In this document: one piece after another, positions 1-64,000 of the stretch
How the letters are laid out: every line of letters starts with the position of its first letter
How positions within the stretch are numbered: the first letter of the stretch is position 1
Assembly: GCA_964645485.1 (NCBI GenBank)
Contig: CAZXZO010000002.1
Coordinates: forward strand, 62,478 to 126,477
Reading direction: 5' to 3'
Source: an uncultured Candidatus Poseidoniales archaeon
GTDB taxonomy: Archaea > Thermoplasmatota > Poseidoniia > Poseidoniales > Thalassarchaeaceae
Length of the DNA: 64,000 bases
The notes under the pieces: model-generated
Databases searched by the model: none
Told to the model about the DNA's origin: nothing
The model's input: the letters and a program-made list of their open reading frames with translations, nothing else
Made by a program: the position numbers and the translations under genes

Positions 1-60
1 GATGAGTTTAAGGTCACATTTTGATCCCTGTTTAGCATTAAGCAAACGCTTCTTTGGCAT
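1..60 (-). CDS. Possible 5' end of a gene running off the left edge (MPKKRLLNAKQGSKCDLKLI...)
   Basis: ATG at 58-60 (reverse strand), open to the window edge. It is divergent from the 205 gene. Only 20 codons are visible. Confidence 0.25.
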   Translation of the reverse strand, partial: MPKKRLLNAKQGSKCDLKLI

Positions 61-204
61 TATACCCTTAGGGTATGTGAATTGCCGTTTGACGGATAAT
101 GTCACCCTGCTCACTCAAATAGGAAGAGACTTGCAGGTTTGTACTAGGAGCAATGGGCTCCAGGGGATGGGATCCTGACTGAAACAGAAGCGAAGTTAGC
201 AGAA

Positions 205-2814
205 TTGAAGAAGCAGGTCGTTGGTGGAAGCGATCATTCACTTGCTGAATTACGTCATGAAATCACTGGTACAGATTCACCATCTTTGGAGAGAGCCGGC
301 CAGATTACTAAGAATTTGACTAACGAAGAAGGTCTTCGCCGTAGCCTTGGAAGAGAACGCCGTCTTAGGTTGAAAGACCAAGCAGAAAGGCTCTCCGCTG
401 CTAAGGGCTCAATGGGCCGTGCTCTCCAGATGGAACACCAATCTATTCTCAAGAATCTTGAGTCAGAAATGCGGAGTGAGATGGAATCAGAACTTTCGCG
501 TCTAGAGAAAGAAACACTTGGTCGGGAAGAAGAGATATTACGCGAAGAATTGGATATGAGGCTTGAGCGTGAAGAGATATCACTTCGAGAGCAACTAGAG
601 GTTGAACGGGAACGCCGCCTAAGTGCAAGCCGTGAACAACTTCACTCACAACTTTCCAGTGATATGAACAAAGAGTTTGACCGTCGTCGCGCATTTTTAC
701 AGGAGAAAATGGAAATTGAGGCAACCCAAGCACTCCAGGAACAGTTGTCGAGTCTAGAATCAGAATTGAAAGAAGAGATGGAAGTTCAATTAAAGTCTGA
801 AGAGACACGCCAAGCAGAAATCATTGAAGCTGAGCAACATTCACGTCTTTCAGAAAGGGAAATACAACTCCGGGATGGAATTCGCCGTCGCCTTGAGGGG
901 CAATTACGCAGTCGTCTGCGCGCTCGCGAGGCTCGCCTCAGAAGCGAGTATGAACATCGCGCCCATAGAATGGAGGAAGAGATTGCAAAAGACCTCCAAG
1001 ACGAACTAGAGCAACGCCTTACATCGGAAACCGAACAACTCGAAGAGCGAATGCAACAAGATTTGGAGTTAGCAGTTGCGCGTAAACGCGATGAAGTGCG
1101 AGCATCCATTCTGAATGAACTTCAAACCCAGTATGGTGAACGAATCGCAGAACGGAAACAGCGTCTCCGTGAGCGTTATGACTTAACTTTCAGTCAGTCA
1201 ATTGATGAGATTGAACAAGCTCTAAACATCGAATTGGAAGATGTCCTTCAAGATCGAATGGAGGGTGAATTTGAAACTTACCGCCGTTCACGAGAATCTG
1301 AAATATCTAGTCGCCTATCTCGATTCCGCCATGATAGAGAAATTGAACTCCGACAACAACTAACTTCATCCTTTGAAGGTAGGAAGCAAGAATGGATTGA
1401 CCAATTAGAACAAGAATACCGCTCTAAGGAGTCAGCAGTACAACGACAAATTATGGCTGAGATTGATGCTCGAGTTCGTAACGAAAAGATATCTCAAGAG
1501 ACCTCACTTGACCTGTTAAAGCAGGAGACCTCAATGGAACTTGAGGTAGAGATGGAATCAAGACTACGAGAGTTTAGATCTAGAAAGGAAACAGAAGTAA
1601 CCGATCAATTAGAACGCCAACTTTCCAAGCGTGAAGAAATTATGCGTAACAAAGCCCTCATTGAAGTTCGCCGCCGTGAATCCGAAATACGTGCAGAAAT
1701 TGAAGCACAACTTGCAGTAAAGAGAGCAGAAATTCGTGAGCGTCTTGCAACACTTGAGCAACGCTCAGAAGAATTCAAACAAGTTGCAGAAGAAAAGATT
1801 CGAACACAACTTGAGCGTAATCTTGTTTCAGAGGAAGATTTGGAAGACCAAGTTCGCTTGCAGCAGTTAGAGGATGAGGCTGAAAACCTTGAGAATCAAG
1901 ATACAGTATTGGACCGCCGCCAGAGATGGATGGGTGCATTGGAAGGTGCCCAGGGCCAGATGCCTGAGACTGCTGTTCGCCAAGGTGGCCTTGTTGGAGG
2001 GGGCAGATTAGGACAACCAAAGTCATCAACTCTTGGTGGGCCTGCAAAGGCCTCGGCACCCCCCGCTCTTGGAGCAGGTGCTGGAGGGCGATTAGCACCT
2101 TCACGAGCACCTATTGGACAGGCTTCGGCAGCAACAGCGGCCACGCCAGCAACAAAAATTCCCAAACCATCAATCGGTTCAACTATGGCTGAGCGCTTAG
2201 CACCAGTCAGAGCGCCTATCAGGGTTGAAGGTGAAGCACCTAAAGAAACCCGTTCTCTAAGTGATATTGCAGAAGAAGTAGGACTACCTGCGCTTGAAAC
2301 AAAAGAACCCGAAGAACCTTCAGGCATTGACTCACCAAAAGAGACAATCGAAGATGATTGGGATAAGGATGAAGAATTAGAAATCAGTTCAGTAATTTCA
2401 GAATTAGCTACTCTAGAAGAAATAGATGCTCAATCTCAGTCACAACCTGAAGAACCAACCCCTGTATCAAGAGGTCCGCCAGGTGGAGGCAAATTGATTC
2501 GCGATGACGTGAATACAGAGGGAAGTGTAGAGACAAAACCAGTGCGCGGTCCACCCGGGGGCGGAAAACTAGTTCGAGAAAGGCCGGAACCTTCTGAGAG
2601 GAGTCCTCCAATTGATACCACAGATATTCCAGCAGAGATATTAAAGCCAGTTCGAAAGCCAGTATTACAACCAAAGAAAATTGAAACTGCTAACATTATT
2701 TCAATGACAGACCCCGTCAAAGTACTAGTTCCTGAAGCGGCTCCAAAAGTTGCAAAACTAACTCCGGTGACCACCACTTTAACTCCAATACAAAGTTCAG
2801 AAGAAGAAGAATGA
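205..2814 (+). CDS. Large E/R/L/Q-rich coiled-coil protein with a Pro/Gly/Ala-rich disordered C-terminal third; function unknown
   Basis: 869-codon ORF with a TTG start at 205. About 590 aa show heptad-like charged sequence. The C-terminal part has a duplicated RGPPGGGKL(I/V)R unit and ends SSEEEE. Confidence 0.8.
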   Translation: MKKQVVGGSDHSLAELRHEITGTDSPSLERAGQITKNLTNEEGLRRSLGRERRLRLKDQAERLSAAKGSMGRALQMEHQSILKNLESEMRSEMESELSRLEKETLGREEEILREELDMRLEREEISLREQLEVERERRLSASREQLHSQLSSDMNKEFDRRRAFLQEKMEIEATQALQEQLSSLESELKEEMEVQLKSEETRQAEIIEAEQHSRLSEREIQLRDGIRRRLEGQLRSRLRAREARLRSEYEHRAHRMEEEIAKDLQDELEQRLTSETEQLEERMQQDLELAVARKRDEVRASILNELQTQYGERIAERKQRLRERYDLTFSQSIDEIEQALNIELEDVLQDRMEGEFETYRRSRESEISSRLSRFRHDREIELRQQLTSSFEGRKQEWIDQLEQEYRSKESAVQRQIMAEIDARVRNEKISQETSLDLLKQETSMELEVEMESRLREFRSRKETEVTDQLERQLSKREEIMRNKALIEVRRRESEIRAEIEAQLAVKRAEIRERLATLEQRSEEFKQVAEEKIRTQLERNLVSEEDLEDQVRLQQLEDEAENLENQDTVLDRRQRWMGALEGAQGQMPETAVRQGGLVGGGRLGQPKSSTLGGPAKASAPPALGAGAGGRLAPSRAPIGQASAATAATPATKIPKPSIGSTMAERLAPVRAPIRVEGEAPKETRSLSDIAEEVGLPALETKEPEEPSGIDSPKETIEDDWDKDEELEISSVISELATLEEIDAQSQSQPEEPTPVSRGPPGGGKLIRDDVNTEGSVETKPVRGPPGGGKLVRERPEPSERSPPIDTTDIPAEILKPVRKPVLQPKKIETANIISMTDPVKVLVPEAAPKVAKLTPVTTTLTPIQSSEEEE

Positions 2815-2900
2815 GTGCAAAATAATTGAGTTGACCGTAGGTCATTTACTCAAAATCAACCTACCACCGCATTCAAAGGTAGAATGCTCCTCAACGGAGC

Positions 2901-5339
2901 ATGCGCGCCTCGCTGACCCTCTCATCCCTAATGCTCATTGGCGTTATGATTCCTCTACTTGCATCCACTACAGCATCAGCATCATCACTTGCAAATGCTG
3001 GTGTTGTATCTGATATTGACAGCCATTCAGTTGGGATGTGGCAAACTTATGATGGCTATTCGGTAGTCGTCAATGAAACAGGTTTCGTAATGGCATTAGA
3101 AATAAAAAATGATGGCACAGTGACTGAAGCATGGAATTACACATTAAATGTGTCAATTACCAGTGGAGCGATAGATAATTCTCAACACCGACTTGCTTTA
3201 GGTACTGATGCTGGGGTTCAGGTGATATCAACTGAATTCCATCAATTGCTATATTCAATCAACATCGTTGGAGGTGTTGACTCTCTTGGTTGGGATGGGA
3301 ATGGTGACTTATGGGTTGGTGATAGAGCCTATCGTTATGCGGCAGAGTATGACGACACAGCAGCGACGGGGGTCACAACTCAAACACATCTCATCAAAGT
3401 GACAGCAGTACTTGGCATGACAAATGGAAGTGTGATAACTGGAGGCAGAGATTCAATCGTTAGAGTCTCAGCACCAAATGGCTCTATGGTTCATGAGATG
3501 ATGGATATTCAAAGTGATGTTGCAGGATTGTATCTAATCGATGGCGGGGATACTCTAGTTACCACATCTACTACGGGTCAGTTGATAACATATTCAACTT
3601 CTGATTGGCAAAAGACTGGGGATATTTATCTATCCAGTGGCGGAATAATCAGAACAGTAGCCCAAAATTCGGATGGCACTTTAATTGTCGGGACTCACAA
3701 TGGCCATCTTACAATTTTAAATGGCACTGATTTGTCCGAAATGAGTAAATTTTCTTCACTAGGGGAGATTATCAGCGTAAAACTTGGCCAAGATAACTCC
3801 TTTTTCTTGTTGGCAACTTTCTCTGACAAATCTGATATTATCATGTTCGATTTAGATAGTGATGGAGATGAAGTTGTTGACGCGGTAGATGAATTCCCTA
3901 ACGATTCAACCCAACAAACAGATTCTGATGGCGATGGGTATGGAGATAACCAACTTGGAAACAACCCCGATAAATACCCTCAAGACCCGACCCAATGGTT
4001 AGATTCTGATGGCGATGGTCGTGGTGATAACGCCAGTGGGAATAATGGAGATTTATTTCCATTTAATCCAACTCAACATCAAGATAGTGATGGAGATGGA
4101 TATGGAGATAACCCATTAGGTCAAGATGCGGATGCATTCCCAAATGATATATCACAATGGTTAGATTCTGATGGTGACCAATTAGGTGACAACCCAAACG
4201 GTACCAATCCAGATGATTGCCCAACATCGGCTGGGAATTCATACAAGGACAGAAATGGCTGTCCTGATTCAGACAACGATGGCTATAGCGACCCTCGTGG
4301 TGATGACCAGGAGTGCTCATCAAATTATCCAAATGGGGCTGATGCATACCCACAGGATGCAACACAGTGGTGTGATACCGATGATGATAATTATGGAGAT
4401 AACTTAACCGGAAATAACCCTGATTGGTGTCCTGCAGAATGGGGTAACAGCACCCGTGGAATCTTTTTCGATACTGAAACTAATATTTATGTCACAATAC
4501 AGAGATTTGGTTGCATTGACAACGATGGAGATGGATACGAAGATAGCGGTGAGCAAGATGGGCTTACCGATTGGTCGAACAACAAGAGTGAATGGGTCGA
4601 CAGTGACCGGGACGGAGTTGGAGATAATGCCGACTGGGATGACCTTGACCCTACAGTTAACACGCTTGAACAGTATTGTGTCAAGAACCCAACAGATTAC
4701 TCTAATTGCGAATCCGTATACATTCCAGTAGATAATTCAAATAGTGAAGATGAAATGACAGCGAGTGAAAAGCGCTCGAAGTTAATGAAAGAATTCTTGA
4801 TTTATGGAGGTGGCATTGGAGTCGCTTTGATTGCAGGAATTTTAGCAGTGTGGGGATTAGTTGGAATTATTCGGACATCTATCGCAAAGCGAGCACCTGA
4901 TGCTCAATACAGCCACCAGGATGCGACAAAAGAGTTGCAAGCATTTGAAGAAGGAGAAGAATTTGAGACTCGCGGTGGAATCACAGAACAAAAAGGCTGG
5001 GAGGATGAAAAACTCGGTGATGGAGTTACTGAGGATGAATTATGGGACCTTGCTGAAGAAATCGAGAAACCATCCTCTGTCCCTGACTCAAGTATGTTTA
5101 CTGGTGAATCTGAATCACCTACGGAAGAGTCGGATGACACCTCAGAACCTGAGCCAGAACCTGAGCCAGAACCAGAACCAGTAGCAGTTGAGAGCCAGCC
5201 AACACCAGATACATCCGCGACTATTGAAATGCCAGAGGGTGCACCTCCTTTACCAGAAGGTGGATTACCAGCGGGTTGGACTACAGAGCAGTGGGTCTAC
5301 TATGGTCACCAGTGGTGGGATGCAAAGAACAAACAATGA
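2901..5339 (+). CDS. Secreted, C-terminally membrane-anchored protein: signal peptide, beta-propeller-like domain, thrombospondin-type-3-like Ca-binding repeats, one TM helix, acidic tail
   Basis: N-terminus MRASLTLSSLMLIGVMIPLLASTTASA. At least 9 copies of DSDGDG(Y/R)GDN-type DxDxDG motifs. TM helix FLIYGGGIGVALIAGILAVWGLVGII. The tail carries a (PE)n run. Confidence 0.85.
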   Translation: MRASLTLSSLMLIGVMIPLLASTTASASSLANAGVVSDIDSHSVGMWQTYDGYSVVVNETGFVMALEIKNDGTVTEAWNYTLNVSITSGAIDNSQHRLALGTDAGVQVISTEFHQLLYSINIVGGVDSLGWDGNGDLWVGDRAYRYAAEYDDTAATGVTTQTHLIKVTAVLGMTNGSVITGGRDSIVRVSAPNGSMVHEMMDIQSDVAGLYLIDGGDTLVTTSTTGQLITYSTSDWQKTGDIYLSSGGIIRTVAQNSDGTLIVGTHNGHLTILNGTDLSEMSKFSSLGEIISVKLGQDNSFFLLATFSDKSDIIMFDLDSDGDEVVDAVDEFPNDSTQQTDSDGDGYGDNQLGNNPDKYPQDPTQWLDSDGDGRGDNASGNNGDLFPFNPTQHQDSDGDGYGDNPLGQDADAFPNDISQWLDSDGDQLGDNPNGTNPDDCPTSAGNSYKDRNGCPDSDNDGYSDPRGDDQECSSNYPNGADAYPQDATQWCDTDDDNYGDNLTGNNPDWCPAEWGNSTRGIFFDTETNIYVTIQRFGCIDNDGDGYEDSGEQDGLTDWSNNKSEWVDSDRDGVGDNADWDDLDPTVNTLEQYCVKNPTDYSNCESVYIPVDNSNSEDEMTASEKRSKLMKEFLIYGGGIGVALIAGILAVWGLVGIIRTSIAKRAPDAQYSHQDATKELQAFEEGEEFETRGGITEQKGWEDEKLGDGVTEDELWDLAEEIEKPSSVPDSSMFTGESESPTEESDDTSEPEPEPEPEPEPVAVESQPTPDTSATIEMPEGAPPLPEGGLPAGWTTEQWVYYGHQWWDAKNKQ
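3848..4650 (+). repeat. In-frame tandem coding repeats (~80 bp / ~27 aa period) encoding DxDxDGxGDN calcium-binding loops
   Basis: Recurring gattctgatggcgatgg-like strings near 3921, 4001, 4081 and 4161, with degenerate copies further on. Confidence 0.7.
5145..5180 (+). repeat. Hexanucleotide-type microsatellite encoding (PE)6
   Basis: gaacctgagccagaacctgagccagaaccagaacca, translated EPEPEPEPEPEP. Confidence 0.8.
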
Positions 5340-5354
5340 GTTCTAACTGTTTTC

Positions 5355-5606
5355 TCAATGAAAATCAACTGGGATTCGAGTCTTTAATTCCCCTAATTCG
5401 GTGCCAGACAAAGCGGGCTTCCCATCTTTTTTGAGATTATTAACCAGTAACCAGAGTAATGTATTCCAGGTTTTCTTAGTAGCATGCAGTTCGATGGTAT
5501 TACACGCAGCAAGTTTGAGTAACTTATTCTCATCACTATCCTTGTTGAACAGTCCGTTCACTAAAGTACCCGAGTTAATCCAATATGCTGGAGCCTGTCC
5601 TTTCAT
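5355..5606 (-). CDS. Small hypothetical protein (83 aa) translationally coupled to the upstream RHH gene
   Basis: The minus strand reads CAGGAGTGAAAAAAATGAAA. This places a GGAG and the RHH stop codon just before the ATG at 5606. No family was recognised. Confidence 0.5.
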   Translation of the reverse strand: MKGQAPAYWINSGTLVNGLFNKDSDENKLLKLAACNTIELHATKKTWNTLLWLLVNNLKKDGKPALSGTELGELKTRIPVDFH

Positions 5607-5611
5607 TTTTT

Positions 5612-5854
5612 TCACTCCTGAAATGGTGAAAGTTCAAGTTTCGCAATTAATCCACTCACATCAATATCATCCATTGATCCAAGTGCTTGTTGAAGGGCAT
5701 CACTATCCCTACTAATCTGATTGAGTCGGTGCTCCTTCAATAATTGTTGAAGGAATTCGTCAACACTCTTGTAATTCCCCAATGCTCGCATTGAATTTAG
5801 TTGCCTTCTTACCTCAAAACTTACACTAATTGATGTCATATCTGGTGAACCCAT
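5612..5854 (-). CDS. Ribbon-helix-helix (CopG/Arc/MetJ-like) small DNA-binding protein
   Basis: TSISVSFEVRRQLNSMRALGNYKSVDEFLQQLLKEH fits the strand-helix-turn-helix RHH pattern. The protein is 80 aa and lies downstream of parA. Confidence 0.6.
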   Translation of the reverse strand: MGSPDMTSISVSFEVRRQLNSMRALGNYKSVDEFLQQLLKEHRLNQISRDSDALQQALGSMDDIDVSGLIAKLELSPFQE

Positions 5855-5969
5855 TTTATCACTTATTCACCGTGAATCAAGACATCTATAGAAGGATGAC
5901 GGTTACAAGAAGGAATAAAATTGTGATTTGCCATATAATCGCTTTACAGCCGATGTATCTTGTAGTACA

Positions 5970-6950
5970 TTATTCAGCTTGTTTTAAGTGATGTAATTTG
6001 AGTCTACTCGTCTCGTTTACACCGTATTTATAACGTAATTTTTTAACACGGTCTGAGACTTCTTTGGCTAATGACCAATATGCTTGTGAACCTTTATTTT
6101 TCTTGGTAGGCTTCTTTAAAATGACAACAGGAGCGCCTTCTAATGGTGCTTCTGCGATTGAAATTATTCTCGGAATCATTGTTCCAAATACTTGTTTGTC
6201 AAAGTGCCTTCTAACTTCAGATGAAACTGTGTTGCAAAGTCTAGTTTTTTGATACATCGTAAGTGCGATTCCAAATAATTTGAGATGAGGGTTAATTCTT
6301 CGTTGAATCAACTTGATTGAATTCATTAATTGGCTCATGCCTTCAAGGGCATAATATTCAGTCTGCACTGGAATCAATACCCAGTTTGCTGCAGCAAGGG
6401 CGTTAATGGTTAGTAAGCCAAGACTCGGCGGTGTATCGATAATGATGTAATCAAACTCATGAATTGCGCTTGCAAGCCCCTCTTTCAGCCGAGTTTCTCT
6501 ACCGATTCTAGTTGCCAATTCAATTTCAGCACCCGATAATTGAATGTTTGACGGCAGTAACCACAGATTTTCCACTTTGATATGCTTTGGAACCTTCCTC
6601 TCTTTCTTCGCCCCATCTTTTTCGTACCGATGTTGGTTTTTCCAAGCCTCACGCATTGAATCAGTCAGTATTTCAGGAGAAATCAAATATTCATCCAAAA
6701 TAGGGAGATCCTCTCCCAAGTCATTCATCAAAAGGTCGTATACAGTTCTACCGAGTTTACTTTTATCTACACCAAAAGAAGTAGATGCATTACCCTGAGG
6801 GTCAAGGTCTACGAGGAGAACTTTAGCAGGTTCTACACCCCTAGCAGGATTACCTTCTGCCAATGATGTTGCTAGGTTAACCGCGGTGGTAGTTTTCGCA
6901 CAACCCCCTTTCTGGTTGGTGCATGCAATGACCATTTTGTACGGGTCCAT
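5970..6950 (-). CDS. parA: ParA/Soj-family partition ATPase (deviant Walker A)
   Basis: NQKGGCAKTTTAVNLA, DLDPQGN and IIIDTPPSLG motifs. It has an internal insertion and a basic C-terminal extension. Confidence 0.9.
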   Translation of the reverse strand: MDPYKMVIACTNQKGGCAKTTTAVNLATSLAEGNPARGVEPAKVLLVDLDPQGNASTSFGVDKSKLGRTVYDLLMNDLGEDLPILDEYLISPEILTDSMREAWKNQHRYEKDGAKKERKVPKHIKVENLWLLPSNIQLSGAEIELATRIGRETRLKEGLASAIHEFDYIIIDTPPSLGLLTINALAAANWVLIPVQTEYYALEGMSQLMNSIKLIQRRINPHLKLFGIALTMYQKTRLCNTVSSEVRRHFDKQVFGTMIPRIISIAEAPLEGAPVVILKKPTKKNKGSQAYWSLAKEVSDRVKKLRYKYGVNETSRLKLHHLKQAE

Positions 6951-7049
6951 CTCTCTCTCCCCCCTCGTGTGGTACGGGCTCTGCTTTGAACCTTAATCAT
7001 AACCGCGATTGATTGTGTGCTCAAGTGGCATAAAAGCCGTCAATCTGAA

Positions 7050-8051
7050 TCAAGCAGTTTGGATTACTGGGACAGGTACTTCAGAGAGAATCTTGCGAGT
7101 AATGTGCATGCCTGTGATTCCCCGAATCTTTGCTTCTGGCTTTAGCATGATTCTGTGACTAATAATTTGGAGTGCAACACCCTTGATGTCATCTGGAATC
7201 ACATAGTCTCGGCCATCAATTGCTGCTGATGCACGACCAGTCTTGAACAATGATTGGCTAGCACGCGGAGAAGCACCGGTGATTACCCTGTGATCTTCAC
7301 GGGTTCTCTGGACAACTTCAACAATATAAGAGAGAATTGCTGGGTCTATGTGCACGGTTTCCAGTGCCTTTTGCATTGCCACCACTTTCTTTGGAGAAGT
7401 GATTTGTTGAACATCGTGGTCATCCTTTCCTCGCAATTTTCTGCGAGCTAAAATCGCCTTTTCTTCGGAACGGTCTGGGTAACCCATAGACATCTTCATC
7501 AAAAATCGGTCCATTTGTGCTTCTGGTAGAGGATAGGTTCCTTCTTGTTCAATTGGATTTTGAGTAGCCAATACAACAAACGGTGCTGGTAATTTGTGGG
7601 TAATACCTTCGATTGTAACTTGCTTTTCTTCCATTGCCTCAAGCAGAGCAGCCTGAGTCTTCGGCGGTGCACGGTTTATTTCGTCAGCGAGAAGAATGTT
7701 TGAGAATAGAGGTCCAGGTCGAAGTTTGAATTCTCCAGCCTTTTGGTCATACATGTAAGTCCCCATAATATCTGAAGGTAGCAAGTCAGGTGTGAATTGA
7801 ACACGCTTGAATTTACAACCCAGTGCTCTTGCGAATGTGTTTGCAAGTAGTGTCTTTGCTAGTCCAGGGAAATCTTCTAGCAGCATATTTCCATTGGAGA
7901 GAATACCTATACTTACCTTCCTCAAGTTCTCTTGTTTTCCTATGATGACTTTTGATACTTCATTCATCAATCCGTTTGAAATTGCACTTACAGTTGCAAT
8001 CAAATCTCGGGTTCGTCCGTCCCCTCCCATAGTAGTCTGCATTGCCATCAC
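7050..8051 (-). CDS. MoxR-family AAA+ ATPase
   Basis: LLEDFPGLAKTLLANTFARALG...RVQFTPDLLPSDIMGT and LADEINRAPPKTQAALLEAMEE. Confidence 0.9.
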   Translation of the reverse strand: MMAMQTTMGGDGRTRDLIATVSAISNGLMNEVSKVIIGKQENLRKVSIGILSNGNMLLEDFPGLAKTLLANTFARALGCKFKRVQFTPDLLPSDIMGTYMYDQKAGEFKLRPGPLFSNILLADEINRAPPKTQAALLEAMEEKQVTIEGITHKLPAPFVVLATQNPIEQEGTYPLPEAQMDRFLMKMSMGYPDRSEEKAILARRKLRGKDDHDVQQITSPKKVVAMQKALETVHIDPAILSYIVEVVQRTREDHRVITGASPRASQSLFKTGRASAAIDGRDYVIPDDIKGVALQIISHRIMLKPEAKIRGITGMHITRKILSEVPVPVIQTA

Positions 8052-8126
8052 TCCGTTCTACAAAAACCGACCCGCCCAATTCGTACTAAAGGGTTGGGGG
8101 TTGAAACATCAACCACAATTCACTGG

Positions 8127-9941
8127 TTACCGGCCCCAAAAATGGTCATCACGGCGATGAATAGCAATTATTTCAGCAAGTATTTCTTCCTCAATACTTG
8201 AAATACTTAATTTGCGTAATTTCCTGATATGTGACTCTGGAACATCAACTAGTAGTACATCGCCTTCATCGACACCTCGGCCAATTGTAATTCCTTCAAT
8301 AGCCACAGCCAATTCATCGCCCTGTTTTGCTTCATTCAGAACATGGTCGCCATCCCGTATAGATTTCACCCGGCCTGCCCGTTCTCCCTCAATAGTCAAC
8401 AGCCGTTGTCCAACGTGAATTCTACCACCCAACACCCTGACTCCTACAACAGCAGGTCCGGAGCGTCGGAAGATATGGTCTTCCATAATTAAAATACGGC
8501 CGGGGTGGATGACATTTTCACGCCCTTCTTCCTCTAATCTCTTTTTTGTCGCGTCAAGCCATTCGTCATACTCTTCAAGAATATGGTAAATAATATCCGA
8601 GCCAACGTGTAAAACATCACAATCATCACTACTGAGATCAGCCTGTGCTTCTGCTAGTATACCTGAACTGAAAGTAAGAATTACTCTCTCATACGGGTCG
8701 TCAGATACCGCAGCACTTCTGACATCTTTACGATTGATTGGGCCAATTGTAGCAGAACGAATTTTAATGTCCCTTGGATTTCCAATAGAATCTTTCATTC
8801 CTCTGATTTCAAATGCAAGTGCTTCCAATCCACCCAATGTATCAGCTTTGATAGCAATTCCTTCTTCGTCTAAATCAATTGAAATTTCACACTCTTCCGC
8901 AATATTGTCAATTATTTCCTGGCGTGAGTCAGCATCAGGGATTACTCGCAGTGTCGTTCCTGCTAAAATAGACTCAATATCAGGTGCACTCAATTTCAAT
9001 CCAGCCGCTGCTGAAACGGAATTTACAGAATCCCATCGGTCGCCTGCATCTCTCATTTCAGACATCCCTCGAGGCGAAAACATGCCTTTGATTTTAGTTA
9101 CCAGAGGGCCTGTTGGAGTAGCGATTGCAATTTCGTCTCCCTTATTCATCGTGCCCCTGTGAAGAATGATGTCCAAGGTTTTTCCAAGCCCCCTCTCATC
9201 TTTCATTTCGAGAACTGTTGCTTCTGCACTCCCCTCAACATCTTCCAATTGATCAGCCAAGAATTTTTCAGCCAATCCAATAGTTACCGCTAGGAGGTCT
9301 TGAATCCCCTCACCTTCTTTGGCTGAGCAAGGTACGAGTGCAATATTCTTCGTAAAATCCGAAATTTGGTCATAGCGTTCAAGATTGAATTCTTGTTCGC
9401 CGAATTGGCCAACTAATTGCCAGTATTTTTGGTCAAAAAGAGCAAGCACATCATCAGTCTGATTTCTCAATGAAAGTGCCATTGCTCTGCCATTTTTGGA
9501 TTGCCATCCATGGATTCTATCGACTTTATTGCAAGCAACAACGAATGGAGTTTTTGCTTTCCTCAAGATACGCATTGACTCTAAGGTCTGAGGTTTACAA
9601 CCATCAACAAGGTCAATTACCAAAATTGCGATGTCGGCTAGAGACCCACCCCTAGTACGGAGTGTGGAGAAAGAATGGTGTCCAGGCGTGTCAATAAACA
9701 AAAGCCCAGGTGAGTTGAAATTTTTTCCACCCATCAGGGGCGCACAAAGGTCGTTAAGAACCTCTGAGGGAACTTCAGTTGCCCCAATATGTTGAGTGAT
9801 TCCACCAGCTTCTCTTGCCATTACTGACGACTGTCTTTCAGAACCTAGAGAGCGAATGTGGTCAAGCAGGCTAGTTTTACCGTGGTCAACATGGCCGAGG
9901 ACTGCAACAATGGGTTGTCTCCTCTCTTTCATCCATGTCAC
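8127..9941 (-). CDS. infB: Translation initiation factor aIF5B (archaeal IF-2)
   Basis: VLGHVDHGKTSLLD and FIDTPGH GTPase motifs. 604 aa, in the conserved archaeal neighbourhood. Confidence 0.95.
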   Translation of the reverse strand: MTWMKERRQPIVAVLGHVDHGKTSLLDHIRSLGSERQSSVMAREAGGITQHIGATEVPSEVLNDLCAPLMGGKNFNSPGLLFIDTPGHHSFSTLRTRGGSLADIAILVIDLVDGCKPQTLESMRILRKAKTPFVVACNKVDRIHGWQSKNGRAMALSLRNQTDDVLALFDQKYWQLVGQFGEQEFNLERYDQISDFTKNIALVPCSAKEGEGIQDLLAVTIGLAEKFLADQLEDVEGSAEATVLEMKDERGLGKTLDIILHRGTMNKGDEIAIATPTGPLVTKIKGMFSPRGMSEMRDAGDRWDSVNSVSAAAGLKLSAPDIESILAGTTLRVIPDADSRQEIIDNIAEECEISIDLDEEGIAIKADTLGGLEALAFEIRGMKDSIGNPRDIKIRSATIGPINRKDVRSAAVSDDPYERVILTFSSGILAEAQADLSSDDCDVLHVGSDIIYHILEEYDEWLDATKKRLEEEGRENVIHPGRILIMEDHIFRRSGPAVVGVRVLGGRIHVGQRLLTIEGERAGRVKSIRDGDHVLNEAKQGDELAVAIEGITIGRGVDEGDVLLVDVPESHIRKLRKLSISSIEEEILAEIIAIHRRDDHFWGR

Positions 9942-9961
9942 CTGCCCCTGTAATCAAAAAT

Positions 9962-10420
9962 TCATTCTTCGTAAATCCAATCTTCTGCTGACCGGGTCCA
10001 ATCTACTAATCCCTCAGCGAACCAAAGTCCTAATTCAAATTCTGCAGTTTCTTCAGCGTCACTGCCATGGATTAAGTTGTGTCCTATATCCATCGCCCAA
10101 TCCCCACGAATTGTTCCCGGGGCAGCATCACGCCCATTTGTTGGACCGATGATATTTCGAGCCACCTTGATGGCTTCTACTCCACTCCAAGCCATGGCTA
10201 CAACAGGTCCGGATGTGATGAATTTTAGTAGTCCAGGGTAGAATGGTCTTTCTGAGTGGACGGCATAGTGACTCGCCGCTAATTCATGAGAGGGTGTCAA
10301 CTGCTTCAAACCCACCAAACGGAGCCCCTTTTCCTCAAAACGGGCAATAATCTTGCCAACCAATCCTCTCTGAACCCCATCGGGTTTTACCATCACAAAC
10401 GTTGTCTGCATATAACTCAC
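9962..10420 (-). CDS. ndk: Nucleoside diphosphate kinase
   Basis: [16 protein letters not shown]...NLIHGSD. Confidence 0.95.
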
Positions 10421-10478
10421 TGAAGCGGCCGTGACGCCTCCCCTGTTTAAGCAAAACGCTTGAGCGAACCAAAAATTT

Positions 10479-10670
10479 TCACTGGATGCCGCCTTTCACA
10501 TAGTGGCGGGTCCACTTTACTTTGCGAGAATTTCGCTTCAAATTCACCATGTTCTTGCGGGCTTTACTGCTCTTGAACCACAATACAGTACCGTCCTTAC
10601 GAACATACATCTGGCCAGTGCCGGGTTCGATTTCTTCACCACTAAAAGTGCAAACACGTCGCTCAGGCAT
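10479..10670 (-). CDS. rpl24e: 50S ribosomal protein L24e
   Basis: [41 protein letters not shown] moved the start to the ATG at 10670, which lies directly after the S28e stop. Confidence 0.9.
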
Positions 10671-10671
10671 C

Positions 10672-10887
10672 TTATCGACCTCCGAGTTTACGTGCTTCAC
10701 GGCCAGTATCACGGAGCATCAACACATCACCTATGCGAATTGGGCCCAACACATTGCGAGTAATTATTCGCCCAACATCTCTTGGATTTGGGGCATCATT
10801 GACACGAACCTTGACTTGGGTAGCCTCACCGGTCATACCGGTTCGACCTACAATTTCAACGACTTCTGCCGGCCAACCGTCTGCCAT
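10672..10887 (-). CDS. rps28e: 30S ribosomal protein S28e
   Basis: [24 protein letters not shown]...[25 protein letters not shown]. The ATG at 10887 is preceded by GAGGTGA. Confidence 0.9.
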
Positions 10888-10897
10888 CAAAGTCACC

Positions 10898-11278
10898 TCA
10901 GTTTCCTGCTAATTCCTTAGCAGATGCAACTACGCCCTTGAATTCGTCTGCTGCTCCATCCATCTCAATCACTGCGATTGCTGATGTTGGGCGCCCAACT
11001 GGAAGTCCAGCTGCCTCTCCAAGGTAACTTTGGTCCTTGACATAAATGTAAGGGATACCACGTTCTTTACAGATCATTGGGATTGGAACCATCATTTCTC
11101 CAGGGTTGACATTTTCAGCCATAATTACGAGCTTAGCATCGCCTCGCTCGCATACTTTGATGACCTCATTCATCCCCTTCTTGAAGTGGCTTCCGCTCTC
11201 CTTCTCAATCTTCTTCACAAACTCATAAACCATGTCCTGCACATCGGCAGGTGTTTCAAAATCAATATGTACGCTCAT
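10898..11278 (-). CDS. rpl7ae: 50S ribosomal protein L7Ae (kink-turn binding)
   Basis: [25 protein letters not shown]...GIPYIYV. The ATG at 11278 is preceded by GGAGG. Confidence 0.9.
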
Positions 11279-11368
11279 AGGATTCTCTCCTCCTGTAGGT
11301 GTTCCGCCGAGGGCGTGGTCTGTATAAACGCACCGCATGGTGTAGTGAGGGGTATTTCGGGAGACTGC

Positions 11369-12313
11369 TCAAAGATTCAACCGCTCACGCAACTGCTCAA
11401 CACCCCTTGCCAAAGCAGCAGCGGATGAGACAAGAGCGCGTGGATTGCTTGCAATAGAATCTGTTGCATGCACCCCACTCACATGGTCATCAAGTCTGGT
11501 AATGGCCCCGCCAGTAAACAAACCGTGTGTACATGCTGCATGAACTTCTTTTGCGCCTTGGGAAAGCAAAGCATCACTAGCTTTGCATATTGTTCCTCCT
11601 GTACTAATCATATCATCCACTATTGCAACAACTGAACCTTCGACATCCAAGTCTTTTGGCTTGTGTTGAATCGTGTGCGCATCTATTCTTATCTTCTCGA
11701 GATATGAGAATTTGCAACCTATTAGATTTGCAACATGAGTCGCTCTTTCGACTGCGCCTTTATCAGGACTTAGAATAAAGTCTGGATTAACATTGATTTT
11801 GAGGTGTTCAGCAATTTCGGGCATTGCAGATACAAATTCAACAGGAGTATCGATATCATCCAATACTGAAGGTGCATGTAAATCCAAAACGATTAATCCG
11901 TCGATATGTCGTGCTAATAGACGTACAATTAGAGAAGCAGAGATAACTTCTCCCTGCTGAAATCTCTTGTCTTGCCTACTATATCCAAAGTAAGGAACTG
12001 CAAGAAAGATTCCCGGGCCAACGTCCGTAAGATTTTCTGGCCCTTCACCCATCAGGTTTTGGAGATTTCCTGACCGAACGTCATGAATCGCTTCTAGCAT
12101 TAGTAATGCCTCAACTATTCCGTCATCAGGAAAAGTTGTAGCAACTACAACAACCGGTTCAGAGCGAACCGCATCAATACTTTTTGCAGGCACCCGAACA
12201 TATGCCTCTGAGTCTGGAAATCGCCTAGCAACTAATTCATGATGTTCCAAACCCAAACGTTTTGCTAATGCAGATGCAAGATCTCCATCAATACTTCCTG
12301 AAACTACTGGCAG
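11369..12313 (-). CDS. prs: Ribose-phosphate pyrophosphokinase (PRPP synthase); conserved N-terminus lies upstream of any canonical start
   Basis: AIVDDMISTGGTICKA PRPP loop and YFGYSRQDKRF. The conserved VVSGS N-terminal strand is encoded at 12299-12310, where only a CTG (12311-12313) is available as a start. The ORF-track TTG is at 12256. Confidence 0.8.
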   Translation of the reverse strand: MPVVSGSIDGDLASALAKRLGLEHHELVARRFPDSEAYVRVPAKSIDAVRSEPVVVVATTFPDDGIVEALLMLEAIHDVRSGNLQNLMGEGPENLTDVGPGIFLAVPYFGYSRQDKRFQQGEVISASLIVRLLARHIDGLIVLDLHAPSVLDDIDTPVEFVSAMPEIAEHLKINVNPDFILSPDKGAVERATHVANLIGCKFSYLEKIRIDAHTIQHKPKDLDVEGSVVAIVDDMISTGGTICKASDALLSQGAKEVHAACTHGLFTGGAITRLDDHVSGVHATDSIASNPRALVSSAAALARGVEQLRERLNL

Positions 12314-12490
12314 GCGCTCCCCTCAAACACTCCGACTAGTGGGACCTTCATGTCCTTTGTGTGTAAATTATGGGTAATAGAATTGAGTAAGTTTAGTTGG
12401 GTAATATCTAATGACACCCCTGGTTGTAATTTGAGTGGCTGTTTTTTCAAAAACAAAAGGGGAAAAATCACACCTCGAGAAATTGAAGAG

Positions 12491-12565
12491 TGGACGAGGC
12501 AGGATTTGAACCTGCGACCTCCCGGTTATCAGCCGGGTGCTCCAACCAACCTAAGCTACCCGTCC
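12491..12565 (-). tRNA. tRNA-Ile (anticodon GAU), no encoded CCA
   Basis: The reverse complement, GGACGGGTAGCTTAGG...CCCGGCTGATAACCGGG...GGTTCAAATCC...CTCGTCCA, folds as a cloverleaf. The anticodon loop is CTGATAA. Confidence 0.9.
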
Positions 12566-12592
12566 AAGGGTGAGCCGCGCCACCGAGGGGTT

Positions 12593-12600
12593 GAATTAAA
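12593..12600 (-). promoter_or_regulatory. Candidate TATA box for tRNA-Ile
   Basis: The minus strand reads TTTAATTC about 30 nt upstream of the tRNA 5' end. Confidence 0.35.
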
Positions 12601-12618
12601 CGGTTCCGATTCGGAATC

Positions 12619-13257
12619 TCATTCTTCTTCTTCGAAGTCTTCTTCGTTTATTTCGCCTGAATTCAACTTTAGATATGATGGGAGTCCCATCAATTTGTCA
12701 AACGTCCGTGAAAGAATGAGCTCATCCAACCGGGGGCTTGTGCGTGCTAGGAATTGAACTGGTATGTTGATTACACCGTTTTCTAATCTGTATCTTCTTC
12801 TTAGATTTCCTCTAGCCTTTACTTGTACGCCGCGATATGTGCGCTTAATTTTGACTAGCCCAATGACTACGCCGAGGTCTTCACCCTGGGTGTCAAGAAC
12901 TGCTCTGTCAAGTAGTTCATCGGGGGCGTATAATTTTTCATTGATACGAACTGTGTTTCGCCATCTGCGTTGCAATTCCCTCATTGACTTCGTAAGTTTG
13001 ATACTCCCATCCGACTGAATGCTGTGAAGGAGTTCTTTTGAAAGTGGAGCGAACTCAGCAGGCTTGCGCATAAATTCGTCCGCAACACCTGGCTCAACCT
13101 GTAATCTGAAAGATTGGACTCTTTCTTCATTGGGGTGATATCTCTCCCCCACTATTACTCCAACTCGCGTTTGTTTCACGTAAACTTCTCGTTGTAACAA
13201 TTCCTGTATTCTAAATGATTCATCTGTCATATTTTTTCCCTCTCTATTACCGTGCAT
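12619..13257 (-). CDS. Hypothetical protein with two PRC-barrel-like segments, ends EEEE
   Basis: ELLQREVYVKQTRVGVIVGE and ELLDRAVLDTQGEDLGVVIGLV resemble PRC-barrel starts. The true start may be the second Met (MTDESF). Confidence 0.55.
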   Translation of the reverse strand: MHGNREGKNMTDESFRIQELLQREVYVKQTRVGVIVGERYHPNEERVQSFRLQVEPGVADEFMRKPAEFAPLSKELLHSIQSDGSIKLTKSMRELQRRWRNTVRINEKLYAPDELLDRAVLDTQGEDLGVVIGLVKIKRTYRGVQVKARGNLRRRYRLENGVINIPVQFLARTSPRLDELILSRTFDKLMGLPSYLKLNSGEINEEDFEEEE

Positions 13258-13753
13258 CCCATGTCTCGGTCAATGTCCTACGCTCGGAGTCAGTATATTA
13301 ACTATCTGCCGAATAACTAATCAGATATTCAATTGAAAAAGACGGATAATCATGAATATACCAATTGGTTGTTATAAATTTGGACAATTGACCACATAAT
13401 CAAAATTCAATTGAATCTACTGGGGATATGCATTTAATTTACCAATATGAATAGCCTGTTTAGAATGATTATCCGAATAAGTTTTCCAATAGGAAAGACG
13501 GATAATACTAGCGACTTCCCATTTTGCAGGAATTATCTCTTTTGGTCCCGTAGTTTTCCAAAATTATTCGCTGTTTCCAATATAAAATCCTAAAAAAATT
13601 CTCAAAATGATTTTTCTTCACAATTGACAAGATTTTATTCGATAAGTTAATGATCGGATGGCACATTTTTTTTAATGAAACTACCAATTGAAAAATAGAT
13701 AATTCAATTGGATAATTTGGGCATATAATTCATAATTTCCACAATAATATATC
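13258..13753. promoter_or_regulatory. Exceptionally long AT-rich divergent intergenic region with dense short repeats
   Basis: Seven CAATTG palindromes, two exact GACGGATAAT copies plus one inverted CGGATAAT, and three GTTT(T)CCAA direct repeats. TATA-like strings lie near both flanking genes. Confidence 0.55.
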
Positions 13754-15316
13754 TTGCTCTACTCACAGCATAAATTGATGAGTGCACTCCTCTTCCCAAT
13801 TCACATGGAAGATTCGTTCTTGTCTTTGTTAGATGAAATTCGGAAGAGGTCAGGACCCCGCCAAACTGTTGGCTTGAAGGACTCGGTCATCACTGAATTT
13901 GCTGCATCAGATCAAAATCTTGTAGACGCCATTTCAGAAGCATCAAAAAATCACCAAGATTACTCGGCTGAATTTGGTCCAGATTTTTTAATGATGGATG
14001 AGTCGGAATTAATCAAAACCTTGCAATCAGATTTCATAAATTTTTATCCTTCTGCAACAGTGAATCCCTATGTTGCAATTGCTGCTCGTGGCCCTTGGAT
14101 AATCACTTCACATGGAGCTGTTGTCCACGACAACGGTGGATATGGGATGTTAGGTGGTGGTCATGGCCCGAATAATGTCATCAACGTCATGTCAAAAAAT
14201 TGGGTTATGGCAAATGTCATGACTGCTTCTTTTAGCCAGAAGAAGTTAACCGATGCATTACGCAGAGAAGTTGGTCATACTCGGGGCACTTGTCCCTTTT
14301 CAAAATTCATCTGTGTAAATAGTGGATCTGAATCAGTGACACTCGGTATGCGAATTGCTGATGTAAATTCCAATAATATGACTGGTCCAGGTGGACGTCA
14401 TGAAGGTAAACCGATTAAGATAATCGCATTGAAACAAGGATTCCACGGTAGAACACAACGACCGGCTTCAATATCGGATTCTTGTAAAAAAGGATACATA
14501 GATAATCTTGCTACTTTCAGAAAGCGGGATAATGTTATCATCGTAGAACCAAACAATGTTGAAGAATTACAATCAGCATTTTCAAGAGCTGAGGAAGAGA
14601 ACTTTTTCATTGAATTATTAGCCTTAGAACCAGTGCAGGGTGAGGGCTCTCCTGGACAAGCAGTAACTCGTGAGTTTTACGATGAAGCAAGAAGGTTAAC
14701 TTCCGAACATGGAAGCATGTTGTTAGTTGATTCCATACAGGCTGGATTCCGCGGCAAAGGCTGTCTTTCAATTGTCGATTATCCCGGATTTCAATCTGCT
14801 GAAGCCCCAGACTTAGAGACATGGTCAAAAGCACTCAATGCTGGGCAATTCCCTCTTTCTGTTGTAGGATTATCAGAGCGTGCTGCGCAATTGTACGTTG
14901 TTGGAATTTATGGAAATACCATGACAACAAATCCCCGTGCACTCGAAACAGCAATAGAAGTACTCGACAAGATTACTCCAGAAGTACGGCAAAACATTGT
15001 TGAAAAGGGAGATGAATTTCTCACAAAACTTGCAGGATTACAGAAAGAATTCCCTAATGAAATCACCCTAGTTCAAGGTTCAGGTCTGCTTCTGTGCGTA
15101 GAATTAGATCCAGAGACTCTTCCTGTTATTGGCTTTGATTGTGTAGAGGAGTGGTGTAGATTAAACGGCCTTGGTGTAATTCATGGCGGAAAGAATGCAC
15201 TCAGATTCACCCCTCACTTTGGAATAACATCCAAAGAGATTGATTTGATAGTAGACTTGGTTAGATGTTGTCTGATTGAATTTACAATGGGTAAAGTGCA
15301 TCAAATTGCAAAATAA
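13754..15316 (+). CDS. Class-III (PLP-dependent) aminotransferase with N-terminal extension
   Basis: VNSGSESV, LKQGFHGRT, LLVDSIQAGFRGKG and TWSKAL (putative PLP Lys). An ATG alternative start is at 13778. Confidence 0.85.
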   Translation: MLYSQHKLMSALLFPIHMEDSFLSLLDEIRKRSGPRQTVGLKDSVITEFAASDQNLVDAISEASKNHQDYSAEFGPDFLMMDESELIKTLQSDFINFYPSATVNPYVAIAARGPWIITSHGAVVHDNGGYGMLGGGHGPNNVINVMSKNWVMANVMTASFSQKKLTDALRREVGHTRGTCPFSKFICVNSGSESVTLGMRIADVNSNNMTGPGGRHEGKPIKIIALKQGFHGRTQRPASISDSCKKGYIDNLATFRKRDNVIIVEPNNVEELQSAFSRAEEENFFIELLALEPVQGEGSPGQAVTREFYDEARRLTSEHGSMLLVDSIQAGFRGKGCLSIVDYPGFQSAEAPDLETWSKALNAGQFPLSVVGLSERAAQLYVVGIYGNTMTTNPRALETAIEVLDKITPEVRQNIVEKGDEFLTKLAGLQKEFPNEITLVQGSGLLLCVELDPETLPVIGFDCVEEWCRLNGLGVIHGGKNALRFTPHFGITSKEIDLIVDLVRCCLIEFTMGKVHQIAK

Positions 15317-15348
15317 AGTGTTAATCATCAGTTTAGTGTAATGGGAAA

Positions 15349-16044
15349 TTGTATGAATCAACAATCAACGAAGGTGAGGGTATGCCAAAAATGGTAAACC
15401 TTCAAGGAGATGAGAGCGTTTTCTTTTCGTCATTAAAAGAGCGGCTTGAGAGGATAGAAATCGATACTGATTCAGCTGATGGAGTCCACATCGTATGCTG
15501 GGATAATGGTCCAGCAGTCAAATGTGATTTAGTAATCCGCCCCTCAACAAGTAAACCGTACCCAAGCGAGTCTCACTGTGAATTGGTATTGCACGATTTG
15601 TATATCCCTGGTGGGTCTGGAAAGTGGGGTCCTAAGGAAATAGAAGAGCAAATTTCGTGGTTGAACAATCCTATTGAAAAGAGGCCCGAAGGAGAGCCAA
15701 GGCACTGGATTCACGTTCGTGATGTAGTGGATATGCTTTCAGTTTTTTTTACTAATCTACCAAGTGGTGTGGTTGATGTGAGTGGCAGACGTTGTTGGAG
15801 CCATGAAGCGATGTCAAGTGAATTGGAGATGCTCTTCAAGAGGGTCAAAGCAGCGGAATCAAAAACTTTCCAATTAGATAACTTAAAAATTTTTGAGCCA
15901 AAAACCGAGCCAATGGTCTCACCACCTAGGCCTAACCTTGGCCCACTTCATGAGGCGTGTCAAAAGGCTGGATTGACGGGATGGCACCCTTCAATTCCGT
16001 TTAGAATTGGATTGATGGAATGCATTGCTCATCAATTACTTTAG
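15349..16044 (+). CDS. Hypothetical protein resembling the C-terminal half of NAD-dependent epimerases but lacking a Rossmann GxxGxxG
   Basis: RHWIHVRDVVDML and LGPLHEA...GWHPSIPFRIGLME resemble epimerase/dehydratase C-terminal motifs. Confidence 0.55.
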   Translation: MYESTINEGEGMPKMVNLQGDESVFFSSLKERLERIEIDTDSADGVHIVCWDNGPAVKCDLVIRPSTSKPYPSESHCELVLHDLYIPGGSGKWGPKEIEEQISWLNNPIEKRPEGEPRHWIHVRDVVDMLSVFFTNLPSGVVDVSGRRCWSHEAMSSELEMLFKRVKAAESKTFQLDNLKIFEPKTEPMVSPPRPNLGPLHEACQKAGLTGWHPSIPFRIGLMECIAHQLL

Positions 16045-16059
16045 TGCAATTTTGTATTT

Positions 16060-17073
16060 TCATTGTTCTGCGAAGAGACTTGCACCTAACAGAGGTAAGA
16101 GTAAGGAAGCATCCCCCTCCACAACAATTTGAGGCGCTTCCGCACGAATTTTCCCCCAACTAATTGCTTCTTTGAGTCTTGCACCCGATAATGAACCATC
16201 ATGTTCTGAGGCGGTAGTGATTTGCACTGCAGAATCCAGTCCTCCTCGATATTGATTCCACCAAATAACATGGTGTTTTGAGATTCCTCCTCCAACCATC
16301 AAGGCATGGGAGGAGTCTGTGGTCCAAATTAAGTCAGAGAGAATTTGTTGATCTTCTAACAAATCAAGATTGAAGTCCCTTGCTTTTTGTCGATGCATGA
16401 ACAATTGAGCTCCAATAGAACCATCATAAATACCTGGTATAATAATCGGAATTCGATGCTTGGCGGCCCAATGAAGTAAACTTGATTCATCATCAATCCG
16501 ATCCCCCAAAGCCCAGCATAATTCTACACTCCCGAATCCTTGCCACGGGTTTTCGGGATTTTCTGAGCGCCTCTCATCGTCAATTTCTTGTAATATTGGC
16601 ATTACGATTTTCTCAATGATATCTCCATAACTTGCATTTGGAACAATCACGTTTCCTAATCGATTCAAGCCCTGTTCACCTAGTTCGATATCATCTAACT
16701 CGAATGCTCCATGATAATAATCACTGAAACTTCTGGCAATGTCATGGTCAAGAGTTCCACAAGTTGTGACAACAACATTGAATCTTTTTCTTTTCAATGC
16801 TTCAACGAAGAATCCACGTGTTCCGGTAGCACAAAGGCAGGCAGGAAAAGAAAGCCAGTTCAATTGGCTATTCCCTTCTTCACTTGATGACTCATCAAAT
16901 TGCTGAAACATATCTGCTAGAATGTCGCGGGCTAGGGCTAATTTAGTTGCTGTAAAACCACCAGCAGTTGCCATTTGGTCCAACAGTTTGGAGGCATTTT
17001 CAGTGGTAGAGAAATCATAATCCACCACTGGCAAATCAAAGTCTTCTTGGTTTACCATGACATCACCCGACAA
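16060..17073 (-). CDS. dys: Deoxyhypusine synthase
   Basis: GGGISKHHVIWWN...ITTASEHDGSLSGARLKEAISWGKI. Confidence 0.93.
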   Translation of the reverse strand: MSGDVMVNQEDFDLPVVDYDFSTTENASKLLDQMATAGGFTATKLALARDILADMFQQFDESSSEEGNSQLNWLSFPACLCATGTRGFFVEALKRKRFNVVVTTCGTLDHDIARSFSDYYHGAFELDDIELGEQGLNRLGNVIVPNASYGDIIEKIVMPILQEIDDERRSENPENPWQGFGSVELCWALGDRIDDESSLLHWAAKHRIPIIIPGIYDGSIGAQLFMHRQKARDFNLDLLEDQQILSDLIWTTDSSHALMVGGGISKHHVIWWNQYRGGLDSAVQITTASEHDGSLSGARLKEAISWGKIRAEAPQIVVEGDASLLLPLLGASLFAEQ

Positions 17074-17097
17074 GCCGCCTCAAAATGAATACAGCGG

Positions 17098-17988
17098 TTA
17101 TTCACAAATCCTCTCAATTTCCTTTATCACTTCATTTGCGACATCAATTCCAGTTGCTCTTTCTATTCCCTCAAGCCCAGGTGATGAATTTACTTCCATC
17201 AACAATGGCCCTCGGCTAGACTCCAATAAGTCGACTCCACCGAATTGAATGTTTAGGGATTTACAAGCGTCAATACATATTCTCTCAATATCTGGTTCAA
17301 GTTCTAATTGGTCACCGGTTCCACCTCGGTGAATATTGCTACGGAAGTCATCACCCTTTCCCGTTCTCCTCATTGCGGCTACTACTTTATCGCCAACAAC
17401 AATTGCTCTGATATCAGTTCCCTTGGATTCTGCGATATACTCTTGAACAATTATTGGTTGATGTAATCTAGCAAGCACATCAATAACTGATTCTGCACTT
17501 GCAACAGTATCACAGCGCATCACTCCAATTCCTTGAGTCCCTTCTAATAATTTCAGAACTACAGGTGGACCGCCCACTGTTTTGATACACGGGTGTAAAT
17601 CGGCTGCTCCTCTTGCATATGCTGTTCTAGGAATGGGTAATTCCACTGCGGCAAAACGCTGTAGAGCACGTAATTTATCCCTACTCGCCCCAATTCCATT
17701 ACTTGGGTTGAGGACTGGGACGCCTGCGGCCTGAAATTGTCGGAGAATGGTTAATCCATGGCGGGTGATTGAAGCCCCAATTCTAGGCACAATACAATCC
17801 ATTGGTTGCACAATTTTGTCACCATTATAGAGAACAGTTGCCCCATCGGGAGATAAATCAATTGTACATCTTGTTGGGTTGAGATAACTAACTCCATGCC
17901 CCTCTCTTCTAGCAGCAGCAGCCAATCGAGTTGTGCTGTAGAGTTCAGGCCCTTGGGTCATGATGACAATCTCAAGTCTCCGCCCCAT
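17098..17988 (-). CDS. rimK: RimK-type ATP-grasp alpha-L-glutamate ligase
   Basis: VVLKLLEGTQGIGV, IVQEYI, DFRSNIHRGG and GVDLLESSRGPLLMEVNSSPGLEGIE align closely with my recollection of E. coli RimK. Confidence 0.9.
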   Translation of the reverse strand: MGRRLEIVIMTQGPELYSTTRLAAAARREGHGVSYLNPTRCTIDLSPDGATVLYNGDKIVQPMDCIVPRIGASITRHGLTILRQFQAAGVPVLNPSNGIGASRDKLRALQRFAAVELPIPRTAYARGAADLHPCIKTVGGPPVVLKLLEGTQGIGVMRCDTVASAESVIDVLARLHQPIIVQEYIAESKGTDIRAIVVGDKVVAAMRRTGKGDDFRSNIHRGGTGDQLELEPDIERICIDACKSLNIQFGGVDLLESSRGPLLMEVNSSPGLEGIERATGIDVANEVIKEIERICE

Positions 17989-18034
17989 AACCTGACCTTC
18001 AGAGGCTCATTGTTTTCAAAATGACCGATTTGAG

Positions 18035-20443
18035 CTATCCCTGATTTTCCAATTGGAAAATTCGATCTCTCAATTGGGCAGCCTTCTCAAATTCAAGTCT
18101 ACTTGCTGCCAGTTTCATCTGTTTTCCAAGTCTTTCAATTAGTCTTTCAAGATCTACGTCCTTTTCTGTATCATCACTAGTTAGGGTTGCTTTATCTTGT
18201 TCCAAAATTGAAGATGCAACACTCGCCCACGAAGGTTGGCTTACATTGCTAACCGTTTCGCCCTCAGAACCCCATCCATCTGAGCCAAGGTCTAATCGTT
18301 TTGCCAAATCTCTTTCATCTTTAATTTTACCACTCTGACCGGTGGTTCCACCAACAAATCTCTTACCGCCACTGCTACCAGTACCAGCAGTCCCAGCCAA
18401 CAATTCCTCTGCTTCAATTCCCATTGTTGGCAATTCTTTGATGATTGTTTTAGGGACAATATTGTTCTTCAAATTGAATTCTTCTTGTCGTTGCCGCCTT
18501 TCAATTGTTTGTAAAATAGATGTACTCATCGCGTCAGACATTGAATCAGCATACAATAATACTCTACCGTTTTCGTTACGCGAAGCTCGGCCAATTGTTT
18601 GTAGAAGTGACCTCTCATTACGCAAGAAACCCTGACGGTCGGCATCAAAAATTGCAACCAAGGATACTTCTGGAATGTCAAGGCCTTCACGTAACAAATT
18701 AATTCCTACAATCACATCGATGTGACCAATTCGCAAAGCCTTGATGATTTCAGACCTTTCAATTGTATCGATTTCAGAATGAAGGTAATGTGCTTTCACG
18801 CCCATTCTCTGTAAATAGCTGGAAACTTCTTCAGCGAATTTAATAGTCAAAACAGTAACTAATACTCGTTCACCATTCGTTACACACTTGTTAATCTCGT
18901 CAAGTAAATCTTGCACCTGTCCCTCGGTAGGGCGAACCTCAATTTCCGGATCAAGTAACCCGGTTGGTCTGATTTCCATATGCACAACCCCGTCAATTTT
19001 TTCAAGAGATTTGAGAATACTTGGGGTCTTTTTTGGTTTTTGTAATTCAGGTTCAACCACTCCACCACCTCCTGGTACATGGAGCAACTCTTGGGGGACG
19101 TCTTGCCCAGTCACTTCTGCAAGATGTCTTAGTTCCCTTTCTCCTGGTGTTGCTGAGACGTACAACATCTGTGGGACAAGGTTTTGAAATTCATCTATGC
19201 GTAAAGGCCTATTATCTGCCGCAGAAGGTAATCTGAAACCGTGCTCAATCAAAGACATCTTTCGCGAATGGTCACCTGCGTACATTCCTTTTAGTTGAGG
19301 TAATGTCACATGGCTTTCATCCATGATGACAAGAAACTTTTCAGGGGAACCATGGAATTGATTAGCTGCCGCAGCAAAGAAATCAAGCAAACAGAATGGT
19401 CTTTCTCCATATGTTCTGCCATCAAAATGCATGGAATAATTTTCTATGGCTTTGCAATGACCAGTTTCTCTAAGCATTTCTAATTCAAACTTAGTCCTAG
19501 TCTCAAGTCGATGGGCTTCCATCTCTTTGCCTTCTTTCTCCAATTCATCAGTTCTCTCTGATAACTCAAATTCAATATCTTCCAATGCTTGGGCGAATCT
19601 CTCTGGGCTAGTCATGAAAAATTCTTTTGGATGGACCCACGCTTCCTCTAAATTATCAAGAGGTTCCCAAGAAACAGCTTCACAAACCTGAATTCTTGTA
19701 ACTCCATCAAAGTCGAATCGAATCCGAAGTGGGTCATCCCTACTTGGCATCCAAACATCAACAACCTCGCCACGGCAACGGATTTCACCTCTAGTGATTT
19801 CACCTGTTACTCGTTGATATTGCAACTCTACCAATTGTTTGACTAAATCCAAAGGTTCGATAGATTGGCCGACGTATATTCTTGCATGTTGTTTTAGGAA
19901 TGTTTCTGGGGGATTGAGTCCGTAGATTGCGGACACTGTTCCAATGGTAATGACATCAGGTCGTGAGACAAGTGAAGCCACCGTTGCGAATCTTTCCTGC
20001 TCAATCCGCTCGTTCATCTGTAATTCTTTATCGATGTATAAGTCGCGTTTTGGTAAATATGCTTCAGGTTGATAATAGTCATAATGACTAACAAAATACT
20101 CCACGGCATTTTCAGGAAATAGTGAAGACATTTCCTGCCAGAGTTGACGCGCCAACGTCTTATTGTGGCTGAGAATTAAAGTGGGTATATTCAGTCTTTC
20201 AATGATATGCGCCATAGCGAATGTTTTACCCGAGCCAGTAACACCAAGAAGGACACCTCTTTCCTGTGAATTATTGAATTGAGAAATTAATTTTTCAATT
20301 GCTTGTTTTTGGTCGCCTGCGGTGTTGTATTCAGAATGTAATTGGAAGCATGCTACCGAGGGGTCTAACCAGTCTAGAGCAGCACCTTCAATTGCTTTAG
20401 ACAAATCAAAATGGTCGACGTCTTTTTCTGTCATAATATCCAC
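18035..20443 (-). CDS. uvrB: Excinuclease ABC subunit B with extended G/S/T-rich linker
   Basis: GVTGSGKTFAMAHIIE, DESHVT, and the C-terminal UVR motif LEFEKAAQLRDRIFQLE. 802 aa. Confidence 0.95.
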   Translation of the reverse strand: MDIMTEKDVDHFDLSKAIEGAALDWLDPSVACFQLHSEYNTAGDQKQAIEKLISQFNNSQERGVLLGVTGSGKTFAMAHIIERLNIPTLILSHNKTLARQLWQEMSSLFPENAVEYFVSHYDYYQPEAYLPKRDLYIDKELQMNERIEQERFATVASLVSRPDVITIGTVSAIYGLNPPETFLKQHARIYVGQSIEPLDLVKQLVELQYQRVTGEITRGEIRCRGEVVDVWMPSRDDPLRIRFDFDGVTRIQVCEAVSWEPLDNLEEAWVHPKEFFMTSPERFAQALEDIEFELSERTDELEKEGKEMEAHRLETRTKFELEMLRETGHCKAIENYSMHFDGRTYGERPFCLLDFFAAAANQFHGSPEKFLVIMDESHVTLPQLKGMYAGDHSRKMSLIEHGFRLPSAADNRPLRIDEFQNLVPQMLYVSATPGERELRHLAEVTGQDVPQELLHVPGGGGVVEPELQKPKKTPSILKSLEKIDGVVHMEIRPTGLLDPEIEVRPTEGQVQDLLDEINKCVTNGERVLVTVLTIKFAEEVSSYLQRMGVKAHYLHSEIDTIERSEIIKALRIGHIDVIVGINLLREGLDIPEVSLVAIFDADRQGFLRNERSLLQTIGRASRNENGRVLLYADSMSDAMSTSILQTIERRQRQEEFNLKNNIVPKTIIKELPTMGIEAEELLAGTAGTGSSGGKRFVGGTTGQSGKIKDERDLAKRLDLGSDGWGSEGETVSNVSQPSWASVASSILEQDKATLTSDDTEKDVDLERLIERLGKQMKLAASRLEFEKAAQLRDRIFQLENQG

Positions 20444-20465
20444 TCACAATTGATGACCCTTCAAT

Positions 20466-21194
20466 TTATGGTCGATATAATCCACCGTTGACATGTAAAA
20501 TTGCACCAGTAATGTAACTAGAATCATCTGACAAAAGGAACGAAATCACATTGGCAACTTCTTCAGGAGTTCCCAATCTTCCCATAGGAATTGTTTCTTC
20601 CCTAGCAGTTCTTTTCTTTGGTGTGTCATTCGCCACCAAGTCTGTACTGATAGTTCCTGGAGCAACCACATTTACTCTTTGGCCATTCGGGGCTACATCA
20701 ATTGCGAGTGAACGTGCCCAACTGTGTAATGCACCCTTTGAAGCGGAGTAATCTGCACCTGTCGCAGTCCCTTTAATTCCGAGTTGACTACCTAATACTA
20801 CGATTGATGCACTTTTTGAGAGGTATGGGGAGAGTGCTTTCCACACAAGAAATGAGCCTGTGAAATTGACATTCATAGTTTGTTCAAGTGCCTCAAGAGT
20901 TAGTTCCTCGGCCTTACCACGTTCATACATTGCATGATTCAATACCAGAGCATCAACACCTTCTCGAATCCATGGATGGTCTGCCAGAACCATTACCTCA
21001 CCGGTATCAGAGCAGTCAACCTTTACGGCAACACAATCACAGCCGATTTCTCTTACATCTGAAATTACACTTTCAGCAGATTGAGAATCTGTATGGTATG
21101 TGATTATTAGTCTGTAACCTTCACTAGCCAGACGCCTAGATGTGGCGGCTCCAATACCTCTACTTCCGCCTGTGATTACTGCTAATTTCACCAT
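20466..21194 (-). CDS. Short-chain dehydrogenase/reductase (FabG-like)
   Basis: ITGGSRGIGAA and YSASKGAL catalytic motifs. Confidence 0.9.
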   Translation of the reverse strand: MVKLAVITGGSRGIGAATSRRLASEGYRLIITYHTDSQSAESVISDVREIGCDCVAVKVDCSDTGEVMVLADHPWIREGVDALVLNHAMYERGKAEELTLEALEQTMNVNFTGSFLVWKALSPYLSKSASIVVLGSQLGIKGTATGADYSASKGALHSWARSLAIDVAPNGQRVNVVAPGTISTDLVANDTPKKRTAREETIPMGRLGTPEEVANVISFLLSDDSSYITGAILHVNGGLYRP

Positions 21195-21203
21195 TTCATC
21201 ACC

Positions 21204-22190
21204 TCAGTCTAACAACCCATCATTGGATGGTTCAATTGTCATTATGGCCAATAGAAGAACCCACCCCGTTAGCATCGACACTCGAAACAGCATCTTTTGG
21301 AAGTCAGCAAACTTTTCACGAAGTAGTATTACAGCGATGTTCACAATAGCCATTATTCCCGCAGCCCCTAGAAACCAAATTTCATCCATGGGGTTGGAGA
21401 TAGCGAAGCATGCGAACCATACTAGGGTTAGTTGTACAGATGTCCTCGTGGTAGTTTCTTCTGAGAACCGTGAAGGGAATGAATGAATCCCGTTTTCTCG
21501 ATCACTCTCTACATCCATGCGTGCATAGTTGATATCGAAGGCAGTTATCCAAAATGCGACCCCTAGGGAGATGAAGAAAATAGTTGGATACCAAAGAAGG
21601 TCAGTATATCCATCGTGCAGTCCTGTAATTGCAGCCCAACCATGCACATCTGCTGCAATAGCAACCCAAGCCCCGGCAGGTGCAAGACCAAGACACAATC
21701 CGAGCCATAAATGACACAACCAGGTGTAACGCTTAGTGTATGGGTAGATAACGAAGGCTAAGACGGGAAGCCAAGCCATCATTAGTGCAACTTCGTTGAG
21801 CAACCAAGCGCCTAAAAGTAGCATACTAAGGAAAATTGCCGATAGAGTCCAAGCCGTTTGCATTGACATATTTCCCGATACCAAATGCCTGTTTGCAGTT
21901 CGTGGGTTGGCGGCATCAACATCACGATCAATAATACGATTCAAAGTCATTGCAAGGCCACGGGCTCCCACAGCCGCGATGAGAATCCAAATTAGGTCCA
22001 TTCTTAACCAACCAAGTTCAGGAACAGGAAGGTCATGCATGAATTGATTGTAAGCGAGAATATACCCAATTAACACAAAGGGAAGGGAAAAGAGGGTGTG
22101 CTCAATTTTTACGAATTCCAAAATTTGCTTTACACCCAAACTACCACCTCGATACATTTGGTTCCCAAGCTCTCTGTTCATACCCATCAT
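21204..22190 (-). CDS. UbiA-family aromatic prenyltransferase
   Basis: NRIIDRDVDAANPRTANR and a second Asp-rich region. Multi-TM protein. Confidence 0.9.
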   Translation of the reverse strand: MMGMNRELGNQMYRGGSLGVKQILEFVKIEHTLFSLPFVLIGYILAYNQFMHDLPVPELGWLRMDLIWILIAAVGARGLAMTLNRIIDRDVDAANPRTANRHLVSGNMSMQTAWTLSAIFLSMLLLGAWLLNEVALMMAWLPVLAFVIYPYTKRYTWLCHLWLGLCLGLAPAGAWVAIAADVHGWAAITGLHDGYTDLLWYPTIFFISLGVAFWITAFDINYARMDVESDRENGIHSFPSRFSEETTTRTSVQLTLVWFACFAISNPMDEIWFLGAAGIMAIVNIAVILLREKFADFQKMLFRVSMLTGWVLLLAIMTIEPSNDGLLD

Positions 22191-24204
22191 ATCCTGCCAT
22201 GTTTGTTACTTTGGCAAGAGTTTCTTGGCCGTGAATAGTGATTGCTGGCCAACTTCTGATAGGAAGAATTGGATCTAGCGCTGATATTTCTTGTCCAGCA
22301 CTTGCAAGTGCTTTACGACCAGGGTGCGGAATCGGGGTGGTGGCATCCCAGCAAACCCTACTACGATTTGAATCAAAATGTAAATCTCTACCAACATCAA
22401 ATCTAACGGTTAACTGCCAGAGCAATTTTTGATTTGCTCCTGCTGAATGTAATTTCACATCATCATCAGTGATAAATAGCCATCTTAAATGTTCAGATTC
22501 TTCCAATTGCCAAATTGAATTCATCAATTGGAAAATACGTTGCCTTTGAGCCCTACTGGCTTCAACTTGAAGTGCCCATGCAGCGGGGTCAAGAATTGCC
22601 TGCATTCCATTACTTGGGCTAGGTGTGTCATCAATTTTTGTTGTAATCACCATAATTGATGGCCTAAGGAGAATTGCCTCGCTAACTTCCTGCATCGCTC
22701 TGACTTTTGCACAGAAGTCAACTGAAACTCCTGGAGCATCTACCTGTCCACGGCGCCAATCTGGAGATTCATCGAAACCCGTTCCTCTAGGTAAGCCGAC
22801 TCCTCCTTTTCTCGGATCGGCACTTGGTAATGTTGTGGCATCAATCAGTAATTTATCGTGAACATTTTCCCATGGTGAAGATGTGTCAAGTGTATCTGCA
22901 ACCATCCCAGGTATTGTTATCAAATCGGCCTGTGGGTCTACTTTTTCATGTAAAGCATCGAGAAGAGCATTCAGTTCTTTTACAGGGTGGCCAGGGTCAA
23001 CGGCAACGGAAATTTTTGTGAACATTAATTGCCCAGCGCCCAACAAACCAAGGCAAGTTTTTCGTGCTTGACGTGGGTATCTTTGTTTCGCGGCAATAAT
23101 CGCCAAATTATGGAAACCAGTCTGCAGTGGCACGAACATATCAACGATATCTCGGTGTTGAAAATTTAATATTGGCAGGAATGCATCTGTAATTGCTTCG
23201 CCAATATATCCATCCTCCATAGGCGGAAGTCCAACAATTGTCATTGGTGCAATAGCATCAGAACGATGAGTGATTGCAGTTACGTGCATCACTGGGTAAT
23301 CCCCCTCTAAACTATACAGCCCGAAGTGGTCACCAAAAGGGCCCTCTGGTCTGGTTTCGCCAGGGATACAATACCCTTCAATTACAACATCTGCCTCTGC
23401 TGGAACCCACAAATCTTGAGTAGTTGCTTTCACTAACTTCAGCCTCTGATTTGCTAAGAAGGAAGCGAACATAAATTCAGAAAGATTGTCAGGAAGAGGT
23501 GAAATTGCGCTGAAAATTAATTCTGGTGGCCCTCCTAGACAAATTGCCACAGGTATTTTGTTGAGTGAACCAAGGCTAGCATCAGCATGGTCAGCACCAT
23601 GTTTGTGCATTTGCCAATGAAGTCCACATTCGGTTGGGCCATAAATTTGTGAGCGGTACATCCCGAGGTTTTGCTCACCGCTGACTGGATCTTTCGTGAC
23701 TACTAATGGTAGGGTGATAAACGGCCCACCGTCTTGTGGCCAAGTTTTGGGGATTGGAAGAGATGTTAAGTCTGGATTTTCCATGACTACTTCCTGACAT
23801 GCTCCTTTTCTGACTCGTTTTGGAGCCATTCGCAGACCTTGTTTGGCTAAGCCAATTCCTTTCCATGGTTTCTTAGAAATTGTGGCAATGTCTGGTTTCA
23901 TCAATTCCACGAGTCGGTTTCCAATAGTTGCCAACTCATCCACGCCAAGAGCCGTTTTCACCCTAGTTCTAGTTCCAAAAAGATTCATTGCAAGGGGAAT
24001 TTTGGATATGCTGCCATTCTGTAATCTTGGTTGCTCAAAAATTACAGCCTTGCCTTCACCCTTTACAAGACGGTCGGCAATACATCCCGCCTCTAACTCT
24101 ACATCAACCGGTCTTGCAATGCGCAGCATATCTCCCTGTTCCTCGAGGGCGGCGATAAATTGCTGCAGATTACTCCATCCCACAGCCCTCGGAGGGGCTC
24201 TCAC
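22141..24204 (-). CDS. UbiD-family (prenyl-FMN dependent) decarboxylase with ~200 aa C-terminal extension
   Basis: N-terminus LQQFIAALEEQGDMLRIARPVDVELEAGCIADR. 687 aa. Its 3' end overlaps the UbiA ORF. Confidence 0.88.
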   Translation of the reverse strand: MRAPPRAVGWSNLQQFIAALEEQGDMLRIARPVDVELEAGCIADRLVKGEGKAVIFEQPRLQNGSISKIPLAMNLFGTRTRVKTALGVDELATIGNRLVELMKPDIATISKKPWKGIGLAKQGLRMAPKRVRKGACQEVVMENPDLTSLPIPKTWPQDGGPFITLPLVVTKDPVSGEQNLGMYRSQIYGPTECGLHWQMHKHGADHADASLGSLNKIPVAICLGGPPELIFSAISPLPDNLSEFMFASFLANQRLKLVKATTQDLWVPAEADVVIEGYCIPGETRPEGPFGDHFGLYSLEGDYPVMHVTAITHRSDAIAPMTIVGLPPMEDGYIGEAITDAFLPILNFQHRDIVDMFVPLQTGFHNLAIIAAKQRYPRQARKTCLGLLGAGQLMFTKISVAVDPGHPVKELNALLDALHEKVDPQADLITIPGMVADTLDTSSPWENVHDKLLIDATTLPSADPRKGGVGLPRGTGFDESPDWRRGQVDAPGVSVDFCAKVRAMQEVSEAILLRPSIMVITTKIDDTPSPSNGMQAILDPAAWALQVEASRAQRQRIFQLMNSIWQLEESEHLRWLFITDDDVKLHSAGANQKLLWQLTVRFDVGRDLHFDSNRSRVCWDATTPIPHPGRKALASAGQEISALDPILPIRSWPAITIHGQETLAKVTNMAGYDGYEQRAWEPNVSRW

Positions 24205-24258
24205 CTATGAAACATCAAGGAGAGATATTCAAACAAATTCACCCAGATTATTCCACAT

Positions 24259-25539
24259 TTGGTAACCGCGTTATTCATGAAGGGACCCCCCTCATCACAA
24301 CCCATGGAGGGAGCCGGTACAGAGTGTGACGTCTTGGTCATTGGCGCCGGGCCTGGCGGTGGTGCTGCGGCTTTACACAGTGCAAGAGAAGGTCTCAATG
24401 TCATCCTAATCGAAGATCATGACGAGATTGGGACTCCCGTACATTGCGGAGAATGTATATCGGATTTAGCCGTAAACAACCTAAAACTTGAACTTCCAGA
24501 TTCAGTAATTTCACGTCCTGTTGATGGTATTAGAGTACTGTTTCCGGATGGAACGGCAAAAAAATTAAGTGAACCGGGATACGTTCTAGAAAAGCACTTG
24601 TTTGAGCAGTGGTTAGCAGCGGAAGCAGTTGAAGCGGGCGCACAATTACACCTATCACACAAGTTGACAGGCCTTGAGCGTCAAGAAAATGATGGTGTTT
24701 TCAGCGGTTGGATTTGCCAGGGTAAGGGGGACCAATTTCCAATTACAGCTAAGATTGTAATTGATGCCTCTGGCGTTGCTGGAGTATGCTCAAAAATTTT
24801 GCAATTAAACCCCCGTCCTAAAGTGGTTGCAGGGATGCAATATGAGGTACTAGAAGTTCCAACAGATGGTTACTTGGATTTCTATATTTGGCCAAAATAT
24901 GCCGAAAAAGGTTATCTTTGGATGATACCAAAGGCAGATGGAAGGGCTAACATTGGGTTAGTTACAGAGAATAAAAAGGGTGCTGTAAAGGCACTAGACC
25001 AATTCATAGAAAATGGGGAATTCAAGGGATTAGAAATGATCAATCCGCCCTGGCGGAAAGAAGGAATGAAACTGCGAGGTTTTGGCGGAACTATACCAAT
25101 TTCCGGGCCACATGAAGTCACTCATACAGATGGAATAATGCTGATTGGTGATGCGGCTGGTTTCACTTCACCTCTGTTTGAAGGAGGTTCTCATTTGGCT
25201 TTGAAATCAGCATCATTTGCAGCTCAGACTGCGGCTGAAGCAATCGCTGCTGGAGATATAACCGCTTCCAAGTTAGCCATATATTCATCCAAATGGAAAA
25301 GAGAGTTTCCACCATATGAAAAAATACTGAGAGGAAAAACAGCCTTGTATTCACTCAGTGATTCTGATATGTCAGTAATGGGCAAATGTTTCCCAGAAGA
25401 AATGTCTTCGATGGGAATATCTGGAAAGGCAATGGTTGGAATCCGCCTACTTGTTAGAAGACCTAGTTTATATTTCAAGAAAATAGTTCCAGCGATGTTG
25501 GCTTTTGGTTATAGCCGGGCTAAATACTATGGCTGGTAA
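24259..25539 (+). CDS. Geranylgeranyl reductase family FAD-dependent oxidoreductase
   Basis: DVLVIGAGPGGGAAA and LIGDAAGFTSPLFEGG. The true start is probably an internal Met (MKGPP or MEGAG). Confidence 0.85.
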   Translation: MVTALFMKGPPSSQPMEGAGTECDVLVIGAGPGGGAAALHSAREGLNVILIEDHDEIGTPVHCGECISDLAVNNLKLELPDSVISRPVDGIRVLFPDGTAKKLSEPGYVLEKHLFEQWLAAEAVEAGAQLHLSHKLTGLERQENDGVFSGWICQGKGDQFPITAKIVIDASGVAGVCSKILQLNPRPKVVAGMQYEVLEVPTDGYLDFYIWPKYAEKGYLWMIPKADGRANIGLVTENKKGAVKALDQFIENGEFKGLEMINPPWRKEGMKLRGFGGTIPISGPHEVTHTDGIMLIGDAAGFTSPLFEGGSHLALKSASFAAQTAAEAIAAGDITASKLAIYSSKWKREFPPYEKILRGKTALYSLSDSDMSVMGKCFPEEMSSMGISGKAMVGIRLLVRRPSLYFKKIVPAMLAFGYSRAKYYGW

Positions 25540-25602
25540 TCCAACAATCAGCGATTACTTACGGCCGAAATTGCCATCAGTTGATGGCTACTCGCACCAA
25601 TT

Positions 25603-28149
25603 GTGCAGTGGCTTCTTTGGTTAGCAATCGCGGTTTCCATAGCCGGTATCTCGATGCCGTGGCGAAATCTGTCTGCGGAGCAATCATTGTGGTTCCCACG
25701 AATCATCACAACAATCCAAATTTTACCTTTCATCGCCCTAAGTTGGCTATTTATCAGTGATTCTACAAACTATGATTTGGTTCGTCTTTACGGTGGCAGT
25801 GAGATGCCATTTGCCTATCGTATCAGTGCGGTTTGGGCTAGTAGAGAAGGGCCAACCCTCCTTTGGGCTGGTTTGTTAGCAATCTGTGGCCTTGCGTTCC
25901 AAGATGCGGCGAAAGATGAGAGTTCGATTCTATTTCGTAAATTAGTCAATGGCGCAATTCTAACACTCTTCTCTATTGCAATGATGATGCGACCATTCAG
26001 GCTTGCACAAAGCAATTGGCGAGGTGAATTAAATCCACTACTGCAAACCGATTTGATGGTCTTCCATCCGCCACTGGTTTTCCTGTTTTACTCACTTTGT
26101 ATGGTTGTGATGCTGAAGGCTTTGTCTACAGTTCTTAGTAACGATGGTGTTGATGATTCTCGACTTCGTGAGATGGTGACGCCGCCAGCAAGAGTAGCAT
26201 TGGTAGTAGGTACGATTGGAGTGGGACTCGGTGGGCTATGGGCTTACACAGTGCTTGATTGGGGCGGGTATTGGGCTTGGGATCCCGTCGAAACAGCATC
26301 CCTTTTGCCCTGGCTTGGGCTCCTCCTTTTACTTCATCTACGGGTAACTCCTGGTGGGAAAAATAGTGGTTTCGTCCTCCCTTTAGCAATCCTTCCTGGA
26401 TGGTTCTCTATCCACGCTACTATGGTCACTAGAGCCAATGGTGTTTGGGCCTCGGTACACGCCTTTGTCTCAGAAGATGTTGGGTCTCAAAGTGATTCTG
26501 CAATACTACGAATAATTGACTTACAAAACACAGGGGTAAGTGGAACAGAGGTGATTACTTACCTCATTTCATTGGTGGCAATTTTGGCAATCACTGTGGC
26601 GGTTATGGTTAGCCGTCAGGCTAGAATTGGTGGCGGAGAAAATTTGCAATTTTCGTCTAGATTATCATTATGGTTGATATTGTTATTACCTTTATCTTGG
26701 CTAATTACTGTTGATATGTTTGGGGCTGAATCGAGTCTAATTGAGCGGCTGCCTACATTCATTCTACTGATAGCAGCAGCATCTCCATTGGTAGCAATCA
26801 TGCTTCCACCTGATCCTGCAGGTGCGAAGTTGTTCGCTGATAGAGAGAAAGCATTCTCAATGGCTGCTGTGATTTTGTTATCATTAATCATTGATGAACC
26901 ATTAATTGCAACTCTACTTATTTTGTTGATGCTGTTGAAAGCGAGTTCGGATAAAGAGTCAGAAATGATTTGGACAGTGGCAGGCATCGTTGTCATATTG
27001 ACTTCAGTTTACGCTTATTTGATTGGGGTTTATGTTGCTGGAATTGGCTTGTTAACTTTCATTTGGCCATTGCTGGTTCTTGATATTGAAGATGGAGATG
27101 AGCAGACATTGAAGGAACGCATTTCTGAACTTTCATTACGAAAAACCCAAATTCGACTATCGCTATTTGCACCTATCGTAATCGGTGGGACATTTTTCAC
27201 ATTGACTTGGATGTTGTTGGTTGCTAGCGTTGATGGGACTTCTCTACCAATGCATGAGATGTTTGGCGCGCCACTTATTTTGTTAATTGCGGCTGCTTTA
27301 GCAACATATTCTTGGAAAGATACAGTGCCTGAAAAAATGGTTCCTTTTCTTCTATTAGGTTTTATTATCTTAGGAATTGTTGTTGGTGCATTCCTTAATA
27401 TTCCTATCATAGGGGATAGCAATTCACAGTTTAGTGATACAATAAACCGAGGTGAAGTAGCTTGGTTGTTGCTACCGATTTTAATAGTCGCAATCCCTTC
27501 AATAATACGTCTTGCGATAGACCTCTTTATGCGTACTGCAAAGGGGTATTCTCCTGCAAAGATGCGAAGTGCGCTTGCTCACAGTGCGCATGTAGGGATT
27601 CTACTGTTACTGGTAGGCCACGTATTCACAACTACTCTAGTTGACCGAACAGATCCTTCTCATCAAGTAGTGTTGGTAAAGGGTCAAGAGGTTTCTCATG
27701 AAGGGTACCTGCTAACTTTTGAAGATTGGACAGTGCTTTCTCCAGATGATACTGAATTCCAAGAGCGCTTTTCGGTTGGAGATGGGTTCCTAGGTGCTAC
27801 AATTGACATACGTGACGAGCAAGGTAATTTTCTCGACACAGTTAATCCAGGGATGTTGAGGTTTGATAGTTCAAACAGTTTCCCACGTAGTGAGGTAGAT
27901 AGGTACACTTCTATTACTGGTGATACTGTGTTTATTTTTGATTGGTCCCAAACACAAGCATTAGGTAATGCATCTGGAATTATGGATTCAGAAAGTGACG
28001 ATGTTGGTCTTGACAGAGTTCGATTAACGGTTTACCAGCTCTCTGGCAGCCATCTTGTGTGGGCTGGGTGGCTAATCATTGTACTCTCAACTCTAGGAAT
28101 CGCAATCACCTCAGTTCAGCGCCTCAGTAAGCCGATTCCCTCCATCTGA
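25603..28149 (+). CDS. ccmF: CcmF/CcsA-family cytochrome c maturation (heme handling) membrane protein
   Basis: WWD motif LDWGGYWAWDPVETASLLPWL. 848 aa with many TM helices. GTG start. Confidence 0.75.
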   Translation: MQWLLWLAIAVSIAGISMPWRNLSAEQSLWFPRIITTIQILPFIALSWLFISDSTNYDLVRLYGGSEMPFAYRISAVWASREGPTLLWAGLLAICGLAFQDAAKDESSILFRKLVNGAILTLFSIAMMMRPFRLAQSNWRGELNPLLQTDLMVFHPPLVFLFYSLCMVVMLKALSTVLSNDGVDDSRLREMVTPPARVALVVGTIGVGLGGLWAYTVLDWGGYWAWDPVETASLLPWLGLLLLLHLRVTPGGKNSGFVLPLAILPGWFSIHATMVTRANGVWASVHAFVSEDVGSQSDSAILRIIDLQNTGVSGTEVITYLISLVAILAITVAVMVSRQARIGGGENLQFSSRLSLWLILLLPLSWLITVDMFGAESSLIERLPTFILLIAAASPLVAIMLPPDPAGAKLFADREKAFSMAAVILLSLIIDEPLIATLLILLMLLKASSDKESEMIWTVAGIVVILTSVYAYLIGVYVAGIGLLTFIWPLLVLDIEDGDEQTLKERISELSLRKTQIRLSLFAPIVIGGTFFTLTWMLLVASVDGTSLPMHEMFGAPLILLIAAALATYSWKDTVPEKMVPFLLLGFIILGIVVGAFLNIPIIGDSNSQFSDTINRGEVAWLLLPILIVAIPSIIRLAIDLFMRTAKGYSPAKMRSALAHSAHVGILLLLVGHVFTTTLVDRTDPSHQVVLVKGQEVSHEGYLLTFEDWTVLSPDDTEFQERFSVGDGFLGATIDIRDEQGNFLDTVNPGMLRFDSSNSFPRSEVDRYTSITGDTVFIFDWSQTQALGNASGIMDSESDDVGLDRVRLTVYQLSGSHLVWAGWLIIVLSTLGIAITSVQRLSKPIPSI

Positions 28150-28219
28150 TATTGGATAATTTCACCGTTTCACTCATAAAGGGGGAGTCGGTCGGCGGCT
28201 CGCCCCATTAGGGGTTGAA

Positions 28220-28978
28220 GTGATATTCATGGAAGAAGGCACAATTGTCTACATTGATTACGACCTGTTTGAGGTTGATTCCGGAAAACTAATTGAGACC
28301 ACTCGTGAGGAGACTGCAAAGTCAAACGACGTTCATGAAGAGTCACGAACTTATGAGCCTCTGTGCACCACTATTGGTGCTGGAGCGTTGATTCCTGGTT
28401 TTGAAGAAAGCCTAGAAGAAGCAGAAGTTGAAACTGACTACGATATTGAGATTTCACCAGACAAAGCATACGGAGAGCGTGACCCGGGTGCTGTTGAAAT
28501 GTTGGGCCCACAACAATTGGCTCGCCAAGTAAGGGACCCTGACAATTTACAAGTTGGAGGACCAGTCGAAATCGGTGGCCGAAAAGGTACCTTAGTCATG
28601 TTCCGTGCTGGTCGGGCACGAATTGATTTCAATCACGAATTAGCGGGTAAATCACTGCGTTATAATTACCGAATCACAAAGGTTGTTGAAGAGAAGGACG
28701 AGATGGTAATGACTCTTCTAAAGATGTCAACAGGTTCTGATGACTTTGAAGTAGAATTTGACGGCGATGATGTATCTATCACAATTCCAGAGTTCCTTGG
28801 ATATGACCAATCATGGGGTATGGCAAAGTTTCAACTCATTCGTTCACTACGTGACACTGTTGGTGCCAAGACAATCGTGTTTAGAGATGTACACCAATTC
28901 AGAGAGGCTGCAGAAGAAGAGGAAGAAGAACACGTCCACGATGAAAACTGTGACCACGACCATGACGAAGAAGAGTGA
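28220..28978 (+). CDS. FKBP-type peptidyl-prolyl isomerase (SlyD/long archaeal FKBP-like) with His/Asp/Cys-rich tail
   Basis: DFNHELAGKSLRYNYRI. Tail EEEEEHVHDENCDHDHDEEE. Confidence 0.85.
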   Translation: MIFMEEGTIVYIDYDLFEVDSGKLIETTREETAKSNDVHEESRTYEPLCTTIGAGALIPGFEESLEEAEVETDYDIEISPDKAYGERDPGAVEMLGPQQLARQVRDPDNLQVGGPVEIGGRKGTLVMFRAGRARIDFNHELAGKSLRYNYRITKVVEEKDEMVMTLLKMSTGSDDFEVEFDGDDVSITIPEFLGYDQSWGMAKFQLIRSLRDTVGAKTIVFRDVHQFREAAEEEEEEHVHDENCDHDHDEEE

Positions 28979-28989
28979 ACCTCTTTTGA

Positions 28990-30411
<1,422 letters not shown>

Positions 30412-30458
30412 AGCCGCACCGTTCAAACACCTGTTTGATTTCGACCCTATGGGTCGAC

Positions 30459-32069
30459 ATGGATAGACTACCTTCTTCGGTGCGAACTAGTGACAAACAG
30501 TATGTCTCAAATTTAGAACATAATCGTGCTATTGTGGCGGCATTGGAGGGCCGTATGAACGCTGTAATGGAAGGTGGAGGTGGAAAGTACGTGGAACGCC
30601 ACCGAAGTCGGGGTAAAATGTTGCCTCGTGAGAGAATTGAAGCCATCTGTGATCCTGGCACCGCCTTTCTCGAATTGAGTAAATTAGCAGCAAACGGCCT
30701 TTATGATGGCAACGCTCACAGTGCAGGAATCATAACCGGCATAGGAATGGTTCATGGCCGTGAATGTATGTTCGTAGCCAATGATGCAACCGTAAAAGGT
30801 GGCTCATATTATCCAATGACAGTCAAAAAGCACATCCGGGCCCAAAATATCGCTGAGGAGAATGGCTTGCCTTGCATCTATCTAGTTGATTCAGGTGGCG
30901 CATATTTGCCATTGCAAGATGAGGTATTTCCCGATAGAGAACACTTTGGCAGGATTTTCCGCAATCAAGCAGTAATGAGCGGCAAAGGCATTCCTCAGAT
31001 TTCTGCAGTCCTTGGCTCATGTACAGCAGGAGGTGCTTATGTGCCGGCAATGAGTGATGAATCAATCATTGTCAAAGATAACGGGACAATCTTCCTTGCA
31101 GGTCCACCACTTGTGAAAGCTGCAACAGGTGAGGAAGTAACAGCCGAAGCATTAGGCGGTGCGGAAGTTCATACTGTTGAATCGGGAGTTGCAGATCATT
31201 TTGCTGAAGACGAACCAGATGGCCTGCGGATAGTTCGTAATATTGTTGAGAATCTTCCAGCCCCTTACAAAGTTGCGCTAGATGTAACTACTCCTGAACC
31301 ACCACATCACGACCCCGAAGAATTGTTAGGGATTATTCCAGAAGATAACAGAATGCCATATGACGTCAGGGAAGTCATCGCTAGAATTACTGACGGTTCA
31401 CGGTTCCACGAATTCAAGTCTCGCTATGGAACTACAATTGTTTGTGGTTTTGCCCGCATCCACGGTTATCCAGTAGGAATCGTTGCTAACAATGGAATAT
31501 TATTTTCAGAATCAGCACTTAAAGCAACCCACTTCATTGAATTGTGTGGCCAGAGAGGTACTCCGATTGTGTTCTTGCAGAATATAACTGGCTTCATGGT
31601 TGGAAGTGAATATGAGGCAGGTGGTATTGCTAAAGATGGGGCAAAAATGGTAACTGCAGTTGCTTGTGCCCCTGTGCCTAAGTTCACAGTAATCATTGGC
31701 GGGTCTCACGGCGCTGGGAATTATGCTATGTGTGGTAGGGGGTATGACCCTCGCTTCCTTTTCATGTGGCCTAATTCTAGAATATCAGTAATGGGTGGCC
31801 CTCAGGCATCAAGTGTATTGACTACAGTTAAGCAAGACCAGAGAGCACGGGAAGGTCAAGCACCAATGGAAGGGGAAGAGTTAGACGAGTTCCAAAAGCC
31901 AATCTTAGATAGGTATGAAGCCGAAGGTTCACCATACTATGCTACTGCCCGATTGTGGGATGATGGAATAATTGACCCAAGGGATACTAGAGATGTATTG
32001 GGGCTGAGTATTTCTGCCGCCCTGAATGGGCCATTCCCTGATTCAGAATATGGTATATTTAGAATGTGA
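30459..32069 (+). CDS. 3-methylcrotonyl-CoA carboxylase beta subunit (carboxyltransferase)
   Basis: [43 protein letters not shown], and [31 protein letters not shown]. These closely match my recollection of MCCC2-type sequences. Confidence 0.88.
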
Positions 32070-32082
32070 AGGAGCAATTGCA

Positions 32083-32952
32083 ATGAATGATTTTTCAATT
32101 GGAGAATTAATGCCGGAAACCGGCTTGTGTACCCTCAATATTGAGGGGCCAGTGGGGTATCTGAATTTACAACGTGAAGATGTGTTCAATGCATTAAATC
32201 CAGAATTGATTGGAGAATTATGTGATTTACTTGATTGGGGTAAAGATCGCTCAGTAAGTGAGCGTGGTCAGTTGAAGGACAGTAACGGCGAACCTTATCT
32301 GAGAGTAATTGTATTAACCGGAAATGGAAAACATTTCTGCGCAGGGGCAGATATTGGTTGGATGCAGGCTTCTGGTGCACAAACATCTGAACAAAATCGC
32401 AACGACGCCCAACGTCTTGATAGATTATTCAACAGCCTTTGGTCTCACCCTTGTTTTACTATTGGTGCTGTCCAAGGTGTCGCACTAGGTGGGGGTGCCG
32501 GATTAATTGCTTGTGTTGACCATGTGATTGGTGAGAGTAGAACAAAAATTGCCCTTTCTGAGGGTAAATTAGGAATTTTACCAGCCGTCATTGGACCCTA
32601 TGTCTATCGTAGACTCGGAAGTGCGCAAACTCGACGACTCGCCATGTTAGCAAATCGAATTGGAGTTGATGAGGCTTTACGAATTGGCATGATAGATGAG
32701 AAGGTAGAATCTCCAGAACAATTTACTGACAGTATCCAAGAAGTAGTTTCTGAAGTGTTGACAACAGGTCCTTGTGCGGTTGGGGAAGCAAAACGTTTGG
32801 TATTACAGTTTGACCGTTGGAATGGAACTGATGAGGAACTACGCCAATGGACCCTGGATAAAACTTCAGAGATGCGAGGTTCTTCAGAAGGTCAAGAAGG
32901 GCTTTCGTCATTCATTGAGCGACGTCAACCTGCATGGAAAAGTGAGGATTGA
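32083..32952 (+). CDS. Enoyl-CoA hydratase family, probably methylglutaconyl-CoA hydratase
   Basis: Crotonase motifs FCAGADI and GVALGGGAGL. It sits between the MCC beta and alpha genes. GGAG lies upstream of the ATG at 32083. Confidence 0.8.
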   Translation: MNDFSIGELMPETGLCTLNIEGPVGYLNLQREDVFNALNPELIGELCDLLDWGKDRSVSERGQLKDSNGEPYLRVIVLTGNGKHFCAGADIGWMQASGAQTSEQNRNDAQRLDRLFNSLWSHPCFTIGAVQGVALGGGAGLIACVDHVIGESRTKIALSEGKLGILPAVIGPYVYRRLGSAQTRRLAMLANRIGVDEALRIGMIDEKVESPEQFTDSIQEVVSEVLTTGPCAVGEAKRLVLQFDRWNGTDEELRQWTLDKTSEMRGSSEGQEGLSSFIERRQPAWKSED

Positions 32953-32958
32953 GCAACT

Positions 32959-34500
32959 ATGGATTTTCCGTCATGGATTGCAAACGCGCCGTTTAAATTC
33001 GGTAAAGTTTTGATTGCAAACCGCGGTGAAATTGCTTGCAGGATCATACGAGGCTGTCAAGAGATGGGGTTAGCCACAGTCGCTGTTTTCAACGACGCTG
33101 ATGCAGATGCATTGCACGTTGAGTTGGCAGATGAATCAGTTCACCTAGAAGGTGATGATTTGGCATCAACATATCTTTCAGCAAATTCGATAATCAATGC
33201 TTGTAGAAAAAGTAGAGCAGATGCCCTTCACCCTGGTTACGGATTTCTTTCTGAAAGGGCAGATTTTGCAGAGTTGGTTGGAGCAAGTGGAATAATTTGG
33301 ATTGGGCCACCAGCAAAAGCAATTGATTCAATGGGTGATAAAGTAAAAGCTCGTAGATTGATGATTGATGCTGGAGTCCCTTTGGTGCCTGGTGCTGAAC
33401 TAACTTCTCAAGATAATCTGAATGCTACTGTTGACCAATTACGTAGTTTGTCTAATGAAGTGGGTTTTCCAATTTTGTTGAAAGCCTCCGCTGGAGGTGG
33501 TGGAAAAGGGATGCGGGCTGTTGAAACATCCGGGGAACTTGAGGCGGCATATCTCTCGGCAAAACGTGAAGCACTTTCAGCATTCGGAGATGACACCATC
33601 TATCTAGAAAGACGAATAGTTTCACCTCGGCATATTGAGATCCAAATCCTCTGTGACACCCATGGTGGTGCAATTCACTTACTTGAGCGAGAATGTAGTA
33701 TCCAAAGGAGACATCAGAAGGTTATCGAAGAAGCACCTAGCGTGGCAATTTCTCCAGAGATGAGAGAACAAATGGGTGAGGCAGCGATAAATGCAGCCAA
33801 AGCAGTACACTATGTGGGTGCTGGAACTGTTGAATTCTTACTTTCGGGAGACGAATTTTTCTTCCTAGAAATGAACACTCGCCTACAAGTGGAGCATCCT
33901 GTGACTGAACTAGTGACAGGTGTCGATTTGGTTCAAGAGCAATTACGAATTGCTGCGGGTCATCCATTAGCGATTTCTCAAGATGAAGTTTTTCCACGTG
34001 GCTGGGCAATTGAGGCTCGAATTTATTCCGAAGATGCGGCCAATGGATTTTTGCCAGCAACTGGGCCTTTAGCAATTTTTAGGCCACCAGAGGGCCCGGG
34101 TATCCGTCTTGATACTGGTGTTAGGCAAGGTGATGAAGCGAGCCTTGACTTCGACCCAATGCTCGCCAAACTCATTGTTCACGCCCCCGATAGGATGCGC
34201 GCAATTGAGCGCATGTCTCGGGCATTAGAGGATTTCATAATTTTAGGTGTCACTACAAATATTGAATTCTTAAGAAGCGTAATAACTCATCAGAAGTTTG
34301 CCAGTGGAGACACAACTACCGATTTCATAGAATCAATTTGGTCTGATGGTTGGAATTCGGGCGGGGACCCTGCAGCGGCTGTTGTCGTTGCAGCAAGTGC
34401 TGAAAAATCCGGCCTTCACTTGGGGTCATTAAGCGGTGAACTTGGAGATTCACCTGACCCATATAATCCATTTTCCTCATTGTATAGGAGCTATCCATGA
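32959..34500 (+). CDS. Biotin carboxylase (acyl-CoA carboxylase alpha, BC part only)
   Basis: VLIANRGEIACRIIR, GFPILLKASAGGGGKGMR, and EMNTRLQVEHPVTE. Confidence 0.93.
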   Translation: MDFPSWIANAPFKFGKVLIANRGEIACRIIRGCQEMGLATVAVFNDADADALHVELADESVHLEGDDLASTYLSANSIINACRKSRADALHPGYGFLSERADFAELVGASGIIWIGPPAKAIDSMGDKVKARRLMIDAGVPLVPGAELTSQDNLNATVDQLRSLSNEVGFPILLKASAGGGGKGMRAVETSGELEAAYLSAKREALSAFGDDTIYLERRIVSPRHIEIQILCDTHGGAIHLLERECSIQRRHQKVIEEAPSVAISPEMREQMGEAAINAAKAVHYVGAGTVEFLLSGDEFFFLEMNTRLQVEHPVTELVTGVDLVQEQLRIAAGHPLAISQDEVFPRGWAIEARIYSEDAANGFLPATGPLAIFRPPEGPGIRLDTGVRQGDEASLDFDPMLAKLIVHAPDRMRAIERMSRALEDFIILGVTTNIEFLRSVITHQKFASGDTTTDFIESIWSDGWNSGGDPAAAVVVAASAEKSGLHLGSLSGELGDSPDPYNPFSSLYRSYP

Positions 34501-34510
34501 GGTGTTTAAT

Positions 34511-35020
34511 ATGAAGGAATTCACCAATCAAACAGATGGCAGTAATTGGGCTGTTGGTGTTATCGATACCGCAAGTGGTTACTCTGCAATTCAAATTGAA
34601 ACTGAAGGCGAGCTCTTAGATCTACAAGATTGGCGCGTTTCATTTGGTACATCTCCAAACGAGGCTTTGCTCGAGCGTGGCGATCGAGAAGAACGCTTGG
34701 TGATTGTCAAGGTAGGTGACACTTGGTGGGTTCATCATAACGGCCATACTTCAAAAGTAGATGTTGTAGAACGAGGGGCAGTCAGCACTTTTGCTAACAG
34801 TGGTGGTTTGACTTCACCGATGCCCGGAAAAATCCTCAGTGTCATGGCCTCTGTAGGTGAACCTGTAGACGAAGGACAAACTTTGCTAATTTTGGAAGCC
34901 ATGAAAATGGAGAATCGTATCTGCTCTCCAGTCAATGGTGTGGTTTCAGCAATACACTATGAAGTTGGAGACCAAGTTAACCAAGGCGAAGTCCTCATCG
35001 CTATTGAAGAGTCTGAATAA
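34511..35020 (+). CDS. Biotin carboxyl carrier (biotinyl domain) protein, separate gene
   Basis: LILEAMKMEN biotinylation motif. ATG at 34511. Confidence 0.85.
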   Translation: MKEFTNQTDGSNWAVGVIDTASGYSAIQIETEGELLDLQDWRVSFGTSPNEALLERGDREERLVIVKVGDTWWVHHNGHTSKVDVVERGAVSTFANSGGLTSPMPGKILSVMASVGEPVDEGQTLLILEAMKMENRICSPVNGVVSAIHYEVGDQVNQGEVLIAIEESE

Positions 35021-35037
35021 CCAATTGGAAAATCAAT

Positions 35038-36321
35038 TTACCAATTGCAAGATTGGAGGATTTTTTGGCCCTGCATATATGGTTGTAGAACTACTGGAAT
35101 CTGCACCAATCCATCTTCCATTTGATTTTGCTCAATTATTGCTACCAATGCTCTGCTAGTAGCAACCGCTGTTGAGTTCAAAGTGTGGACAGCCTCATTT
35201 CCATCCGCAGTTCGATACCTCATTCGCAGTCGATTGGCTTGATAATCGGTGCAGTTCGAACATGACACTACTTCTTTGTAGGCTTCAACTCCAGGAAGCC
35301 ATGCTTCTAAATCATATTTTTTAGCAGCCACTGTCCCCATATCCCCAGTACAAATATTGACAATTTCATAATGTAGGTCTAAGGAATTCCAAAGTTCAAC
35401 ACAGTTAGTGAGTAACTCTTCGTGTAAATCCCATGAGTCACCAGGTTTGCTGATGATTATTTGTTCAATCTTGGTGAATTGATGAACTCTCCATATTCCC
35501 TTATCAGATTGTCCATGGGCGCCCACTTCTCGTCTAAAACAGGGCGAAACACCAACCATTCTCAGAGGCAGCATTGATGGTTCAATTACCTCATCCATGA
35601 ACATAGCAGTAAGCGGGTGTTCACTTGTTGCTATAGTGTAGAAACCTTCTGGCTGAACATTATACATCACTGTTTCAAAATCACCCAAGTCTGTAACTCC
35701 TTCGTACGCCTTGCGGTTCATCATCACGGGGGGTTGTACGAGTGTGTATTCTCTTGAAGTGAGGAAATCTATGGCGTATTGTTGTAAGGCTAATTCCAGC
35801 CGTGCTAGGTCTCCTTTCAGAAAGTAGAAGCGGCTTCCAGCAATCTTAGCAGCTCTAGGTAGGTCAACCCATTTATTCATGTCAACGAGTTCATTGTGGG
35901 TTTTTGGGTCAAATGAAAAAACTTGCTTTTGACCATGTTTACTGTGTTGTGTATTACCACTCTCATCCTCCCCGACTGGAACACTATCGTGGAGAATGTT
36001 TGGAATCTTCATTCTCAAACTGTCTCGGTTTTTGATGAGATCATTTGATTGAATTCCCAACTCATCTATCTGTGCACCTATTGTTGCTACTTGGGCTAAG
36101 ATTTTCTCAGCCTCTTCATTGTTGCCAGTTTTTTTTGCTTCGCCAATCCCTCTCGCGGCCACATTTCGCTCACGCCTAAGTTGGTCAGCATCATAACGAG
36201 CCTTCTTCCAAGCGTCGTCAAGACGAATTACCTCATCGATGCTGTCATGAGGAATCCCTCTCTTGTCGTGGTCAGCACGCACAATATCTGCGTGGTCCCG
36301 AAACATCTTGATGTCTAACAT
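35038..36321 (-). CDS. serS: Seryl-tRNA synthetase
   Basis: MLDIKMFRD N-terminal coiled-coil arm, plus class II motifs FRRE...GIWRVHQF and TLNSTAVATSR. Confidence 0.95.
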   Translation of the reverse strand: MLDIKMFRDHADIVRADHDKRGIPHDSIDEVIRLDDAWKKARYDADQLRRERNVAARGIGEAKKTGNNEEAEKILAQVATIGAQIDELGIQSNDLIKNRDSLRMKIPNILHDSVPVGEDESGNTQHSKHGQKQVFSFDPKTHNELVDMNKWVDLPRAAKIAGSRFYFLKGDLARLELALQQYAIDFLTSREYTLVQPPVMMNRKAYEGVTDLGDFETVMYNVQPEGFYTIATSEHPLTAMFMDEVIEPSMLPLRMVGVSPCFRREVGAHGQSDKGIWRVHQFTKIEQIIISKPGDSWDLHEELLTNCVELWNSLDLHYEIVNICTGDMGTVAAKKYDLEAWLPGVEAYKEVVSCSNCTDYQANRLRMRYRTADGNEAVHTLNSTAVATSRALVAIIEQNQMEDGLVQIPVVLQPYMQGQKILQSCNW

Positions 36322-36370
36322 TTGCCTTCACCCTGCTGATTCATATCATCCTCTTGAACCCACTCATCAT

Positions 36371-38581
36371 CTAAAATATTGTAATACCGAAGGAAACTGA
36401 CTCATATCCTAATGCGATAAATCCAGTGATTAAATATCCTAGAATACTACCTCCATTGAGTAAAGGTAACCCTGCTTGAGGGCGGCCCATCGCAACGTAC
36501 CCCATTAGAGCTAAGTAACCAAGAAGACCACCAATAAGCGAGCCTAATGCCACAAACATAGGATCACTCAATCCCATGATAGTTCCACCAGATGGCAGGA
36601 ATGTCAGGGCTGATATGACTAACATGCCAGGGAAAATGACATCACCTAATCCCATGAATAACGCATCACCGGTATTTTTCTTAGGGGCCGGGCGGGGCGG
36701 TTCTGGAGGAGGCGCTTTAGCACCACTCTTCGGTCCACTATCCTTCATTGGGGCAACGGGTGGCCCATCCATCTTACTGATTGTGTCTTCACCCTCGTCA
36801 AGGAAAGAGTATCCCTTATCTTGAGGGGCGACTAACAATATTGGGAGTTTGAGCCCTATCATCGTGTCCGCAAGGTCAAGCATGTGCTTCGATTTGTAAA
36901 CCGCATACCAATCATAAATTGCGGCTACAATCATGAAAATCAGAATTAATGTTGGAACAAAACTTACCCCAATAATGGTAATTACGCCAGCACCAGTTAA
37001 AATTCCGGTAGTGTTCACTATGTACCATTCGGGCCTGATTGTAAGAGCAATCATCAGTATAGTGGAAGCGACTAAAGCGACTATTTGTGACCAATAAATT
37101 GGTAACCAGTATCCAGCCGAATCTTGGAGAATTATTGCAGGGTCATTCACAGGCGTAGCAATTATTGCACTTTGAGTGGTGTTTACAGTATAGGTTGTAA
37201 GCACACCATCTTCGATATCGATTTTATCCCAAGCAGGAACATCGATAGTGTGGATTATCATGTCGATTGACCCGTCTGAAACAGGTCCATCAATGATTAG
37301 ACTCTCAACCATTACCCAACCTGAAAACATCCGAGTTTCTCCTCCGGATGCAATCCAAACATCAACTCTTCCATCATGTTGGTCGTCAGCAAGCATTATG
37401 CCTTGGATTTCAGAATTAAATGCATCACGTTCGTTGAATTTAATATGTTCTTCAACATTCATTTCCACACCATCCCAGACAAAGCCGTAGACTTTTCCTT
37501 TCTCAGTTCCTAACATCAACAAACTGTCAGTTGAGTTTTCACTCCACCATTTGTATCCACTCCATGGAGAGTGGCCAAAGGCCGAGGCAGTGAATGCGTC
37601 TCCTGAATTTGGGGTGACTTGCCAAAGAATTGACGCATTAAAATCTCCAAATTCACCGGTGTGTGGCTCATCTGGAATATCAACGATTCCAGCCCAACCA
37701 AATGAGACCAATAGTAGAGTGTTATCATTGAGCATACTGCCCTGCATAAATTCCCCTGAGGTGAATTGTTCGGGTAGGTTGTAGGCCCAACTATGGCTTG
37801 GAATATCAGGGTGGAAGGGGTCAACCTTATGGATCACATTGTTGTAGATAGCCCAGTCATTTTCTTGCGAAGAAAAACCAGCAACGCAGGTGACATCTGT
37901 ATGGTTTGTGAGTGGGGTGCCATCAGACTTGTCTAAAGATTGCCACCGATTTCCATCACACATTACATATGAGTCAAGATTGTCAACAATCGCGGTTCCT
38001 AAGGCTGAAAAACCACCATCCCGATAGAGAGAGAAATCCCACTCCACCTTTGCAGATTGCCCTCTTTCTAATCCACTTGGTTCACTCATTTTGATTAGAT
38101 GAGTTCCGTTGGAGACTATGAAAGAAGAAGGTTCGTAATCAACGAAGAGAAAATCAGCGTCAAGTTCCATTTCATCACGATATTCGACTATCGGTTGTGC
38201 TTCATCCATAGCAAAAGATGCTAGAGGAATCATCGCATAGGAAAGAGAAATCCAGAGAACAAACAGCACTCCCCATTTGATAATTGATTGGAGTCCTCTT
38301 TTGGCTAACCAGATGATAAAAGCAGTAAATACTAGAATCAGAATAAATTCCAAGCCGATTAAACCTACTTTAGTGGTTCCTGCCTCACCAAATGCTCTCG
38401 CTTCTGGCCTATCCCAGAACGGCTGAATGTAGATAGCAAGCAATATTGTGCCAACAAACATCGCGCCCATAGTAGTCATTGAGCGCCATTGGTCAGCCAT
38501 CAAAGAAAGGATGTTTGCAAAGCGACTCTCACCGGTCATGACTACGGCGAGAGTGAAAACCCATTTGAAAGCGAGGGTCAC
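36371..38581 (-). CDS. Presenilin/signal-peptide-peptidase family (A22) intramembrane aspartyl protease with a large inserted ectodomain
   Basis: AAIYDWYAVYKSKHM (YD), FMGLGDVIFPG (GxGD), and RPQAGLPLLNGG (PAL-like). About 370 non-hydrophobic residues sit between the third and fourth helices. Confidence 0.8.
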   Translation of the reverse strand: MTLAFKWVFTLAVVMTGESRFANILSLMADQWRSMTTMGAMFVGTILLAIYIQPFWDRPEARAFGEAGTTKVGLIGLEFILILVFTAFIIWLAKRGLQSIIKWGVLFVLWISLSYAMIPLASFAMDEAQPIVEYRDEMELDADFLFVDYEPSSFIVSNGTHLIKMSEPSGLERGQSAKVEWDFSLYRDGGFSALGTAIVDNLDSYVMCDGNRWQSLDKSDGTPLTNHTDVTCVAGFSSQENDWAIYNNVIHKVDPFHPDIPSHSWAYNLPEQFTSGEFMQGSMLNDNTLLLVSFGWAGIVDIPDEPHTGEFGDFNASILWQVTPNSGDAFTASAFGHSPWSGYKWWSENSTDSLLMLGTEKGKVYGFVWDGVEMNVEEHIKFNERDAFNSEIQGIMLADDQHDGRVDVWIASGGETRMFSGWVMVESLIIDGPVSDGSIDMIIHTIDVPAWDKIDIEDGVLTTYTVNTTQSAIIATPVNDPAIILQDSAGYWLPIYWSQIVALVASTILMIALTIRPEWYIVNTTGILTGAGVITIIGVSFVPTLILIFMIVAAIYDWYAVYKSKHMLDLADTMIGLKLPILLVAPQDKGYSFLDEGEDTISKMDGPPVAPMKDSGPKSGAKAPPPEPPRPAPKKNTGDALFMGLGDVIFPGMLVISALTFLPSGGTIMGLSDPMFVALGSLIGGLLGYLALMGYVAMGRPQAGLPLLNGGSILGYLITGFIALGYESVSFGITIF

Positions 38582-38605
38582 AAGAGAGAGCGTGGGCGGG
38601 TATCT

Positions 38606-39958
38606 GTGAGTGATGTACGAGAGTGGTTTACCGGGCTGAAAGTGCTTGGAATGCGGCAGAGTCTTGAAATAACTGCCGTTTTATTGTCCCGTCTTGGGAT
38701 GCCTCATCTCAAATTTCCATCAATCCATGTTGCAGGAAGTAATGGCAAAGGGACAGTTTGTTCAATTCTATCAAATTGTTTGTCACTAGCAGGTGTGAAC
38801 AGTGGATTGTTCACCTCCCCACATCTCTGTTTTGTAGAGGAGAGAGTTAGGATAGATGGGGTACCAATCTCACCCACAATTTTTGACCTATATCTTGAGA
38901 GAATTCGAGATGCATCTCAAGTTGAACCAGTTACAATGCCGACATATTATGAGGCCACTTTTCTAGTTGCGATGTTGGCATTTGAGGATGCGGGAATTGA
39001 CCGAGCCGTAATTGAGACTGGACTTGGTGGTAGACTTGATTCAACGAGATTAGTACATGCTGATTGTTGCGTACTTACTGAGTTGGCACTCGAACACACC
39101 GATGTCTTAGGCGAAACCCTTGCTGAAATTGCTGGAGAGAAAGCAGCAATTGCTCGACCAGGCGAAGTTTTTCTTGCCAAATGGACTTATGACGCTGGAG
39201 CAAGACAAGCGATTGAAGATGCAGTTGGTGACCACAAACTAGGCTATTGGTGGAGGCCAGATAGAGCCTTATTAGTTCGATTTGATGATACTGATAAGAG
39301 CCATCGCCCAATTTCGGAAATTGCCACACCGAGCGGTTGGTCACCATACCAAAAGGAAGCCTCAATTCTCGCCCATGCAACATTAACTCTTCTCGAATTG
39401 TACAAGCCTGCTAGGATGATGGCTAGTGCTCTCCTTCATACTGTCTGGCCAGGGCGTGTCCAATGGCTTGAACATGAAGAGGTTCCAATTCTCATAGACG
39501 CGGCCCACAACCCGAGTGGAATGCAAAAAATCTGCACACAGTTACGTGTTCAAATGGAGAGCGATGAAGCTCCAACCCCAGGGGTTGTGCTGTTAGGCTG
39601 CACATCCCAAACAGATTTAGTTGGATTTCTCAATCCTTTAGTGGAACTACTAGTCGAAGGAGAGGTAGGTCATGTTGTGGTCACTGAGCCACAGAAAGGA
39701 AGGCGACCGGCTATATCAACAAAGGAATTGGCTGCTGAATTAGAAGCACAAGGAGTGCCAGCGGTAATTGAGGAGGTCAAACATCCTGCAGAAGCACTGC
39801 AAAGAGCACTGGAATTGTCAAAGCAAGATGCCAACCAACCAGTTCTAGGAATTGGCTCAATTTACCTGGTGGGGAATTTACTTTCTGCACTTGGTCTTGA
39901 TACAATAGAAGCAATGACAACACTCCGTCCCTCCGAGGAAGGAGTCCATTGGACTTGA
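38606..39958 (+). CDS. folC: Folylpolyglutamate synthase/dihydrofolate synthase (Mur ligase family)
   Basis: IHVAGSNGKGTVCS P-loop. I chose the GTG at 38606 because the longer ORF-track start (38489) overlaps the divergent gene. Confidence 0.85.
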   Translation: MSDVREWFTGLKVLGMRQSLEITAVLLSRLGMPHLKFPSIHVAGSNGKGTVCSILSNCLSLAGVNSGLFTSPHLCFVEERVRIDGVPISPTIFDLYLERIRDASQVEPVTMPTYYEATFLVAMLAFEDAGIDRAVIETGLGGRLDSTRLVHADCCVLTELALEHTDVLGETLAEIAGEKAAIARPGEVFLAKWTYDAGARQAIEDAVGDHKLGYWWRPDRALLVRFDDTDKSHRPISEIATPSGWSPYQKEASILAHATLTLLELYKPARMMASALLHTVWPGRVQWLEHEEVPILIDAAHNPSGMQKICTQLRVQMESDEAPTPGVVLLGCTSQTDLVGFLNPLVELLVEGEVGHVVVTEPQKGRRPAISTKELAAELEAQGVPAVIEEVKHPAEALQRALELSKQDANQPVLGIGSIYLVGNLLSALGLDTIEAMTTLRPSEEGVHWT

Positions 39959-39994
39959 CGGTATCATCATTAGGCTGGCACGTCACGACAAGGT

Positions 39995-40489
39995 TTGTCG
40001 GTGGTTAATGTGAAGGAGAAGCATCTGAAAATTCGTATCGAGCAGTGTTTGGCCTTGGCAAAAGCCAGTAATTGCCCAAGGGCAAAATTTGGTTCACTAC
40101 TAGTTGACCCGGACCGCAATGTCATTTTGATGGATGGCTACAATGGCGGTCCTAGAGGTGGAGGAGATTTGTGTGGAGGAGATGTTTGTTTACGGGATAC
40201 TGAAAAAGTAGTTTCAGGAACTAGAGTAGAAGTCGGATGTCATCATGCAGAAATGAACGTAATTTGTAATGCTGCAGCAAATGGAGTACCAACAAAGAAT
40301 GCGTGGCTAATTGTTACCGGTGAACCTTGTATGATGTGTGCAAAGTTGATTCACCATTCAGGGGTATCAAGAGTAATCGTTGTAGACGGTGGTTTTGGCG
40401 GAGCAAATGGCATAGACTATCTTGATAATCACGGGGTTATAGTTCAGCGAACCGATGGACCCAAAGACCCTCGTGGTGATTTAAAGTAA
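39995..40489 (+). CDS. dCMP/CMP deaminase (zinc-dependent)
   Basis: HAEMNVI and PCMMCAKLI zinc motifs. Confidence 0.9.
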   Translation: MSVVNVKEKHLKIRIEQCLALAKASNCPRAKFGSLLVDPDRNVILMDGYNGGPRGGGDLCGGDVCLRDTEKVVSGTRVEVGCHHAEMNVICNAAANGVPTKNAWLIVTGEPCMMCAKLIHHSGVSRVIVVDGGFGGANGIDYLDNHGVIVQRTDGPKDPRGDLK

Positions 40490-40495
40490 GATTAT

Positions 40496-41065
40496 TTATT
40501 CTTCAAACGAATCAATCAACTCTTGCAATTGACGGTGTAACTCATCAACATCTCCATCATTTTGAATTACAACATCGGCCATTGCAGCCGTAGCGATTAA
40601 TGCTTGGCCACTTTCATCATGAGCCACCAATTCAGATTCTTCTTGGCCAACAAATTGTTCAAAATTTTCAGCATCACCAGTTCGTCCACGTGAAACTAAA
40701 CGCTCCCATCGCACTTCTAAGGAGGTTCGAACTTCGATCATGATGAAATCCTTACGCTTTCTGAGGGCTTCAACCTCAGCGGGTGTCCTGATGCTGTCAA
40801 TAGCATGATTACCACCTTCGCCAATTCGGTCAAGCAACATTTCTGCTAAAATTCCAGGGCCACCCATAGCACGGAGTTTTCTTCCCCCATCAATTAGATT
40901 GTCACGATTTATTTCACGGCCATTAGAGCGTAGCCAATGGCGAATAGAGTCAGAACAAGAATTTACGCCGAACCCTCGTTGTTTGAACCATTCAATCACA
41001 GTTGTTTTTCCAGACGCATTACGTCCAGTTAACCCTACCAACATTGAAGCCACCGAGTATGTCAC
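40496..41065 (-). CDS. P-loop nucleotide kinase (CoaE/adenylate-kinase-like)
   Basis: VGLTGRNASGKTT Walker A. 189 aa. Substrate not determinable. Confidence 0.65.
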   Translation of the reverse strand: MTYSVASMLVGLTGRNASGKTTVIEWFKQRGFGVNSCSDSIRHWLRSNGREINRDNLIDGGRKLRAMGGPGILAEMLLDRIGEGGNHAIDSIRTPAEVEALRKRKDFIMIEVRTSLEVRWERLVSRGRTGDAENFEQFVGQEESELVAHDESGQALIATAAMADVVIQNDGDVDELHRQLQELIDSFEE

Positions 41066-41101
41066 CGTTCAAAGCAATAACGGCAATAACCAAGAATTGA
41101 A

Positions 41102-44100
41102 TCATGCCCAAAATCTTCTTGTTCTAGCATAATTGAGTTCAGCTTCGTGAATAATCTTCAGCATTAATTCTCGTTCTCCTTTTGGAACTCTGTTGAGAAT
41201 ACGGGACGCGGTTTCTTCTCCAACTCCTCGAGCCATCAAGCAAATGAGTGCTTCAATGCCCCTTTGCCGGACAATGTGAGCATTTTTCTCCATTCTTGCC
41301 TGTACTGTCTGGTCTTCTGAAGCAACCCAACCTGCCAACATTTCTTCTAATCCTTCGCGGCTTGCAGCAAGCATGGTTCCCCCACAATCACAATGGGTAT
41401 GCTTGGCTCCATACATGGCTACGCGAGTCCGCATGCGCGAGGCACAAGCCAAACAGATTAGCACAGCTCTTTCGTTCACTAAGCGCTCTTCTAGACGAAC
41501 CCTGACTTCAGCATCTGACCAATTTGGTAATAGCAGGTCTTTTTCACTTCGTGGAGAAATCCCTAGAGGACCAGAAGCGGTTTGTTCTATTCGGACTGCA
41601 CCTGCTTGAATAGCCTCTAGCAGCGCTACTGTGCCATCAATATCCATTTGGTCATGGAATAATTTATCCAAAGCCTCGTCAAGAACAACTGTGCCTCGAT
41701 AGCGATTAATGATTCCTTGAAGGTTTACACGTCGCGGGTCGACACCTCGTTGTAGTATTCCAAAAATTTTGCACACTTGCACTAACCTTGCGCGAAGTTT
41801 CCTTCCATTAGGAATCGTCATTCGCATAATGTCTCGTAAGGCCTCGGGTGGAGTTTCAGTCAGCCAAGTAACCATTGAATCTGCAGTTAATGCTGGAACT
41901 TGCAGTGAAATTCGGTAAGGGTCGATGATGGCTCGCCCACTTTTTCCGTCAATTGTAGACGCCATCGCTTGCAAAAAATGTGCCAGTGCTGCATTCACTT
42001 TATTGCCATGGCAACAGTTGAGCACTAGAGCATCTCGACGGGCCTCAACAGTGAGAAGTCTAGCATTAGGTATGCATCCAGTAGCATCCAAATGTTCTCC
42101 AATACTTGTTGTGAGAATACCAAGTGAATGGTCAGATACAGGATACTTTGAGAGTTTGTGTTTGTCAGGTAACTCTTCGAGCCAAGCGTTAACCTTTGGC
42201 CCAAAATTCTCATCCTTAGGATATTCCACATCCCATCTATGGTCATCTGCAATTACCATTCTAAGATTGCCCACTTCACGAGCGATGTCTGCTGGGACTG
42301 CTGGCAATTCTCCAGCCCAGACTGGGGCTGTACTGATATCAGAAATTGGAGCGACCAACAACTCGCTTTTCTCTGGGTCAGCATCAATGATTTGCCAAGT
42401 CCTTCCCGCCATCACAAATCGGCGAGGTGAACCATCTTCTTCCCCACCCGATGAATCTAATGACAACACAAAGGTTTCATCCACATTTCCTAAAGGTCTA
42501 CGCGAAACCGAATCGCGAACAGAGTAACGTGTTTCGTCAGCGATCATGGAGAGGTGGTTTAGCATGTAATGGCGACTTCGCGAGCCTGGTGAGAACCATC
42601 CGTTCTTGAGGTTCTTTGGAAGAGTAGAGCGCAAGGCCTTCGACCAAGTCTCTCGCTGTTCGTCGGAAACCCCCTCAAGTTCTTCTCGCTTAGGTCTTTT
42701 TTCGGGCAAATCTTTGTTTTTCTCTGCTGCATTTTGCCAGATAATCGGTGGCCAATCAATTGGGTCAGAGTTGACTGGTTTTTCAACTAATTTTAGCAAC
42801 CTCCTATCGTCAAGGATTGTGATGATTTCGTGAATTTCGCTATCGGTAATATCAGAGAATATAGGAGCCCTACGAAGTAAGGTTGCTGCTGATGAGAGCG
42901 GGATTACTTTTTCAGCAATCGCAGTCAAAATTAGTTGGTTTGCAACTACCGAGAGTGGTTTTCTACGCCATTCGACTCCTTCTAGTTGGCTAGACATAGC
43001 CCGCCTGGTGATTACAGCAGATTCAGCGATGTCATCATTTTCCCAACACAGTAGCATCCCTCTTGATGTGCCTCCCAAAACGTGCTCAGCCCTGCCAACT
43101 CTTTGCAGCAACCTGTCTACAGCGCGTGGCGACTGAACTTGATGCACTTGTTTGATTGAGCCTACATCAATTCCTAATTCAAGACTTGAAGTGCAGACAA
43201 GTCCATGCAGATTTCCTTTCTGCAATTCAGATTCCATTTCTTGCCGAGTTTCGGCTGCCAAGGAACCGTGATGAACCCCTATATTCAACCCTTCATCGAG
43301 TTTACTTATTCTTTGAGCAACTGTTTCAGCGGCGTTTCTAGAGTTTACAAATATCAAGCAAGGAGCGCTTTCCTTTACTTTTGATGCTAAGCGGCGAAGA
43401 GCCGCGAGACCTCTTGGCGAAACATGGAGTTCTAGTGAAAGTGCACGGTCTTCTGCAGTAGTTGGTTCGGTCACAACTTGCAGTTCAGCAGGTCGTGGTG
43501 CAGGCGCATTGATTGGGGTGGCAGTTGGTGAAAGCCAACCAGCCATTTCATCAGGATTCCCCACAGTTGCAGACAACCCAATTCGTTGAACACGTCGGCC
43601 ACATAATTCATCTATCCTCTCTAGAGCAACAGTCAATTGTGCACCTCTTTCAGAAGCCGCTAAATCGTGCACCTCATCAATCACAACTGCTCGGAGATTG
43701 CTCATGCCTTCTCTTAGTCGACTACCAAACAACAGTAATTGGCAAGTTTCTGGGGTGGTGACAAGAAGGTGAGGAGGGTTACGAGATTGTTTTGTTCTCT
43801 GTGATTGGGTTGTGTCTCCATGACGAACATCAGAACGTAAGCCACACGCCTGAGATAATGACTCAATTCTCCGGTCAATATCTCGGTTCAAGGCCCGTAG
43901 TGGGGTGATGTAGAGAATACACATTGGTTGCCATTTTTGTGTGATGGCGCGAGATAATAATGGCATCACTGCCGCTTCGGTTTTACCGCTTCCTGTGGGT
44001 GCTATTAGCAAGTGGTCTGAGCCATCAAGAATCTGTTTTTGCGACGCCGCTTGGATTGGCGTCGGGCTCCAACCTCTATCCTCAGCGAGTTGAGAGAGGG

Positions 44101-44131
44101 AATCTGCGAGCGCACTGAAATCAGACAGCAA
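41102..44131 (-). CDS. lhr: Lhr-like large DEAD/DEAH-box helicase
   Basis: LIAPTGSGKTEAA, VIDEVHD, SAT, and HHGSL...QRVGRAEH. C-terminal Cys cluster CLACASRM...HCDCGG. Confidence 0.9.
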   Translation of the reverse strand: MLSDFSALADSLSQLAEDRGWSPTPIQAASQKQILDGSDHLLIAPTGSGKTEAAVMPLLSRAITQKWQPMCILYITPLRALNRDIDRRIESLSQACGLRSDVRHGDTTQSQRTKQSRNPPHLLVTTPETCQLLLFGSRLREGMSNLRAVVIDEVHDLAASERGAQLTVALERIDELCGRRVQRIGLSATVGNPDEMAGWLSPTATPINAPAPRPAELQVVTEPTTAEDRALSLELHVSPRGLAALRRLASKVKESAPCLIFVNSRNAAETVAQRISKLDEGLNIGVHHGSLAAETRQEMESELQKGNLHGLVCTSSLELGIDVGSIKQVHQVQSPRAVDRLLQRVGRAEHVLGGTSRGMLLCWENDDIAESAVITRRAMSSQLEGVEWRRKPLSVVANQLILTAIAEKVIPLSSAATLLRRAPIFSDITDSEIHEIITILDDRRLLKLVEKPVNSDPIDWPPIIWQNAAEKNKDLPEKRPKREELEGVSDEQRETWSKALRSTLPKNLKNGWFSPGSRSRHYMLNHLSMIADETRYSVRDSVSRRPLGNVDETFVLSLDSSGGEEDGSPRRFVMAGRTWQIIDADPEKSELLVAPISDISTAPVWAGELPAVPADIAREVGNLRMVIADDHRWDVEYPKDENFGPKVNAWLEELPDKHKLSKYPVSDHSLGILTTSIGEHLDATGCIPNARLLTVEARRDALVLNCCHGNKVNAALAHFLQAMASTIDGKSGRAIIDPYRISLQVPALTADSMVTWLTETPPEALRDIMRMTIPNGRKLRARLVQVCKIFGILQRGVDPRRVNLQGIINRYRGTVVLDEALDKLFHDQMDIDGTVALLEAIQAGAVRIEQTASGPLGISPRSEKDLLLPNWSDAEVRVRLEERLVNERAVLICLACASRMRTRVAMYGAKHTHCDCGGTMLAASREGLEEMLAGWVASEDQTVQARMEKNAHIVRQRGIEALICLMARGVGEETASRILNRVPKGERELMLKIIHEAELNYARTRRFWA

Positions 44132-44137
44132 GTAACT

Positions 44138-44155
44138 CCCCTCTCAAAAGAGGGG
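44138..44155. terminator. 7-bp stem hairpin between the giant surface-protein gene and lhr
   Basis: CCCCTCT-CAAA-AGAGGGG perfect inverted repeat. It has no long T-tract, so its role is uncertain. Confidence 0.3.
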
Positions 44156-44187
44156 GGAAAGCCTGAGTGTGAAAAGGACGCCGGCTA

Positions 44188-47100
44188 TCAATCGTCATCT
44201 TCTTCATCATATTCGTCATCAAATTCATCATCATCGTCAAACATTAGGTCGTCATCAAACAATTCAGAACGATTCGTGAGAGCTCCCTGCATGCTAACAT
44301 ATGCAACAATAGGTAGAACAATCATAGCGATAATAATTCCAATTACAGCGAGTAAGTTTTGGCGAGCGCCTTCAACCCACCCCATTCCAAATGCGTAGTC
44401 AACAGACACTCCTACACTAGCACTATTATCGGATTCGTCAACTTCCGAAATTTCGTTTTCTGTGTCAACGATTACGATTACTCTGTCAACCCCTTTCTCA
44501 GCAACCCATGTCGCAGAAATAGGAATTGCTTCATCAGCGATACCGTTCAGTTTCTGTGTGGCGAATGGTTTTTCTGAATCACCAGAATAGAATCCAACTA
44601 CAAACCCGGAATTAGTTGAACCACCGAGATTAGAAATCCATGCTGTAACCTCCACTTTGTCACCATTAGCAACAATTTCTTTATCTGCCGAAATTCGTTC
44701 TACAGTCAATTGTGCTCCTAGTGCTCCAAACCGAATCCATTGTAGTTCGTGGTCACCATTTAGGTCAACAGGTTCTCTCACTGGGTCACTCTTCGAGTTT
44801 CCTTCAGTGGCAAGTGGGTTGCCAGCACTGTCCCAACCTTCAATCCAGAATCCGACTTCATAATCCTGAAGTGGTGGATTCATTCCGTCTCCAATCAAGT
44901 CCACAGTACCTGTCCAAGTGATTGCTTGTCCTTCTTGAAGCATCCCCAAAAGGGAGGACCCTGAGGAAATTTGGCGCTGATTCTCATCTCGCATTAACCA
45001 GTGTACCCACTGCGGGCTTCCTGAAAGGTCTGCATCTTCCCAGCCAATGAATTCTACTGGTACTTCAGTTAGAGCAGTCTTGTTAGAAATGTCAATGACA
45101 TCAATCGGTGTTAGCCTTTCAAGAACTCTAGGTGGAGCGTGATCGACCTTAACTTGCAAAGTTGTTGAAACGGTGTCGCGAGTCATATCCTCACCTCTGC
45201 CAGGAATATTTCTCACTCCTGCAAGGAAGGTTCTAGTTTCACTAGAAGCAAGTGTGGTGGCGGCCCCAAGAGGGACTTCTAAACTAAATCCACCATCGTC
45301 AGTTAGGCTTCCATCGGACCAGTATTGTACTCCATCGAAGACTTCAACTGTAATTCCCAAATTTTTCGGTGCGGGTACATCGCTACCTTCGTAAACCACT
45401 CTACCAGACCAGCGCAAACGGTCGTTAGGCACAACCCGGCTTCCATCAAACACGGGGCCAACTCTTGGCTCTTGTACATCTTCTACGGTGTAAGTTTGAG
45501 CGTCTAGTACCAAGTCATTCTCAATTCTGAAAGTGTGCTCTGTGAAGATTTCCCTACGTGGTTCAGTACTGCCTAATTGAGTGAATTCTAAGGCGATATC
45601 TGACAGATCAGCATCAGGCCAGTCCCATGAAAATGCGAAAGCAAATGTGACCTTCACCCAAGGTAAACCTGTTTCGTTAGTAGTAACAATTCCTCCGCAT
45701 GATTCATCCAGTATATTATTACAAGCTGGTGAAATTTCAAGGTAATCATCGTCAGTCCAAAATGTAGCATTATTTCCACTGAAAGATAATCTCTGTTGGT
45801 CTCTCTCTGGATCAGGTCCTTCAAAGTCAAAAATTAAAGAAATATCAGTGAAGTCAATCAAGCCGTTGGCATCAACAAGGCCGAGTGTGATATATTGAGT
45901 GGTTCCCGCAAATGCTCTTTCACCATCTTCGTGACCTGCCCAATGTAATCCGGTGAATACCGAATCCATGTCTTTTCTTGTTCTGTAGGTTACCAAGTCA
46001 TAATCAAAACCGGGGCCATCTGAACGGAGTAGCGCATTGCCTGCAACATCAGTTCCGGTGACGTAATAAGAGACTCTTGCCATGTTTGGATTATTTGAAT
46101 CATCAATATATGCGAAGAACAATTTGTCAATGTCATCAGTCATATTTGTCATGGTTTGATTGACGTATTCGCCTGCATCAGCATTGCCATTACGGTTAGA
46201 GTCATGTTCTGCTTCTATCCAGTAGTGAAGAGTCAATTCTTCAGGTGCGCCAATTTCATCCTGAATTCTTATGCGCACCGCTTGGTCTTCTTGCCCTGCC
46301 TCGTAGGCATTGTCAAGAGGAGTTGCTTCTATCAGAGTTGGACTTGTGGCATCAACTCGGATGGTTCGTTGCCATGATTGGTTGGTTGAGAGGACTTTGA
46401 GAGGGTCTCTTGGGTTGTCAATCACGACCTCGTAGAATACACCGTCTGGGCGGTCAATTGTATCTACAGGAACTGGAATAAAGAACTCTCCATATTGGTT
46501 TGACCGGTCTTTGGCTTGTACGAAATCACCTTCTGTAGTTCGCTTGACGACGGCTACATCGAAGGTAGAGTCTAGCGGTGCATCTTGAGTTCCGTCATAC
46601 CAAATTGCTCCTTGGAAGTACAGCGTTTCACCCGCTTTAATCCACTCATAATTTGGGACATCATCATGGTGCACAGCACCGTCATTGTCTCTGACTGCCA
46701 ACCATCCAAGTCCATAGGATTGGTTCACTCGGATTCCTGGAGCGTTACTTGCCCGTGATGATAGAGACATTGGTGAGAGGCCTTGGTCATCAGTGCAACT
46801 GACTCTGAATCCAACATTGTCCTGTTCAATGAAATTAGAGGTGACGCGGAAAGCCCAATGAATTTCTAAAATACCATTACTGTTATTGGTCCACGTTGCA
46901 GAAGCATCTGGAATTATCCAATCTTCGGGGTCGTCATCAATAAGGGTTCCATCACTGTTCCAAGTTAAGGAAGGAGTTTCACTTGCAGGGTATGCTAAGA
47001 AATCAAGAGTTGCAGTAGATATGCCTCCGGCATCTTCACCAATTACGTGTCTAGTTACAACTTCATAGGTGTCAATTGTTTCATGCAACACCATAGTTTC

Positions 47101-49245
47101 ATCCCAACTAATGTCAAGATTGACTGTTTGCATGACGTATGTAATTGAAAATGAATTTATCACCACTTTACCAGAAGACGACGAAAGAATCTGGATTGGG
47201 ATCAGTTCTGTTCCAGAGCCTGTATCTGGAATAGCATCATTTAGGGCATTAACAATTGAACTTCCTGATGTGCCAGATGCAGTTACCGTGGAGAGTAAGG
47301 CGTTGGTATGAGTCCACTCAGCACTGCCATCACTGCCGATGTCTAATTTCACATTTTGGGGAGCATTGGAGTAAAGAGCGACTTGGAAGTCATCTACAAT
47401 TGGACTGTATGCATTGGCGCCACCAGCGTAAAAGTAGAAACAGAGGGTGAGATATGACAGAGTAGTCGGGAAGTTTACCGTTTGTCCCGGTGTATTCAAA
47501 GTCGTAGATGTCCCCGATGTGCAACTGCTAGATGTAGTCCACCTGACTGATAATGAACTACCACCTAATTCTGTTGAGTTCCACCATACTTGGGCTGCTA
47601 CAGGCCCATTTGAGCTAGAACCAAAATATGGGGTTCGCATCCACATTAATCCTGAAGGTGCATAAGAGCCGGTGTAACCTAGGGCAATCGTATCTATTAA
47701 AGCAGAAACGTTGCTGTTTGTGCTGTTGAGATATGCTCTCCATCCAAGTTGGGTTCCTGAATTTGTGAAAGTTACTCTTGTTCCGATTTGTGCTTGCTTC
47801 CAAGTCACTCCACCATCGTTTGTGACTTCATATTCTACCGATGTTCCTGTTGGCTTCCAGGAAATTGCTGCAGTTAATGTCAAGTCCGGAGTTGTTCTAG
47901 TTGCAGTGATTGCGGATGAAGTTATTATTGTAGAAGTGGTGCTAGGTGTTCCCATTGAAGAAACAGTTGACCTTCCATTGGTGAAGATTTTGTGAGAACT
48001 TCCACTTGGGCATTGGGTGTTGTAATAACAACTCCATGCAAGAGTCCCATCCGCTGTGCCTTCCAGTCCGAAGTGAGCATGATTTGGGAACAAAATATCT
48101 CCTTGGTGTTCAGGCCATGCCCCACCTCGGAGGAAAACCGAGTGGTAGTTTTTGGCCTTACAGTTGTTATTGCTTGAGTATGTACAGTAAACATTCACAG
48201 TTACTCTGTCGCCAGCAACATCGAGTCCTGCTGGTTGACCTTGACCACTTGGAATCATCATCAACAATTGTGTTGAAAGTGCTTGAGCGGGGCTTGAGCG
48301 GTTGACATTCCAAAGGTAGTAATTGTAATTTCCACTCACATAGCGGGATGCTACAACATACATTTCATTGTCAACTGGGTCAAAAGCAACACCTCCAATG
48401 TTGTATGATGAACCATACCATGCCTGATTACATGACCAACTGGTCCCTGCAGAATTGACTGTCCACTTAGCGATGTAGTTGTAATTCCAACTTGTTGTCC
48501 AAATCGTACCATTTCCATCACTGGTGATGTCAGAAAGATATGCCATGGTAGAGGTCGTACAACTGTTGAATGAAAGGCTCACAGTGCCTATTTGGGCGCC
48601 AGTAGTTGTGTTATAACTCCTAATTGATGGGGTGCTGTAAAGACTGGTGCTTGACCATTGTGCGACAAAAGTTTTGCTTCCTTGGTAAGCTACAGGGCCA
48701 GCATAATTCCAAGAGCCACCAGAATACGCTGAATAACCCTGAGTAGTTGCTCCCACTAAATCAGAATCAGCCAAGCCAATAGATCCACCTGTTGTGTTGT
48801 GGACTGCATTTGGTGCACTGGAAATATCACTCGTTCTCGTTAAAGCCCAACTCGCTTCACTTTGCATTTCTCTTAGGGATGTTTGATCGTTACCAACATC
48901 AATAGTAGTTCGATAATCATAAGAGAAGTATGGGACATTCATAGGCCCATCTGTTGTTGAAGGACCGCCAAAGTGTGTATTGGTGCTTGCATTAGCCCAA
49001 GTAGTTGTTGAAGGTTCTCCAGTGATAGAGAAACTTGCTGATGTTACTTCTGCTCCATAAGGCATGTTTACTCCAGCAGTTCCACCATTCCCTTGACCGG
49101 CAAAGGTGTGGGAAAAACTGGTAGTGCCATCAGCAAATTGGGTTTCAGTAGTTGCCGCGATTGCAAATGATAGCGTTGTAGACAACAGCATTAATCCGGC
49201 CAAGAAAAACGAAGTGAATTTGATTTGGTTGTTGCATCTAAACAT
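44188..49245 (-). CDS. Giant (about 1,685 aa) secreted surface protein with C-terminal TM anchor and poly-acidic tail
   Basis: Signal peptide MFRCNNQIKFTSFFLAGLMLLSTTLSFAIAA (start moved to the ATG at 49245). S/T/N/G/W-rich with many N-x-S/T sequons. TM helix LLAVIGIIIAMIVLPIVAYV. Tail DDDEFDDEYDEEDDD. Confidence 0.85.
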   Translation of the reverse strand: MFRCNNQIKFTSFFLAGLMLLSTTLSFAIAATTETQFADGTTSFSHTFAGQGNGGTAGVNMPYGAEVTSASFSITGEPSTTTWANASTNTHFGGPSTTDGPMNVPYFSYDYRTTIDVGNDQTSLREMQSEASWALTRTSDISSAPNAVHNTTGGSIGLADSDLVGATTQGYSAYSGGSWNYAGPVAYQGSKTFVAQWSSTSLYSTPSIRSYNTTTGAQIGTVSLSFNSCTTSTMAYLSDITSDGNGTIWTTSWNYNYIAKWTVNSAGTSWSCNQAWYGSSYNIGGVAFDPVDNEMYVVASRYVSGNYNYYLWNVNRSSPAQALSTQLLMMIPSGQGQPAGLDVAGDRVTVNVYCTYSSNNNCKAKNYHSVFLRGGAWPEHQGDILFPNHAHFGLEGTADGTLAWSCYYNTQCPSGSSHKIFTNGRSTVSSMGTPSTTSTIITSSAITATRTTPDLTLTAAISWKPTGTSVEYEVTNDGGVTWKQAQIGTRVTFTNSGTQLGWRAYLNSTNSNVSALIDTIALGYTGSYAPSGLMWMRTPYFGSSSNGPVAAQVWWNSTELGGSSLSVRWTTSSSCTSGTSTTLNTPGQTVNFPTTLSYLTLCFYFYAGGANAYSPIVDDFQVALYSNAPQNVKLDIGSDGSAEWTHTNALLSTVTASGTSGSSIVNALNDAIPDTGSGTELIPIQILSSSSGKVVINSFSITYVMQTVNLDISWDETMVLHETIDTYEVVTRHVIGEDAGGISTATLDFLAYPASETPSLTWNSDGTLIDDDPEDWIIPDASATWTNNSNGILEIHWAFRVTSNFIEQDNVGFRVSCTDDQGLSPMSLSSRASNAPGIRVNQSYGLGWLAVRDNDGAVHHDDVPNYEWIKAGETLYFQGAIWYDGTQDAPLDSTFDVAVVKRTTEGDFVQAKDRSNQYGEFFIPVPVDTIDRPDGVFYEVVIDNPRDPLKVLSTNQSWQRTIRVDATSPTLIEATPLDNAYEAGQEDQAVRIRIQDEIGAPEELTLHYWIEAEHDSNRNGNADAGEYVNQTMTNMTDDIDKLFFAYIDDSNNPNMARVSYYVTGTDVAGNALLRSDGPGFDYDLVTYRTRKDMDSVFTGLHWAGHEDGERAFAGTTQYITLGLVDANGLIDFTDISLIFDFEGPDPERDQQRLSFSGNNATFWTDDDYLEISPACNNILDESCGGIVTTNETGLPWVKVTFAFAFSWDWPDADLSDIALEFTQLGSTEPRREIFTEHTFRIENDLVLDAQTYTVEDVQEPRVGPVFDGSRVVPNDRLRWSGRVVYEGSDVPAPKNLGITVEVFDGVQYWSDGSLTDDGGFSLEVPLGAATTLASSETRTFLAGVRNIPGRGEDMTRDTVSTTLQVKVDHAPPRVLERLTPIDVIDISNKTALTEVPVEFIGWEDADLSGSPQWVHWLMRDENQRQISSGSSLLGMLQEGQAITWTGTVDLIGDGMNPPLQDYEVGFWIEGWDSAGNPLATEGNSKSDPVREPVDLNGDHELQWIRFGALGAQLTVERISADKEIVANGDKVEVTAWISNLGGSTNSGFVVGFYSGDSEKPFATQKLNGIADEAIPISATWVAEKGVDRVIVIVDTENEISEVDESDNSASVGVSVDYAFGMGWVEGARQNLLAVIGIIIAMIVLPIVAYVSMQGALTNRSELFDDDLMFDDDDEFDDEYDEEDDD

Positions 49246-49358
49246 AGGCGGTCCCCTAGGGACCGTTAGGGGTACCATTTCAACCCTTTGCACTTAGAAC
49301 AAATCCAATTACACCGAAACTGTATCAGTCAGGAGGCCTACGAGCGCATGGGATTGAG

Positions 49359-50201
49359 ATGGCGGCAGGCAAGAAGCGGAAAAATTCGAAGCGAGGTTTG
49401 AAGGCATATTTTGGAGAAATTTGGGAGGATAAAAGAGACCATCATTTGACAATTTTGGGAATGCTAACAGTTCTTACTTTTGCCATGATTTTATGGGCAA
49501 TAGCATTCTTCTCAATGTTTGCTTCAAACGCACAACAGGAAGCCAATGGATGGGCAGATTTGACCGCAGCAACTTGGGTTGGAGTCTTACTTGCATTTGT
49601 TCTTCTATTGTTTGTTATTCCGGAGTTTTTCCATTATCTCGGAGTACGTAATTCACTTGTGGATATTCTTGAGACAGACTCTCGGGCAGAGTTACAAAAG
49701 AACAGCAAAGAATTAGATGAAGGGGCCAAACTACTCGCCGGCGCGTGGCCTGCTAGAATTGCTGCCAAAAAGGTGGAGTTAGGTTTACGTCGCGATATGC
49801 CGGATGGCATGTCATTATCCGACACCGGTAAAACCTCATTAATTGGCACTTGGATGAATACTAAATATTCCAGATTAGCCCAGAGATTCCCCGATTCGAA
49901 CCTACTCAAAGACCCTGGAATAAATAAAATTATTATTTTCAGTTCACTGACAGGATTACTCCTATTTGTCTATAATGCCTTAATTGGACTAGCGCGTGAG
50001 TCGATAACTAGTCCCCGTAATATGACAGTTGATTTTACTTCCATCATTACAGGTGGTACATACAATGCAACTTGGGCTCCACACTTTGATTTGGTTGGTG
50101 TACTAATGATTGCAATGTTTGCAACAATTCTTTTCATGACTAGTCCAGCATCCAGTGAAGAGGATGAATCAGATAGTGACTCTATTCAAGAAGAAGAATG
50201 A
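49359..50201 (+). CDS. Membrane protein of unknown function, ends IQEEE
   Basis: Basic N-terminus, about 4 hydrophobic helices, acidic Ser-rich tail. Confidence 0.7.
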   Translation: MAAGKKRKNSKRGLKAYFGEIWEDKRDHHLTILGMLTVLTFAMILWAIAFFSMFASNAQQEANGWADLTAATWVGVLLAFVLLLFVIPEFFHYLGVRNSLVDILETDSRAELQKNSKELDEGAKLLAGAWPARIAAKKVELGLRRDMPDGMSLSDTGKTSLIGTWMNTKYSRLAQRFPDSNLLKDPGINKIIIFSSLTGLLLFVYNALIGLARESITSPRNMTVDFTSIITGGTYNATWAPHFDLVGVLMIAMFATILFMTSPASSEEDESDSDSIQEEE

Positions 50202-50213
50202 ATGAGGCGGTAA

Positions 50214-51158
50214 TTGATGGCCACACCATTAGGCTGGATTCGCGAAGCATTGCTTGCAATCGGATTAATTTCGCTTTTAGTAATTGGTTTGTGGGCAACC
50301 ACAGGTTCTCTTCCGCCAATGGTAGTGGTTGAATCATCATCTATGATGCATAATACTGAGGGAGAAGTTGGGGCAATTGACCCAGGTGACCTGGTTCTTG
50401 TGATGTCAACATCTCGCCGAACGAAGATTGTCAGCATGGCAGAAGCAATGGAAGTCGGTGGTGAATGGGAGGGATGGGAATATCATGGCAAACCCGGAGA
50501 TGTGATTATCTACAAGAAAAATGGTGGAATTGACACGCCCGTCATTCATCGTGTAATTCTTGAAGCAGTAGCAAATAGTACAATCTCACCAACTGATCGT
50601 TCACTTGGACTCTGTCCGCAGGGAAGTAGTTGGGACCCGATATCAATTGATGCTGATGGGCAGGCAGGAACATGTGTTCTCACATGGGATGCTCCGGGAA
50701 CTACAGTATTGAATCAAGCCTCAATAAACTGGTCCTTTGACAATGTGGAATGCCCTTCAAACCCCCATGGTTTGATGGTTCAGGAGTGGGACCCAGGGCA
50801 CGCAGGATACCTTACTTTGGGGGACAATAACCGTTGTGATGTGGACCAAGGATCTCAAGCCTATCCCTTGGCAGGTGGACTTACTGATGAGAACGGAAAT
50901 CGAGTTACTGCTGTACGTTCAGACTGGGTAGTTGGGGTTGCGGGTGCTGAACTACCATGGCTTGGTACAATCAAACTAGCAGCCTCATCAAATTCGGCCC
51001 AAGTAACAGGTCATAGTTGGAGAATGCTGGGAGCAACAGCGGTCATTCTTTTACTTGGGACATTTGTCGTTGAGCAGGCTACTGAAAAGTTGTTGATTGG
51101 TTCGCCTGAAATCTCTCAGGCGAATAAAGAGCAGGAAAAAAATTCCGAAGAAGAGTAA
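50214..51158 (+). CDS. Sec11/archaeal-type signal peptidase I (S26B) with inserted Cys-containing domain and C-terminal TM
   Basis: VVESSSMMH (Ser box), GDVIIYKK...PVIHRV (His box), and LTLGDNNRCDVD (GDNN box). Confidence 0.8.
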   Translation: MMATPLGWIREALLAIGLISLLVIGLWATTGSLPPMVVVESSSMMHNTEGEVGAIDPGDLVLVMSTSRRTKIVSMAEAMEVGGEWEGWEYHGKPGDVIIYKKNGGIDTPVIHRVILEAVANSTISPTDRSLGLCPQGSSWDPISIDADGQAGTCVLTWDAPGTTVLNQASINWSFDNVECPSNPHGLMVQEWDPGHAGYLTLGDNNRCDVDQGSQAYPLAGGLTDENGNRVTAVRSDWVVGVAGAELPWLGTIKLAASSNSAQVTGHSWRMLGATAVILLLGTFVVEQATEKLLIGSPEISQANKEQEKNSEEE

Positions 51159-51167
51159 ACTAATTCC

Positions 51168-52655
51168 TTAGATAATCAATGGAAGAAGGATGATTAGGAT
51201 TAACATCCCCATCAGAATCAGACTTGACATACTGGAAATTTTGTGGGCTGCATTGCGCACACTAATTGGATGAGAGTTAGGTGAAAACTTAGCGAAGAAT
51301 GCAAAGTAGTCATGCAGACGGTCTCTCAATAAATGGCCACCATCAAATGGCAGGATTGGAATTAGATTAGCGAAGCCGAGTAGCACATTCATCCACGTTA
51401 TCCAAAACAGTAGATGGAGTAAAATCATAGTCCCTTCGAATCCAAGGAAGGTATCACTATCAAGAAGTTGCAATTCTTGTTGATGCATAATTTCTCCCTT
51501 GTTCTCTATTGGGTTGAAGATAAGGGACAACGGTTGTACCGCCAATCCTACAACCAAGGGGAGAGGATCTTTTGGAGCACTTGATGCTAGAGGACCGGAC
51601 AGTCGATTCGCCCCTGCATCATTGGAGGCTAAGCCTATCACTCCTAGGAACGCATCTCCTTCCTCTATACCATAAGCAGCGAGAATCGCAGGGTCTGTGC
51701 CTAAATCAAGTTGGTATTGATATTGGTCTGCAAGAGTTAGGTCGATGTCTCGCTGACTCCGCTCACCTTGACTGTCGGCGATAGTAAGAATGGTGAGCGT
51801 GATGTTATCTCCCGCTTGGTGTGAATCAAGAAAAGATATGAAATCATCTTTGTCAGTTATCTCAGAACCATTTGCATGTGTTATCACTTCCCATGGTTGA
51901 AGGCCTGCTTCTGACGCAGGTTGTTGGTCAATAATTCCTTCAGCATGTACTCCATTTATTGCTGGGGTTAGGGTGTTGGCAACTAATGCCATCACAATAA
52001 AAAATATGAAAGCGCCGTAGATATTTATTGCTGGGCCTGCTGCAAATACTCGCTGTCGTTCACGTCTCGGAGCGCGCATTATTTCTCTTCCTTCTGGCTC
52101 TGCAAATGCTCCTATTGGAATCAATCCAAGTATAAGTAATCCAAAACTTCGAACTCTCATCCCATGTGCACGGGTTAGAATTCCATGCCCATATTCATGA
52201 ATTACCAAGGCAATAATCAGGCCAATTAATCCCCAAAGAAGTGGTATTGTTGGTGTTACCCCAGGAATTAAAATTATTTCCGAAGGACTGGCTGGCTCAA
52301 GTTCATTAGGATTCATTATCGTGAAAATGAATGTAAAAATAAAGAAAATTAATACAAGTGCACTGATGAATCTACAAGTCCACAAGCCAATTTCACCAAA
52401 AATTTTCCATGCTTTTTGTGGCTTAGAGATTGCATCCAAAACCTTCTGACCACGGTTCGTGCGAACCATTAGGACGACTCCAAGTACTCTAGTCGCATCC
52501 CAATTGTCAAGTGTTCCTTGGGCTTCTAGCCGCTTGAGTAAGAGATACCAAACAACAATCCCAAGCACAGACCAATGGATTTGGATAGCTATGATGCTGG
52601 CGATGACAATGAAGATGAGTTCGCGAGAGCGAGATGTCCCCTCCTCTCTTTGCAC
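51168..52655 (-). CDS. Site-2 protease family (M50) intramembrane metalloprotease with PDZ-like insert
   Basis: LVIHEYGHG HExxH motif, NLIPILPFDGGH second motif, multiple TM helices. Confidence 0.9.
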   Translation of the reverse strand: MQREEGTSRSRELIFIVIASIIAIQIHWSVLGIVVWYLLLKRLEAQGTLDNWDATRVLGVVLMVRTNRGQKVLDAISKPQKAWKIFGEIGLWTCRFISALVLIFFIFTFIFTIMNPNELEPASPSEIILIPGVTPTIPLLWGLIGLIIALVIHEYGHGILTRAHGMRVRSFGLLILGLIPIGAFAEPEGREIMRAPRRERQRVFAAGPAINIYGAFIFFIVMALVANTLTPAINGVHAEGIIDQQPASEAGLQPWEVITHANGSEITDKDDFISFLDSHQAGDNITLTILTIADSQGERSQRDIDLTLADQYQYQLDLGTDPAILAAYGIEEGDAFLGVIGLASNDAGANRLSGPLASSAPKDPLPLVVGLAVQPLSLIFNPIENKGEIMHQQELQLLDSDTFLGFEGTMILLHLLFWITWMNVLLGFANLIPILPFDGGHLLRDRLHDYFAFFAKFSPNSHPISVRNAAHKISSMSSLILMGMLILIILLPLII

Positions 52656-52741
52656 AGGGGTTGCTCTCCACTGTCCTCTTTGAACCTGCGCGTCAAGGGT
52701 GATACAGAGCCCTCATAGGTGAGTACTCCTTGAGAGGGGTG

Positions 52742-52930
52742 ATGGCTACAGACGAATCAAATCTGTCTGAGGCCCACAGTGTTGAGCGCAGGCTATCCGA
52801 TTTGAAGCGCGAAGTTGAAGCAATCAAGCGATTGATAACTCAGGCATCTCTAAATCGTCTGACCTCTGAAATTGAGCGACAGGAATCGGAAATTGATGAT
52901 GTAAAAGAAGAACTTCACTGCAAGATTTGA
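52742..52930 (+). CDS. Small coiled-coil protein (62 aa), hypothetical
   Basis: The ATG at 52742 is preceded by GAGGGGTG. The sequence is heptad-like, RLSDLKREVEAIKRLI. Confidence 0.45.
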   Translation: MATDESNLSEAHSVERRLSDLKREVEAIKRLITQASLNRLTSEIERQESEIDDVKEELHCKI

Positions 52931-52944
52931 AGTCATTACATGAT

Positions 52945-53628
52945 TCAAAGCCTAAATTTTTTGACCCATTCTTCTGGCTCTCTTTGTTCAAGAATTGTTT
53001 TTTGTTCTTCTTCTATTTTCAGCGTCTCAGCTTTTTCTGTCCAAGCGTTTGCTTTCGAGCGAAGAGTTTGTGCAGTTTGTGCATAACTATCCGAATCACG
53101 GCAAAGTAATGAAAGAAATTTGTGAAGTGGAAGCCCTTCATCCCAGTCCAAGTGTGGTGTACCATTTCTCGTCAAAGGTAGTGAAGGTAAGCGTCGAGAT
53201 AATATTGAAACCGAACCGGTCAAATTAGTAGTTTCCACCTTGAAAATCCGCCACGAATCACCCCTCACTCCTTTCAGTCTCATTGCATATAATGGCATTA
53301 AGCCACAACGCTCGCCTTCTTTTTGTAAATCGAGGTACTGCTCCATAGTTCTTCCAGAGAGATAGACCTTTTTTTCCTTGGTAGTTTTCACTTCAATAGG
53401 AAATGAAATATCACCTCGAACCGCTATCAAATCACCTGCTCCGGCAACTCCACTTCCGGCAGCACGAACAACCAAAAATGGTCTTCTGATAACTTGCATT
53501 GCCCTTGCTTTCTCAGAGGCGTTACAACTTCTTGTAACAGCCCTGACTCCATCAGGTGAACCAATCAGAACTGCGCGCAGTTCGCGCTCATAATGAGAAG
53601 CCATCGTTGAGCACGCTAATCCATTCAT
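52945..53628 (-). CDS. hjc: Hjc-type archaeal Holliday junction resolvase with ~85 aa C-terminal extension
   Basis: YERELRAVL, AAGSG...GDLIAV and FPIEVKT form a PD-(D/E)xK pattern as in Hjc. Confidence 0.72.
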   Translation of the reverse strand: MNGLACSTMASHYERELRAVLIGSPDGVRAVTRSCNASEKARAMQVIRRPFLVVRAAGSGVAGAGDLIAVRGDISFPIEVKTTKEKKVYLSGRTMEQYLDLQKEGERCGLMPLYAMRLKGVRGDSWRIFKVETTNLTGSVSILSRRLPSLPLTRNGTPHLDWDEGLPLHKFLSLLCRDSDSYAQTAQTLRSKANAWTEKAETLKIEEEQKTILEQREPEEWVKKFRL

Positions 53629-53711
53629 TCAAGACAATGCCGGCGAGATTTGCTTATCGCGCATCGTTTCTGATAGAAATTGGCTAAATCGGGTCACATC
53701 TACCGGAACCA

Positions 53712-54503
53712 TTGACAAAGGTCGGGGCCCCACACCTATTCGTGGGAGTACTAATCATACGGACGGCTGATTTCAAATTGGCCTATCGTTTGATGAAGGC
53801 GTTACGAAAGCGCGGAATTGAATTTCTTCAAGTTTCAGAGAATTCACCCTTACCACCGGATGCTTCTGTTTGGCTTGGAACAACAGCAGAGGTGGGTGCA
53901 AGTAAAGTTGGTAACGGAATCGCCTGTTCATTAGACGATGTAGAGGTTTCAATTGACCGCGCATTACACCTTTCAACCTTGAAAGACCCCACGAGAATAC
54001 TCGCTTTTGGAATCGACCCGGGGCCCCGTCCTGGTTTAGCGTGGAATTCAGATGGAAAGCCTCTTGGAACTGAACAAATGGAAGATGTAGATGAAACAGT
54101 TGACAGAATCTGCCAACTGGTCAAGTCAATTCCACATGCAGTTGCAGTTGTAAGAATTGGAGATGGCTCACCGACAATAGGTTCACGCCTTGCAAACATT
54201 TGTTTGGCAAGAGGTTTGAGAGTAGAGATGGTCGATGAGAGGAGAACTTCAACGGGAGTTGGTCGCCATGAGCATCACGCCGCGGCGGCGCGAATTGGAC
54301 AAATTATTGGTGAAGAAGTGACTAGTAAACGCAAAGTCAAACCATCCACAGGAGAGGTTAGGGAAATCCAACGCAAATCACGTAGTGAGAGTGGAGGGAA
54401 ACTTACACTACCAATTGAATTAGCACAAGCAGTTGCTGTGGGAAGGCTGTCAATGGTTGAGGCTTTTGACGAGTATGAGAGGCGACGAGAAACTCCATTT
54501 TGA
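53712..54503 (+). CDS. Hypothetical protein with RuvC/YqgF-like RNase H-fold signatures
   Basis: ILAFGIDPGPRPGLAW and VEMVDERRTSTG resemble RuvC/RuvX catalytic strands. Start uncertain (TTG at 53712 or GTG at 53742). Confidence 0.5.
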   Translation: MTKVGAPHLFVGVLIIRTADFKLAYRLMKALRKRGIEFLQVSENSPLPPDASVWLGTTAEVGASKVGNGIACSLDDVEVSIDRALHLSTLKDPTRILAFGIDPGPRPGLAWNSDGKPLGTEQMEDVDETVDRICQLVKSIPHAVAVVRIGDGSPTIGSRLANICLARGLRVEMVDERRTSTGVGRHEHHAAAARIGQIIGEEVTSKRKVKPSTGEVREIQRKSRSESGGKLTLPIELAQAVAVGRLSMVEAFDEYERRRETPF

Positions 54504-54570
54504 TTCAGAAAATTGCAAGTTGTTCGTAACCGGCTTGCTAAAGAAGTGAACACACTTCGAAGATTACACT

Positions 54571-54645
54571 GCGGACGTGGTCTAGTGGTTATGACTGTAG
54601 ATTCCCAATCTGCAAACCCGGATTCAACTTCCGGCGTCCGCACCA
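54571..54645 (+). tRNA. tRNA-Gly (anticodon CCC) with encoded CCA
   Basis: GCGGACG acceptor pairing with CGTCCGC, anticodon arm GTAGA-TTCCCAA-TCTGC, T arm CCGGA-TTCAACT-TCCGG, 3' ACCA. Confidence 0.9.
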
Positions 54646-54682
54646 CGGTCCAATTTTAATCGAATTAAAGTTGAAAATTTTA

Positions 54683-55723
54683 TCAGATAATTTTGAGATC
54701 TGATTGTTTCTTATTTGCTAGTTGTTCTAGCAGATTGTCAACCACGATTTGGAATGCATTAGAGGAGTCTCCATCAGGGTCAGCCACAATTCGGTGTACC
54801 CCATCATCTCCTCCTCTAACTATACCTGGGTCAAACGGTAATTTTCCAAGGAATGGTACCATCAATTCCTTGGCCGCGGCTTCACCTCCACCACTCTTGA
54901 AAAGGTCTAGAACAACCGCCCAATCTCCTTCCTCATCAGTTTGAACGTTCATACTAACTCCTTGAGGGCCTTGGACTGTAATTTTTGAGGATGGTTCAGC
55001 AGTGCCACGTAAGTTGAATCCACTCATGTTTTCAACAACTCCTAGGCAAGGGAGTTTAAGCGTCTTAGCGAAGTTAATCGATTTCCGACTGTCAAGCAGT
55101 GCAACATCTTGAGGGGTTGTAACTACAACTACTCCATCTATTTCTGGAAGTGACTGAGCAACTGTGAGAGGCTCGTCTGAAGTTCCCGGTGGGAAGTCAA
55201 TGATTAGGGCATCCAATTCGCCCCAAGCAACATCACCGATGAATTGCTGGATTGCACCCAACTTTACCGGTCCTCTCCAGATGACCGGTGCATCTTCGTC
55301 TTCTAGAAGAAATGCCATTGAGATTACTTTGACACCAAATGGACCTTCAACAGGATATATTTGCCCTTCTTCAACTTGTAAATCTGCGCCAGAAATCCCA
55401 AGCATTTTTGGGATATTTGGGCCAGTAATGTCGATATCCATTATACCGACTTTTTTGCCTTGTTGAGCGAGAGCCAATGCCAACCCGGTGGCAACAGTAG
55501 ATTTTCCTACTCCACCTTTGCCTGAAAGGACCATGACTTTGTGTTTAACATTCTCAGCCAGTTGCGTCATTCTTAGTTTACGTCGCATTTGGGCATATGC
55601 CTGTTCCATCTGCGCCTTCTGTTCATCAGATGCGGCTTCTGGCTCTTGCTCAGGGGTTTTTCCATCATGATGGGAGACTGGTGAATCACTCATTGTCGGG
55701 GCGACATTGCGGTCATTCTTCAA
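54683..55723 (-). CDS. Mrp/NBP35/ApbC-family Fe-S cluster carrier ATPase
   Basis: VLSGKGGVGKSTVA and IDFPPGTSDE. Confidence 0.93.
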   Translation of the reverse strand: MKNDRNVAPTMSDSPVSHHDGKTPEQEPEAASDEQKAQMEQAYAQMRRKLRMTQLAENVKHKVMVLSGKGGVGKSTVATGLALALAQQGKKVGIMDIDITGPNIPKMLGISGADLQVEEGQIYPVEGPFGVKVISMAFLLEDEDAPVIWRGPVKLGAIQQFIGDVAWGELDALIIDFPPGTSDEPLTVAQSLPEIDGVVVVTTPQDVALLDSRKSINFAKTLKLPCLGVVENMSGFNLRGTAEPSSKITVQGPQGVSMNVQTDEEGDWAVVLDLFKSGGGEAAAKELMVPFLGKLPFDPGIVRGGDDGVHRIVADPDGDSSNAFQIVVDNLLEQLANKKQSDLKII

Positions 55724-55844
55724 TCATTGTATCAATAATTGGACGGAATAAGTTGTAACAATTAGGAGTATTTTGACGTTCACCCAAACGCAATTGCCAA
55801 AGGCAACCCACCAAAAGCACAACTGTTAGCGGGGGTGAGTCAGC

Positions 55845-57992
55845 ATGGCAGGAACAGCAGTTTACATCACTTGGGTAACTGCCTCTTTACTCGGCGGGAT
55901 TCTATTGATGCCGATTTTCCGTCCTGCTGGAAAACGAGTTACATTGGCTGGATTTGTTGATATGTTTCGCCGCTACTGGCTACATATTGCATTAGTTTTC
56001 AGCATCTATGTTTGGAAAGATTTGCTTGATGGCTTAGACCGTATTTTGATGGCTAATACCCACCTCAATATGACGCCATTTGTTTATGCTATTGAGGGCG
56101 ATTTAGTTTTGTTGGTCCAACAGACATTCCTCAATGAGATGTTGACTTTTGTCTTGACTCATTATTATGTTGCAGGTTATATGCTATTGACATATACGGC
56201 CTCACTCTATTTCACATATTTTGATGACCGCTGGATGGCAGATAGAGTCTTGTTATCGATGTTCTTTGTCTATGCGCTAGCAGTGCCCTTCTACCTATTC
56301 TTCAATGTTAGAGTGACGGGAGACCATATTCCTGAAATGGAAACTTTGGCCTATCACCTTACCCCGGAGATCCAAACTTGGTTCACGAGGATTGACCCGT
56401 TCACAAATGGCATGCCTAGTCTTCACATTGGTATTCCGTTCACTGTATGGTTGGGACTTCATCGTTGGGACCACGATGAAAGATGGAAGAAATATCGGCA
56501 ATTTGTCGGTGTCTATATCCTAGTCACAGCATTTACAATCATCTATCTTGGAATCCACTGGTTTGTTGACATCATTGGTGGGATAATTGTATCCTTCTTT
56601 GCGGTTAACTTAGCAGATAAGTATCATGCTTGGTTGTGGTATCGGTTTGATGAGAGAACTTTCAATGCCAGAGTTGCATGGTTGTTAGCAGATTTCAACA
56701 ATCCAAAACGAGTTCTATCTAGTTGGATTTCTAGATCATTAAATTGGTTGAAAACACCATCAACAGCACAAACTGGAACAGTCGTGATGTTGCTGCTAGC
56801 AACAACTGGAGGAGTGCTGTTGTATGATGCAACTCACCAAGATTTCCCAGCCGAGGGAGTAACTCATCCAGAAGCGGCTGCAGGTGCTGACGGCTGGTTA
56901 GTTGCACTTGATGCAAACGAAAATGGTAACTTAAGTGCGGTCATAATTGATATTGAAAACGATAGAACATATCACGATAGCCTCAATTTGAACGAGGATG
57001 GTAATCAATCACAATGGGGTGTTGTAAACGCGTCAACAGAAGTGTTGATTTCAGAAAATCATGCAATCGTTTGGCAAGGTTACAGGATAATTACTCTGAA
57101 GTTCTCAAATCCAGGCTCTCACGCCTATGGTAGGACGACAGGTCCACTGTACACCGACCTTGCTCTTCTCGATGACTCAGAAGATGAGCGAGCCAAGTTA
57201 TTCGCGATTGATGATGGTGTAGTAATTGACTTGCAAAGCACAGAATATAATGAGGTATTCACACCAATTCCTGATGATGATGTAATTCTCATTGATGGGG
57301 GTGGGAATAGTTTAGCTTGGGTTACCCAGAGTTCACCAATGACTGCCAATATCCTCTCACTAGATGGTGTGCAGAGTAGTCTATCTGTTGAAGTCAATGT
57401 TACTGTTGATTCAGCAAAAGATGAACAAGTGCTAGCACTCACTGGTACCAACGTTGACTACGTGAACGCGAGTATAACTGGAATTGCATTTGACAAAAAT
57501 CACATAGTAGCCGAGGTGAATTTGTCAGCAGTTAGCCGTTTAGTTTTGGTGAATCTTGATACGGGAGAGCAGCGAATTATCGGTGACCCTCTTTTCCCTG
57601 TAGCAAACCCTTCAATTGGCCATGGTGTGGTTGCTTGGCAACATAAGTGGGGGCTCAATTCAATAGACCCAAATAATGCTGAGTTAGACTGGGATGTGAA
57701 GTATCACATTATCTTGGAAAATCATTCCTATCAACTTCACACTGAGGATGAGTTGAACCAGACTGAGCCACAGGTCATGGAAGGATACATTGCTTGGCTA
57801 CAAGATAGTGGTGGTGAAGAACCACCAGAGGTGATAATTTACAGCCTTGAGGAAACATTTGAGCCGTATTCATCGCGAACTTTGCAAATAGCGATAATTG
57901 CTCTAATCCCTCTGTTATCTCTATGGATGATTCAAAAACAAAGAGAAAATTTGGATTCACTAGACGAAGATTCACCCGACGAAGAAGAATGA
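55845..57992 (+). CDS. PAP2-superfamily membrane domain fused to a beta-propeller-like ectodomain, terminal TM and -DEEE tail
   Basis: GMPSLHIG and GIHWFVDIIGG (PAP2 C2/C3-like). Recurrent (I/V)(A/V)W(Q/L) blade-like motifs in residues ~340-680. Confidence 0.72.
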   Translation: MAGTAVYITWVTASLLGGILLMPIFRPAGKRVTLAGFVDMFRRYWLHIALVFSIYVWKDLLDGLDRILMANTHLNMTPFVYAIEGDLVLLVQQTFLNEMLTFVLTHYYVAGYMLLTYTASLYFTYFDDRWMADRVLLSMFFVYALAVPFYLFFNVRVTGDHIPEMETLAYHLTPEIQTWFTRIDPFTNGMPSLHIGIPFTVWLGLHRWDHDERWKKYRQFVGVYILVTAFTIIYLGIHWFVDIIGGIIVSFFAVNLADKYHAWLWYRFDERTFNARVAWLLADFNNPKRVLSSWISRSLNWLKTPSTAQTGTVVMLLLATTGGVLLYDATHQDFPAEGVTHPEAAAGADGWLVALDANENGNLSAVIIDIENDRTYHDSLNLNEDGNQSQWGVVNASTEVLISENHAIVWQGYRIITLKFSNPGSHAYGRTTGPLYTDLALLDDSEDERAKLFAIDDGVVIDLQSTEYNEVFTPIPDDDVILIDGGGNSLAWVTQSSPMTANILSLDGVQSSLSVEVNVTVDSAKDEQVLALTGTNVDYVNASITGIAFDKNHIVAEVNLSAVSRLVLVNLDTGEQRIIGDPLFPVANPSIGHGVVAWQHKWGLNSIDPNNAELDWDVKYHIILENHSYQLHTEDELNQTEPQVMEGYIAWLQDSGGEEPPEVIIYSLEETFEPYSSRTLQIAIIALIPLLSLWMIQKQRENLDSLDEDSPDEEE

Positions 57993-58009
57993 TTCCTGAA
58001 CACCTGTCT

Positions 58010-59164
58010 TCAATTTGTAATTGAAAGCATACGATTGAGCGCCAAGATAGCATCATTGGCAATCGGCTCGGTAACAACAATTTGATTGGCTATGGTTCCA
58101 GCCACTAACGATTCTAAAACATCAGCCAAAAACGCGGGATGAATCATGTACATTGTTGAGCATGGACATACTCCTGGGTCTAAGCAGACAACTGTTTTGT
58201 CTGGGTATTGGGCATCCAATCTTTTGACTAGATGGATTTCAGTGCCAACACCAATGACCGAGCCACTGGGTGCATCAGCAACGAAACGGCGAATCATTTC
58301 AGTTGAACCAGATGCATCTGAAGCATCTACAACCGCTCGCTCACATTCAGGGTGAGCGATGACCAATGCATCGGGATTCTCTTTTCGAAGATTATCAATT
58401 TGCTCAACAGTGAAACGTTGGTGAACTGAGCAATAACCGTGCCAGAGCACGAATTTAGAGGTATTCAAGTCATTCCAGTTTGGTTGAGACATTGGATTCC
58501 ACACTGCCATATCATCCTCTTGGTATCCCATTGCTAATGCCGTGTTTCGGCCCAAATGTTGATCGGGGAAAAACAGTACTTTGCCATTTTCACCGGCTCT
58601 TTCTAAAGCCCATTCTAAGACTCCAGCAGCATTTGAGGAGGTACAAACTACACCACCATGGTGGCCGACAAATGCTTTGAGGTCAGCGCTTGAATTCATG
58701 TAAGTAACAGGTACTAGGTAGGCTTCTCCTTCTCCTGCAGGGCTATCTGGGTTTTCACGGATTGCCGGGTCATCAAGTTGGCACTCAGTTAGAAGTTCAT
58801 TCCAACAGGCCTCTACATCTGGTAAATCAGCCATGTCTGCCATTGAACATCCTGCTCTGACATTTGGCATCACAACTTTTTGTCCTTCTGAAGTCAGGAT
58901 GTCAGCCGACTCAGCCATGAAGTGAACTCCACAGAATACTATGTATTCAGCCTTGGAGTCTGCTGCTTTTCTTGCAAGAAGAAATGAATCTCCAGTTTCA
59001 TCTGCATGTTCAACGATTGAATCACGTTGGTAATGATGTCCTAAAATCATCACTTTGTCGCCAAGTTGCTGTTTTGCTGCCAATATTCGTTGACGAGTAA
59101 TAGCCGAATCAGCATCTGATTCATCATCATTGATTGAGCAAATGGCCAGCGGTAGGCTCTGCAT
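58010..59164 (-). CDS. nadA: Quinolinate synthase
   Basis: FCGVHFMAESA, VVCTSSNA, and HPECE motifs. Confidence 0.93.
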   Translation of the reverse strand: MQSLPLAICSINDDESDADSAITRQRILAAKQQLGDKVMILGHHYQRDSIVEHADETGDSFLLARKAADSKAEYIVFCGVHFMAESADILTSEGQKVVMPNVRAGCSMADMADLPDVEACWNELLTECQLDDPAIRENPDSPAGEGEAYLVPVTYMNSSADLKAFVGHHGGVVCTSSNAAGVLEWALERAGENGKVLFFPDQHLGRNTALAMGYQEDDMAVWNPMSQPNWNDLNTSKFVLWHGYCSVHQRFTVEQIDNLRKENPDALVIAHPECERAVVDASDASGSTEMIRRFVADAPSGSVIGVGTEIHLVKRLDAQYPDKTVVCLDPGVCPCSTMYMIHPAFLADVLESLVAGTIANQIVVTEPIANDAILALNRMLSITN

Positions 59165-59255
59165 TCAACCACTTCCGGGATAACTACCGGTCGCCGCCAC
59201 CGCTTTGAATGCATCCATTATCCGGAACCATGTCGGAAAAGGGTGGAAGAGCGTA

Positions 59256-59924
59256 ATGTTGGCTTGGGAACAGGGAAAAATCATCCATGTAGGCGCTGAG
59301 GCTGAAGTTTCTGATGGACATTACTTGGGCTTAGCAGCAGTGCGAAAATTGAGGCGTCCTAGAGGGTATCGCGACCCGGCTCTTGACCGGAGACTGACAA
59401 ATCATCGAATGGCAGCCGAAGCCAAAATGCTAGGCCGTTTGTCCAATTCAGGATTGCCAGTGCCTCATCTTTTAGCATGCGAGATGAGTAATGGTACAAT
59501 GATACAATCATTAGTCCAAGGCTCCCCACTTGTTGGTGTTCTGAGAGATGGTAAATGTGATGTTCAAAACATACTGCATGAGGTTGGAAAAGTCATTCGG
59601 AAACTCCATTCAGTTGGGGCTGTACATGGGGATTTAACTACCAATAACATACTTTGGGACAGTGAAATAGGGGTTTCTCTAATCGATTTTGGACTTTCCC
59701 AATCAACTACTGAAGTTGAGAGAATGGGTCTTGATTTACAAGTGCTTAGCGAGTGTTTAGGTGCTAGTCACCCAGAGCACGAAAATGCGCTGGAATGGGT
59801 TTTTGAGGGTTATAATAGTGCAGAAAATCTCCCCTATACCGGTTCAGATTCGCCTCCCGTCAAAAGTGAAGAAGTCATCAACCGATACAACGCCATACGT
59901 TCTAGGGTTCGTTATCACTCTTAG
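59256..59924 (+). CDS. bud32: Bud32 (Kae1-associated) atypical protein kinase
   Basis: GAEAEV, HGDLTTNNILW, and LIDFGLS. Confidence 0.85.
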   Translation: MLAWEQGKIIHVGAEAEVSDGHYLGLAAVRKLRRPRGYRDPALDRRLTNHRMAAEAKMLGRLSNSGLPVPHLLACEMSNGTMIQSLVQGSPLVGVLRDGKCDVQNILHEVGKVIRKLHSVGAVHGDLTTNNILWDSEIGVSLIDFGLSQSTTEVERMGLDLQVLSECLGASHPEHENALEWVFEGYNSAENLPYTGSDSPPVKSEEVINRYNAIRSRVRYHS

Positions 59925-59929
59925 TGCAT

Positions 59930-60304
59930 TCAACTGAATAGCATTGGAATGTATCTCCAACCAATGAAGGCTGAGAGCGGACAGAGTGCGAAGTTAGCCA
60001 TCATGTAACCTGCTGCTGGCAGATGTTTTCCTGAGTCAATGAGTTGAATCACATCAATGCTGAAGGTTGACATTGTAGTGAAGGCACCCAAAGCGCCAGT
60101 TCCAACAAGCAGAAGAATTTCAGGTGAAATTTGTTCATTCGTAATTGAAAGAGCTATTAACACACCTAGAAGAAATGAACCAAGCACATTCACTGCCAAG
60201 GTACTCCACGGGAATTCACTTGGAACCCACTCCGACATGGCGTAACGGGCAACCGCTCCAAACGCGCCTCCTAGCGCAACTAAGAACAGTGATTTCGGCT
60301 CCAT
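59930..60304 (-). CDS. crcB: Fluoride channel CrcB/FluC
   Basis: GGAFGAVARY, NVLGSFLLG, and GAFTTMSTFS. I moved the start to the ATG at 60304 (124 aa). The longer ORF would overlap the next gene. Confidence 0.88.
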   Translation of the reverse strand: MEPKSLFLVALGGAFGAVARYAMSEWVPSEFPWSTLAVNVLGSFLLGVLIALSITNEQISPEILLLVGTGALGAFTTMSTFSIDVIQLIDSGKHLPAAGYMMANFALCPLSAFIGWRYIPMLFS

Positions 60305-60376
60305 ATTAGGGGGCCACCATCTGTCACTCTTTGATATTGACGAATCAATAACTCCCGGAACTATCAACCGCATGGA

Positions 60377-60988
60377 GTGTTTGGGACAGTCGTGAAGCGA
60401 CTCCTGTTCCTGACTGGTAACGCGGGTAAGTTGGCTGAGGCTAGCCATTTTTTTGAACCGCTTGGATACCATGTGGAACAGTTCCTCATAGATGGTGAGG
60501 TTCCTGTTGTCGTAGAGCCGCAATCAGACAATTTGAAGGATGTTGCAATCGCAAAAATTGAACAAGCAAAAGCATTGTTAAATCAAAGTGGCCAAAATGC
60601 CGCAATCTTTGTCGAAGATGCGGGTCTTTTTATTGATGAATTAGGTGGATTTCCTGGTGTAAATTCAGCCTCAGTCTTAACCCAAATTGGCCTTTCAGGA
60701 ATTCTCAAATTGATGTCAGATGTAGCCAATCGCGGGGCAGAATTTCGCGCGAAAGCAGTACTATTTACTGGTGAAGAATTAGTGTTCGGTGAAGGGATTT
60801 GCCGTGGCACAATAACTACTGAAACACTTGGTGAGTTTGGTTTTGGTTATGACCCAATTTTTACGCCAGATGGAGAGGCTTCAGGTAGTACTTTTGGGCA
60901 GATGGATAAGTCTGCAAAAGAGGCATTTTCACATCGGGCAAAAGCCCTTGAAAGCATAAAAAAGCAGTTGGATTTGCTTGGGCGATGA
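60377..60988 (+). CDS. rdgB: Non-canonical purine NTP pyrophosphatase (HAM1/RdgB/ITPase)
   Basis: LLFLTGNAGKLAEA, EDAGLFIDELGGFPG, and GFGYDPIF. GTG starts at 60377 or 60392. Confidence 0.9.
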   Translation: MFGTVVKRLLFLTGNAGKLAEASHFFEPLGYHVEQFLIDGEVPVVVEPQSDNLKDVAIAKIEQAKALLNQSGQNAAIFVEDAGLFIDELGGFPGVNSASVLTQIGLSGILKLMSDVANRGAEFRAKAVLFTGEELVFGEGICRGTITTETLGEFGFGYDPIFTPDGEASGSTFGQMDKSAKEAFSHRAKALESIKKQLDLLGR

Positions 60989-61039
60989 GCCGTCATAGTG
61001 AAAGAGGGGTCGCATCTGCTCGCGTGTAGAGGGGAAGGC

Positions 61040-61894
61040 ATGTCGTTTGGCCGTGTACTATTGTATCTTGCATTATTGTTCGGTATTGTCTTCCAATTAT
61101 TCCTTTCAGGGGAGTGGGAAAGTGAGTTGTACGGGTACATCTTCACTGGTTCACTATTGTTGCTCGCTGCTGGTCTGCTAATGACGGGTGGAAAGCCGAA
61201 AAAGAAAAAACCGCGTAACCGTCAAGTGAGTTCTAAACCAGATGAAAAGCAAGATGAATTTGAGTTACCAGAAGCAGTCGTTGAAGATGAGGATGGTGGA
61301 AGCCGTCGCGACAGAAAAGTCGCAGCCTCATCCGAATCAACTTCATCGTCATCTGATGAAATAGAGGATGATGTAATCCAACTAGAAGATGATGCAATCG
61401 AAGAAGAAGTGCATGTCGCTGAGGAATATGTTGTAGACATCAGTGCGGAACAAGTTGAAGAGGCTGATATCGAAGAATTTGTTGAGGAACGTCGCGGTCA
61501 ACGGGCCGAAATCAAGGCTCGAATTGAGATGCGCAGGAGAGGACAGTTGGCTGAGATTCGGGCATCCGCCGCGCGCATGTGGTCGAAGCAAGATGAAGGT
61601 GAAGATCTGTTAGCAACTCTTGCTAAGCCAGGTCACGGTCTAACAGTCCTTGACGAGCCAGAACAAGTTGACCCTGGTCATCCATATGGGGCAACATACG
61701 TGAGAGTAGATAATGCTCGAGTTCTCAAATTGCGAATTCCGCTAGACACTGGTTTTGTCGCAGCCACCGAATTAGAAGAAGAGGTTGAGGTAGAAATCAG
61801 TGAATTACCTCCTCCCCCAGAAGGACTTCCACTCCCACCCCCTCCAACAGTCAGTCAATCCAAGTTAGATGCTATGAGAGAAGAAATCGGGTGA
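61040..61894 (+). CDS. Two-TM anchored, highly charged/acidic protein, unknown function
   Basis: MSFGRVLLYLALLFGIVFQ and a second helix, a KKKKPRNR stop-transfer, then an E/D-rich domain. Confidence 0.6.
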   Translation: MSFGRVLLYLALLFGIVFQLFLSGEWESELYGYIFTGSLLLLAAGLLMTGGKPKKKKPRNRQVSSKPDEKQDEFELPEAVVEDEDGGSRRDRKVAASSESTSSSSDEIEDDVIQLEDDAIEEEVHVAEEYVVDISAEQVEEADIEEFVEERRGQRAEIKARIEMRRRGQLAEIRASAARMWSKQDEGEDLLATLAKPGHGLTVLDEPEQVDPGHPYGATYVRVDNARVLKLRIPLDTGFVAATELEEEVEVEISELPPPPEGLPLPPPPTVSQSKLDAMREEIG

Positions 61895-61898
61895 TAAT

Positions 61899-62732
61899 AT
61901 GTCTGAATCTCTCATAATTGAAAGAGTTGCAATTGAAGGTTCCTTTCCTGTCGGTGGGGTGGTTGAAATTTGGACAATCAATCGGCCGGGCAAGTTGAAT
62001 GCTCTGAACAGTGAAGTTGTAGCCGATTTGAAAGCCGCTTGTAATAATGCTGAAAATGATGATGAAGTCAGAGTTGTAGTGATTCGTGGTGCCAGCCCTG
62101 AACCAGTTGGCGAAGGTGAAAGGCAAAAGCCACCAGCATTTGTAGCAGGGGCTGACATAACCGAATTTGTCGGCAAGAATTCAAAAGAAATCCGACCAAG
62201 TTTTGAGAATAATGCTTGGGAAGCGATTTGGAATTTATCCAAACCCACCATCGCTTCTATTGATGGATTTGCATTAGGGGGTGGCAGCGAAATCGCATTA
62301 TCATGTGATTTACGAGTCGCCTCAACACGTTCAAATTTCGGCACTCCAGAGATCAACCTTGGATTAATCCCAGGAGGCGGGGCAACCCAACGATTAGCGA
62401 GATTACTCGGCTATGGAAAAGCGATTGAAATGGTAATGACAGGTGAGATGGTTTCGGCTACAGAAGCCTACCGAATCGGTCTTGTCAATCGACTTTGTGA
62501 GCCCGAGGAATTACAAAACACAACAATGCAACTCGCCACTACATTAGCAACAAAATCACCTCTCACTCTCAAATCGGCGAAGATGGCTGTAAGAGGTGCA
62601 CTAGAACGGGGCATGGCAGACGGCCTAGAGTATGAAAGAGACATATTCTGTGCATTGTTTGACACGGAAGATATGGAGATTGGTGTAAACGCATTTGTTA
62701 ACCGAGAGAACCCTGAATGGAAAGGTCTCTGA
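61899..62732 (+). CDS. Enoyl-CoA hydratase/isomerase (crotonase) family
   Basis: FVAGADI and GFALGGGSEIALSCD. Confidence 0.9.
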   Translation: MSESLIIERVAIEGSFPVGGVVEIWTINRPGKLNALNSEVVADLKAACNNAENDDEVRVVVIRGASPEPVGEGERQKPPAFVAGADITEFVGKNSKEIRPSFENNAWEAIWNLSKPTIASIDGFALGGGSEIALSCDLRVASTRSNFGTPEINLGLIPGGGATQRLARLLGYGKAIEMVMTGEMVSATEAYRIGLVNRLCEPEELQNTTMQLATTLATKSPLTLKSAKMAVRGALERGMADGLEYERDIFCALFDTEDMEIGVNAFVNRENPEWKGL

Positions 62733-62749
62733 ATTGAGGAGGGTAAATC

Positions 62750-63520
62750 TTGTCGGATAGCGATATACCATTAGTTGAGGCAAAAGACCTTGGAAAGGCA
62801 TTTGGCGATTTTGTCGCTCTCCATCCATTGAATGTCAAGGTGGCAGCGGGAGAATTTTTCGGAGTTTTCGGCCCCAATGGAGCAGGTAAATCCACTTTCA
62901 TCAAGTTGCTCACAGGTCAACTTAGACCAACTATGGGTGGTGCTAGAGTTTTGGGAATTAATGTTAGAGCAGACCCAAGAATGGTGAAGGCTAATGTTGG
63001 AATTGTTCCTGAATCAGAAAGCCCACCATCATTTCTCACAGCCGCCGAATATCTTGAATTCGTGGCTCGCCTGCGAAACTTAGATGAGATTCCAGAAAAA
63101 GTTACCCATTGGCTAGATTGGTTTGGTATTCTAGACAAGCGAAACACCTTGTGCAAAGATTTGTCAAAAGGACAACGCCAAAAAGTAATGCTCGCTGGTG
63201 CATTTATCCATAACCCCAAGTTACTTTTCCTAGACGAACCATTCGTCAACCTCGACCCAATTTATCAGCGAAAGTGCCGTAATCTTTTGATGGAAATAGT
63301 TGCTGACGGGGGCACAATTTTTCTCTGCACTCATATTCTTGAAGTCGCTGAAAGAGTGTGTACAAGAGTGGCTGTTATCGACCGAGGACATGTGCTTGCA
63401 GCGGGAAGCATTGATGAATTGAAAGACAATGATGATGAGACTCTTGAGGATGTTTTCATCAGACTTGTGGGGTCATCATTTGATGAAATCGAGGCGATGG
63501 AAGGGAGTGAGGAGGAGTGA
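62750..63520 (+). CDS. ABC transporter ATP-binding protein (ABC-2 type)
   Basis: GPNGAGKST, LSKGQRQK, and LLFLDEP. Ends GSEEE. Confidence 0.9.
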   Translation: MSDSDIPLVEAKDLGKAFGDFVALHPLNVKVAAGEFFGVFGPNGAGKSTFIKLLTGQLRPTMGGARVLGINVRADPRMVKANVGIVPESESPPSFLTAAEYLEFVARLRNLDEIPEKVTHWLDWFGILDKRNTLCKDLSKGQRQKVMLAGAFIHNPKLLFLDEPFVNLDPIYQRKCRNLLMEIVADGGTIFLCTHILEVAERVCTRVAVIDRGHVLAAGSIDELKDNDDETLEDVFIRLVGSSFDEIEAMEGSEEE

Positions 63521-63522
63521 CG

Positions 63523-64000
63523 GTGATCACCGATTATCGTCCACCACAACTTGCAGATTCATTTTGGGTTACTTTCAGAATGATGTTCAAGGAAGAGTGG
63601 CGACAGGCTGTTGACTTTTCTCGCCGACGTCACATTGCACTTTTTCCTGTAATGCTAGCATTGTTGTCAATGATTTTGACAGTAGGGTTGAGGTATCTAA
63701 CTGGTGAAGTTCTCGTTTCATCAGATACTGAAAGCCAAGCGTTTACTTGGGACCAATTGAAATTATACATGCATGGTGGAATCTTTGCATTTTCTCTATC
63801 AATGGGGTCATTTGCATTTATTGGAAGAGTGATGGTTTCTCAACGAGCAGGTGGCAAAAATTTCTTGCTTGCAATTCCTGCAGTACAACCACTAGATTTG
63901 GTTACGAATTACTTTGCATATTACTCAAAGGAAGTCTCATACTATGTTTTGATGCTCTTAGTTCCTACAATTATAGGCATGGCAGGAGGGATTTTACTAG
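63523..64000 (+). CDS. Membrane protein, probable permease partner of the ABC ATPase (partial, runs off the window)
   Basis: GTG at 63523, 2 nt after the ATPase stop. The frame is open to the window end and contains hydrophobic helices. Confidence 0.6.
   Translation, partial: MITDYRPPQLADSFWVTFRMMFKEEWRQAVDFSRRRHIALFPVMLALLSMILTVGLRYLTGEVLVSSDTESQAFTWDQLKLYMHGGIFAFSLSMGSFAFIGRVMVSQRAGGKNFLLAIPAVQPLDLVTNYFAYYSKEVSYYVLMLLVPTIIGMAGGILL

Follow-up and report, generated by a model that had tools for sequence, protein, structure and literature searches.

A glutamate-specific C-terminal tripeptide on unrelated proteins of Poseidoniales archaea as a candidate recognition tag

Several proteins encoded at one locus of a Thalassarchaeaceae archaeon (Marine Group IIb, Poseidoniales) end in the same run of glutamates, which raises the question of whether -Glu-Glu-Glu-COOH is a signal in its own right. 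We analysed a 64,000-nucleotide stretch of DNA (the window) together with related loci. The original prediction listed seven ORFs with acidic ends (SSEEEE, DFEEEE, HDEEE, IQEEE, NSEEE, PDEEE and GSEEE), all of which were reproduced in the ORF translations, so that about one in seven of the called ORFs (7/46) has an -EEE C-terminus; Glu was the last residue in 12/46. The tripeptide occurs internally in the window proteins at a rate of 14/19823 (0.0007, 0.07%), against which the terminal frequency has a binomial P of 4.6e-15. Shuffling of the last 10, 20 or 30 residues of every protein gave a mean of 0.50, 0.21 or 0.14 EEE ends, respectively, and at least seven were never reached in 20000 trials of local shuffling. 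The proposed excess beyond general acidity is therefore upheld (seven ends versus a mean of at most 0.5 in composition-matched local shuffles). With the same ORF caller, EEE ends were found in 0/46 ORFs of three bacterial loci and in 2/530 ORFs of 23 unrelated viral loci (2/576 for the pooled controls), both viral cases being one protein found twice. Neither local nor global Glu content accounted for the frequency of terminal EEE.

The carriers comprise three confirmed and unrelated Pfam families (FKBP, PAP2 and ABC_tran) and four proteins without a significant family match. An FKBP-type (SlyD-like) peptidyl-prolyl isomerase (28220..28978, plus strand; Pfam FKBP_C and FKBP26_IF) has a His/Cys/Asp-rich tail ending in ...DHDHDEEE (tail codons 28967-28975). 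A 715-aa PAP2-family membrane phosphatase (55845..57992, plus strand; Pfam PAP2_3 and PAP2) has an additional large domain as well as a last hydrophobic segment spanning residues 679-697, and ends in ...SPDEEE (tail codons 57981-57989). The third is an ABC-2-type transporter ATPase (62750..63520, plus strand; Pfam ABC_tran) whose end, ...EGSEEE, is encoded by GAG GAG GAG at 63509-63517. While these three assignments of the original prediction stood, two others did not reach significance. The 314-aa membrane protein named as a signal peptidase (50214..51158, plus strand; N- and C-terminal hydrophobic segments; end ...KNSEEE, tail codons 51147-51155) is probably a Sec11-type signal peptidase; its partial match to NCBIfam sigpep_I_arch (E = 2e-5) is below the cutoff and comparison with SEC11A from the PDB gave E = 0.43. 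The label of 'PRC-barrel' had as its sole basis a weak Pfam PRC match (E = 0.014) of a highly conserved 212-aa protein of unassigned function (12619..13257, minus strand; end ...DFEEEE, tail codons 12622-12633), for which an AlphaFold2 single-sequence model was unusable. The remaining carriers are an 869-aa Glu-rich coiled-coil-like protein (205..2814, plus strand; tail codons 2800-2811, stop 2812-2814), with no Pfam match and a Pro/Ala-rich C-terminal region ending in ...IQSSEEEE, and a 280-aa membrane protein with four hydrophobic segments (49359..50201, plus strand; end ...SIQEEE, tail codons 50190-50198).

Many of the carriers are membrane proteins or membrane-associated biogenesis proteins. 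In the membrane carriers the tail lies after the last hydrophobic segment, as had been proposed, this segment being 19-29 residues before the C-terminus; the 280-aa protein has a 19-residue acidic and Ser-rich tail beyond it. The EEE terminates a flexible linker that varies in sequence and length and that is probably cytoplasmic, as judged solely from hydropathy and topology reasoning.

Conservation was examined in about 140 gene families sampled from a small number of syntenic regions, among which EEE-tail carriers made up a defined subset of about 10-15% of families and the motif was found in Poseidoniales only. For the ABC ATPase, an EEE end was present in 115/120 orthologue clusters (69-98% identity) from both Poseidoniales families, with Glu at position -1 in 120/120, at -2 in 119/120 and at -3 in 115/120, and with exactly three terminal Glu in 104/120. 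Position -4 was variable (S46/D18/E13/N12 and others), as was the linker following a conserved RLVG (10-22 residues). In the closest outgroup ABC ATPases (44-53% identity) the tail is missing, EEE being present in 1/150 representatives only. Five other families had Glu at -1 to -3 in 49/49 members: the 280-aa protein (17/17 family members, 16/16 orthologues, down to 31% identity, with positions -4 to -12 variable), the 314-aa protein (16/16 family members, 15/15 orthologues, down to 55% identity), the 869-aa protein (8/8), PAP2 (5/5) and FKBP (3/3). All seven orthologues of the 869-aa protein (L005 and L007-L012) end in E3-E5 (SSEEE, SSEEEE, SSEEEEE, SQEEE or MDEEEE), down to 65% identity. PAP2 orthologues end in PDEEE, PSEEEE or SDEEE, and in TQEEE in the Poseidoniaceae contig L035. 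The FKBP orthologues of lineages L044 and L047 are missing the His-rich insert, yet end in ...DASEEE and ...AVSEEE. The EEE end was therefore kept while the preceding linker changed in both sequence and length, and the expected retention of the tail in sister-lineage orthologues was found order-wide, flanking residues not being kept.

Retention is not universal. Orthologues of the 212-aa protein end in FEEEE, FAEEE or FDEEE in the clade of the window and in DFSEEE in L033, a distant relative of 68.5% GC, whereas those of L044 (NDMNDL), L045 (NGLSD), L046 (SDDSV) and L047 (FDAVE) have no EEE; conversely, a CcmF-like protein has an EEE tail in L044 but not in the window. The motif can be gained and lost across clades and is therefore not indispensable for every carrier. 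Non-carrier proteins keep their own non-acidic ends among relatives, which indicates family-specific tagging rather than proteome-wide drift. Three further ends that had been suggested as related fell outside the motif: relatives of the giant protein ending in ...EEDDD terminate in ...DDDDDY, those of the P-loop kinase do not keep its -EE (SFSE, SFAE or EEYS), and NDK ends in WVYE(E).

The last three positions are also specific for Glu as opposed to acidic residues in general. In the ABC ATPases, positions -1 to -3 contain D 0 / E 354 as compared with D 100 / E 133 at -4 to -10 (Fisher p = 7e-48), and the other five families have D 0 / E 117 versus D 28 / E 46 upstream (p = 6.5e-14). Upstream of the last three positions Asp and Glu mix freely, Asp forming about 40% of acidic residues. 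The codons are free to vary: GAA/GAG swaps in orthologue tails (143:50) occur in about the same ratio as in the background (6794:3521), all three stop codons are used after EEE tails, and tails are retained in relatives spanning 40% to 68.5% GC. The swaps, the stop codons and the 68.5% GC relative therefore indicate selection on the protein and not on the DNA, and the comparison of orthologues shows the EEE tail to be held by purifying selection at the amino-acid level. Strict use of Glu and synonymous codon variation together add evidence for a putative specific recognition at the protein level.

As -EEE is kept across the order while adjacent residues change, it looks like an undescribed C-terminal recognition tag. 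The original prediction of a shared C-terminal recognition element is supported, in that neither of the two outcomes named in advance as counting against it (EEE ends no more frequent than local Glu content implies, or tails not conserved among orthologues) occurred, and an invariant short motif was indeed found at the extreme C-terminus of unrelated proteins. The candidate reading that we favour, at somewhat better than even confidence, is that x-Glu-Glu-Glu-COOH is a C-terminal short linear motif read by a shared Glu-specific cytoplasmic factor. The three Glu side chains and the free alpha-carboxylate would together form a handle for this one factor and, within this class of explanation, we would favour a role in bringing the carriers together on a common partner, by docking or assembly, over one in their destruction.

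Known systems offer partial parallels. PTS1 (-SKL-COOH, read by Pex5) and KDEL are likewise invariant extreme C-terminal motifs, occurring on unrelated proteins behind a flexible and variable linker and retained in orthologues whose adjacent residues drift; they differ in sequence and in that integral membrane proteins are among the EEE carriers. The -EEVD of Hsp70/Hsp90, read by TPR carboxylate clamps, and the -EEY/F of tubulin and EB1, read by CAP-Gly domains, are acidic C-terminal motifs on disordered tails, and their recognised epitopes include the free carboxylate. Unlike these, EEE has no hydrophobic residue and its carriers are neither chaperones nor cytoskeletal proteins; the window yielded no protein of the TPR or CAP-Gly type.

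An unlikely alternative, though the best of the remainder, is that -EEE-COOH is a degron or anti-degron that determines carrier turnover, either as a signal for a protease or unfoldase or as protection against one (e.g. LonB, a carboxypeptidase, or the PAN or Cdc48 proteasome). The motif matches known properties of C-degrons (extreme C-terminus, free carboxylate, flexible linker and unrelated carriers) and its strict Glu specificity fits a dedicated receptor. Human DCAF12, a WD40 receptor of CRL4, reads a terminal -EE degron with a free carboxylate on diverse proteins, but this system is ubiquitin-dependent whereas the EEE motif needs three Glu and is found on housekeeping carriers. An 812-aa protein encoded at 2901-5339, adjoining the 869-aa gene, has weak beta-propeller matches only. 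Against turnover, constitutive degrons are not expected on housekeeping proteins such as the probable signal peptidase, ABC ATPase, FKBP and PAP2, and a mere protective cap would accept Asp, which was never seen at -1 to -3. We found neither a candidate protease or adaptor nor literature linking archaeal proteolysis to Glu-ended tails.

We regard as slightly less probable again the proposal that the encoded -EEE is an acceptor primer, which a RimK-type alpha-L-glutamate ligase extends into variable poly-Glu tails on many proteins, in an archaeal equivalent of bS6 modification by RimK or of tubulin polyglutamylation. The window does encode a bona fide RimK-family ligase of the ATP-grasp type (17098..17988, minus strand; Pfam RimK_N and RimK, E = 2e-53), which passes the TIGR00768 family model (240 bits versus a cutoff of 143) but scores below the cutoff of the NCBIfam S6--Glu ligase equivalog (286 versus 331 bits). 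The S6 protein of E. coli ends in ...DSEE, and the resemblance extends to a genome-encoded, Glu-ended flexible C-terminus tied to a RimK-family ligase. To our knowledge, bS6 is bacteria-specific and is the only known protein substrate of RimK, archaea lacking it. Whereas there is one substrate in bacteria, the carriers here are many and unrelated, none being bS6; there was no ribosomal protein among the seven in Pfam and NCBIfam searches. In bacteria, RimK lengthens RpsF, whose C-terminus ends in Glu, by further glutamates, the RimK/RimB system tending to about 4 Glu (PMC7343187). Strict Glu at the last three positions is what the acceptor site of a Glu ligase would need.

The distribution of RimK, however, argues against extension as a general explanation. 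The gene is syntenic over deep divergence: in the window clade as well as in L033 and L046 it is flanked by UvrB and deoxyhypusine synthase (DHS). The 212-aa protein of the same gene block has EEE in 2/3 RimK-positive and 0/3 RimK-negative clades; the L046 orthologue, though RimK-positive, ends in SDDSV. In L044, L045 and L047, UvrB abuts DHS and RimK is absent from this slot (a copy elsewhere in the genome being possible), yet EEE tails persist on FKBP in L044 and L047 and on the CcmF-like protein in L044; Poseidoniaceae, too, retain the tails of the ABC ATPase and PAP2. In the database searched, archaeal-type RimK forms only 13 clusters, its next relatives being bacterial (about 50% identity), whereas the ABC ATPase and DHS have more than 120 each. 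Among the lineages compared, RimK did not consistently accompany Glu-ended acceptors. As EEE persists in two of the three lineages whose slot lacks the ligase, RimK is unlikely to be the general reader or writer. The exact count of three Glu in most ABC clusters suggests a finished motif and not a primer. In this organism RimK remains a candidate for acting on C-termini that end in Glu, and we give still less weight to the broader notion that -EEE ends are acceptors of a proteome-wide reversible C-terminal polyglutamylation, with RimK-type writers at least in RimK-bearing lineages.

A non-specific physical effect of acidic tails on solubility, membrane topology or cation binding, with no dedicated reader, is already disfavoured and very improbable. 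The linkers upstream of EEE are generally acidic and Ser-rich, and the giant surface protein has a poly-Asp tail after its C-terminal hydrophobic segment, but charge alone does not account for the complete absence of Asp from the last three positions and leaves unexplained the fixed count of three Glu and the family-specific retention beside non-acidic ends of other proteins.

A cause in nucleic acid or translation, by which the 3' GAA/GAG repeats are ribosome-binding sites, slippage-prone repeats or a termination context, is hardly credible overall and largely refuted for six of the seven carriers: the nucleotide string (GAA repeat or Shine-Dalgarno overlap) was not conserved, most tails are GAA-based with no GGAG in 30/39 variants, two carriers have more than 50 nt to the next gene and two have convergent neighbours (PAP2 and the 314-aa gene, the tail of the latter therefore having no ribosome-binding-site constraint), the swaps, stops and 68.5% GC relative described above point to the protein, and the tail is limited to specific families. 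Such a cause draws on the variation from 3 to 5 Glu among orthologues of the 869-aa protein, on GAAGAAGAATGA being common to four window genes (four carriers end in GAAGAAGAA-TGA, in agreement with the shared end string noted originally) and on the GAGGAGG of the ABC tail, which precedes the permease start by 2-3 nt in two lineages; this may also be a ribosome-binding site for the permease, partly confounding our strongest data set.

Poseidoniales are among the most abundant archaea of the surface ocean and have never been cultured, and their cell biology is therefore known from sequence only. Eukaryotes offer well-known cases of C-terminal tags shared by many unrelated proteins that face the cytoplasm (PTS1, KDEL, EEVD and C-degrons); we know of no C-terminal tripeptide tag on many unrelated proteins in archaea, and a literature search found no description of an -EEE-COOH motif. 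A strictly conserved Glu-specific tripeptide on roughly a tenth of sampled proteins implies an undescribed recognition system, with a receptor, a ligase or a protease as possible forms, which links signal-peptidase-like, PAP2, ABC-exporter, FKBP and scaffold-like proteins. The carriers suggest a substrate class for archaeal RimK and, if polyglutamylation were true, dozens to hundreds of membrane-biogenesis and other proteins would be affected in a prokaryotic 'glutamate code' akin to that of tubulin. Finally, EEE provides a simple sequence marker for listing the client set and for finding the reader through phylogenetic profiling.

Six-frame ORF calling, with the longest non-overlapping frames kept, gave 46 genes in the window, of which seven encode proteins ending in at least three Glu residues. 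These carriers are an 869-aa protein (205-2814, + strand, ending SSEEEE), a 212-aa protein (12619-13257, - strand, DFEEEE), an FKBP (28220-28978, + strand, HDEEE), a 280-aa membrane protein (49359-50201, + strand, IQEEE), a 314-aa protein (50214-51158, + strand, NSEEE), a PAP2 protein (55845-57992, + strand, PDEEE) and an ABC ATPase (62750-63520, + strand, GSEEE), all with the tails and positions originally predicted. Glu accounts for 7.3% of residues in the window proteins and EEE occurs at 14 of 19823 internal positions, as against 7 of 46 termini (binomial P = 4.6e-15). The excess also survived a check proposed with the original prediction: when the C-terminal 10, 20 or 30 residues of every protein were shuffled, EEE ends numbered 0.50, 0.21 or 0.14 on average, and seven were reached in 0 of 20000 trials. 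The same ORF caller detected EEE ends in 0/46 ORFs from three bacterial control loci and in 2/530 ORFs, both representing one protein, from 23 unrelated viral loci returned by a viral-contig scan with dCMP deaminase (an equivalent scan with the ABC ATPase gave no match). The binomial test, local shuffles and control loci thus rule out chance or composition as the cause of these ends. Terminal Glu is present in 12/46 window ORFs, and several non-EEE proteins (9962-10420 and 5970-6950, both - strand) have a single terminal Glu with positions -2 and -3 variable among relatives; the ParA-like protein ends KQAE, QQIE, KQSE or QQLE and NDK ends WVYEE or WVYE. This lineage may have a weaker, more general bias towards ending proteins in Glu.

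Orthologues were drawn from 10 genome loci, 16 metagenome loci, 120 ABC ATPase protein clusters and further distant Poseidoniales neighbourhoods. The genome loci came from an aIF5B scan of species-representative genomes (83-96% identity) and are named Candidatus Thalassarchaeaceae, Poseidoniales or Thermoplasmata. The gene content of the window is archaeal (aIF5B, L7Ae/L30e, deoxyhypusine synthase (DHS), DUF63 and Hjc) and, together with the aIF5B matches, assigns the window to a Marine Group IIb archaeon. Ocean metagenomes hold contigs identical or near-identical to the window. For the ABC ATPase, an EEE end was present in 115/120 clusters spanning 69-98% identity and names from both Thalassarchaeaceae and Poseidoniaceae, with Glu in 120/120 at -1, 119/120 at -2 and 115/120 at -3; precisely three terminal Glu were found in 104/120, position -4 was S, D, E, N, T, H, L, G, I or P, with just as much variation from -5 to -10. 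All 17 members of the 280-aa family, down to 31% identity, end in EEE preceded by IQ, AA, NS, ST, ET, RM or PM, as do 16/16 members of the 314-aa family (down to 55% identity), 5/5 PAP2 proteins (a Poseidoniaceae contig having TQEEE) and 3/3 FKBPs, including those without the His-rich insert present in the window FKBP. The tail was also present in 8/8 members of the 869-aa family, as E3 to E5. Loss of the tails among orthologues had been named as one outcome that would count against a shared motif; they are instead conserved across these families with variable flanking residues, and non-carrier genes retain their own non-acidic ends.

Clustering of all archaeal-locus ORFs produced 140 families, of which 7 were majority-EEE and 1 was partial, the rate in the window being 7/46. 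The tail is absent from the closest single-domain ABC ATPases of the outgroup (44-53% identity), and EEE ended 1/150 outgroup ABC representatives, a coarse baseline of 50%-identity representatives that are mostly multidomain ABC proteins. Ends of a CcmF-like cytochrome c assembly protein were GADEEE in locus L044 (1319-3538, - strand), NIDGEE in L047, SAEDE in L045 and KPIPSI in the window (25603-28149, + strand). Among orthologues of the 212-aa protein, those of the window clade and of the distant 68.5% GC relative L033 alone end in EEE. Individual families in the order have thus both gained and lost EEE tails. Downstream of an EEE-tailed 225-aa gene, L033 carries a phage-type integrase and a series of small ORFs that matched no family (15854-20570), probably an integrated mobile element; the window has a tRNA-Ile and a PRPP synthase gene at the same position.

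The acidic ends of a giant protein (EEDDD), NDK and a P-loop kinase (both -EE) had been grouped with the motif, but their orthologues do not support membership and we excluded them. The giant protein, a 1701-aa surface protein (44188-49293, - strand) with a CARDB domain and N- and C-terminal hydrophobic segments, has orthologues in L018-L031. It carries a long poly-Asp tail beyond its C-terminal anchor, which is unusual because tails past membrane anchors are normally basic; ten relatives end DDDDDY and the window copy lacks the terminal Tyr. Such poly-Asp tails form a separate type of acidic C-terminus, different from EEE.

An effect at the nucleic-acid level or on termination might be suspected because, as originally noted, several carrier genes share one end string (GAAGAAGAATGA closes four of the seven), but a GAAGAAGAA element acting on the DNA and slippage at repeats are both ruled out by synonymous swaps among orthologue tails (GAA GAA GAA, GAA GAA GAG, GAA GAG GAG, GAG GAA GAG and GAG GAG GAG), by use of all three stop codons after the tail and by its retention in relatives of 50%, 53%, 56% and 68.5% GC. 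The same observations demonstrate that the EEE tail is selected at the amino-acid level. Tail codons were GAA 143 and GAG 50 versus 6794 and 3521 elsewhere. The ABC ATPase tail, encoded by GAGGAGGAG in the window (63509-63530) and by GAGGAGGAA in the Poseidoniaceae contig L035 (10780-10800), reads GAGGAGG, and a permease starts 2-3 nt downstream of its stop; this tail may double as a Shine-Dalgarno-like site, with a ribosome-binding-site constraint adding to conservation there. As a general cause, a Shine-Dalgarno site or stop/start overlap is ruled out by convergent neighbours (two carriers), long gaps (two carriers lie >50 nt from the next gene) and GAA codons, GGAG being absent from 30/39 distinct tail variants of five families other than ABC.

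Non-specific acidity, acting through electrostatics or solubility, is likewise disfavoured. Acidic residues are common further upstream, but Asp is excluded from the tripeptide itself: the D/E ratio among ABC orthologues was 0/354 at positions -1 to -3 versus 100/133 at -4 to -10 (Fisher p = 7e-48), and for the same positions in distinct tail variants from all members of five further families it was 0/117 versus 28/46 (Fisher p = 6.5e-14). Together with the shuffles, this bears out the earlier view that general acidity does not explain the tails, and the pattern suggests a Glu-discriminating reader or enzyme.

Functional assignments of the carriers held up in part. Pfam confirmed the FKBP, PAP2 and ABC_tran proteins, whereas the suggested signal peptidase (the 314-aa protein) matched archaeal signal peptidase I partially and below threshold, and SEC11A marginally, and the PRC-barrel-like 212-aa protein gave a weak PRC-barrel match and nothing else. 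PDB sequence searches with the 212-, 280- and 314-aa proteins returned nothing significant, and AlphaFold2 without an alignment modelled the 212-aa protein at a pLDDT of 31. The 869-aa protein, coiled-coil-like and rich in Glu and Arg, matched no family. The tails of the 280-aa, 314-aa and PAP2 proteins directly follow the final hydrophobic segment, as predicted for the membrane carriers, and span 19-29 residues; the ABC-family linker past a conserved RLVG measures 10 to 22 residues. Signal peptidase and PAP2 catalytic domains are expected to be extracellular and hence the tails of the membrane carriers are predicted to be cytoplasmic. The window FKBP, which is SlyD-like, has a His/Cys/Asp-rich segment (EEEEEEHVHDENCDHDHD, 28900-28978) ahead of its final EEE that resembles the SlyD metal-binding tail; the L044 and L047 orthologues lack this segment and have the EEE end.

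Another alternative is that EEE ends are primers for polyglutamylation by RimK. Among the window genes is one for a RimK-family alpha-L-glutamate ligase (17098-17988, - strand) with both RimK Pfam domains, whose match to the bacterial S6--Glu ligase model far outscores those to MptN, LysX and CofF. To our knowledge, the bacterial substrate bS6 (RpsF) is absent from archaea, making EEE-ended proteins obvious candidate acceptors. Bacterial RimK adds Glu to the Glu-ended C-terminus of RpsF, the number levelling off at approximately four residues when RimB is present (PMC7343187). The distribution argues against this as a general explanation. The order UvrB-RimK-DHS is found in the window clade, in L033 (10001-10990; 55% identity, same synteny) and in L046 (9050-9934), but UvrB adjoins DHS without an intervening RimK in L044, L045 and L047, and EEE persists there on the FKBP (L044 and L047) and the CcmF-like protein (L044). 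On its distribution at this slot, RimK is rejected as a universal writer or reader. A role for the 212-aa protein as a dedicated RimK substrate is unsupported, its orthologue in RimK-bearing L046 ending SDDSV. RimK may act on EEE tails in the window organism; judged by gene distribution, their order-wide maintenance does not depend on it. Archaeal-type RimK formed only 13 clusters in a database giving >120 clusters each for the ABC ATPase and DHS; the next matches were bacterial at ~50% identity, S6--Glu ligases of bacteria being the closest relatives outside Poseidoniales. Either an ancient transfer with later losses or retention in a patchy manner would fit this pattern. A 489-aa Mur-ligase family protein (38489-39958, + strand; Mur_ligase_M and Mur_ligase_C 'glutamate ligase domain'), whose called 5' end overlaps an opposite-strand signal-peptide-peptidase-like gene (36371-38581) by ~90 nt, could be a folylpolyglutamate-synthase-like enzyme.

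Immediately after the gene for the EEE-tailed 869-aa protein, and always so in L005-L012, comes a gene for an Asp-rich (12%) 812-aa protein (2901-5339, + strand) with weak beta-propeller (WD40/EML-like) matches and no confident family match. Beta-propellers are common peptide-binding platforms and this protein is thus a candidate partner of EEE tails.

Here we have demonstrated a Glu-specific C-terminal tripeptide, under protein-level selection, that terminates flexible tails in a specific set of unrelated proteins across an archaeal order. C-terminal short linear motifs are already known as a kind. Our searches of the literature on Poseidoniales/Marine Group II, archaeal polyglutamylation, C-degrons and C-terminal biases found no description of this one, and the EEE motif, its Glu specificity, the breadth of its carriers and its restriction to Poseidoniales among the sampled lineages appear to be new. 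We infer that the tripeptide would be a recognition handle for one shared factor, in which a dedicated domain reads the free carboxylate and last residues, as for PTS1, KDEL, EEVD and -EE C-degrons. A degron or anti-degron is a rival reading; since the carriers have housekeeping functions, many of them in membrane or secretory biogenesis, we weakly prefer docking or assembly to degradation.

Follow-up and report, generated by a model that had tools for sequence, protein, structure and literature searches.

A conserved Glu-Glu-Glu C-terminus on about 3% of Poseidoniales proteins, a possible acceptor for a RimK-family glutamate ligase

Introduction

Each Poseidoniales genome encodes ~45–60 unrelated proteins that end in X-Glu-Glu-Glu-COOH (EEE), a C-terminal short linear motif under positive selection. 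The motif is selected at the protein level, conserved between families and restricted in its lineage distribution; it co-occurs with a pair of genes, rimK and an astE-like hydrolase gene, and its carriers are predicted to hold it on the cytoplasmic side. This conserved tag, found on ~3% of the proteome, is apparently undescribed: the initial annotation of this DNA did not know it as a described archaeal motif, and our literature search found no description of it or of RimK in Poseidoniales. We give about an even chance to the explanation that a RimK-family alpha-L-glutamate ligase uses EEE-COOH as its acceptor motif, with an AstE/AspA-like zinc hydrolase as the likely partner. In the surface ocean, the archaea of Marine Group II (Poseidoniales) rank with the most abundant of all uncultured microbes, and their cell biology is almost unknown; a three-residue C-terminal code is a concrete regulatory layer that can be read from sequence. 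Annotators working on these lineages should take an EEE end as a genuine feature and not as a gene-calling artefact.

Results

Seven EEE tails in a 64-kb window

The window, the whole 64-kb stretch of DNA analysed, encodes seven proteins ending in EEE or EEEE, a giant protein ending in EEDDD and two proteins ending in EE, all as the initial annotation had read them:

205..2814, plus strand: 869-aa protein of no Pfam family; C-terminus SSEEEE, Glu codons 2800-2811, TGA 2812-2814
12619..13257, minus strand: 212-aa protein with a weak PRC-barrel match only (Pfam E 0.014); C-terminus DFEEEE
28220..28978, plus strand: FKBP-type peptidyl-prolyl isomerase, SlyD-like with IF domain; C-terminus HDEEE
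49359..50201, plus strand: 280-aa multi-pass membrane protein; short acidic tail past the last TM helix, C-terminus IQEEE
50214..51158, plus strand: 314-aa membrane protein of no Pfam family; C-terminus NSEEE
55845..57992, plus strand: 715-aa PAP2-superfamily membrane protein; tail past the last TM helix, C-terminus PDEEE
62750..63520, plus strand: 256-aa ABC-transporter ATPase; C-terminus GSEEE, encoded GAGGAGGAG-TGA
44188..49293, minus strand: giant protein; C-terminus EEDDD
9962..10420, minus strand: protein with C-terminus EE
40496..41065, minus strand: protein with C-terminus EE

Pfam searches agreed with the FKBP, PAP2 and ABC ATPase labels first given to 28220..28978, 55845..57992 and 62750..63520, and left the PRC-barrel-like label of 12619..13257 with the weak match listed. 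Labels of the coiled-coil and 'signal peptidase' type went unconfirmed, Pfam returning nothing significant for 205..2814, 49359..50201 or 50214..51158. A codon string ending in TGA, reported as common to several of the genes, is present as GAAGAAGAA-TGA in four of the seven; the other three use GAG and/or TAA. The view that most other proteins in the window have non-acidic ends understated the acidic ones (12 of 47 proteins end in Glu and 3 of 47 in Asp), although its corollary, that acidity does not account for EEE, stood. Seven carriers compare with ~1.5 expected at the genome rate, but this is a local excess only, as carriers do not cluster significantly genome-wide (2 and 1 adjacent pairs in two genomes, vs ~1.4 expected).

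The EEE end is a discrete protein motif

EEE C-termini were counted in the present assembly (G000; 1.94 Mb, 82% complete, 1,409 proteins by our own gene calls) and in a complete genome from another Poseidoniales family (G020; 1,474 proteins). We found them on 45 proteins (~3%) and 46 proteins, respectively. For G000, an independent-residue model predicts 0.46 such proteins, the frequency of internal EEE predicts 0.59, and permuting the last 10, 20 or 30 residues gives 3.1, 1.7 or 1.6 (Poisson P 1e-35 to 1e-48), so that the excess suspected from the window holds genome-wide. It is confined to the extreme C-terminus: the 45 occurrences at offset 0 in G000 drop to 8 at offset 1 and ~1 at each further offset, and N-termini show no comparable peak. 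Terminal Glu runs of one, two, three and four residues number 187, 36, 39 and 6 in G000 and 185, 22, 44 and 2 in G020; the counts peak at exactly three in both genomes, which marks three Glu as the quantum, and position -4 is at background.

Terminal Glu is in general over-represented in G000 (19% of all proteins vs a 6.9% background) and terminal Asp is slightly up too, but the enrichment of DDD or mixed acidic ends is not comparable to that of EEE. Because carriers are not more acidic than other proteins, and local permutation predicts fewer than four EEE ends, acidity is not the explanation for the tails. Tail Glu codons are GAA in 75% of cases, vs 70% internally, and stop codons are used as in the rest of the genome, indicating that selection acts at the protein level. 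Other runs built from all-purine codons (KKK, GGG, RRR) are not enriched at C-termini.

The 20 residues ahead of EEE are enriched in Ser, Glu, Asp and Pro, with aromatics, Cys and Arg under-represented. Carriers include the ribosomal protein eL43, the FKBP chaperone, GyrA, ScpB, the SpoU and Tpt1 RNA enzymes, ABC ATPases and transporters, as well as surface proteins anchored at the C-terminus, which bear the tail on a cytoplasmic stub; membrane proteins are mildly enriched among carriers in G000 (P = 0.003) and not in G020. Membrane carriers have 53 Lys and Arg residues past the last TM helix vs 19 ahead of it, and soluble carriers are classic cytoplasmic proteins. Every EEE tail is thus predicted to lie on the cytoplasmic side, in line with the location first proposed.

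Tails are conserved while linkers are not

Orthologues keep the tail, a check that the initial annotation had proposed. Among reciprocal-best-hit pairs between G000 and G020, 13 have EEE on both members vs 0.8 expected, a 16-fold excess; pairs sharing any other terminal residue are 2–5-fold over expectation, and most alignments stop ahead of the tail. The FKBP ends in EEE in 30 of 30 orthologues from three families of Poseidoniales, despite unrelated preceding sequence, and also in four genera of the outgroup family f29. EEE is likewise present on eL43 in 113 of 120 relatives, with variable linkers, and in all 18 orthologues of 49359..50201 within the genus (47–87% identity), whose linkers also vary. 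For 50214..51158, it was found in 24 of 29 complete orthologues (three families), the rest ending in ESEE, DSEE, KESE or EAS. The G020 orthologue of 55845..57992 ends in SMEEE, and two further ABC ATPases with EEE ends, encoded elsewhere in G000, are both conserved in G020. The tail was lost from the G020 orthologues of 205..2814 (C-terminus NSEEEDEDA) and 12619..13257; between the two genomes, lost tails are often swapped for SEE, SSEE, EQE or DSEE. EEE tails are therefore conserved between families and the linkers ahead of them are not, and the tails are kept across genomes of 44% and 51% GC with differing stop usage.

The trait is present in each of the 63 Poseidoniales genomes sampled; the sister order lacks it, as does most of the phylum. 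A weaker form occurs in another Thermoplasmatota family (f29), partly on the same proteins: in f29 genera encoding both RimK and the AstE-like hydrolase (RimK+AstE+), at least 34 of 40 inspected EEE-stop sites are the ends of real-looking genes, among them FKBP, SpoU and Tpt1 orthologues of Poseidoniales carriers. We discarded eL43 as a cross-lineage marker, since no outgroup eL43 ends in EEE in genomes with or without RimK.

A RimK-family ligase and an AstE/AspA-like hydrolase

Genes of G000 for the candidate writers and eraser of such tails include:

17098..17988 of the window, minus strand: RimK-family alpha-L-glutamate ligase, 296 aa, Rimk_N and RimK ATP-grasp domains
G000:C1:100568-102277: AstE/AspA-like (M14-type) zinc hydrolase, PF24827 (AstE_AspA) at 1.7e-35

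The ligase gene sits between those for UvrB (18035-20443) and deoxyhypusine synthase (16060-17073) and is a genus-level paralogue of an order-wide long RimK (G000:C2:26904-28109). Both RimKs are candidate writers, and they are the two G000 proteins with the Rimk_N+RimK architecture (PF18030 at 2.8e-27 and 9.2e-28; PF08443 at 2.3e-53 and 1.9e-54). The protein of the window scores 240 bits against TIGR00768 rimK_fam (cut-off 143). Against NF007764 (30S ribosomal protein S6--L-glutamate ligase) it reaches 286.5 bits and the second RimK 268.7, both under the cut-off of 331; bS6 (PF01250, Ribosomal_S6) was not found in the 82% complete assembly, and to our knowledge Archaea lack bS6. Accordingly, we regard both proteins as RimK-like enzymes and not as S6 ligases. 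They also fall far under the LysX cut-off (135–139 bits vs 276). The order-wide RimK is 50% identical to Pseudomonas aeruginosa RimK (PDB 7QYR, E 1.7e-78) and has an extra TrkA_C-like C-terminal domain. The Escherichia coli residues that bind the C-terminal and the incoming Glu were followed in the 7QYR alignment and in one of 24 sequences: the counterparts of R64, R189 and the belt residue R98 do not vary, at least 90% of the 24 sequences keep that of E144, and the counterparts of belt residues R96 and R102 are His in the order-wide RimK (P0001). A strong RimK match was obtained in 62 of 63 Poseidoniales genomes and 1 of 8 sister-order genomes. A tree does not group the RimKs from EEE-rich lineages in a single clade and so gives no support to a specialised 'EEE-type' RimK clade. 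The C-terminal residue of aIF5A is not Glu, although a deoxyhypusine synthase gene adjoins that for the RimK of the window.

The hydrolase has its best PDB relatives in 3NA6 and 6TWM (about 1e-22) and reached no NCBIfam equivalog (DoeB 113 bits, cut-off 403). It is present in 63 of 63 Poseidoniales genomes and 0 of 8 from the sister order. The two genes are unlinked in Poseidoniales. In the outgroups, strong hydrolase matches occur only in RimK+ genomes; 13 of the gene pairs directly adjoin, and in a fourteenth genome (G057) the genes are on different contigs. Adjacency to rimK in these 13 pairs is what suggests that the hydrolase may act on protein or oligo-Glu C-termini. No third gene or small substrate beside the outgroup rimK-astE operons was common across families, as judged by naive ORF picking, which is poor at high-GC loci. 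A RimB-like protease (PF05618) was not found in G000. Other M14 peptidases were set aside as erasers: one has a signal peptide plus an anchor at its C-terminus and is therefore extracellular, and another runs off a contig end.

We compared lineages by an index of EEE-stop to EEE-TGG pattern counts, which were transcribed by hand and are noisy; EEE-TGG replaced a reversed-pattern control, a poor null in low-GC genomes. The index is 6.05 in Poseidoniales, 5.1 in 14 RimK+AstE+ outgroup genomes from 5 families and 1.8 in 56 RimK-negative genomes, with Mann-Whitney P values of 9e-6 when genomes are the unit and 0.002 when families are. High values are also seen in a few RimK-negative families. The gene pair is not sufficient for the EEE trait: the index is low in G307 (f29, RimK+AstE+), and in families f23, f8 and f48 the FKBP and eL43 markers lack EEE though these are RimK+AstE+ lineages.

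Discussion

Bacterial RimK binds the acidic Glu C-terminus of bS6, which in E. coli reads GDSEE, on an arginine belt and adds alpha-linked Glu in an ATP-dependent manner. It requires an acidic penultimate residue and acts across species (PMC4741518), and its arginine belt holds oligo-Glu tails loosely (PMC10375531). All EEE carriers have the terminal Glu, acidic penultimate residue and accessible tail of a bS6-type acceptor (PMC4741518), and a writer/eraser pair has a precedent in Pseudomonas RimK and the RimB protease (PMC11957791). Under the acceptor reading, the encoded EEE, on its flexible and usually Ser/Asp/Glu-rich cytoplasmic linker, would be a 'primer' nominating a protein for C-terminal oligo- or polyglutamylation; a RimK-family ligase would bind and extend the tails, the hydrolase, whose gene adjoins rimK in other Thermoplasmatota, would trim them, and tail length would affect the carriers. 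The link from RimK to the tails is suggested by co-occurrence and known enzymology. Of the roles first put forward for the tails (docking, turnover or enzymatic extension), extension has gained concrete support from the rimK/astE-like gene pair, as a candidate function. Since bacterial RimK needs merely one or two acidic terminal residues, the acceptor reading leaves the strict count of three unexplained. The closest characterised relatives of the hydrolase (AstE, DoeB, aspartoacylase) cleave small N-acyl amino acids. The RimK-family members MptN and CofF ligate Glu to cofactors, and mammalian RIMKLA/B and ASPA act on NAAG and NAA, so the gene pair could instead make and break a small acidic peptide.

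A more far-reaching form of the acceptor reading, possible but in our view doubtful, is that Poseidoniales, and less so several other Thermoplasmatota, have a genetically primed, reversible, proteome-wide C-terminal poly-alpha-glutamylation. EEE would nominate ~50 proteins, including eL43, gyrase, SMC-ScpB, FKBP, tRNA enzymes and ABC ATPases, along with transporters and surface proteins through their cytoplasmic tails; RimK, with its TrkA_C-like domain as a sensor, would lengthen tails according to Glu, ATP or ion status, and the hydrolase would shorten them. If the RimK link is true, RimK glutamylation would grow from one bacterial ribosomal protein to a proteome-wide archaeal system, and the many archaeal RimK homologues lacking a bS6 substrate would gain a function. 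Were poly-alpha-glutamylation itself true, the tubulin 'glutamylation code' would have a counterpart in prokaryotes, and Archaea their first protein polyglutamylation network.

The discrete three-residue length, strict terminal position, flexible linker and conservation over unrelated linkers are also hallmarks of peptide motifs, and EEE-COOH may dock to another cytoplasmic reader, either a carboxylate-clamp chaperone or adaptor, or an unfoldase, protease or degron receptor serving turnover or localisation, with RimK and the hydrolase as bystanders that serve small molecules or a single substrate. RimK+AstE+ lineages whose marker carriers lack EEE, and a hydrolase whose nearest characterised relatives act on small molecules, would fit such docking. 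We think it unlikely, though worth serious attention: no candidate reader was found in the genome, where the sole PDZ protein is an M50 membrane protease (51168-52655), and the phylum-wide link of EEE-stop excess with the gene pair would be coincidental or indirect.

Several carboxypeptidases act poorly on acidic C-termini, and in bacteria such ends stabilise proteins. EEE might be a passive physicochemical cap that shields exposed C-termini from cytosolic carboxypeptidases or C-degron recognition, or aids solubility, in a peptide-degrading organism, needing no reader; the general enrichment of terminal Glu and Asp and the frequent replacement of lost tails by SEE, SSEE, EQE or DSEE would be expected of it. 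However, a cap predicts a monotonic decay of run lengths, whereas the observed lengths peak at exactly three, position -4 shows no more than background and DDD or mixed acidic ends lack a comparable enrichment, and EEE recurs on the same orthologues in two distant lineages while being absent from the sister order of similar lifestyle, which makes this explanation improbable. That the purine-rich GARGARGAR tunes termination, read-through or downstream coupling is suggested by the GAAGAAGAA-TGA string and by the 62750..63520 tail, whose stop overlaps the GTG start of the next gene, but is largely refuted and scarcely credible, given the genomic GAA/GAG ratio and proportions of all three stops, the unenriched KKK, GGG and RRR ends, the retention of tails at 44% and 51% GC despite different stop usage, and the resemblance of carriers to other genes in downstream orientation, gap, coupling, +4 base and coding score.

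Among known systems, RimK/bS6 of E. coli and Pseudomonas shares with the Poseidoniales system an encoded acidic C-terminus on a flexible tail, a Rimk_N + ATP-grasp ligase with the Glu-binding arginines kept, a ribosomal protein (here eL43) among the best-conserved carriers, and a hydrolase gene coupled to rimK. It differs in having one carrier vs ~50 unrelated ones per genome here, in an archaeon without bS6; here the tail is exactly three Glu, the order-wide RimK has its additional TrkA_C-like domain, the partner is an AstE/AspA-type zinc enzyme and not the retropepsin RimB, and modification is a proposal. LysW, with LysX/ArgX, is similar in that a protein is recognised by a RimK-family ligase through its acidic C-terminal Glu, but LysW is a single small dedicated carrier (ending EDWGE) and the ligation is to the gamma-carboxyl. 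Tubulin tails, with TTL/TTLL ligases and CCP (M14) deglutamylases, likewise combine acidic Glu-rich C-termini with a possible writer of the ATP-grasp type and a possible eraser, an M14-like zinc hydrolase, and tail charge could tune many interactions in both; TTLLs, however, add gamma-linked branches on internal Glu, and these enzymes are eukaryotic, any homology evident here being at the superfamily level. The EEVD-COOH of Hsp70/Hsp90, bound by TPR carboxylate clamps, and the -EE C-degron, whose reader is DCAF12, are likewise short linear motifs: acidic tri- or tetrapeptides at the very C-terminus, with the carboxylate free and a flexible linker ahead. They are, however, eukaryotic, with readers that have no identified counterpart here, and EEE is on many protein families. 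A TPR-read EEVD motif as such was rejected, as the ends are X-EEE with no terminal hydrophobic residue or Asp and the carriers are not Hsp70/Hsp90. An archaeosortase/exosortase sorting signal such as PGF-CTERM (motif, TM helix, basic C-terminal cluster) was also rejected because the order is reversed: in carriers with a TM helix, this is followed by a basic juxtamembrane stretch and lastly by the acidic EEE end, and most carriers are soluble cytoplasmic proteins.

Terminal glutamate triplets and their frequency

All seven open reading frames in the window that had been reported to end in EEE or EEEE read as claimed, and the accompanying EEDDD and EE ends are likewise confirmed. Across the assembly containing the window (G000; 1.94 Mb, 55 contigs, 82% complete; window at C2:62478-126477), genes were called with a codon log-odds model trained on long ORFs and overlaps were resolved greedily, yielding 1,423 genes at 89% coding density. 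Errors in start-site choice are harmless to the counts, because the C-terminus is set by the stop codon alone. EEE closes 45 of the 1,409 usable proteins, far more than any other C-terminal tripeptide; the runner-up, SEE, is found 12 times. An independent-residue model predicts 0.46 such ends, and the internal EEE rate 0.59. The excess also withstood the permutation proposed in the initial annotation: shuffling the last 10, 20 or 30 residues gave 3.1, 1.7 or 1.6 expected ends, respectively, against 45 observed (P 1e-35 to 1e-48). It is limited to the extreme C-terminus, with 45 occurrences of EEE at offset 0, 8 at offset 1 and about one at each further offset.

The same pipeline, applied to a complete genome from a second family within the order (G020; 2.06 Mb, 51% GC), found 46 EEE ends among 1,474 genes. 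Terminal Glu runs of one, two, three and four residues number 187, 36, 39 and 6 in G000 and 185, 22, 44 and 2 in G020; the preferred run length is three, and the residue at -4 is at background level, mostly S or G. A single terminal Glu is present on 19% of G000 and 17% of G020 proteins, compared with a background of 6.9%, and is kept between the two genomes about 2-fold over expectation.

The signal lies at the protein level

Glu in the tails is encoded by GAA in 75% of cases, compared with 70% internally, and TGA, TAA and TAG follow the tails in genomic proportion. Genes of the EEE-ended proteins (carriers) are indistinguishable from the rest in the orientation of the downstream gene, the intergenic gap, translational coupling, +4 base and coding score. 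General acidity, already doubted as a cause, does not produce the tails, carriers showing no difference in overall net charge. With tail codon and stop usage genomic, and gene context and charge ordinary, we conclude that the signal is an amino-acid motif, neither a nucleotide context nor a by-product of acidity; that a translation-level effect accounts for the tails is very hard to credit.

Orthologues retain the tail

Conservation among orthologues, on which the initial annotation had staked its proposal, was evident when G000 was compared with G020: among 988 reciprocal best hits, EEE ends both partners in 13 pairs versus 0.8 expected, the G000 partner only in 15 and the G020 partner only in 16. 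Shared EEE is thus 16-fold over expectation, compared with 2-5-fold for other terminal residues. For most of these 13 pairs the BLAST alignment does not reach the tail, and lost tails are frequently replaced by SEE, SSEE, DSEE or EQE.

The window's FKBP has EEE in 30/30 relatives searched, from three families and at identities down to 40%; some relatives have a different, SAP-like extension as the 40 residues before the tail, and EEE is still terminal. In the other family (L021-L027; A395/B532) the FKBP has gained such a C-terminal extension, ...LSVAELKERLKAAGLPVSGKKADLIARLSQEEE, and the sister-order FKBP carries long Lys-rich tails in place of EEE. Of 29 orthologues of the carrier at 50214..51158, 24 end in EEE, as do all 18 within the genus for that at 49359..50201. 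For eL43, 113 of the 120 cluster representatives in a large protein collection have EEE, behind linkers that vary in length and sequence. Two eL43 representatives, P0052 and P0111, run 12-17 residues beyond EEE (TEEE-RLDNTQTDFGAQ; EEEGFRTTQFDNYQFLR), which looks like stop-codon loss or an error of sequencing or gene calling.

Carriers are diverse and their tails are predicted to be cytoplasmic

As the annotation had maintained, the carriers share no function and form a heterogeneous set.

EEE-ended proteins
Among the carriers: FKBP, three ABC ATPases, GyrA, SdhA, eL43, eS31, ScpB, RmuC, SpoU methylase, Tpt1
Further carriers: NfeD, Na+/H+ exchanger, CitMHS transporter, Frag1-like and PAP2 membrane proteins
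With C-terminal anchor: haem peroxidase, FG-GAP/ASPIC protein
Giant: PKD/CARDB and InhA-like

In the 30 carriers with a TM helix at most 50 residues from the end, K+R total 53 in the 15 residues that follow the helix, compared with 19 on its other side. By the positive-inside rule these tails are predicted to be cytoplasmic, consistent with the location first proposed; soluble carriers are proteins typical of the cytoplasm, and no secreted soluble protein was apparent among the carriers.

Four proteins may be recorded here.
G000:C1:77759-79669, full-length "animal haem peroxidase" homologue (E 7e-123), with signal sequence, C-terminal TM anchor and EEE stub
G000:C1:75329-77602, FG-GAP/ASPIC protein, adjacent and divergent to the peroxidase gene, with the same three features
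Window 51168-52655, minus strand, M50 (site-2-type) membrane metalloprotease with the sole PDZ domain detected in the genome, directly after and convergent to the adjacent carriers 49359..50201 and 50214..51158
Window 44188-49293, minus strand, 1,701-aa giant with a CARDB domain and a long Asp/Glu/Phe-rich end, ...DDDDEFDDEYDEEDDD, acidic and distinct from the EEE motif

Phylogenetic extent

Each of the 63 sampled genomes of the order has 19-67 copies of the pattern GARGARGAR-TRA, which makes the trait order-wide. Counts are 2-14 per genome in the sister order of the class and at background in most of the phylum. The trait is not strictly order-specific. Counts are raised in four genera (g100, g125, g128 and g132) of an unrelated family, f29, genus g56 being negative like the sister order. 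In f29 at least 34 of 40 inspected sites in two genomes are the ends of long, high-GC3 ORFs. Five EEE-ended families are common to both inspected genomes, and FKBP, SpoU and Tpt1, carriers in Poseidoniales, have orthologues among these f29 ends. Outgroup FKBP ends in EEE in all four raised genera and in 0/22 other complete outgroup orthologues; marker proteins in families f23, f8 and f48 were without EEE.

A candidate RimK ligase and hydrolase pair

G000 encodes two RimK-type ligases, and an AstE/AspA-family enzyme is a candidate partner.

Window 18035-20443, minus strand, UvrB
Window 17098-17988, minus strand, RimK paralogue
Window 16060-17073, minus strand, deoxyhypusine synthase
G000:C2:26904-28109, order-wide long RimK (P0001)
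G000:C1:100568-102277, AstE/AspA-family (M14-like) zinc hydrolase

The first three form a same-strand run (16060-20443; gaps 46 and 24 nt) whose order recurs in a related genus (L175); the RimK paralogue is restricted to this genus and a neighbouring one, at 70-93% identity. Sequence identity between the long form and P. aeruginosa RimK, which was crystallised with poly-alpha-Glu, is 50%, and the long form keeps R64, R98, E144 and R189. Its residues ~300-401 form an extra C-terminal domain of ~100 aa resembling the TrkA_C/RCK_C ligand-binding domain, for which the sole Pfam support is a weak Castor_Poll_mid match (E 0.0019); outgroup RimKs, of ~300 aa, are without it.

RimK extends the acidic C-terminus of bS6, mutation of the penultimate acidic residue blocks this, and the enzyme of one species can stand in for that of another (PMC4741518); an arginine belt holds the tail loosely (PMC10375531). 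Strong RimK homologues occur in 62/63 Poseidoniales and 1/8 sister-order genomes, and the hydrolase in 63/63 and 0/8. bS6 is to our knowledge absent from Archaea, and it was not found in G000 (82% complete). Elsewhere in the phylum strong hydrolase matches are confined to genomes with RimK, and the outgroup hydrolase gene immediately adjoins rimK in 13 gene pairs, the two lying on different contigs in a fourteenth genome (G057). The two genes make up a conserved module. The RimKs of EEE-rich lineages are not monophyletic.

A Glu run of their own, stopping 1-4 residues short of the C-terminus, is common in the RimK-linked hydrolases (G000:C1:100568-102277; G020:732390-733844; outgroup L268-L274), with ends such as ...AEEEDAEEEF, ...EQEEENES, ...VEEEEDGA and ...EEEEEEEGLR; this run might be a masked or pseudo-substrate tail. 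In one outgroup, of family f8, the rimK-astE-like operon is preceded at ~1 kb by a same-strand 158-aa ORF ending ...PKKAPRKKDEEE (G046:C89:9783-9794; L272:4319-4795).

EEE-TGG (Trp) counts served as the internal control for EEE-stop counts, and the pooled stop:TGG ratios were 6.05 in 20 Poseidoniales, 5.1 in outgroups with both genes (14 genomes, 5 families) and 1.8 in RimK-negative genomes (systematic set, 56 genomes), an index that is noisy and built on pattern counts transcribed by hand (Mann-Whitney P 9e-6 by genome, 0.002 by family). GC content is not the explanation; high-GC RimK-negative families score lowest. A few RimK-negative families have a high index on small numbers, and G307, which has both genes, has a low one. 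These exceptions, together with the EEE-less markers of f23, f8 and f48 and the non-monophyletic RimKs, are caveats to the association.

What the tails may be for

Taken together, a shared cytoplasmic C-terminal recognition element, as first suggested, is supported, and no description of the motif was found in the literature searched. The general C-terminal bias reported for bacteria is towards Lys and Arg, not Glu (PMC7246954). Among the roles suggested for the element, enzymatic extension can now be linked to a specific candidate pair of enzymes: the encoded EEE end would be a substrate for extension by RimK, with the AstE/AspA-like hydrolase as putative partner. We put the chance that such extension explains the tails at about even. 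Recognition of EEE by some other reader is a distinctly weaker prospect, and a passive cap is improbable.

The closest characterised relatives of the hydrolase are enzymes that split small N-acyl amino acids, and small molecules are also among the products of RimK relatives (MptN, CofF and the mammalian NAAG synthetases); the pair might therefore serve small-molecule metabolism. A search of G000 for PF05618 (RimB-like) found no member. The rimK/AstE-like module recalls Pseudomonas RimK and its Glu-trimming protease RimB (PMC11957791), with the difference that the partner hydrolase here is non-homologous to RimB.

Follow-up and report, generated by a model that had tools for sequence, protein, structure and literature searches.

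The window analysed here, a stretch of 64,000 nt (C2:62478-126477) from a Poseidoniales metagenome-assembled genome (MAG) of 1.94 Mb (55 contigs, 82% complete), carries a short rimK gene whose assignment is solid: the product is a RimK proper with all motifs intact. The gene is accessory, a second rimK that occupies one old site, and where it has been kept it is under very strong purifying selection. Its product is predicted, with good support from the sequence, to be an active RimK-type alpha-L-glutamate ligase, and the reading that we rank first, tentatively and with this enzyme-level claim included, is that it extends one or a few Glu-terminated protein tails. An unexpected by-product of the analysis is a conserved (S)-E-E-E-COOH motif at the end of many proteins of the same organism, which is more novel than the gene itself.

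The short gene encodes a RimK proper

The gene (17098..17988, minus strand) has an ATG start and encodes a short RimK-type ATP-grasp alpha-L-glutamate ligase of 296 aa. Pfam searches identified a Rimk_N domain (PF18030, 95.3 bits, residues 5-99) followed by a RimK domain (PF08443, 181.1 bits, residues 103-291), and the Rimk_N plus RimK ATP-grasp architecture is therefore present at full length. The best NCBIfam model is PRK10446 (NF007764, S6--L-glutamate ligase), with 286.5 bits, a score that remains under the equivalog cut-off of 331 bits; with the family model TIGR00768 (rimK_fam) the protein reaches 240 bits, above the cut-off of 143. Identity to E. coli RimK is 46% over 289 aa, and the alignment to the E. 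coli structure 4IWX extends over residues 2-293 of the short RimK with 265.8 bits. Pseudomonas RimK chains also align, and LysX/ArgX chains from the PDB give only 63-87 bits. The segments LEGTQGIGV, DFRSNIHRGG and GVDLL...EVNSSPGLEGIE match 4IWX column for column, the glycine-rich loop is kept as KLLEGTQGIGV, and the ATP, Mg and glycine-rich-loop motifs (VLKLLEGTQGIGV, QEYI, DIR, FRSNIHRGG, GVDLL and EVNSSPG) are identical or conservative in that structure. The initial annotation had read the ORF as RimK along its whole length, and the domain models, the family models and the structural alignment all bear this out. The nearest RimK homologues of the short copy come from marine MAGs labelled 'Euryarchaeota/Thermoplasmata archaeon', and RimK-like archaeal genes are already annotated as such in public records.

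Since the fold and the TIGR00768 subfamily model are shared with cofactor and carrier ligases, a ligase of the CofF/MptN or LysX/ArgX type could have been mis-assigned to RimK. We regard this as very unlikely. The short RimK scores below the cut-offs of the MptN model NF040720 (164.7 vs 350 bits), the LysX model TIGR02144 (135.4 vs 275.6 bits) and the CofF model TIGR04443 (69.3 vs 300 bits), and the host genome contains only two PF08443 genes, both of RimK type. An IQ-TREE phylogeny of 66 sequences was rooted on Thermoplasmatota LysX, the identity of this outgroup being confirmed by TIGR02144 scores above the cut-off. The branch dividing the short RimK from LysX has a support of 100/99 and the RimK clade proper, the short RimK included, one of 97/97; the 66 sequences comprise no reference MptN or CofF, and those two are set apart by the HMM scores. 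A quick tree of 107 rows agrees with this topology. The initial annotation had assigned the ORF to the RimK branch, and not to LysX/ArgX, CofF or MptN, on its motifs, and had proposed a phylogeny as the check; its assignment holds, against LysX by the trees and the HMM scores and against MptN and CofF by the HMM scores only.

Within the RimK clade, the short clade (100/100) shares a crown clade (96/85) with the E. coli RimK group and with a separate clade (97/100). A long RimK found in Poseidoniales (100/100) is nested within the latter among bacterial RimK, and its neighbours there are RimK+TrkA_C proteins of ~400 aa from Planctomycetota and others. This placement shows that the short copy is genuinely bacterial-type and not a recent duplicate, made within the order, of the long copy.

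The long RimK of the host genome, of 401 aa, is encoded ~52 kb upstream of the window's rimK (G000:C2:27255-28100; locus L001:1150-2355, minus strand). It belongs to the same family as the short copy, with 45% identity, 268.7 bits with PRK10446 and the same motifs, intact in both proteins. Unlike the short copy, it lies in a separate clade, it is present in 59 of 61 relatives from three families of the order, where the short copy is confined to two genera, and it carries an additional C-terminal domain of regulatory type. This domain gives weak TrkA_C/Castor matches (RCK_C/TrkA_C-like), and similar homologues of ~400 aa have Pfam TrkA_C (PF02080) in their precomputed domain lists, which suggests that the long RimK may be a ligand- or K+-regulated glutamate ligase. 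The Pfam TTL model gave only a marginal match, on the long RimK. RimK-type genes are not rare in the phylum, as the PRK10446 model matches 53 of 201 Thermoplasmatota genomes at E<=1e-45.

The short rimK occupies a single insertion site between uvrB and DHS

The deoxyhypusine synthase (DHS) gene (16060..17073, minus strand; Pfam DS 307.8 bits; PRK01221 378.7 bits, cut-off 350) lies directly 3' of rimK. The initial annotation had described rimK as lying 24 nt downstream of DHS on the same strand; the strand and the gap stand, but the order is the reverse, rimK being on the 5' side (uvrB -> rimK -> DHS). The gap is 24 nt when counted from the TTG start of DHS, and it widens to 39 nt should translation in fact begin at the ATG of codon 6. 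The spacer (17074..17097, minus strand) contains a GAGG Shine-Dalgarno-like element and is too small for a separate archaeal promoter, so that rimK is likely co-transcribed with DHS. The spacer between uvrB and rimK has 46 nt (17989..18034, minus strand) and includes an A/T-rich TTTTGAAAA ~25-34 nt ahead of the rimK ATG, a possible TATA-like box. Metatranscriptome contigs with 95-100% identity cover parts of rimK and also the uvrB 3' end into rimK, one of them spanning positions 17836-18096 with the uvrB-rimK spacer within; none of these contigs spans the rimK-DHS junction.

The upstream flank of the site is uvrB (18035..20443, minus strand; NCBIfam PRK05298, 840 bits). Its product has 802 aa compared with the 653 positions of the profile, and an extra Gly/Ser/Thr-rich acidic segment of ~100 residues separates the UvrB domain, which ends at residue 671, from the C-terminal UVR motif, which starts at 766. 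On the other side of DHS, a conserved hypothetical protein of 231 aa without a Pfam match (15349..16044, plus strand) is always convergent on DHS in this neighbourhood, and is preceded by a class-III aminotransferase (13754-15316, plus strand), identified by its domain match. That match begins only at residue 106, and the aminotransferase may have an N-terminal extension. The conserved order of the neighbourhood is SDR-uvrB-[rimK]-DHS-hyp-aminotransferase, where hyp is the hypothetical gene.

The short rimK was found in 19 of 401 genomes of the order, belonging to two genera (g1 and g3), and in all 20 short-copy loci of these genera uvrB-rimK-DHS is followed by the convergent hypothetical gene. 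At 11 loci from eight genera (g2, g4, g5, g6, g8, g11 and g12, together with the congener G003) uvrB directly adjoins DHS without rimK. A short rimK fragment with 97% identity, at a contig edge (G509:C128:2-616) in a genome of another family with 4% contamination, is probably a mis-binned contig and not a third host lineage. Two database proteins from high-GC contigs of distant relatives (P0014 and P0015) are 54-55% identical to the short RimK; their genes also stand in the arrangement SDR-uvrB-rimK-DHS-hyp-aminotransferase, with DHS and UvrB 59-64% identical to those of the window.

In the two distant high-GC loci we also observed a small ORF of 81-82 aa between rimK and DHS (L144:7002-7247 and L145:7064-7312), with a conserved N-terminus, MRIR..F...VLHE.G.GLRMT, and an overlap with the DHS start as called. 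This ORF may represent a genuine small gene, a leader of DHS or simply an artefact. A role as LysW-like carrier was rejected, since the ORF does not resemble LysW and has no counterpart in the window.

Taken together, the loci show that the short rimK is an accessory second copy at one old site. The insertion is either old and repeatedly lost, or has been moved between lineages by recombination through the homologous flanks; either way, a single insertion site means that the adjacency to DHS reflects one event. This bears directly on a functional link to DHS, in which the ligase would modify aIF5A, DHS itself or another part of hypusination or translation. The 24-nt same-strand gap, with the likely co-transcription, and a synteny kept in 22 of 22 carriers examined would favour such a link; however, all carriers stem from one insertion site and count as a single event, and uvrB and DHS are adjacent without rimK at the 11 loci in eight genera, congener included. 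Moreover, a DHS-like gene lies within 6 kb in only 1 of the 80 bacterial rimK loci listed, and neither aIF5A, which ends in ...RIIRDH, nor DHS, which ends in ...LFAEQ, has a Glu terminus. aIF5A is ruled out as an acceptor by this C-terminus. The tandem with DHS, to which the initial annotation had drawn attention as a pairing of protein-modifying enzymes, thus carries no functional signal, and we consider a functional link highly improbable.

The patchy distribution would also be accounted for by a dispensable passenger gene without current function, given its presence in 19 of 401 genomes and its absence from a congener with an intact site. Among close congeners (dS about 1.1-1.25), dN/dS was 0.010-0.026 for rimK, 0.030-0.041 for DHS and 0.042-0.067 for UvrB, values taken from the closer pairs, as more distant pairs, with saturated dS, were left out. 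Since dN/dS of rimK (0.01-0.03) is lower than that of DHS, an essential neighbour, a decaying passenger gene is excluded. The catalytic motifs are all intact and the gene has been kept at 54% identity in distant relatives, and a passenger of any kind is hardly credible.

The host genome encodes no bS6 and no RimB-like protease

To our knowledge, RimK has been understood only as a modifier of the bacterial ribosomal protein S6, and archaea are known to lack bS6. A search of the 82%-complete host genome with PF01250 (Ribosomal_S6) returned no match at E<=1, in line with the initial annotation, which had noted that archaea lack this substrate. The acceptor of the short RimK can therefore not be bS6. 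The RimB-like retropepsin (PF05618) was also searched for in the host genome and is absent, and the host genome thus has no RimABK module with RimB together with or near rimK. PF05618 genes are present in 4 of 16 congeners (G001:C19:34774-35157, G006:C32:671-1054, G002:C8:14649-15032 and G003:C78:6502-6885), among them G003, which is without the short rimK; in G001, the one congener checked, the RimB-like gene is on another contig than either rimK.

A conserved EEE motif ends about 3% of the proteins

C-terminal ends were counted in a simple set of 1503 ORFs with a minimum length of 80 aa, which together account for 92% of the host genome. Proteins ending in Glu amount to 17.7%, compared with 6.8% Glu overall; 78 proteins end in EE, where 6.9 are expected, and 43, about 3% of the proteins, end in EEE, where 0.47 are expected. 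Terminal runs of one, two, three and four Glu number 188, 35, 36 and 7, which is a peak at exactly three, while internal runs decay geometrically, and only 4 proteins have at least three terminal Asp. Ser is four-fold enriched directly before the terminal Glu run, and a TM-like segment is found in 57% of the EEE carriers vs 37% of other proteins. The Glu codons of the tails are mostly GAA, at the genome-wide rate, and an origin of the tails from Shine-Dalgarno sequences (GAGGAGG) is ruled out on this ground.

The initial annotation had pointed to many proteins of the window that end in -EE or -EEE, and the genome-wide excess extends this observation. Within the window, two genes have EE tails and seven have EEE tails: 205-2814(+), 12619-13257(-), 28220-28978(+), 49359-50201(+), 50214-51158(+), 55845-57992(+) and 62750-63520(+). 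The EEE carriers are functionally mixed, with an FKBP at 28220-28978, a PAP2, an ABC ATPase at 62750-63520 and unknowns among them. Carriers of EE or EEE tails also include eL43, eS24, Nop10, Alba and TatA, which were recognised by eye and not by HMM. The acidic C-terminal extensions end in ...GSEEE in eL43 (G000:C7:41829-42236), ...SGGEE in eS24 (C26:17130-17519), ...KEEEE in Nop10 (C17:40149-40391) and ...DDSEE in Alba (C2:144765-145076). These four tails resemble the end of the E. coli S6 tail, ...DSEE.

The same peak was observed in 800 kb of the genome G038, which belongs to another family and has the long form as its only RimK; terminal runs of one to four Glu number 67, 9, 22 and 2 there. 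Eight reciprocal-best pairs between the host genome, G000, and G038 have EEE in the host protein; the G038 partner ends in EEE in six of them, in EE in one and in E in one, against a background EEE rate of 4% among pairs, and the residues before EEE diverge between the orthologues. Nop10 ends in ...KEEEE and ...VTEEE in two Poseidoniales families and in ...DENKD in a non-Poseidoniales relative. The retention of EEE in orthologues whose preceding residues have diverged indicates that the motif is under selection. The literature searched contained no paper that deals with EEE tails or with RimK of Marine Group II.

The EEE motif belongs to the whole order and does not track the short rimK

A phylum-wide sample comprised 42 Poseidoniales genomes, in which the pattern GARGARGARTRR has a median density of 32 per Mb, and 159 other Thermoplasmatota, in which it reaches 9-10 per Mb. 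In the sister families within the class, which have no RimK, a single EEE-type tail was counted among 308 ORFs. The EEE motif thus characterises the Poseidoniales as an order and does not track the short rimK. Among Poseidoniales, the density is 36.8 per Mb where the short copy is present and 33.2 per Mb where it is absent, but the nominal p=0.015 is driven by one genus, as congeners without the short rimK have 37.3 and the carrier genus g3 has 28.9 per Mb. The initial annotation had proposed co-occurrence of rimK and EEE-tail frequency across related genomes as a test, and the short copy fails it, as carriers and non-carriers throughout the order have the same density.

Outside the order, the GARGARGARTRR density was 10.5 per Mb in carriers of RimK-type genes vs 9.2 in non-carriers (p=0.27), and a count in G171, a genome with two RimK-type genes, gave only 2 EEE tails among 397 ORFs. 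RimK-type genes elsewhere in the Thermoplasmatota are therefore not accompanied by EEE tails, and an association outside the order was rejected as support. The ratio to a reversed-pattern control was higher in carriers (p=0.005), with a control that is crude and lineages that are not independent. The EEE motif co-distributes with the long RimK, but this coincidence counts as one phylogenetic event only. Of the two RimK, the long one, which the initial annotation had missed, is the better candidate for any action on the EEE tails.

Discussion

By analogy with solved RimK enzymes, the short RimK would bind ATP-Mg and lengthen a Glu-terminated chain one L-glutamate at a time, the terminal alpha-carboxylate being activated as an acyl-phosphate. 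The acceptor would be one or a few Glu-terminated protein tails from the pool of proteins ending in EE or EEE, which as candidates may include eL43, eS24, Nop10 and Alba with their S6-like acidic tails, and the short copy would work side by side with the order-wide long RimK. We infer both the chemistry on protein tails and the identity of any acceptor. The polyglutamylation of EEE-tailed proteins, put forward as a hypothesis in the initial annotation, is chemically plausible, and the extension of one or a few tails is our leading candidate, held with less than firm confidence. Several results weigh against this reading: at the genus level the EEE density is equal with or without the short copy, the genome with only the long copy (G038) has the same EEE peak, EEE tails do not match RimK-type genes in other Thermoplasmatota, the host genome is without a RimB-like trimming protease, and the PRK10446 score is below the equivalog cut-off.

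RimK enzymes extend the C-terminal Glu of RpsF and also make free poly-alpha-L-glutamate (PMC7343187, PMC11957791), so a protein target is not required. The explanation that we rank second, and consider rather unlikely, is accordingly that the short RimK has no protein target and builds oligo- or poly-alpha-glutamate from free Glu, or else attaches glutamate to a small acidic metabolite. In a marine cell whose proteome is acidic, the product might, for instance, be an osmolyte or a K+ counter-ion, a role to which we give the same low weight. In favour of this explanation, the RCK_C/TrkA_C-like domain of the order-wide paralogue is of a kind typical of K+ or ligand sensing, and rimK (K05844) is reported to be enriched in brackish bacteria (PMC10219603). 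However, no export or hydrolase partner lies nearby, computation does not distinguish free polymerisation from protein tailing, and the very low dN/dS fits either reading.

Beyond the extension of one or a few tails lies a broader and still less probable proposal, a proteome-wide tail code of the Poseidoniales, in which the selected (S)-E-E-E-COOH on ~3% of proteins would be both primer and recognition site for RimK, with the long RimK as general writer and the short copy as accessory writer in some lineages. The carriers of such a code would include Nop10, eL43 and many membrane proteins. If the proposal were true, prokaryotes would have their own equivalent of the polyglutamylation known from tubulin, with dozens of proteins as its targets. 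The eukaryotic TTLL polyglutamylases of tubulin are ATP-grasp-type enzymes that extend acidic C-terminal tails and offer a functional analogy for this proposal; unlike RimK, they belong to a different family and make gamma-linked branch points on internal Glu.

Among characterised enzymes, the closest comparison is with the RimK of E. coli (4IWX/4IWY) and Pseudomonas (7QYR/7QYS, 5ZCT), known as S6--L-glutamate ligase and poly-alpha-L-glutamate synthetase. The short RimK resembles the E. coli protein in its 46% full-length identity, its Rimk_N and ATP-grasp domains, its nucleotide, Mg and Gly-rich-loop motifs and its place in the same clade. It differs from both in that its host is without bS6 and, in the genome analysed, without RimA and RimB, in its position between uvrB and DHS, and in its score below the equivalog cut-off. 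The LysX/ArgX enzymes (1UC8, 3VPD), gamma-glutamyl carrier ligases for LysW, share the ATP-grasp fold and the RimK_fam model and ligate onto the C-terminal Glu of a protein, but are about 25-30% identical to the short RimK, give 79-87 bits as PDB chains and form a separate clade.

These results place the short gene as a true RimK that is accessory, strongly constrained, confined to one insertion site and uncoupled from hypusination. The pool of candidate acceptors is now concrete, namely a conserved EEE-COOH on ~3% of the proteome in the most abundant planktonic archaea. Should one or the other RimK prove to extend them, this would be the first broad protein polyglutamylation in prokaryotes; if neither does, the motif still needs another reader and merits study in itself.

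Follow-up and report, generated by a model that had tools for sequence, protein, structure and literature searches.

The window, a 64,000-nucleotide stretch of DNA from an uncultured Candidatus Poseidoniales archaeon of Marine Group II, encodes the single presenilin-type membrane protease of this organism, a presenilin homologue (PSH) of peptidase family A22, and it is almost certain that we are dealing with one gene in which a beta-propeller is inserted between the third and the fourth transmembrane (TM) helices. Since the catalytic core is intact, the protein is predicted to be an active protease that cuts type-I (N-out) anchors within the bilayer, an activity on type-I substrates that has been shown for MCMJR1, the PSH of Methanoculleus marisnigri (PMC9282858, PMC10679502). 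The best overall explanation, which we consider about evenly balanced between right and wrong, is that of a PSH with an extracellular propeller deciding which membrane proteins reach the active site.

Identity of the gene and its membrane core

The whole gene lies on the minus strand at positions 36371..38539, with a TAG stop codon at 36371-36373, and encodes 722 aa. The open reading frame is uninterrupted over 36371..38581 (-) and counts 736 aa from the GTG at 38581; the true start is likely the ATG at 38539, because the closest homologues (P0002-P0004) begin with MTGESRF or MTSESHF. The residue numbers of the initial annotation follow the 736-aa frame (YD 556-557, GLGD 644-647, PLLNGG 706), and its interval 37106-38206 corresponds to residues 126-492 of that frame, that is, to the insert alone. 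Compact PSHs are about 280-340 aa long, a size that is typical and not defining.

The assignment to the A22 intramembrane proteases made in the initial annotation is borne out by the NCBIfam equivalog for PSHs (NF041679), which reached 221.3 bits (cut-off 125) over two stretches, and by Pfam PF06550 (163.9 bits against a cut-off of 23.9; E 7.6e-48), which covers residues 496-722 only (profile positions 89-279). In the search of the genome, profile positions 2-88 and 91-279 were matched about 1.1 kb apart, in the same frame and with no stops. Furthermore, 966 database proteins are matched (E<=1e-3); of the best 120, nearly all are 680-790 aa long and aligned at 98-100% coverage, on contigs of up to 3 Mb. 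These full-length matches exclude a misassembly or a frameshift, and the N-terminal part, which the initial annotation had feared might belong to a separate gene, is part of the same open frame. The neighbourhood consists of housekeeping genes (folC, serS), with no dedicated operon.

Nine TM helices are predicted, and the AF2 model arranges them as three long helices before and six after the hydrophilic insert of about 370 residues, as had been read from the sequence at the outset. The N-terminal membrane part, TM1-TM3, spans residues 15-111 of the 722-aa protein (38207..38497 (-); AF2 helices; profile positions 2-88), and its TM2-TM3 loop, WLAKRGLQSIIKW, is placed in the cytoplasm because it is positively charged. 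Downstream of the insert, TM4-TM6 and the TM6a helix (36854..37093 (-)) carry the PEWY motif and the catalytic YD (36911-36916). They are followed by the Lys/Pro-rich cytoplasmic TM6-TM7 loop (36662..36853 (-)), in which lies the sole stretch modelled with low confidence; in the Marine Group II (MGII) forms this loop exceeds that of the non-MGII PSHs by 28-36 aa. TM7-TM9 (36395..36661 (-)) contain the catalytic GLGD (36641-36652) and the PAL-equivalent QAGLPLLNGG (PLL at 36458-36466), so that the six C-terminal helices hold the full A22 signature, as initially annotated. YD, GLGD and QAGLPLL are invariant across 50 homologues, the last as the Q, G, L, P, L and L of the PAL-type motif. Moreover, YD and GLGD align with the catalytic motifs of the PSH in PDB 4HYC, which was matched by the profile at E 8.6e-47 and in which QAGLPPLNGG stands opposite QAGLPLLNGG at the start of TM9; Foldseek matched 4Y6K_B at 26% identity.

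Fold, conservation and sidedness of the inserted domain

The insert comprises residues 112-482 (371 aa; 37094..38206 (-)) between TM3 and TM4, is all beta and contains five N-x-S/T sequons. The AF2 model, built with 50 homologues (mean pLDDT 84.4, pTM 0.75), has about 30 strands between the three and the six helices; the pLDDT of the insert is about 90, with most 10-residue blocks at 85-97, and the insert is thus modelled as a folded domain, not as the disordered segment that had been envisaged as a possibility. The best Foldseek matches are all beta-propellers (BamB, Atg18, BBS7, DDB1-BPB and EMC1; TM-score 0.4-0.57), and the best target-normalised TM-scores (0.51-0.57) come from seven-bladed ones. 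The number of strands and these matches indicate a beta-propeller, probably with seven blades.

At the sequence level, the observation that the insert carries no recognisable motif stood up to an HMM search, since no Pfam family matched the insert alone even at E<=10. In particular, no intein or endonuclease signature was found at this threshold, and the FG-GAP and integrin-alpha-type repeat HMMs (PF01839, PF13517; BBS7/ITFG2) were likewise unmatched. A phmmer search with the insert against 1.84 billion representative proteins reached only long PSHs, besides P0224 and P0227, and for this reason the insert can be traced to no donor family by sequence. P0227 is a 111-aa fragment, and P0224, a MucBP-repeat protein, was set aside as a spurious match due to low-complexity TxT repeats. 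The best-conserved motif of the insert is an FG-GAP-like blade loop, LADDQHDGRVDVWI (37352..37393 (-)), which aligns with FG-GAP blades of the non-MGII inserts. It holds the single near-match (DDQHDGRVD) to the cation-binding loop D-x-[DN]-x-D-G-x-x-D, a loop missing from the other blades, and no ligand- or Ca-binding signature was detectable in the insert beyond it. Identity averages 28% in the insert compared with 56-66% in the TM core; as the length (333-390 aa) and the fold are kept despite this divergence, the insert appears to be under selection.

Several features bear on the side of the membrane on which the insert lies. Across the 50 homologues, the TM2-3 (+2.4), TM6-7 and TM8-9 loops are rich in K+R, and the TM5-6 loop, the TM7-8 loop and the C-terminus are free of them, a charge distribution that fits the N-in/C-out orientation of presenilin as predicted by the positive-inside rule. 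K+R make up just 4.3% of the insert, whose net charge is about -45 across homologues, and its sequons number 1.4-1.7 per 100 aa, where five cytoplasmic proteins encoded in the window have 0-0.5. The propeller also has a conserved Cys pair, C194 and C218 (37886..37960 (-); C181 and C205 in the 709-aa numbering), of which one is invariant in the 50 homologues and the other is kept in 88% of them; the Cys counts of the insert are even, and a disulfide between the two residues is likely. From the charge distribution, the sequons and the Cys pair, we regard the propeller as very probably extracellular, in accordance with the extracytoplasmic location first proposed and against a cytoplasmic one, and it is probably glycosylated and disulfide-bonded.

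Distribution of the propeller and of a giant surface protein

The propeller-bearing layout occurs in hundreds of Poseidoniales proteins, namely in all the members checked of one family (f2) and in part of the family of the window itself, Thalassarchaeaceae (f1). Compact PSHs of about 300 aa are the norm elsewhere, as the initial annotation stated: in 401 Thermoplasmatota genomes, most of the contiguous matches listed sit in open frames of 276-430 aa. The suggestion that the architecture is unusual holds only with respect to the characterised PSHs: it is standard in most Poseidoniales, and a survey of A22 homologues found insertions at the same site also in other Thermoplasmatota. The literature searched contained no description of a PSH that carries an ectodomain or a propeller, although the survey of archaeal A22 proteases by Raut et al. 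2021 (Proteins 89:232) may mention long forms.

Close relatives with no propeller are found in a clade of small-genome Thalassarchaeaceae genera (g4, g5, g6, g7, g9 and g12), whose compact orthologues occupy the same locus, with folC diverging from the PSH gene and serS following the latter in the same orientation. They share the MGII-specific core features and the long tree stem and group with the long forms at 100% support, but about 12 residues link TM3 to TM4 instead of 369, and this short loop falls exactly at the insertion point; in some g4 members, about 50 hydrophobic residues take its place. In a rooted tree of 26 rows the base of the MGII clade is a polytomy, which does not show the compact forms nested within the long ones. 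We infer from taxonomy, and not from the gene tree, that the propeller was lost in the compact clade, since long forms occur in both families and compact ones in one clade of one family. The compact orthologues evidently work with no propeller, which is therefore dispensable in some cells.

Long PSHs of other Thermoplasmatota (f35, f37 and f43; P0121-P0199) carry a propeller of 300-390 aa at the identical column of the core alignment, and AF2 again gives seven blades between TM3 and TM4. Some of these proteins come from MAGs labelled Methanomassiliicoccales or Thermoplasmata, and they are annotated just as PSH or "presenilin-like A22 family membrane protease". Different from the MGII insert, which has none, their inserts bear Pfam signatures of the FG-GAP/BBS7/ITFG2 type (Beta-prop_BBS7 at 27.4 bits, cut-off 27; FG-GAP_3 at 25.8 bits). 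The phmmer search of the 1.84 billion representative proteins with the MGII insert did not reach them, and an hhalign comparison of the inserts only gave 92% probability over one blade only, out of register. The colinear alignment of the inserts obtained with whole profiles was rejected as evidence of homology, because the flanking TM parts force colinearity. The long forms do not group together in the core tree, where the non-MGII long PSHs are not sister to the MGII clade; an AU test did not reject a single clade of all long forms (p=0.137).

The initial annotation had proposed looking for co-variation with neighbouring single-pass surface proteins, and one such pattern was found. A gene 6 kb from that of the PSH (44188..49293 (-)) encodes a giant type-I surface protein of 1,685-1,701 aa that is hypothetically a partner or substrate; it carries a signal peptide, a single C-terminal TM anchor and a poly-acidic tail. 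It belongs to the giant surface proteins of Poseidoniales, which have a conserved GWxDxxRxNPL motif, a TM anchor and an acidic tail. The giant protein is present in 18 of the 18 f1 genomes with a long PSH, in addition to the window's own, and in all 37 f2 genomes; it is absent from the 22 genomes of f1 genera with a compact or presumed-compact PSH (g162 being unchecked), and one of 43 f3 genomes contains it, as a weak partial match. In two compact genomes the syntenic block is intact except for its gene, which is deleted. This co-presence and co-absence of giant protein and propeller across the class, new here, is suggestive and is the sole hint at function obtained; it amounts to one or two events and has almost no statistical weight, since it reflects one gain and one loss, the latter in a streamlined clade (genomes of 1.2-1.6 Mb) that lost many genes. 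It is possible to speculate that the neighbouring giant proteins are clients of the PSH. In a more specific and distinctly doubtful version, the propeller would be a receptor for their juxtamembrane region and the PSH would cut their anchors, releasing or recycling them, with a joint gain at the origin of MGII and a joint loss in the streamlined Thalassarchaeaceae.

Possible roles of the propeller and comparison with known systems

A role of the propeller in substrate selection or gating is inferred with a probability that we place slightly short of even. The short outward TM3-TM4 loop of an ordinary enzyme would be replaced here by a folded, acidic propeller of about 370 residues on the extracellular face, directly above TM2 and TM3; its placement over the substrate cavity follows solely from the chain joining the outer ends of TM3 and TM4. 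TM2 and TM3 are among the helices lining the substrate cavity in complexes of gamma-secretase with its substrates (PDB 6IYC, cited in PMC9282858) and likewise in a substrate-bound model of PSH (PMC9282858). From this position, the propeller could bind juxtamembrane or ectodomain parts of membrane proteins or, alternatively, sterically shut out long ectodomains, and it would be a one-chain counterpart of the role that nicastrin has for presenilin.

A rather unlikely alternative is that the propeller serves for docking or scaffolding (as an anchor to the S-layer or surface canopy, or as a means of oligomerisation or complex formation), so that it positions the enzyme and does not choose its clients. 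The nearest structures include BamB and EMC1, propellers that scaffold the membrane-protein machines BAM and EMC, but these likenesses are generic propeller matches at TM-scores of 0.4-0.57 and convey no functional information. The fast-evolving surface of the propeller, with its 28% mean identity, is what contact with fast-evolving surface proteins would produce, and its co-presence with the giant surface-protein family would suit a scaffold too; on the other hand, the insertion lies where TM3 and TM4 end on the outer side, beside the substrate-binding helices and not at a peripheral terminus, and its site is identical in several lineages.

We consider it very unlikely that the propeller senses an external signal, such as Ca2+, a peptide or a sugar, and thereby turns regulated intramembrane proteolysis on or off, which would make the protein a one-component signalling protease. 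In favour of a sensor, propellers of the FG-GAP/PQQ type that lie outside the cell often bind Ca2+ or small ligands, the insert conserves one near-canonical D-x-x-x-D-G-x-x-D loop, and the MGII forms have an extended TM6-TM7 loop in the cytoplasm. However, no ligand-binding family was found in the insert (Pfam, E<=10), the FG-GAP-like loop occurs in one blade only and is degenerate in the MGII consensus (ADCCxGGxNDLWV), and no gene for a transcription factor or an anti-sigma-like substrate lies nearby. The chance that the insert is not a functional ectodomain at all, and is an assembly or frameshift artefact, an intein or mobile insertion or a disordered cytoplasmic loop, is negligible. The Pfam match limited to the six C-terminal helices and the weak N-terminal match taken alone (24 bits) could raise such a suspicion, which is countered by the conserved open frame with its 966 matches, by a confident all-beta fold contiguous with both TM parts, by an insert composition that is that of an outside domain and by the orthologues whose short TM3-TM4 loop lies at the exact point of insertion. 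An intein or mobile element, in particular, was rejected because the insert is modelled as a propeller, matches no intein or endonuclease signature in Pfam and is conserved within the mature chain.

The reading in which the propeller selects substrates touches on a question that gamma-secretase has made central, that is, how presenilins choose their substrates; the human enzyme is hard to study because it is a four-subunit complex. The archaeal model PSH is not known to have a natural substrate, and it lacks an ectodomain. The PSHs described here provide a natural control, with same-locus orthologues that cleanly lack the domain and other lineages in which another propeller occupies this site, so that the role of an ectodomain for presenilin becomes directly testable with recombinant proteins. 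Through its co-distribution, the giant type-I protein offers a first concrete candidate for a substrate that a PSH would cut in nature. If it were indeed a client, an archaeal presenilin homologue would for the first time be paired with a natural substrate system, and the PSH would be a single-chain model of how an ectodomain guides presenilin-type proteases in the choice of substrates. In the surface ocean, Marine Group II archaea rank among the most abundant archaea, which makes the protein relevant to the building and turnover of their cell surface.

Among the known systems, the closest is MCMJR1 (PDB 4HYC, 4HYD, 4HYG, 4Y6K; MEROPS A22), which has the same nine-helix core, the YD and GxGD motifs and a nearly identical QAGLPxLNGG before TM9, and which, like the PSHs considered here, works as a single chain and requires no other subunit. 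MCMJR1 is 301 aa long, its TM3-TM4 junction consists of a few residues (chain ~100-104) in contrast to the 371-residue propeller, and its TM6-TM7 cytoplasmic loop is about 30 aa shorter. The eukaryotic SPPL2a, SPPL2b and SPPL2c (A22B) are also GxGD proteases with a glycosylated extramembrane domain of their own on the non-cytoplasmic side. Their luminal PA domain is N-terminal, about 150 aa long and of a different fold, whereas the extra domain is internal here; no PA domain was matched in Pfam, and PF04258 (A22B) scored 20.2 bits, below its cut-off of 23.3. Furthermore, the topology of SPP/SPPL is inverted relative to that of presenilin and PSH, and these enzymes cut type-II substrates. Searches of Pfam, PDB sequences and Foldseek gave no similarity to nicastrin, APH-1 or PEN-2, and the likeness to gamma-secretase (presenilin with these three subunits) is one of functional analogy only, in that a presenilin-type catalytic subunit lies beneath a large extracellular domain. 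The extracellular domain of nicastrin hinders substrates with long ectodomains; it sits on a subunit of its own, which crosses the membrane once and does not have a propeller fold, whereas the ectodomain of the PSH described here is part of the protease chain itself.

A presenilin homologue core with a predicted outer domain between TM3 and TM4

The presenilin homologue (PSH) is encoded by a single open frame on the minus strand, from 38581 to 36371, which counts 736 aa from a GTG codon. Since the N termini of the nearest database homologues (P0002 to P0004, 83 to 90% identity) read MTGESRF or MTSESHF and match the ATG at 38539, the gene was taken as 36371..38539 (-), 722 aa. A folC-like gene starts on the opposite strand about 60 bp beyond the PSH start, and the two genes are therefore divergent. 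In the numbering of the 736-aa frame, which is that of the initial annotation, we confirmed the catalytic motifs YD (556 to 557), GLGD (644 to 647), and PLLNGG (from 706), and the interval proposed there for the feature, 37106-38206, corresponds to residues 126 to 492, i.e., to the insert only.

The Pfam family PF06550 covers residues 496 to 722 only (profile positions 89 to 279, E of 7.6e-48), and the NCBIfam PSH equivalog NF041679 matches in two stretches with 221 bits versus a cut-off of 125. The genome profile search detected only one PSH locus (assembly of 1.94 Mb, 82% complete), with positions 2 to 88 and 91 to 279 in the same frame, separated by a stop-free segment of about 1.1 kb. Furthermore, a profile of 50 homologues matched the solved PSH of Methanoculleus marisnigri (4HYC/4HYD/4HYG/4Y6K, E of 8.6e-47), whose YD, GxGD, and QAGLPxLNGG motifs align with those of the window PSH, whereas the alignment breaks at chain positions ~100 to 104, its short TM3-TM4 junction.

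The insert extends from TM3 to TM4 over 366 to 371 residues and, in line with the initial remark that it has no recognisable motif, gave zero Pfam matches at an E of ≤10. The AlphaFold2 model built with 50 homologues (mean pLDDT 84.4, pTM 0.75) presents three helices, about 30 strands, and six helices; the 10-residue blocks of the strand region are mostly at pLDDT 85 to 97, and the insert is thus predicted to be folded, not disordered. The sole low-confidence stretch lies within the Lys/Pro-rich TM6-TM7 loop. Searched against the PDB with Foldseek, the membrane part retrieved PSH 4Y6K and the insert retrieved beta-propellers, with BamB (9.9e-9) followed by Atg18, BBS7, DDB1-BPB, and EMC1. The best target-normalised TM-scores (0.51 to 0.57) belong to seven-bladed targets, which, together with the strand number, suggests that the modelled insert of Marine Group II (MGII, Poseidoniales) has seven blades.

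The membrane side was read from the model helices and from the loop composition of 50 homologues. Lys and Arg are concentrated in the TM2-3 (net +2.4), TM6-7 (9.7 K+R), and TM8-9 (+1.4) loops, whereas none occur in the TM5-6 and TM7-8 loops or at the C terminus. This pattern is that of the presenilin orientation, with the N terminus in and the C terminus out, which places the TM3-TM4 insert outside. Moreover, Lys and Arg make up 4.3% of the insert, whose net charge is about -45. Its N-x-S/T sequons number 1.4 to 1.7 per 100 aa, versus 0 to 0.5 in five cytoplasmic proteins encoded in the window, and its Cys residues occur in even numbers, including two positions 24 residues apart, of which one is invariant and the other 88% conserved. 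The extracytoplasmic location initially proposed is in line with loop charges, sequons, and the Cys pair, all of which fit a predicted extracellular, glycosylated, and disulfide-bonded domain. Separately, the cytoplasmic TM6-TM7 loop (36662-36853, -) is Pro/Lys rich and partly predicted to be disordered, and in MGII PSHs, long and compact alike, it is 20 to 36 residues longer than in other Thermoplasmatota. Taken together, an intact PSH core carrying a folded outer propeller, attached to TM3 and TM4 at their outer ends, is strongly supported.

Distribution of long and compact forms

At an E of ≤1e-3, 966 scored database proteins match the PSH. The best 120 of them, from Poseidoniales (Thalassarchaeaceae, 'MGII/III euryarchaeote') on contigs of up to 3 Mb, are nearly all 680 to 790 aa long with a coverage of 98 to 100%. 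Among homologues the insert ranges from 333 to 390 aa, with a mean identity of 28% versus 56 to 66% for the membrane parts; conservation within it is highest at the Cys pair, at some Trp and Gly positions, and in the loop L-A-D-x4-G-x2-D-[LV], which in the window reads LADDQHDGRVDVWI and resembles the FG-GAP cation loop. When the insert alone was searched with phmmer against 1.84 billion representative proteins, 14 of the 16 matches at an E of ≤1e-3 were long PSHs (the propeller-bearing form) with the same location, and one was a 111-aa fragment. The remaining match, a MucBP-repeat protein, was discarded as spurious. At the level of sequence, the MGII domain is confined to this protease.

We surveyed 401 Thermoplasmatota genomes by profile matches, with follow-up of selected loci. 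Most families show a contiguous match (positions 2 to 280) in open frames mostly of about 280 to 430 aa, which bears out the initial statement that archaeal presenilin homologues are compact. In f2, a second family of the window's order, all five genera opened (g13, g14, g15, g16, and g17) have long PSHs in frames of 718 to 811 aa, and the remaining genomes with a match give the same weak, mostly split profile pattern. The window's own family, f1, contains genera with long PSHs (g1, g2, g3, g8, g10, and g11) and genera with a contiguous match at positions 2 to 279, hence compact (g4, g5, g6, g7, g9, and g12; genomes of 1.2 to 1.6 Mb), where about 12 residues occupy the propeller position. In f3, the sister order within the class, the PSH is compact.

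Compact f1 PSHs are flanked by folC and serS, as are the long ones, share MGII-specific core features with them, and join the long MGII PSHs in one 100%-supported clade with a long stem of 1.57 changes per site. On the f3-rooted tree, whose MGII base is a polytomy, f2 long and f1 compact PSHs form one clade each and f1 long PSHs form three groups. Since both families have long forms and compact ones are limited to a single clade of f1, the most parsimonious scenario is a propeller gained before the Poseidoniales radiation and cleanly lost once inside f1, with which the gene tree is compatible without proving it. The resulting pair of long and compact orthologues represents an unusually good natural control.

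In two compact PSHs of genus g4 (L057, G181:C53; L058, G342:C17), the former propeller site is filled by about 50 hydrophobic residues, part of which resembles a TM4 duplicate (SLYRYPE, then LLHIFPEWY); two added helices would keep the topology. One MAG contains two compact PSH genes on separate contigs, each between folC and serS (L054, G339:C45; L059, G339:C43), probably reflecting two strains binned together (3% contamination) and not a duplication.

Surveying A22 homologues for similar insertions, as initially suggested, revealed long PSHs of 670 to 760 aa in at least families f35, f37, and f43, and about 70 more database proteins of 600 to 760 aa, some of which come from MAGs carrying the label Methanomassiliicoccales or Thermoplasmata. 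Their inserts (300 to 390 residues) occupy a core-alignment column identical to that of the MGII insert but, different from the latter, bear FG-GAP, BBS7, and ITFG2-type Pfam signatures. The AlphaFold2 model of one of them, P0121 (pLDDT 80), again places a propeller from TM3 to TM4, with ITFG2, BBS9, and a seven-bladed beta'-COP domain as the nearest structures (TM-scores up to 0.74). Profiles of MGII and non-MGII inserts align over one blade with 92% probability; in the core tree long PSHs are not monophyletic, but monophyly is not rejected by the AU test (P = 0.137). A single old insertion that was lost many times, transfer of the long allele, or repeated insertion into a permissive loop may each account for the long forms. 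Some PSH proteins of 454 to 750 aa (P0134, P0210, and P0214) have records labelled '[Eubacterium] cellulosolvens' or 'bacterium' and are probably mislabelled or contaminating archaeal DNA.

Gene neighbourhood and a giant type-I surface protein

The order of divergent folC and PSH followed by serS is conserved in both Poseidoniales families (window 35038-39958; loci L047 and L048). PSH and serS are 46 to 55 nt apart, and PSH and seryl-tRNA synthetase may be co-transcribed. These neighbours are housekeeping genes, among which no dedicated partner gene was found.

A giant gene (44188..49293, -) is located 6 kb from the PSH, separated from it by folC and by genes for a dCMP deaminase, a small kinase, and an Lhr-type helicase. 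Its product (1,685 to 1,701 aa) combines a signal peptide with a single C-terminal membrane anchor and a poly-acidic tail. Such a type-I topology is of the kind cut by presenilin-type enzymes. Full-length orthologues (43 to 90% identity; e.g., G258:C9:57122-62113 and G037:C1:1932153-1937255) occur in every long-PSH f1 genus sampled (18/18 genomes and the window's own), and all 37 f2 genomes have a match, nearly always full length. The gene often shares a contig with the PSH, at a distance of 3 to 8 kb. At an E of ≤1e-10, the protein was not found in any of the 22 genomes of f1 genera with compact or, for g162, presumed-compact PSHs, and in f3 it gave a weak partial match in 1 of 43 genomes. 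Two compact genomes preserve both flanks of its site (serS-PSH-folC-...-kinase-Lhr-[gap]-orf280-signal peptidase I-M50 protease-Hjc), but the giant gene itself is cleanly missing between Lhr and orf280; this block of ~18 kb thus lost the 1.1-kb propeller segment and the 5.1-kb giant gene as separate deletions. The C-terminal ends of twelve orthologues and the window's own protein conserve a GWxDxxRxNPL-like juxtamembrane motif and the acidic tail, together with a basic stop-transfer residue and a TM anchor in which a Pro (f1) or a Gly (f2) is retained.

Covariation with neighbouring single-pass surface proteins, suggested initially as a check, is seen in that the giant gene tracks the propeller. 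The co-distribution amounts to one gain and one loss, the latter in a clade whose streamlined genomes have shed many genes; it is a lead, not evidence of a functional link, and the giant protein is only a candidate client. In one compact genome (G057:C5) its place is occupied by a 444-aa secreted protein (L083:8795-10126, -), unrelated to it, with thrombospondin-type-3-like DxDxDGxxD calcium-binding repeats.

Possible role of the propeller

PSH by itself cuts type-I substrates, such as APP C99/C83, and its TMD3 contacts the TMD6a element, which stabilises the substrate (PMC9282858). Long PSHs are annotated in databases only as PSH or 'presenilin-like A22 family membrane protease', and a full-text literature search, with the survey of Raut et al. 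2021 outside its coverage, retrieved no description of an ectodomain- or propeller-bearing presenilin homologue. The architecture is real, well conserved, and apparently undescribed for a well-known enzyme.

In the leading, though tentative, reading, the propeller would govern entry to the active site, either by binding or by excluding ectodomains. A docking or scaffold module appears rather unlikely, a ligand sensor for regulated proteolysis is improbable, and an artefact or non-functional insert is hardly credible. Control of active-site access would find its counterpart in gamma-secretase, where the large nicastrin ectodomain over presenilin restricts substrate entry.
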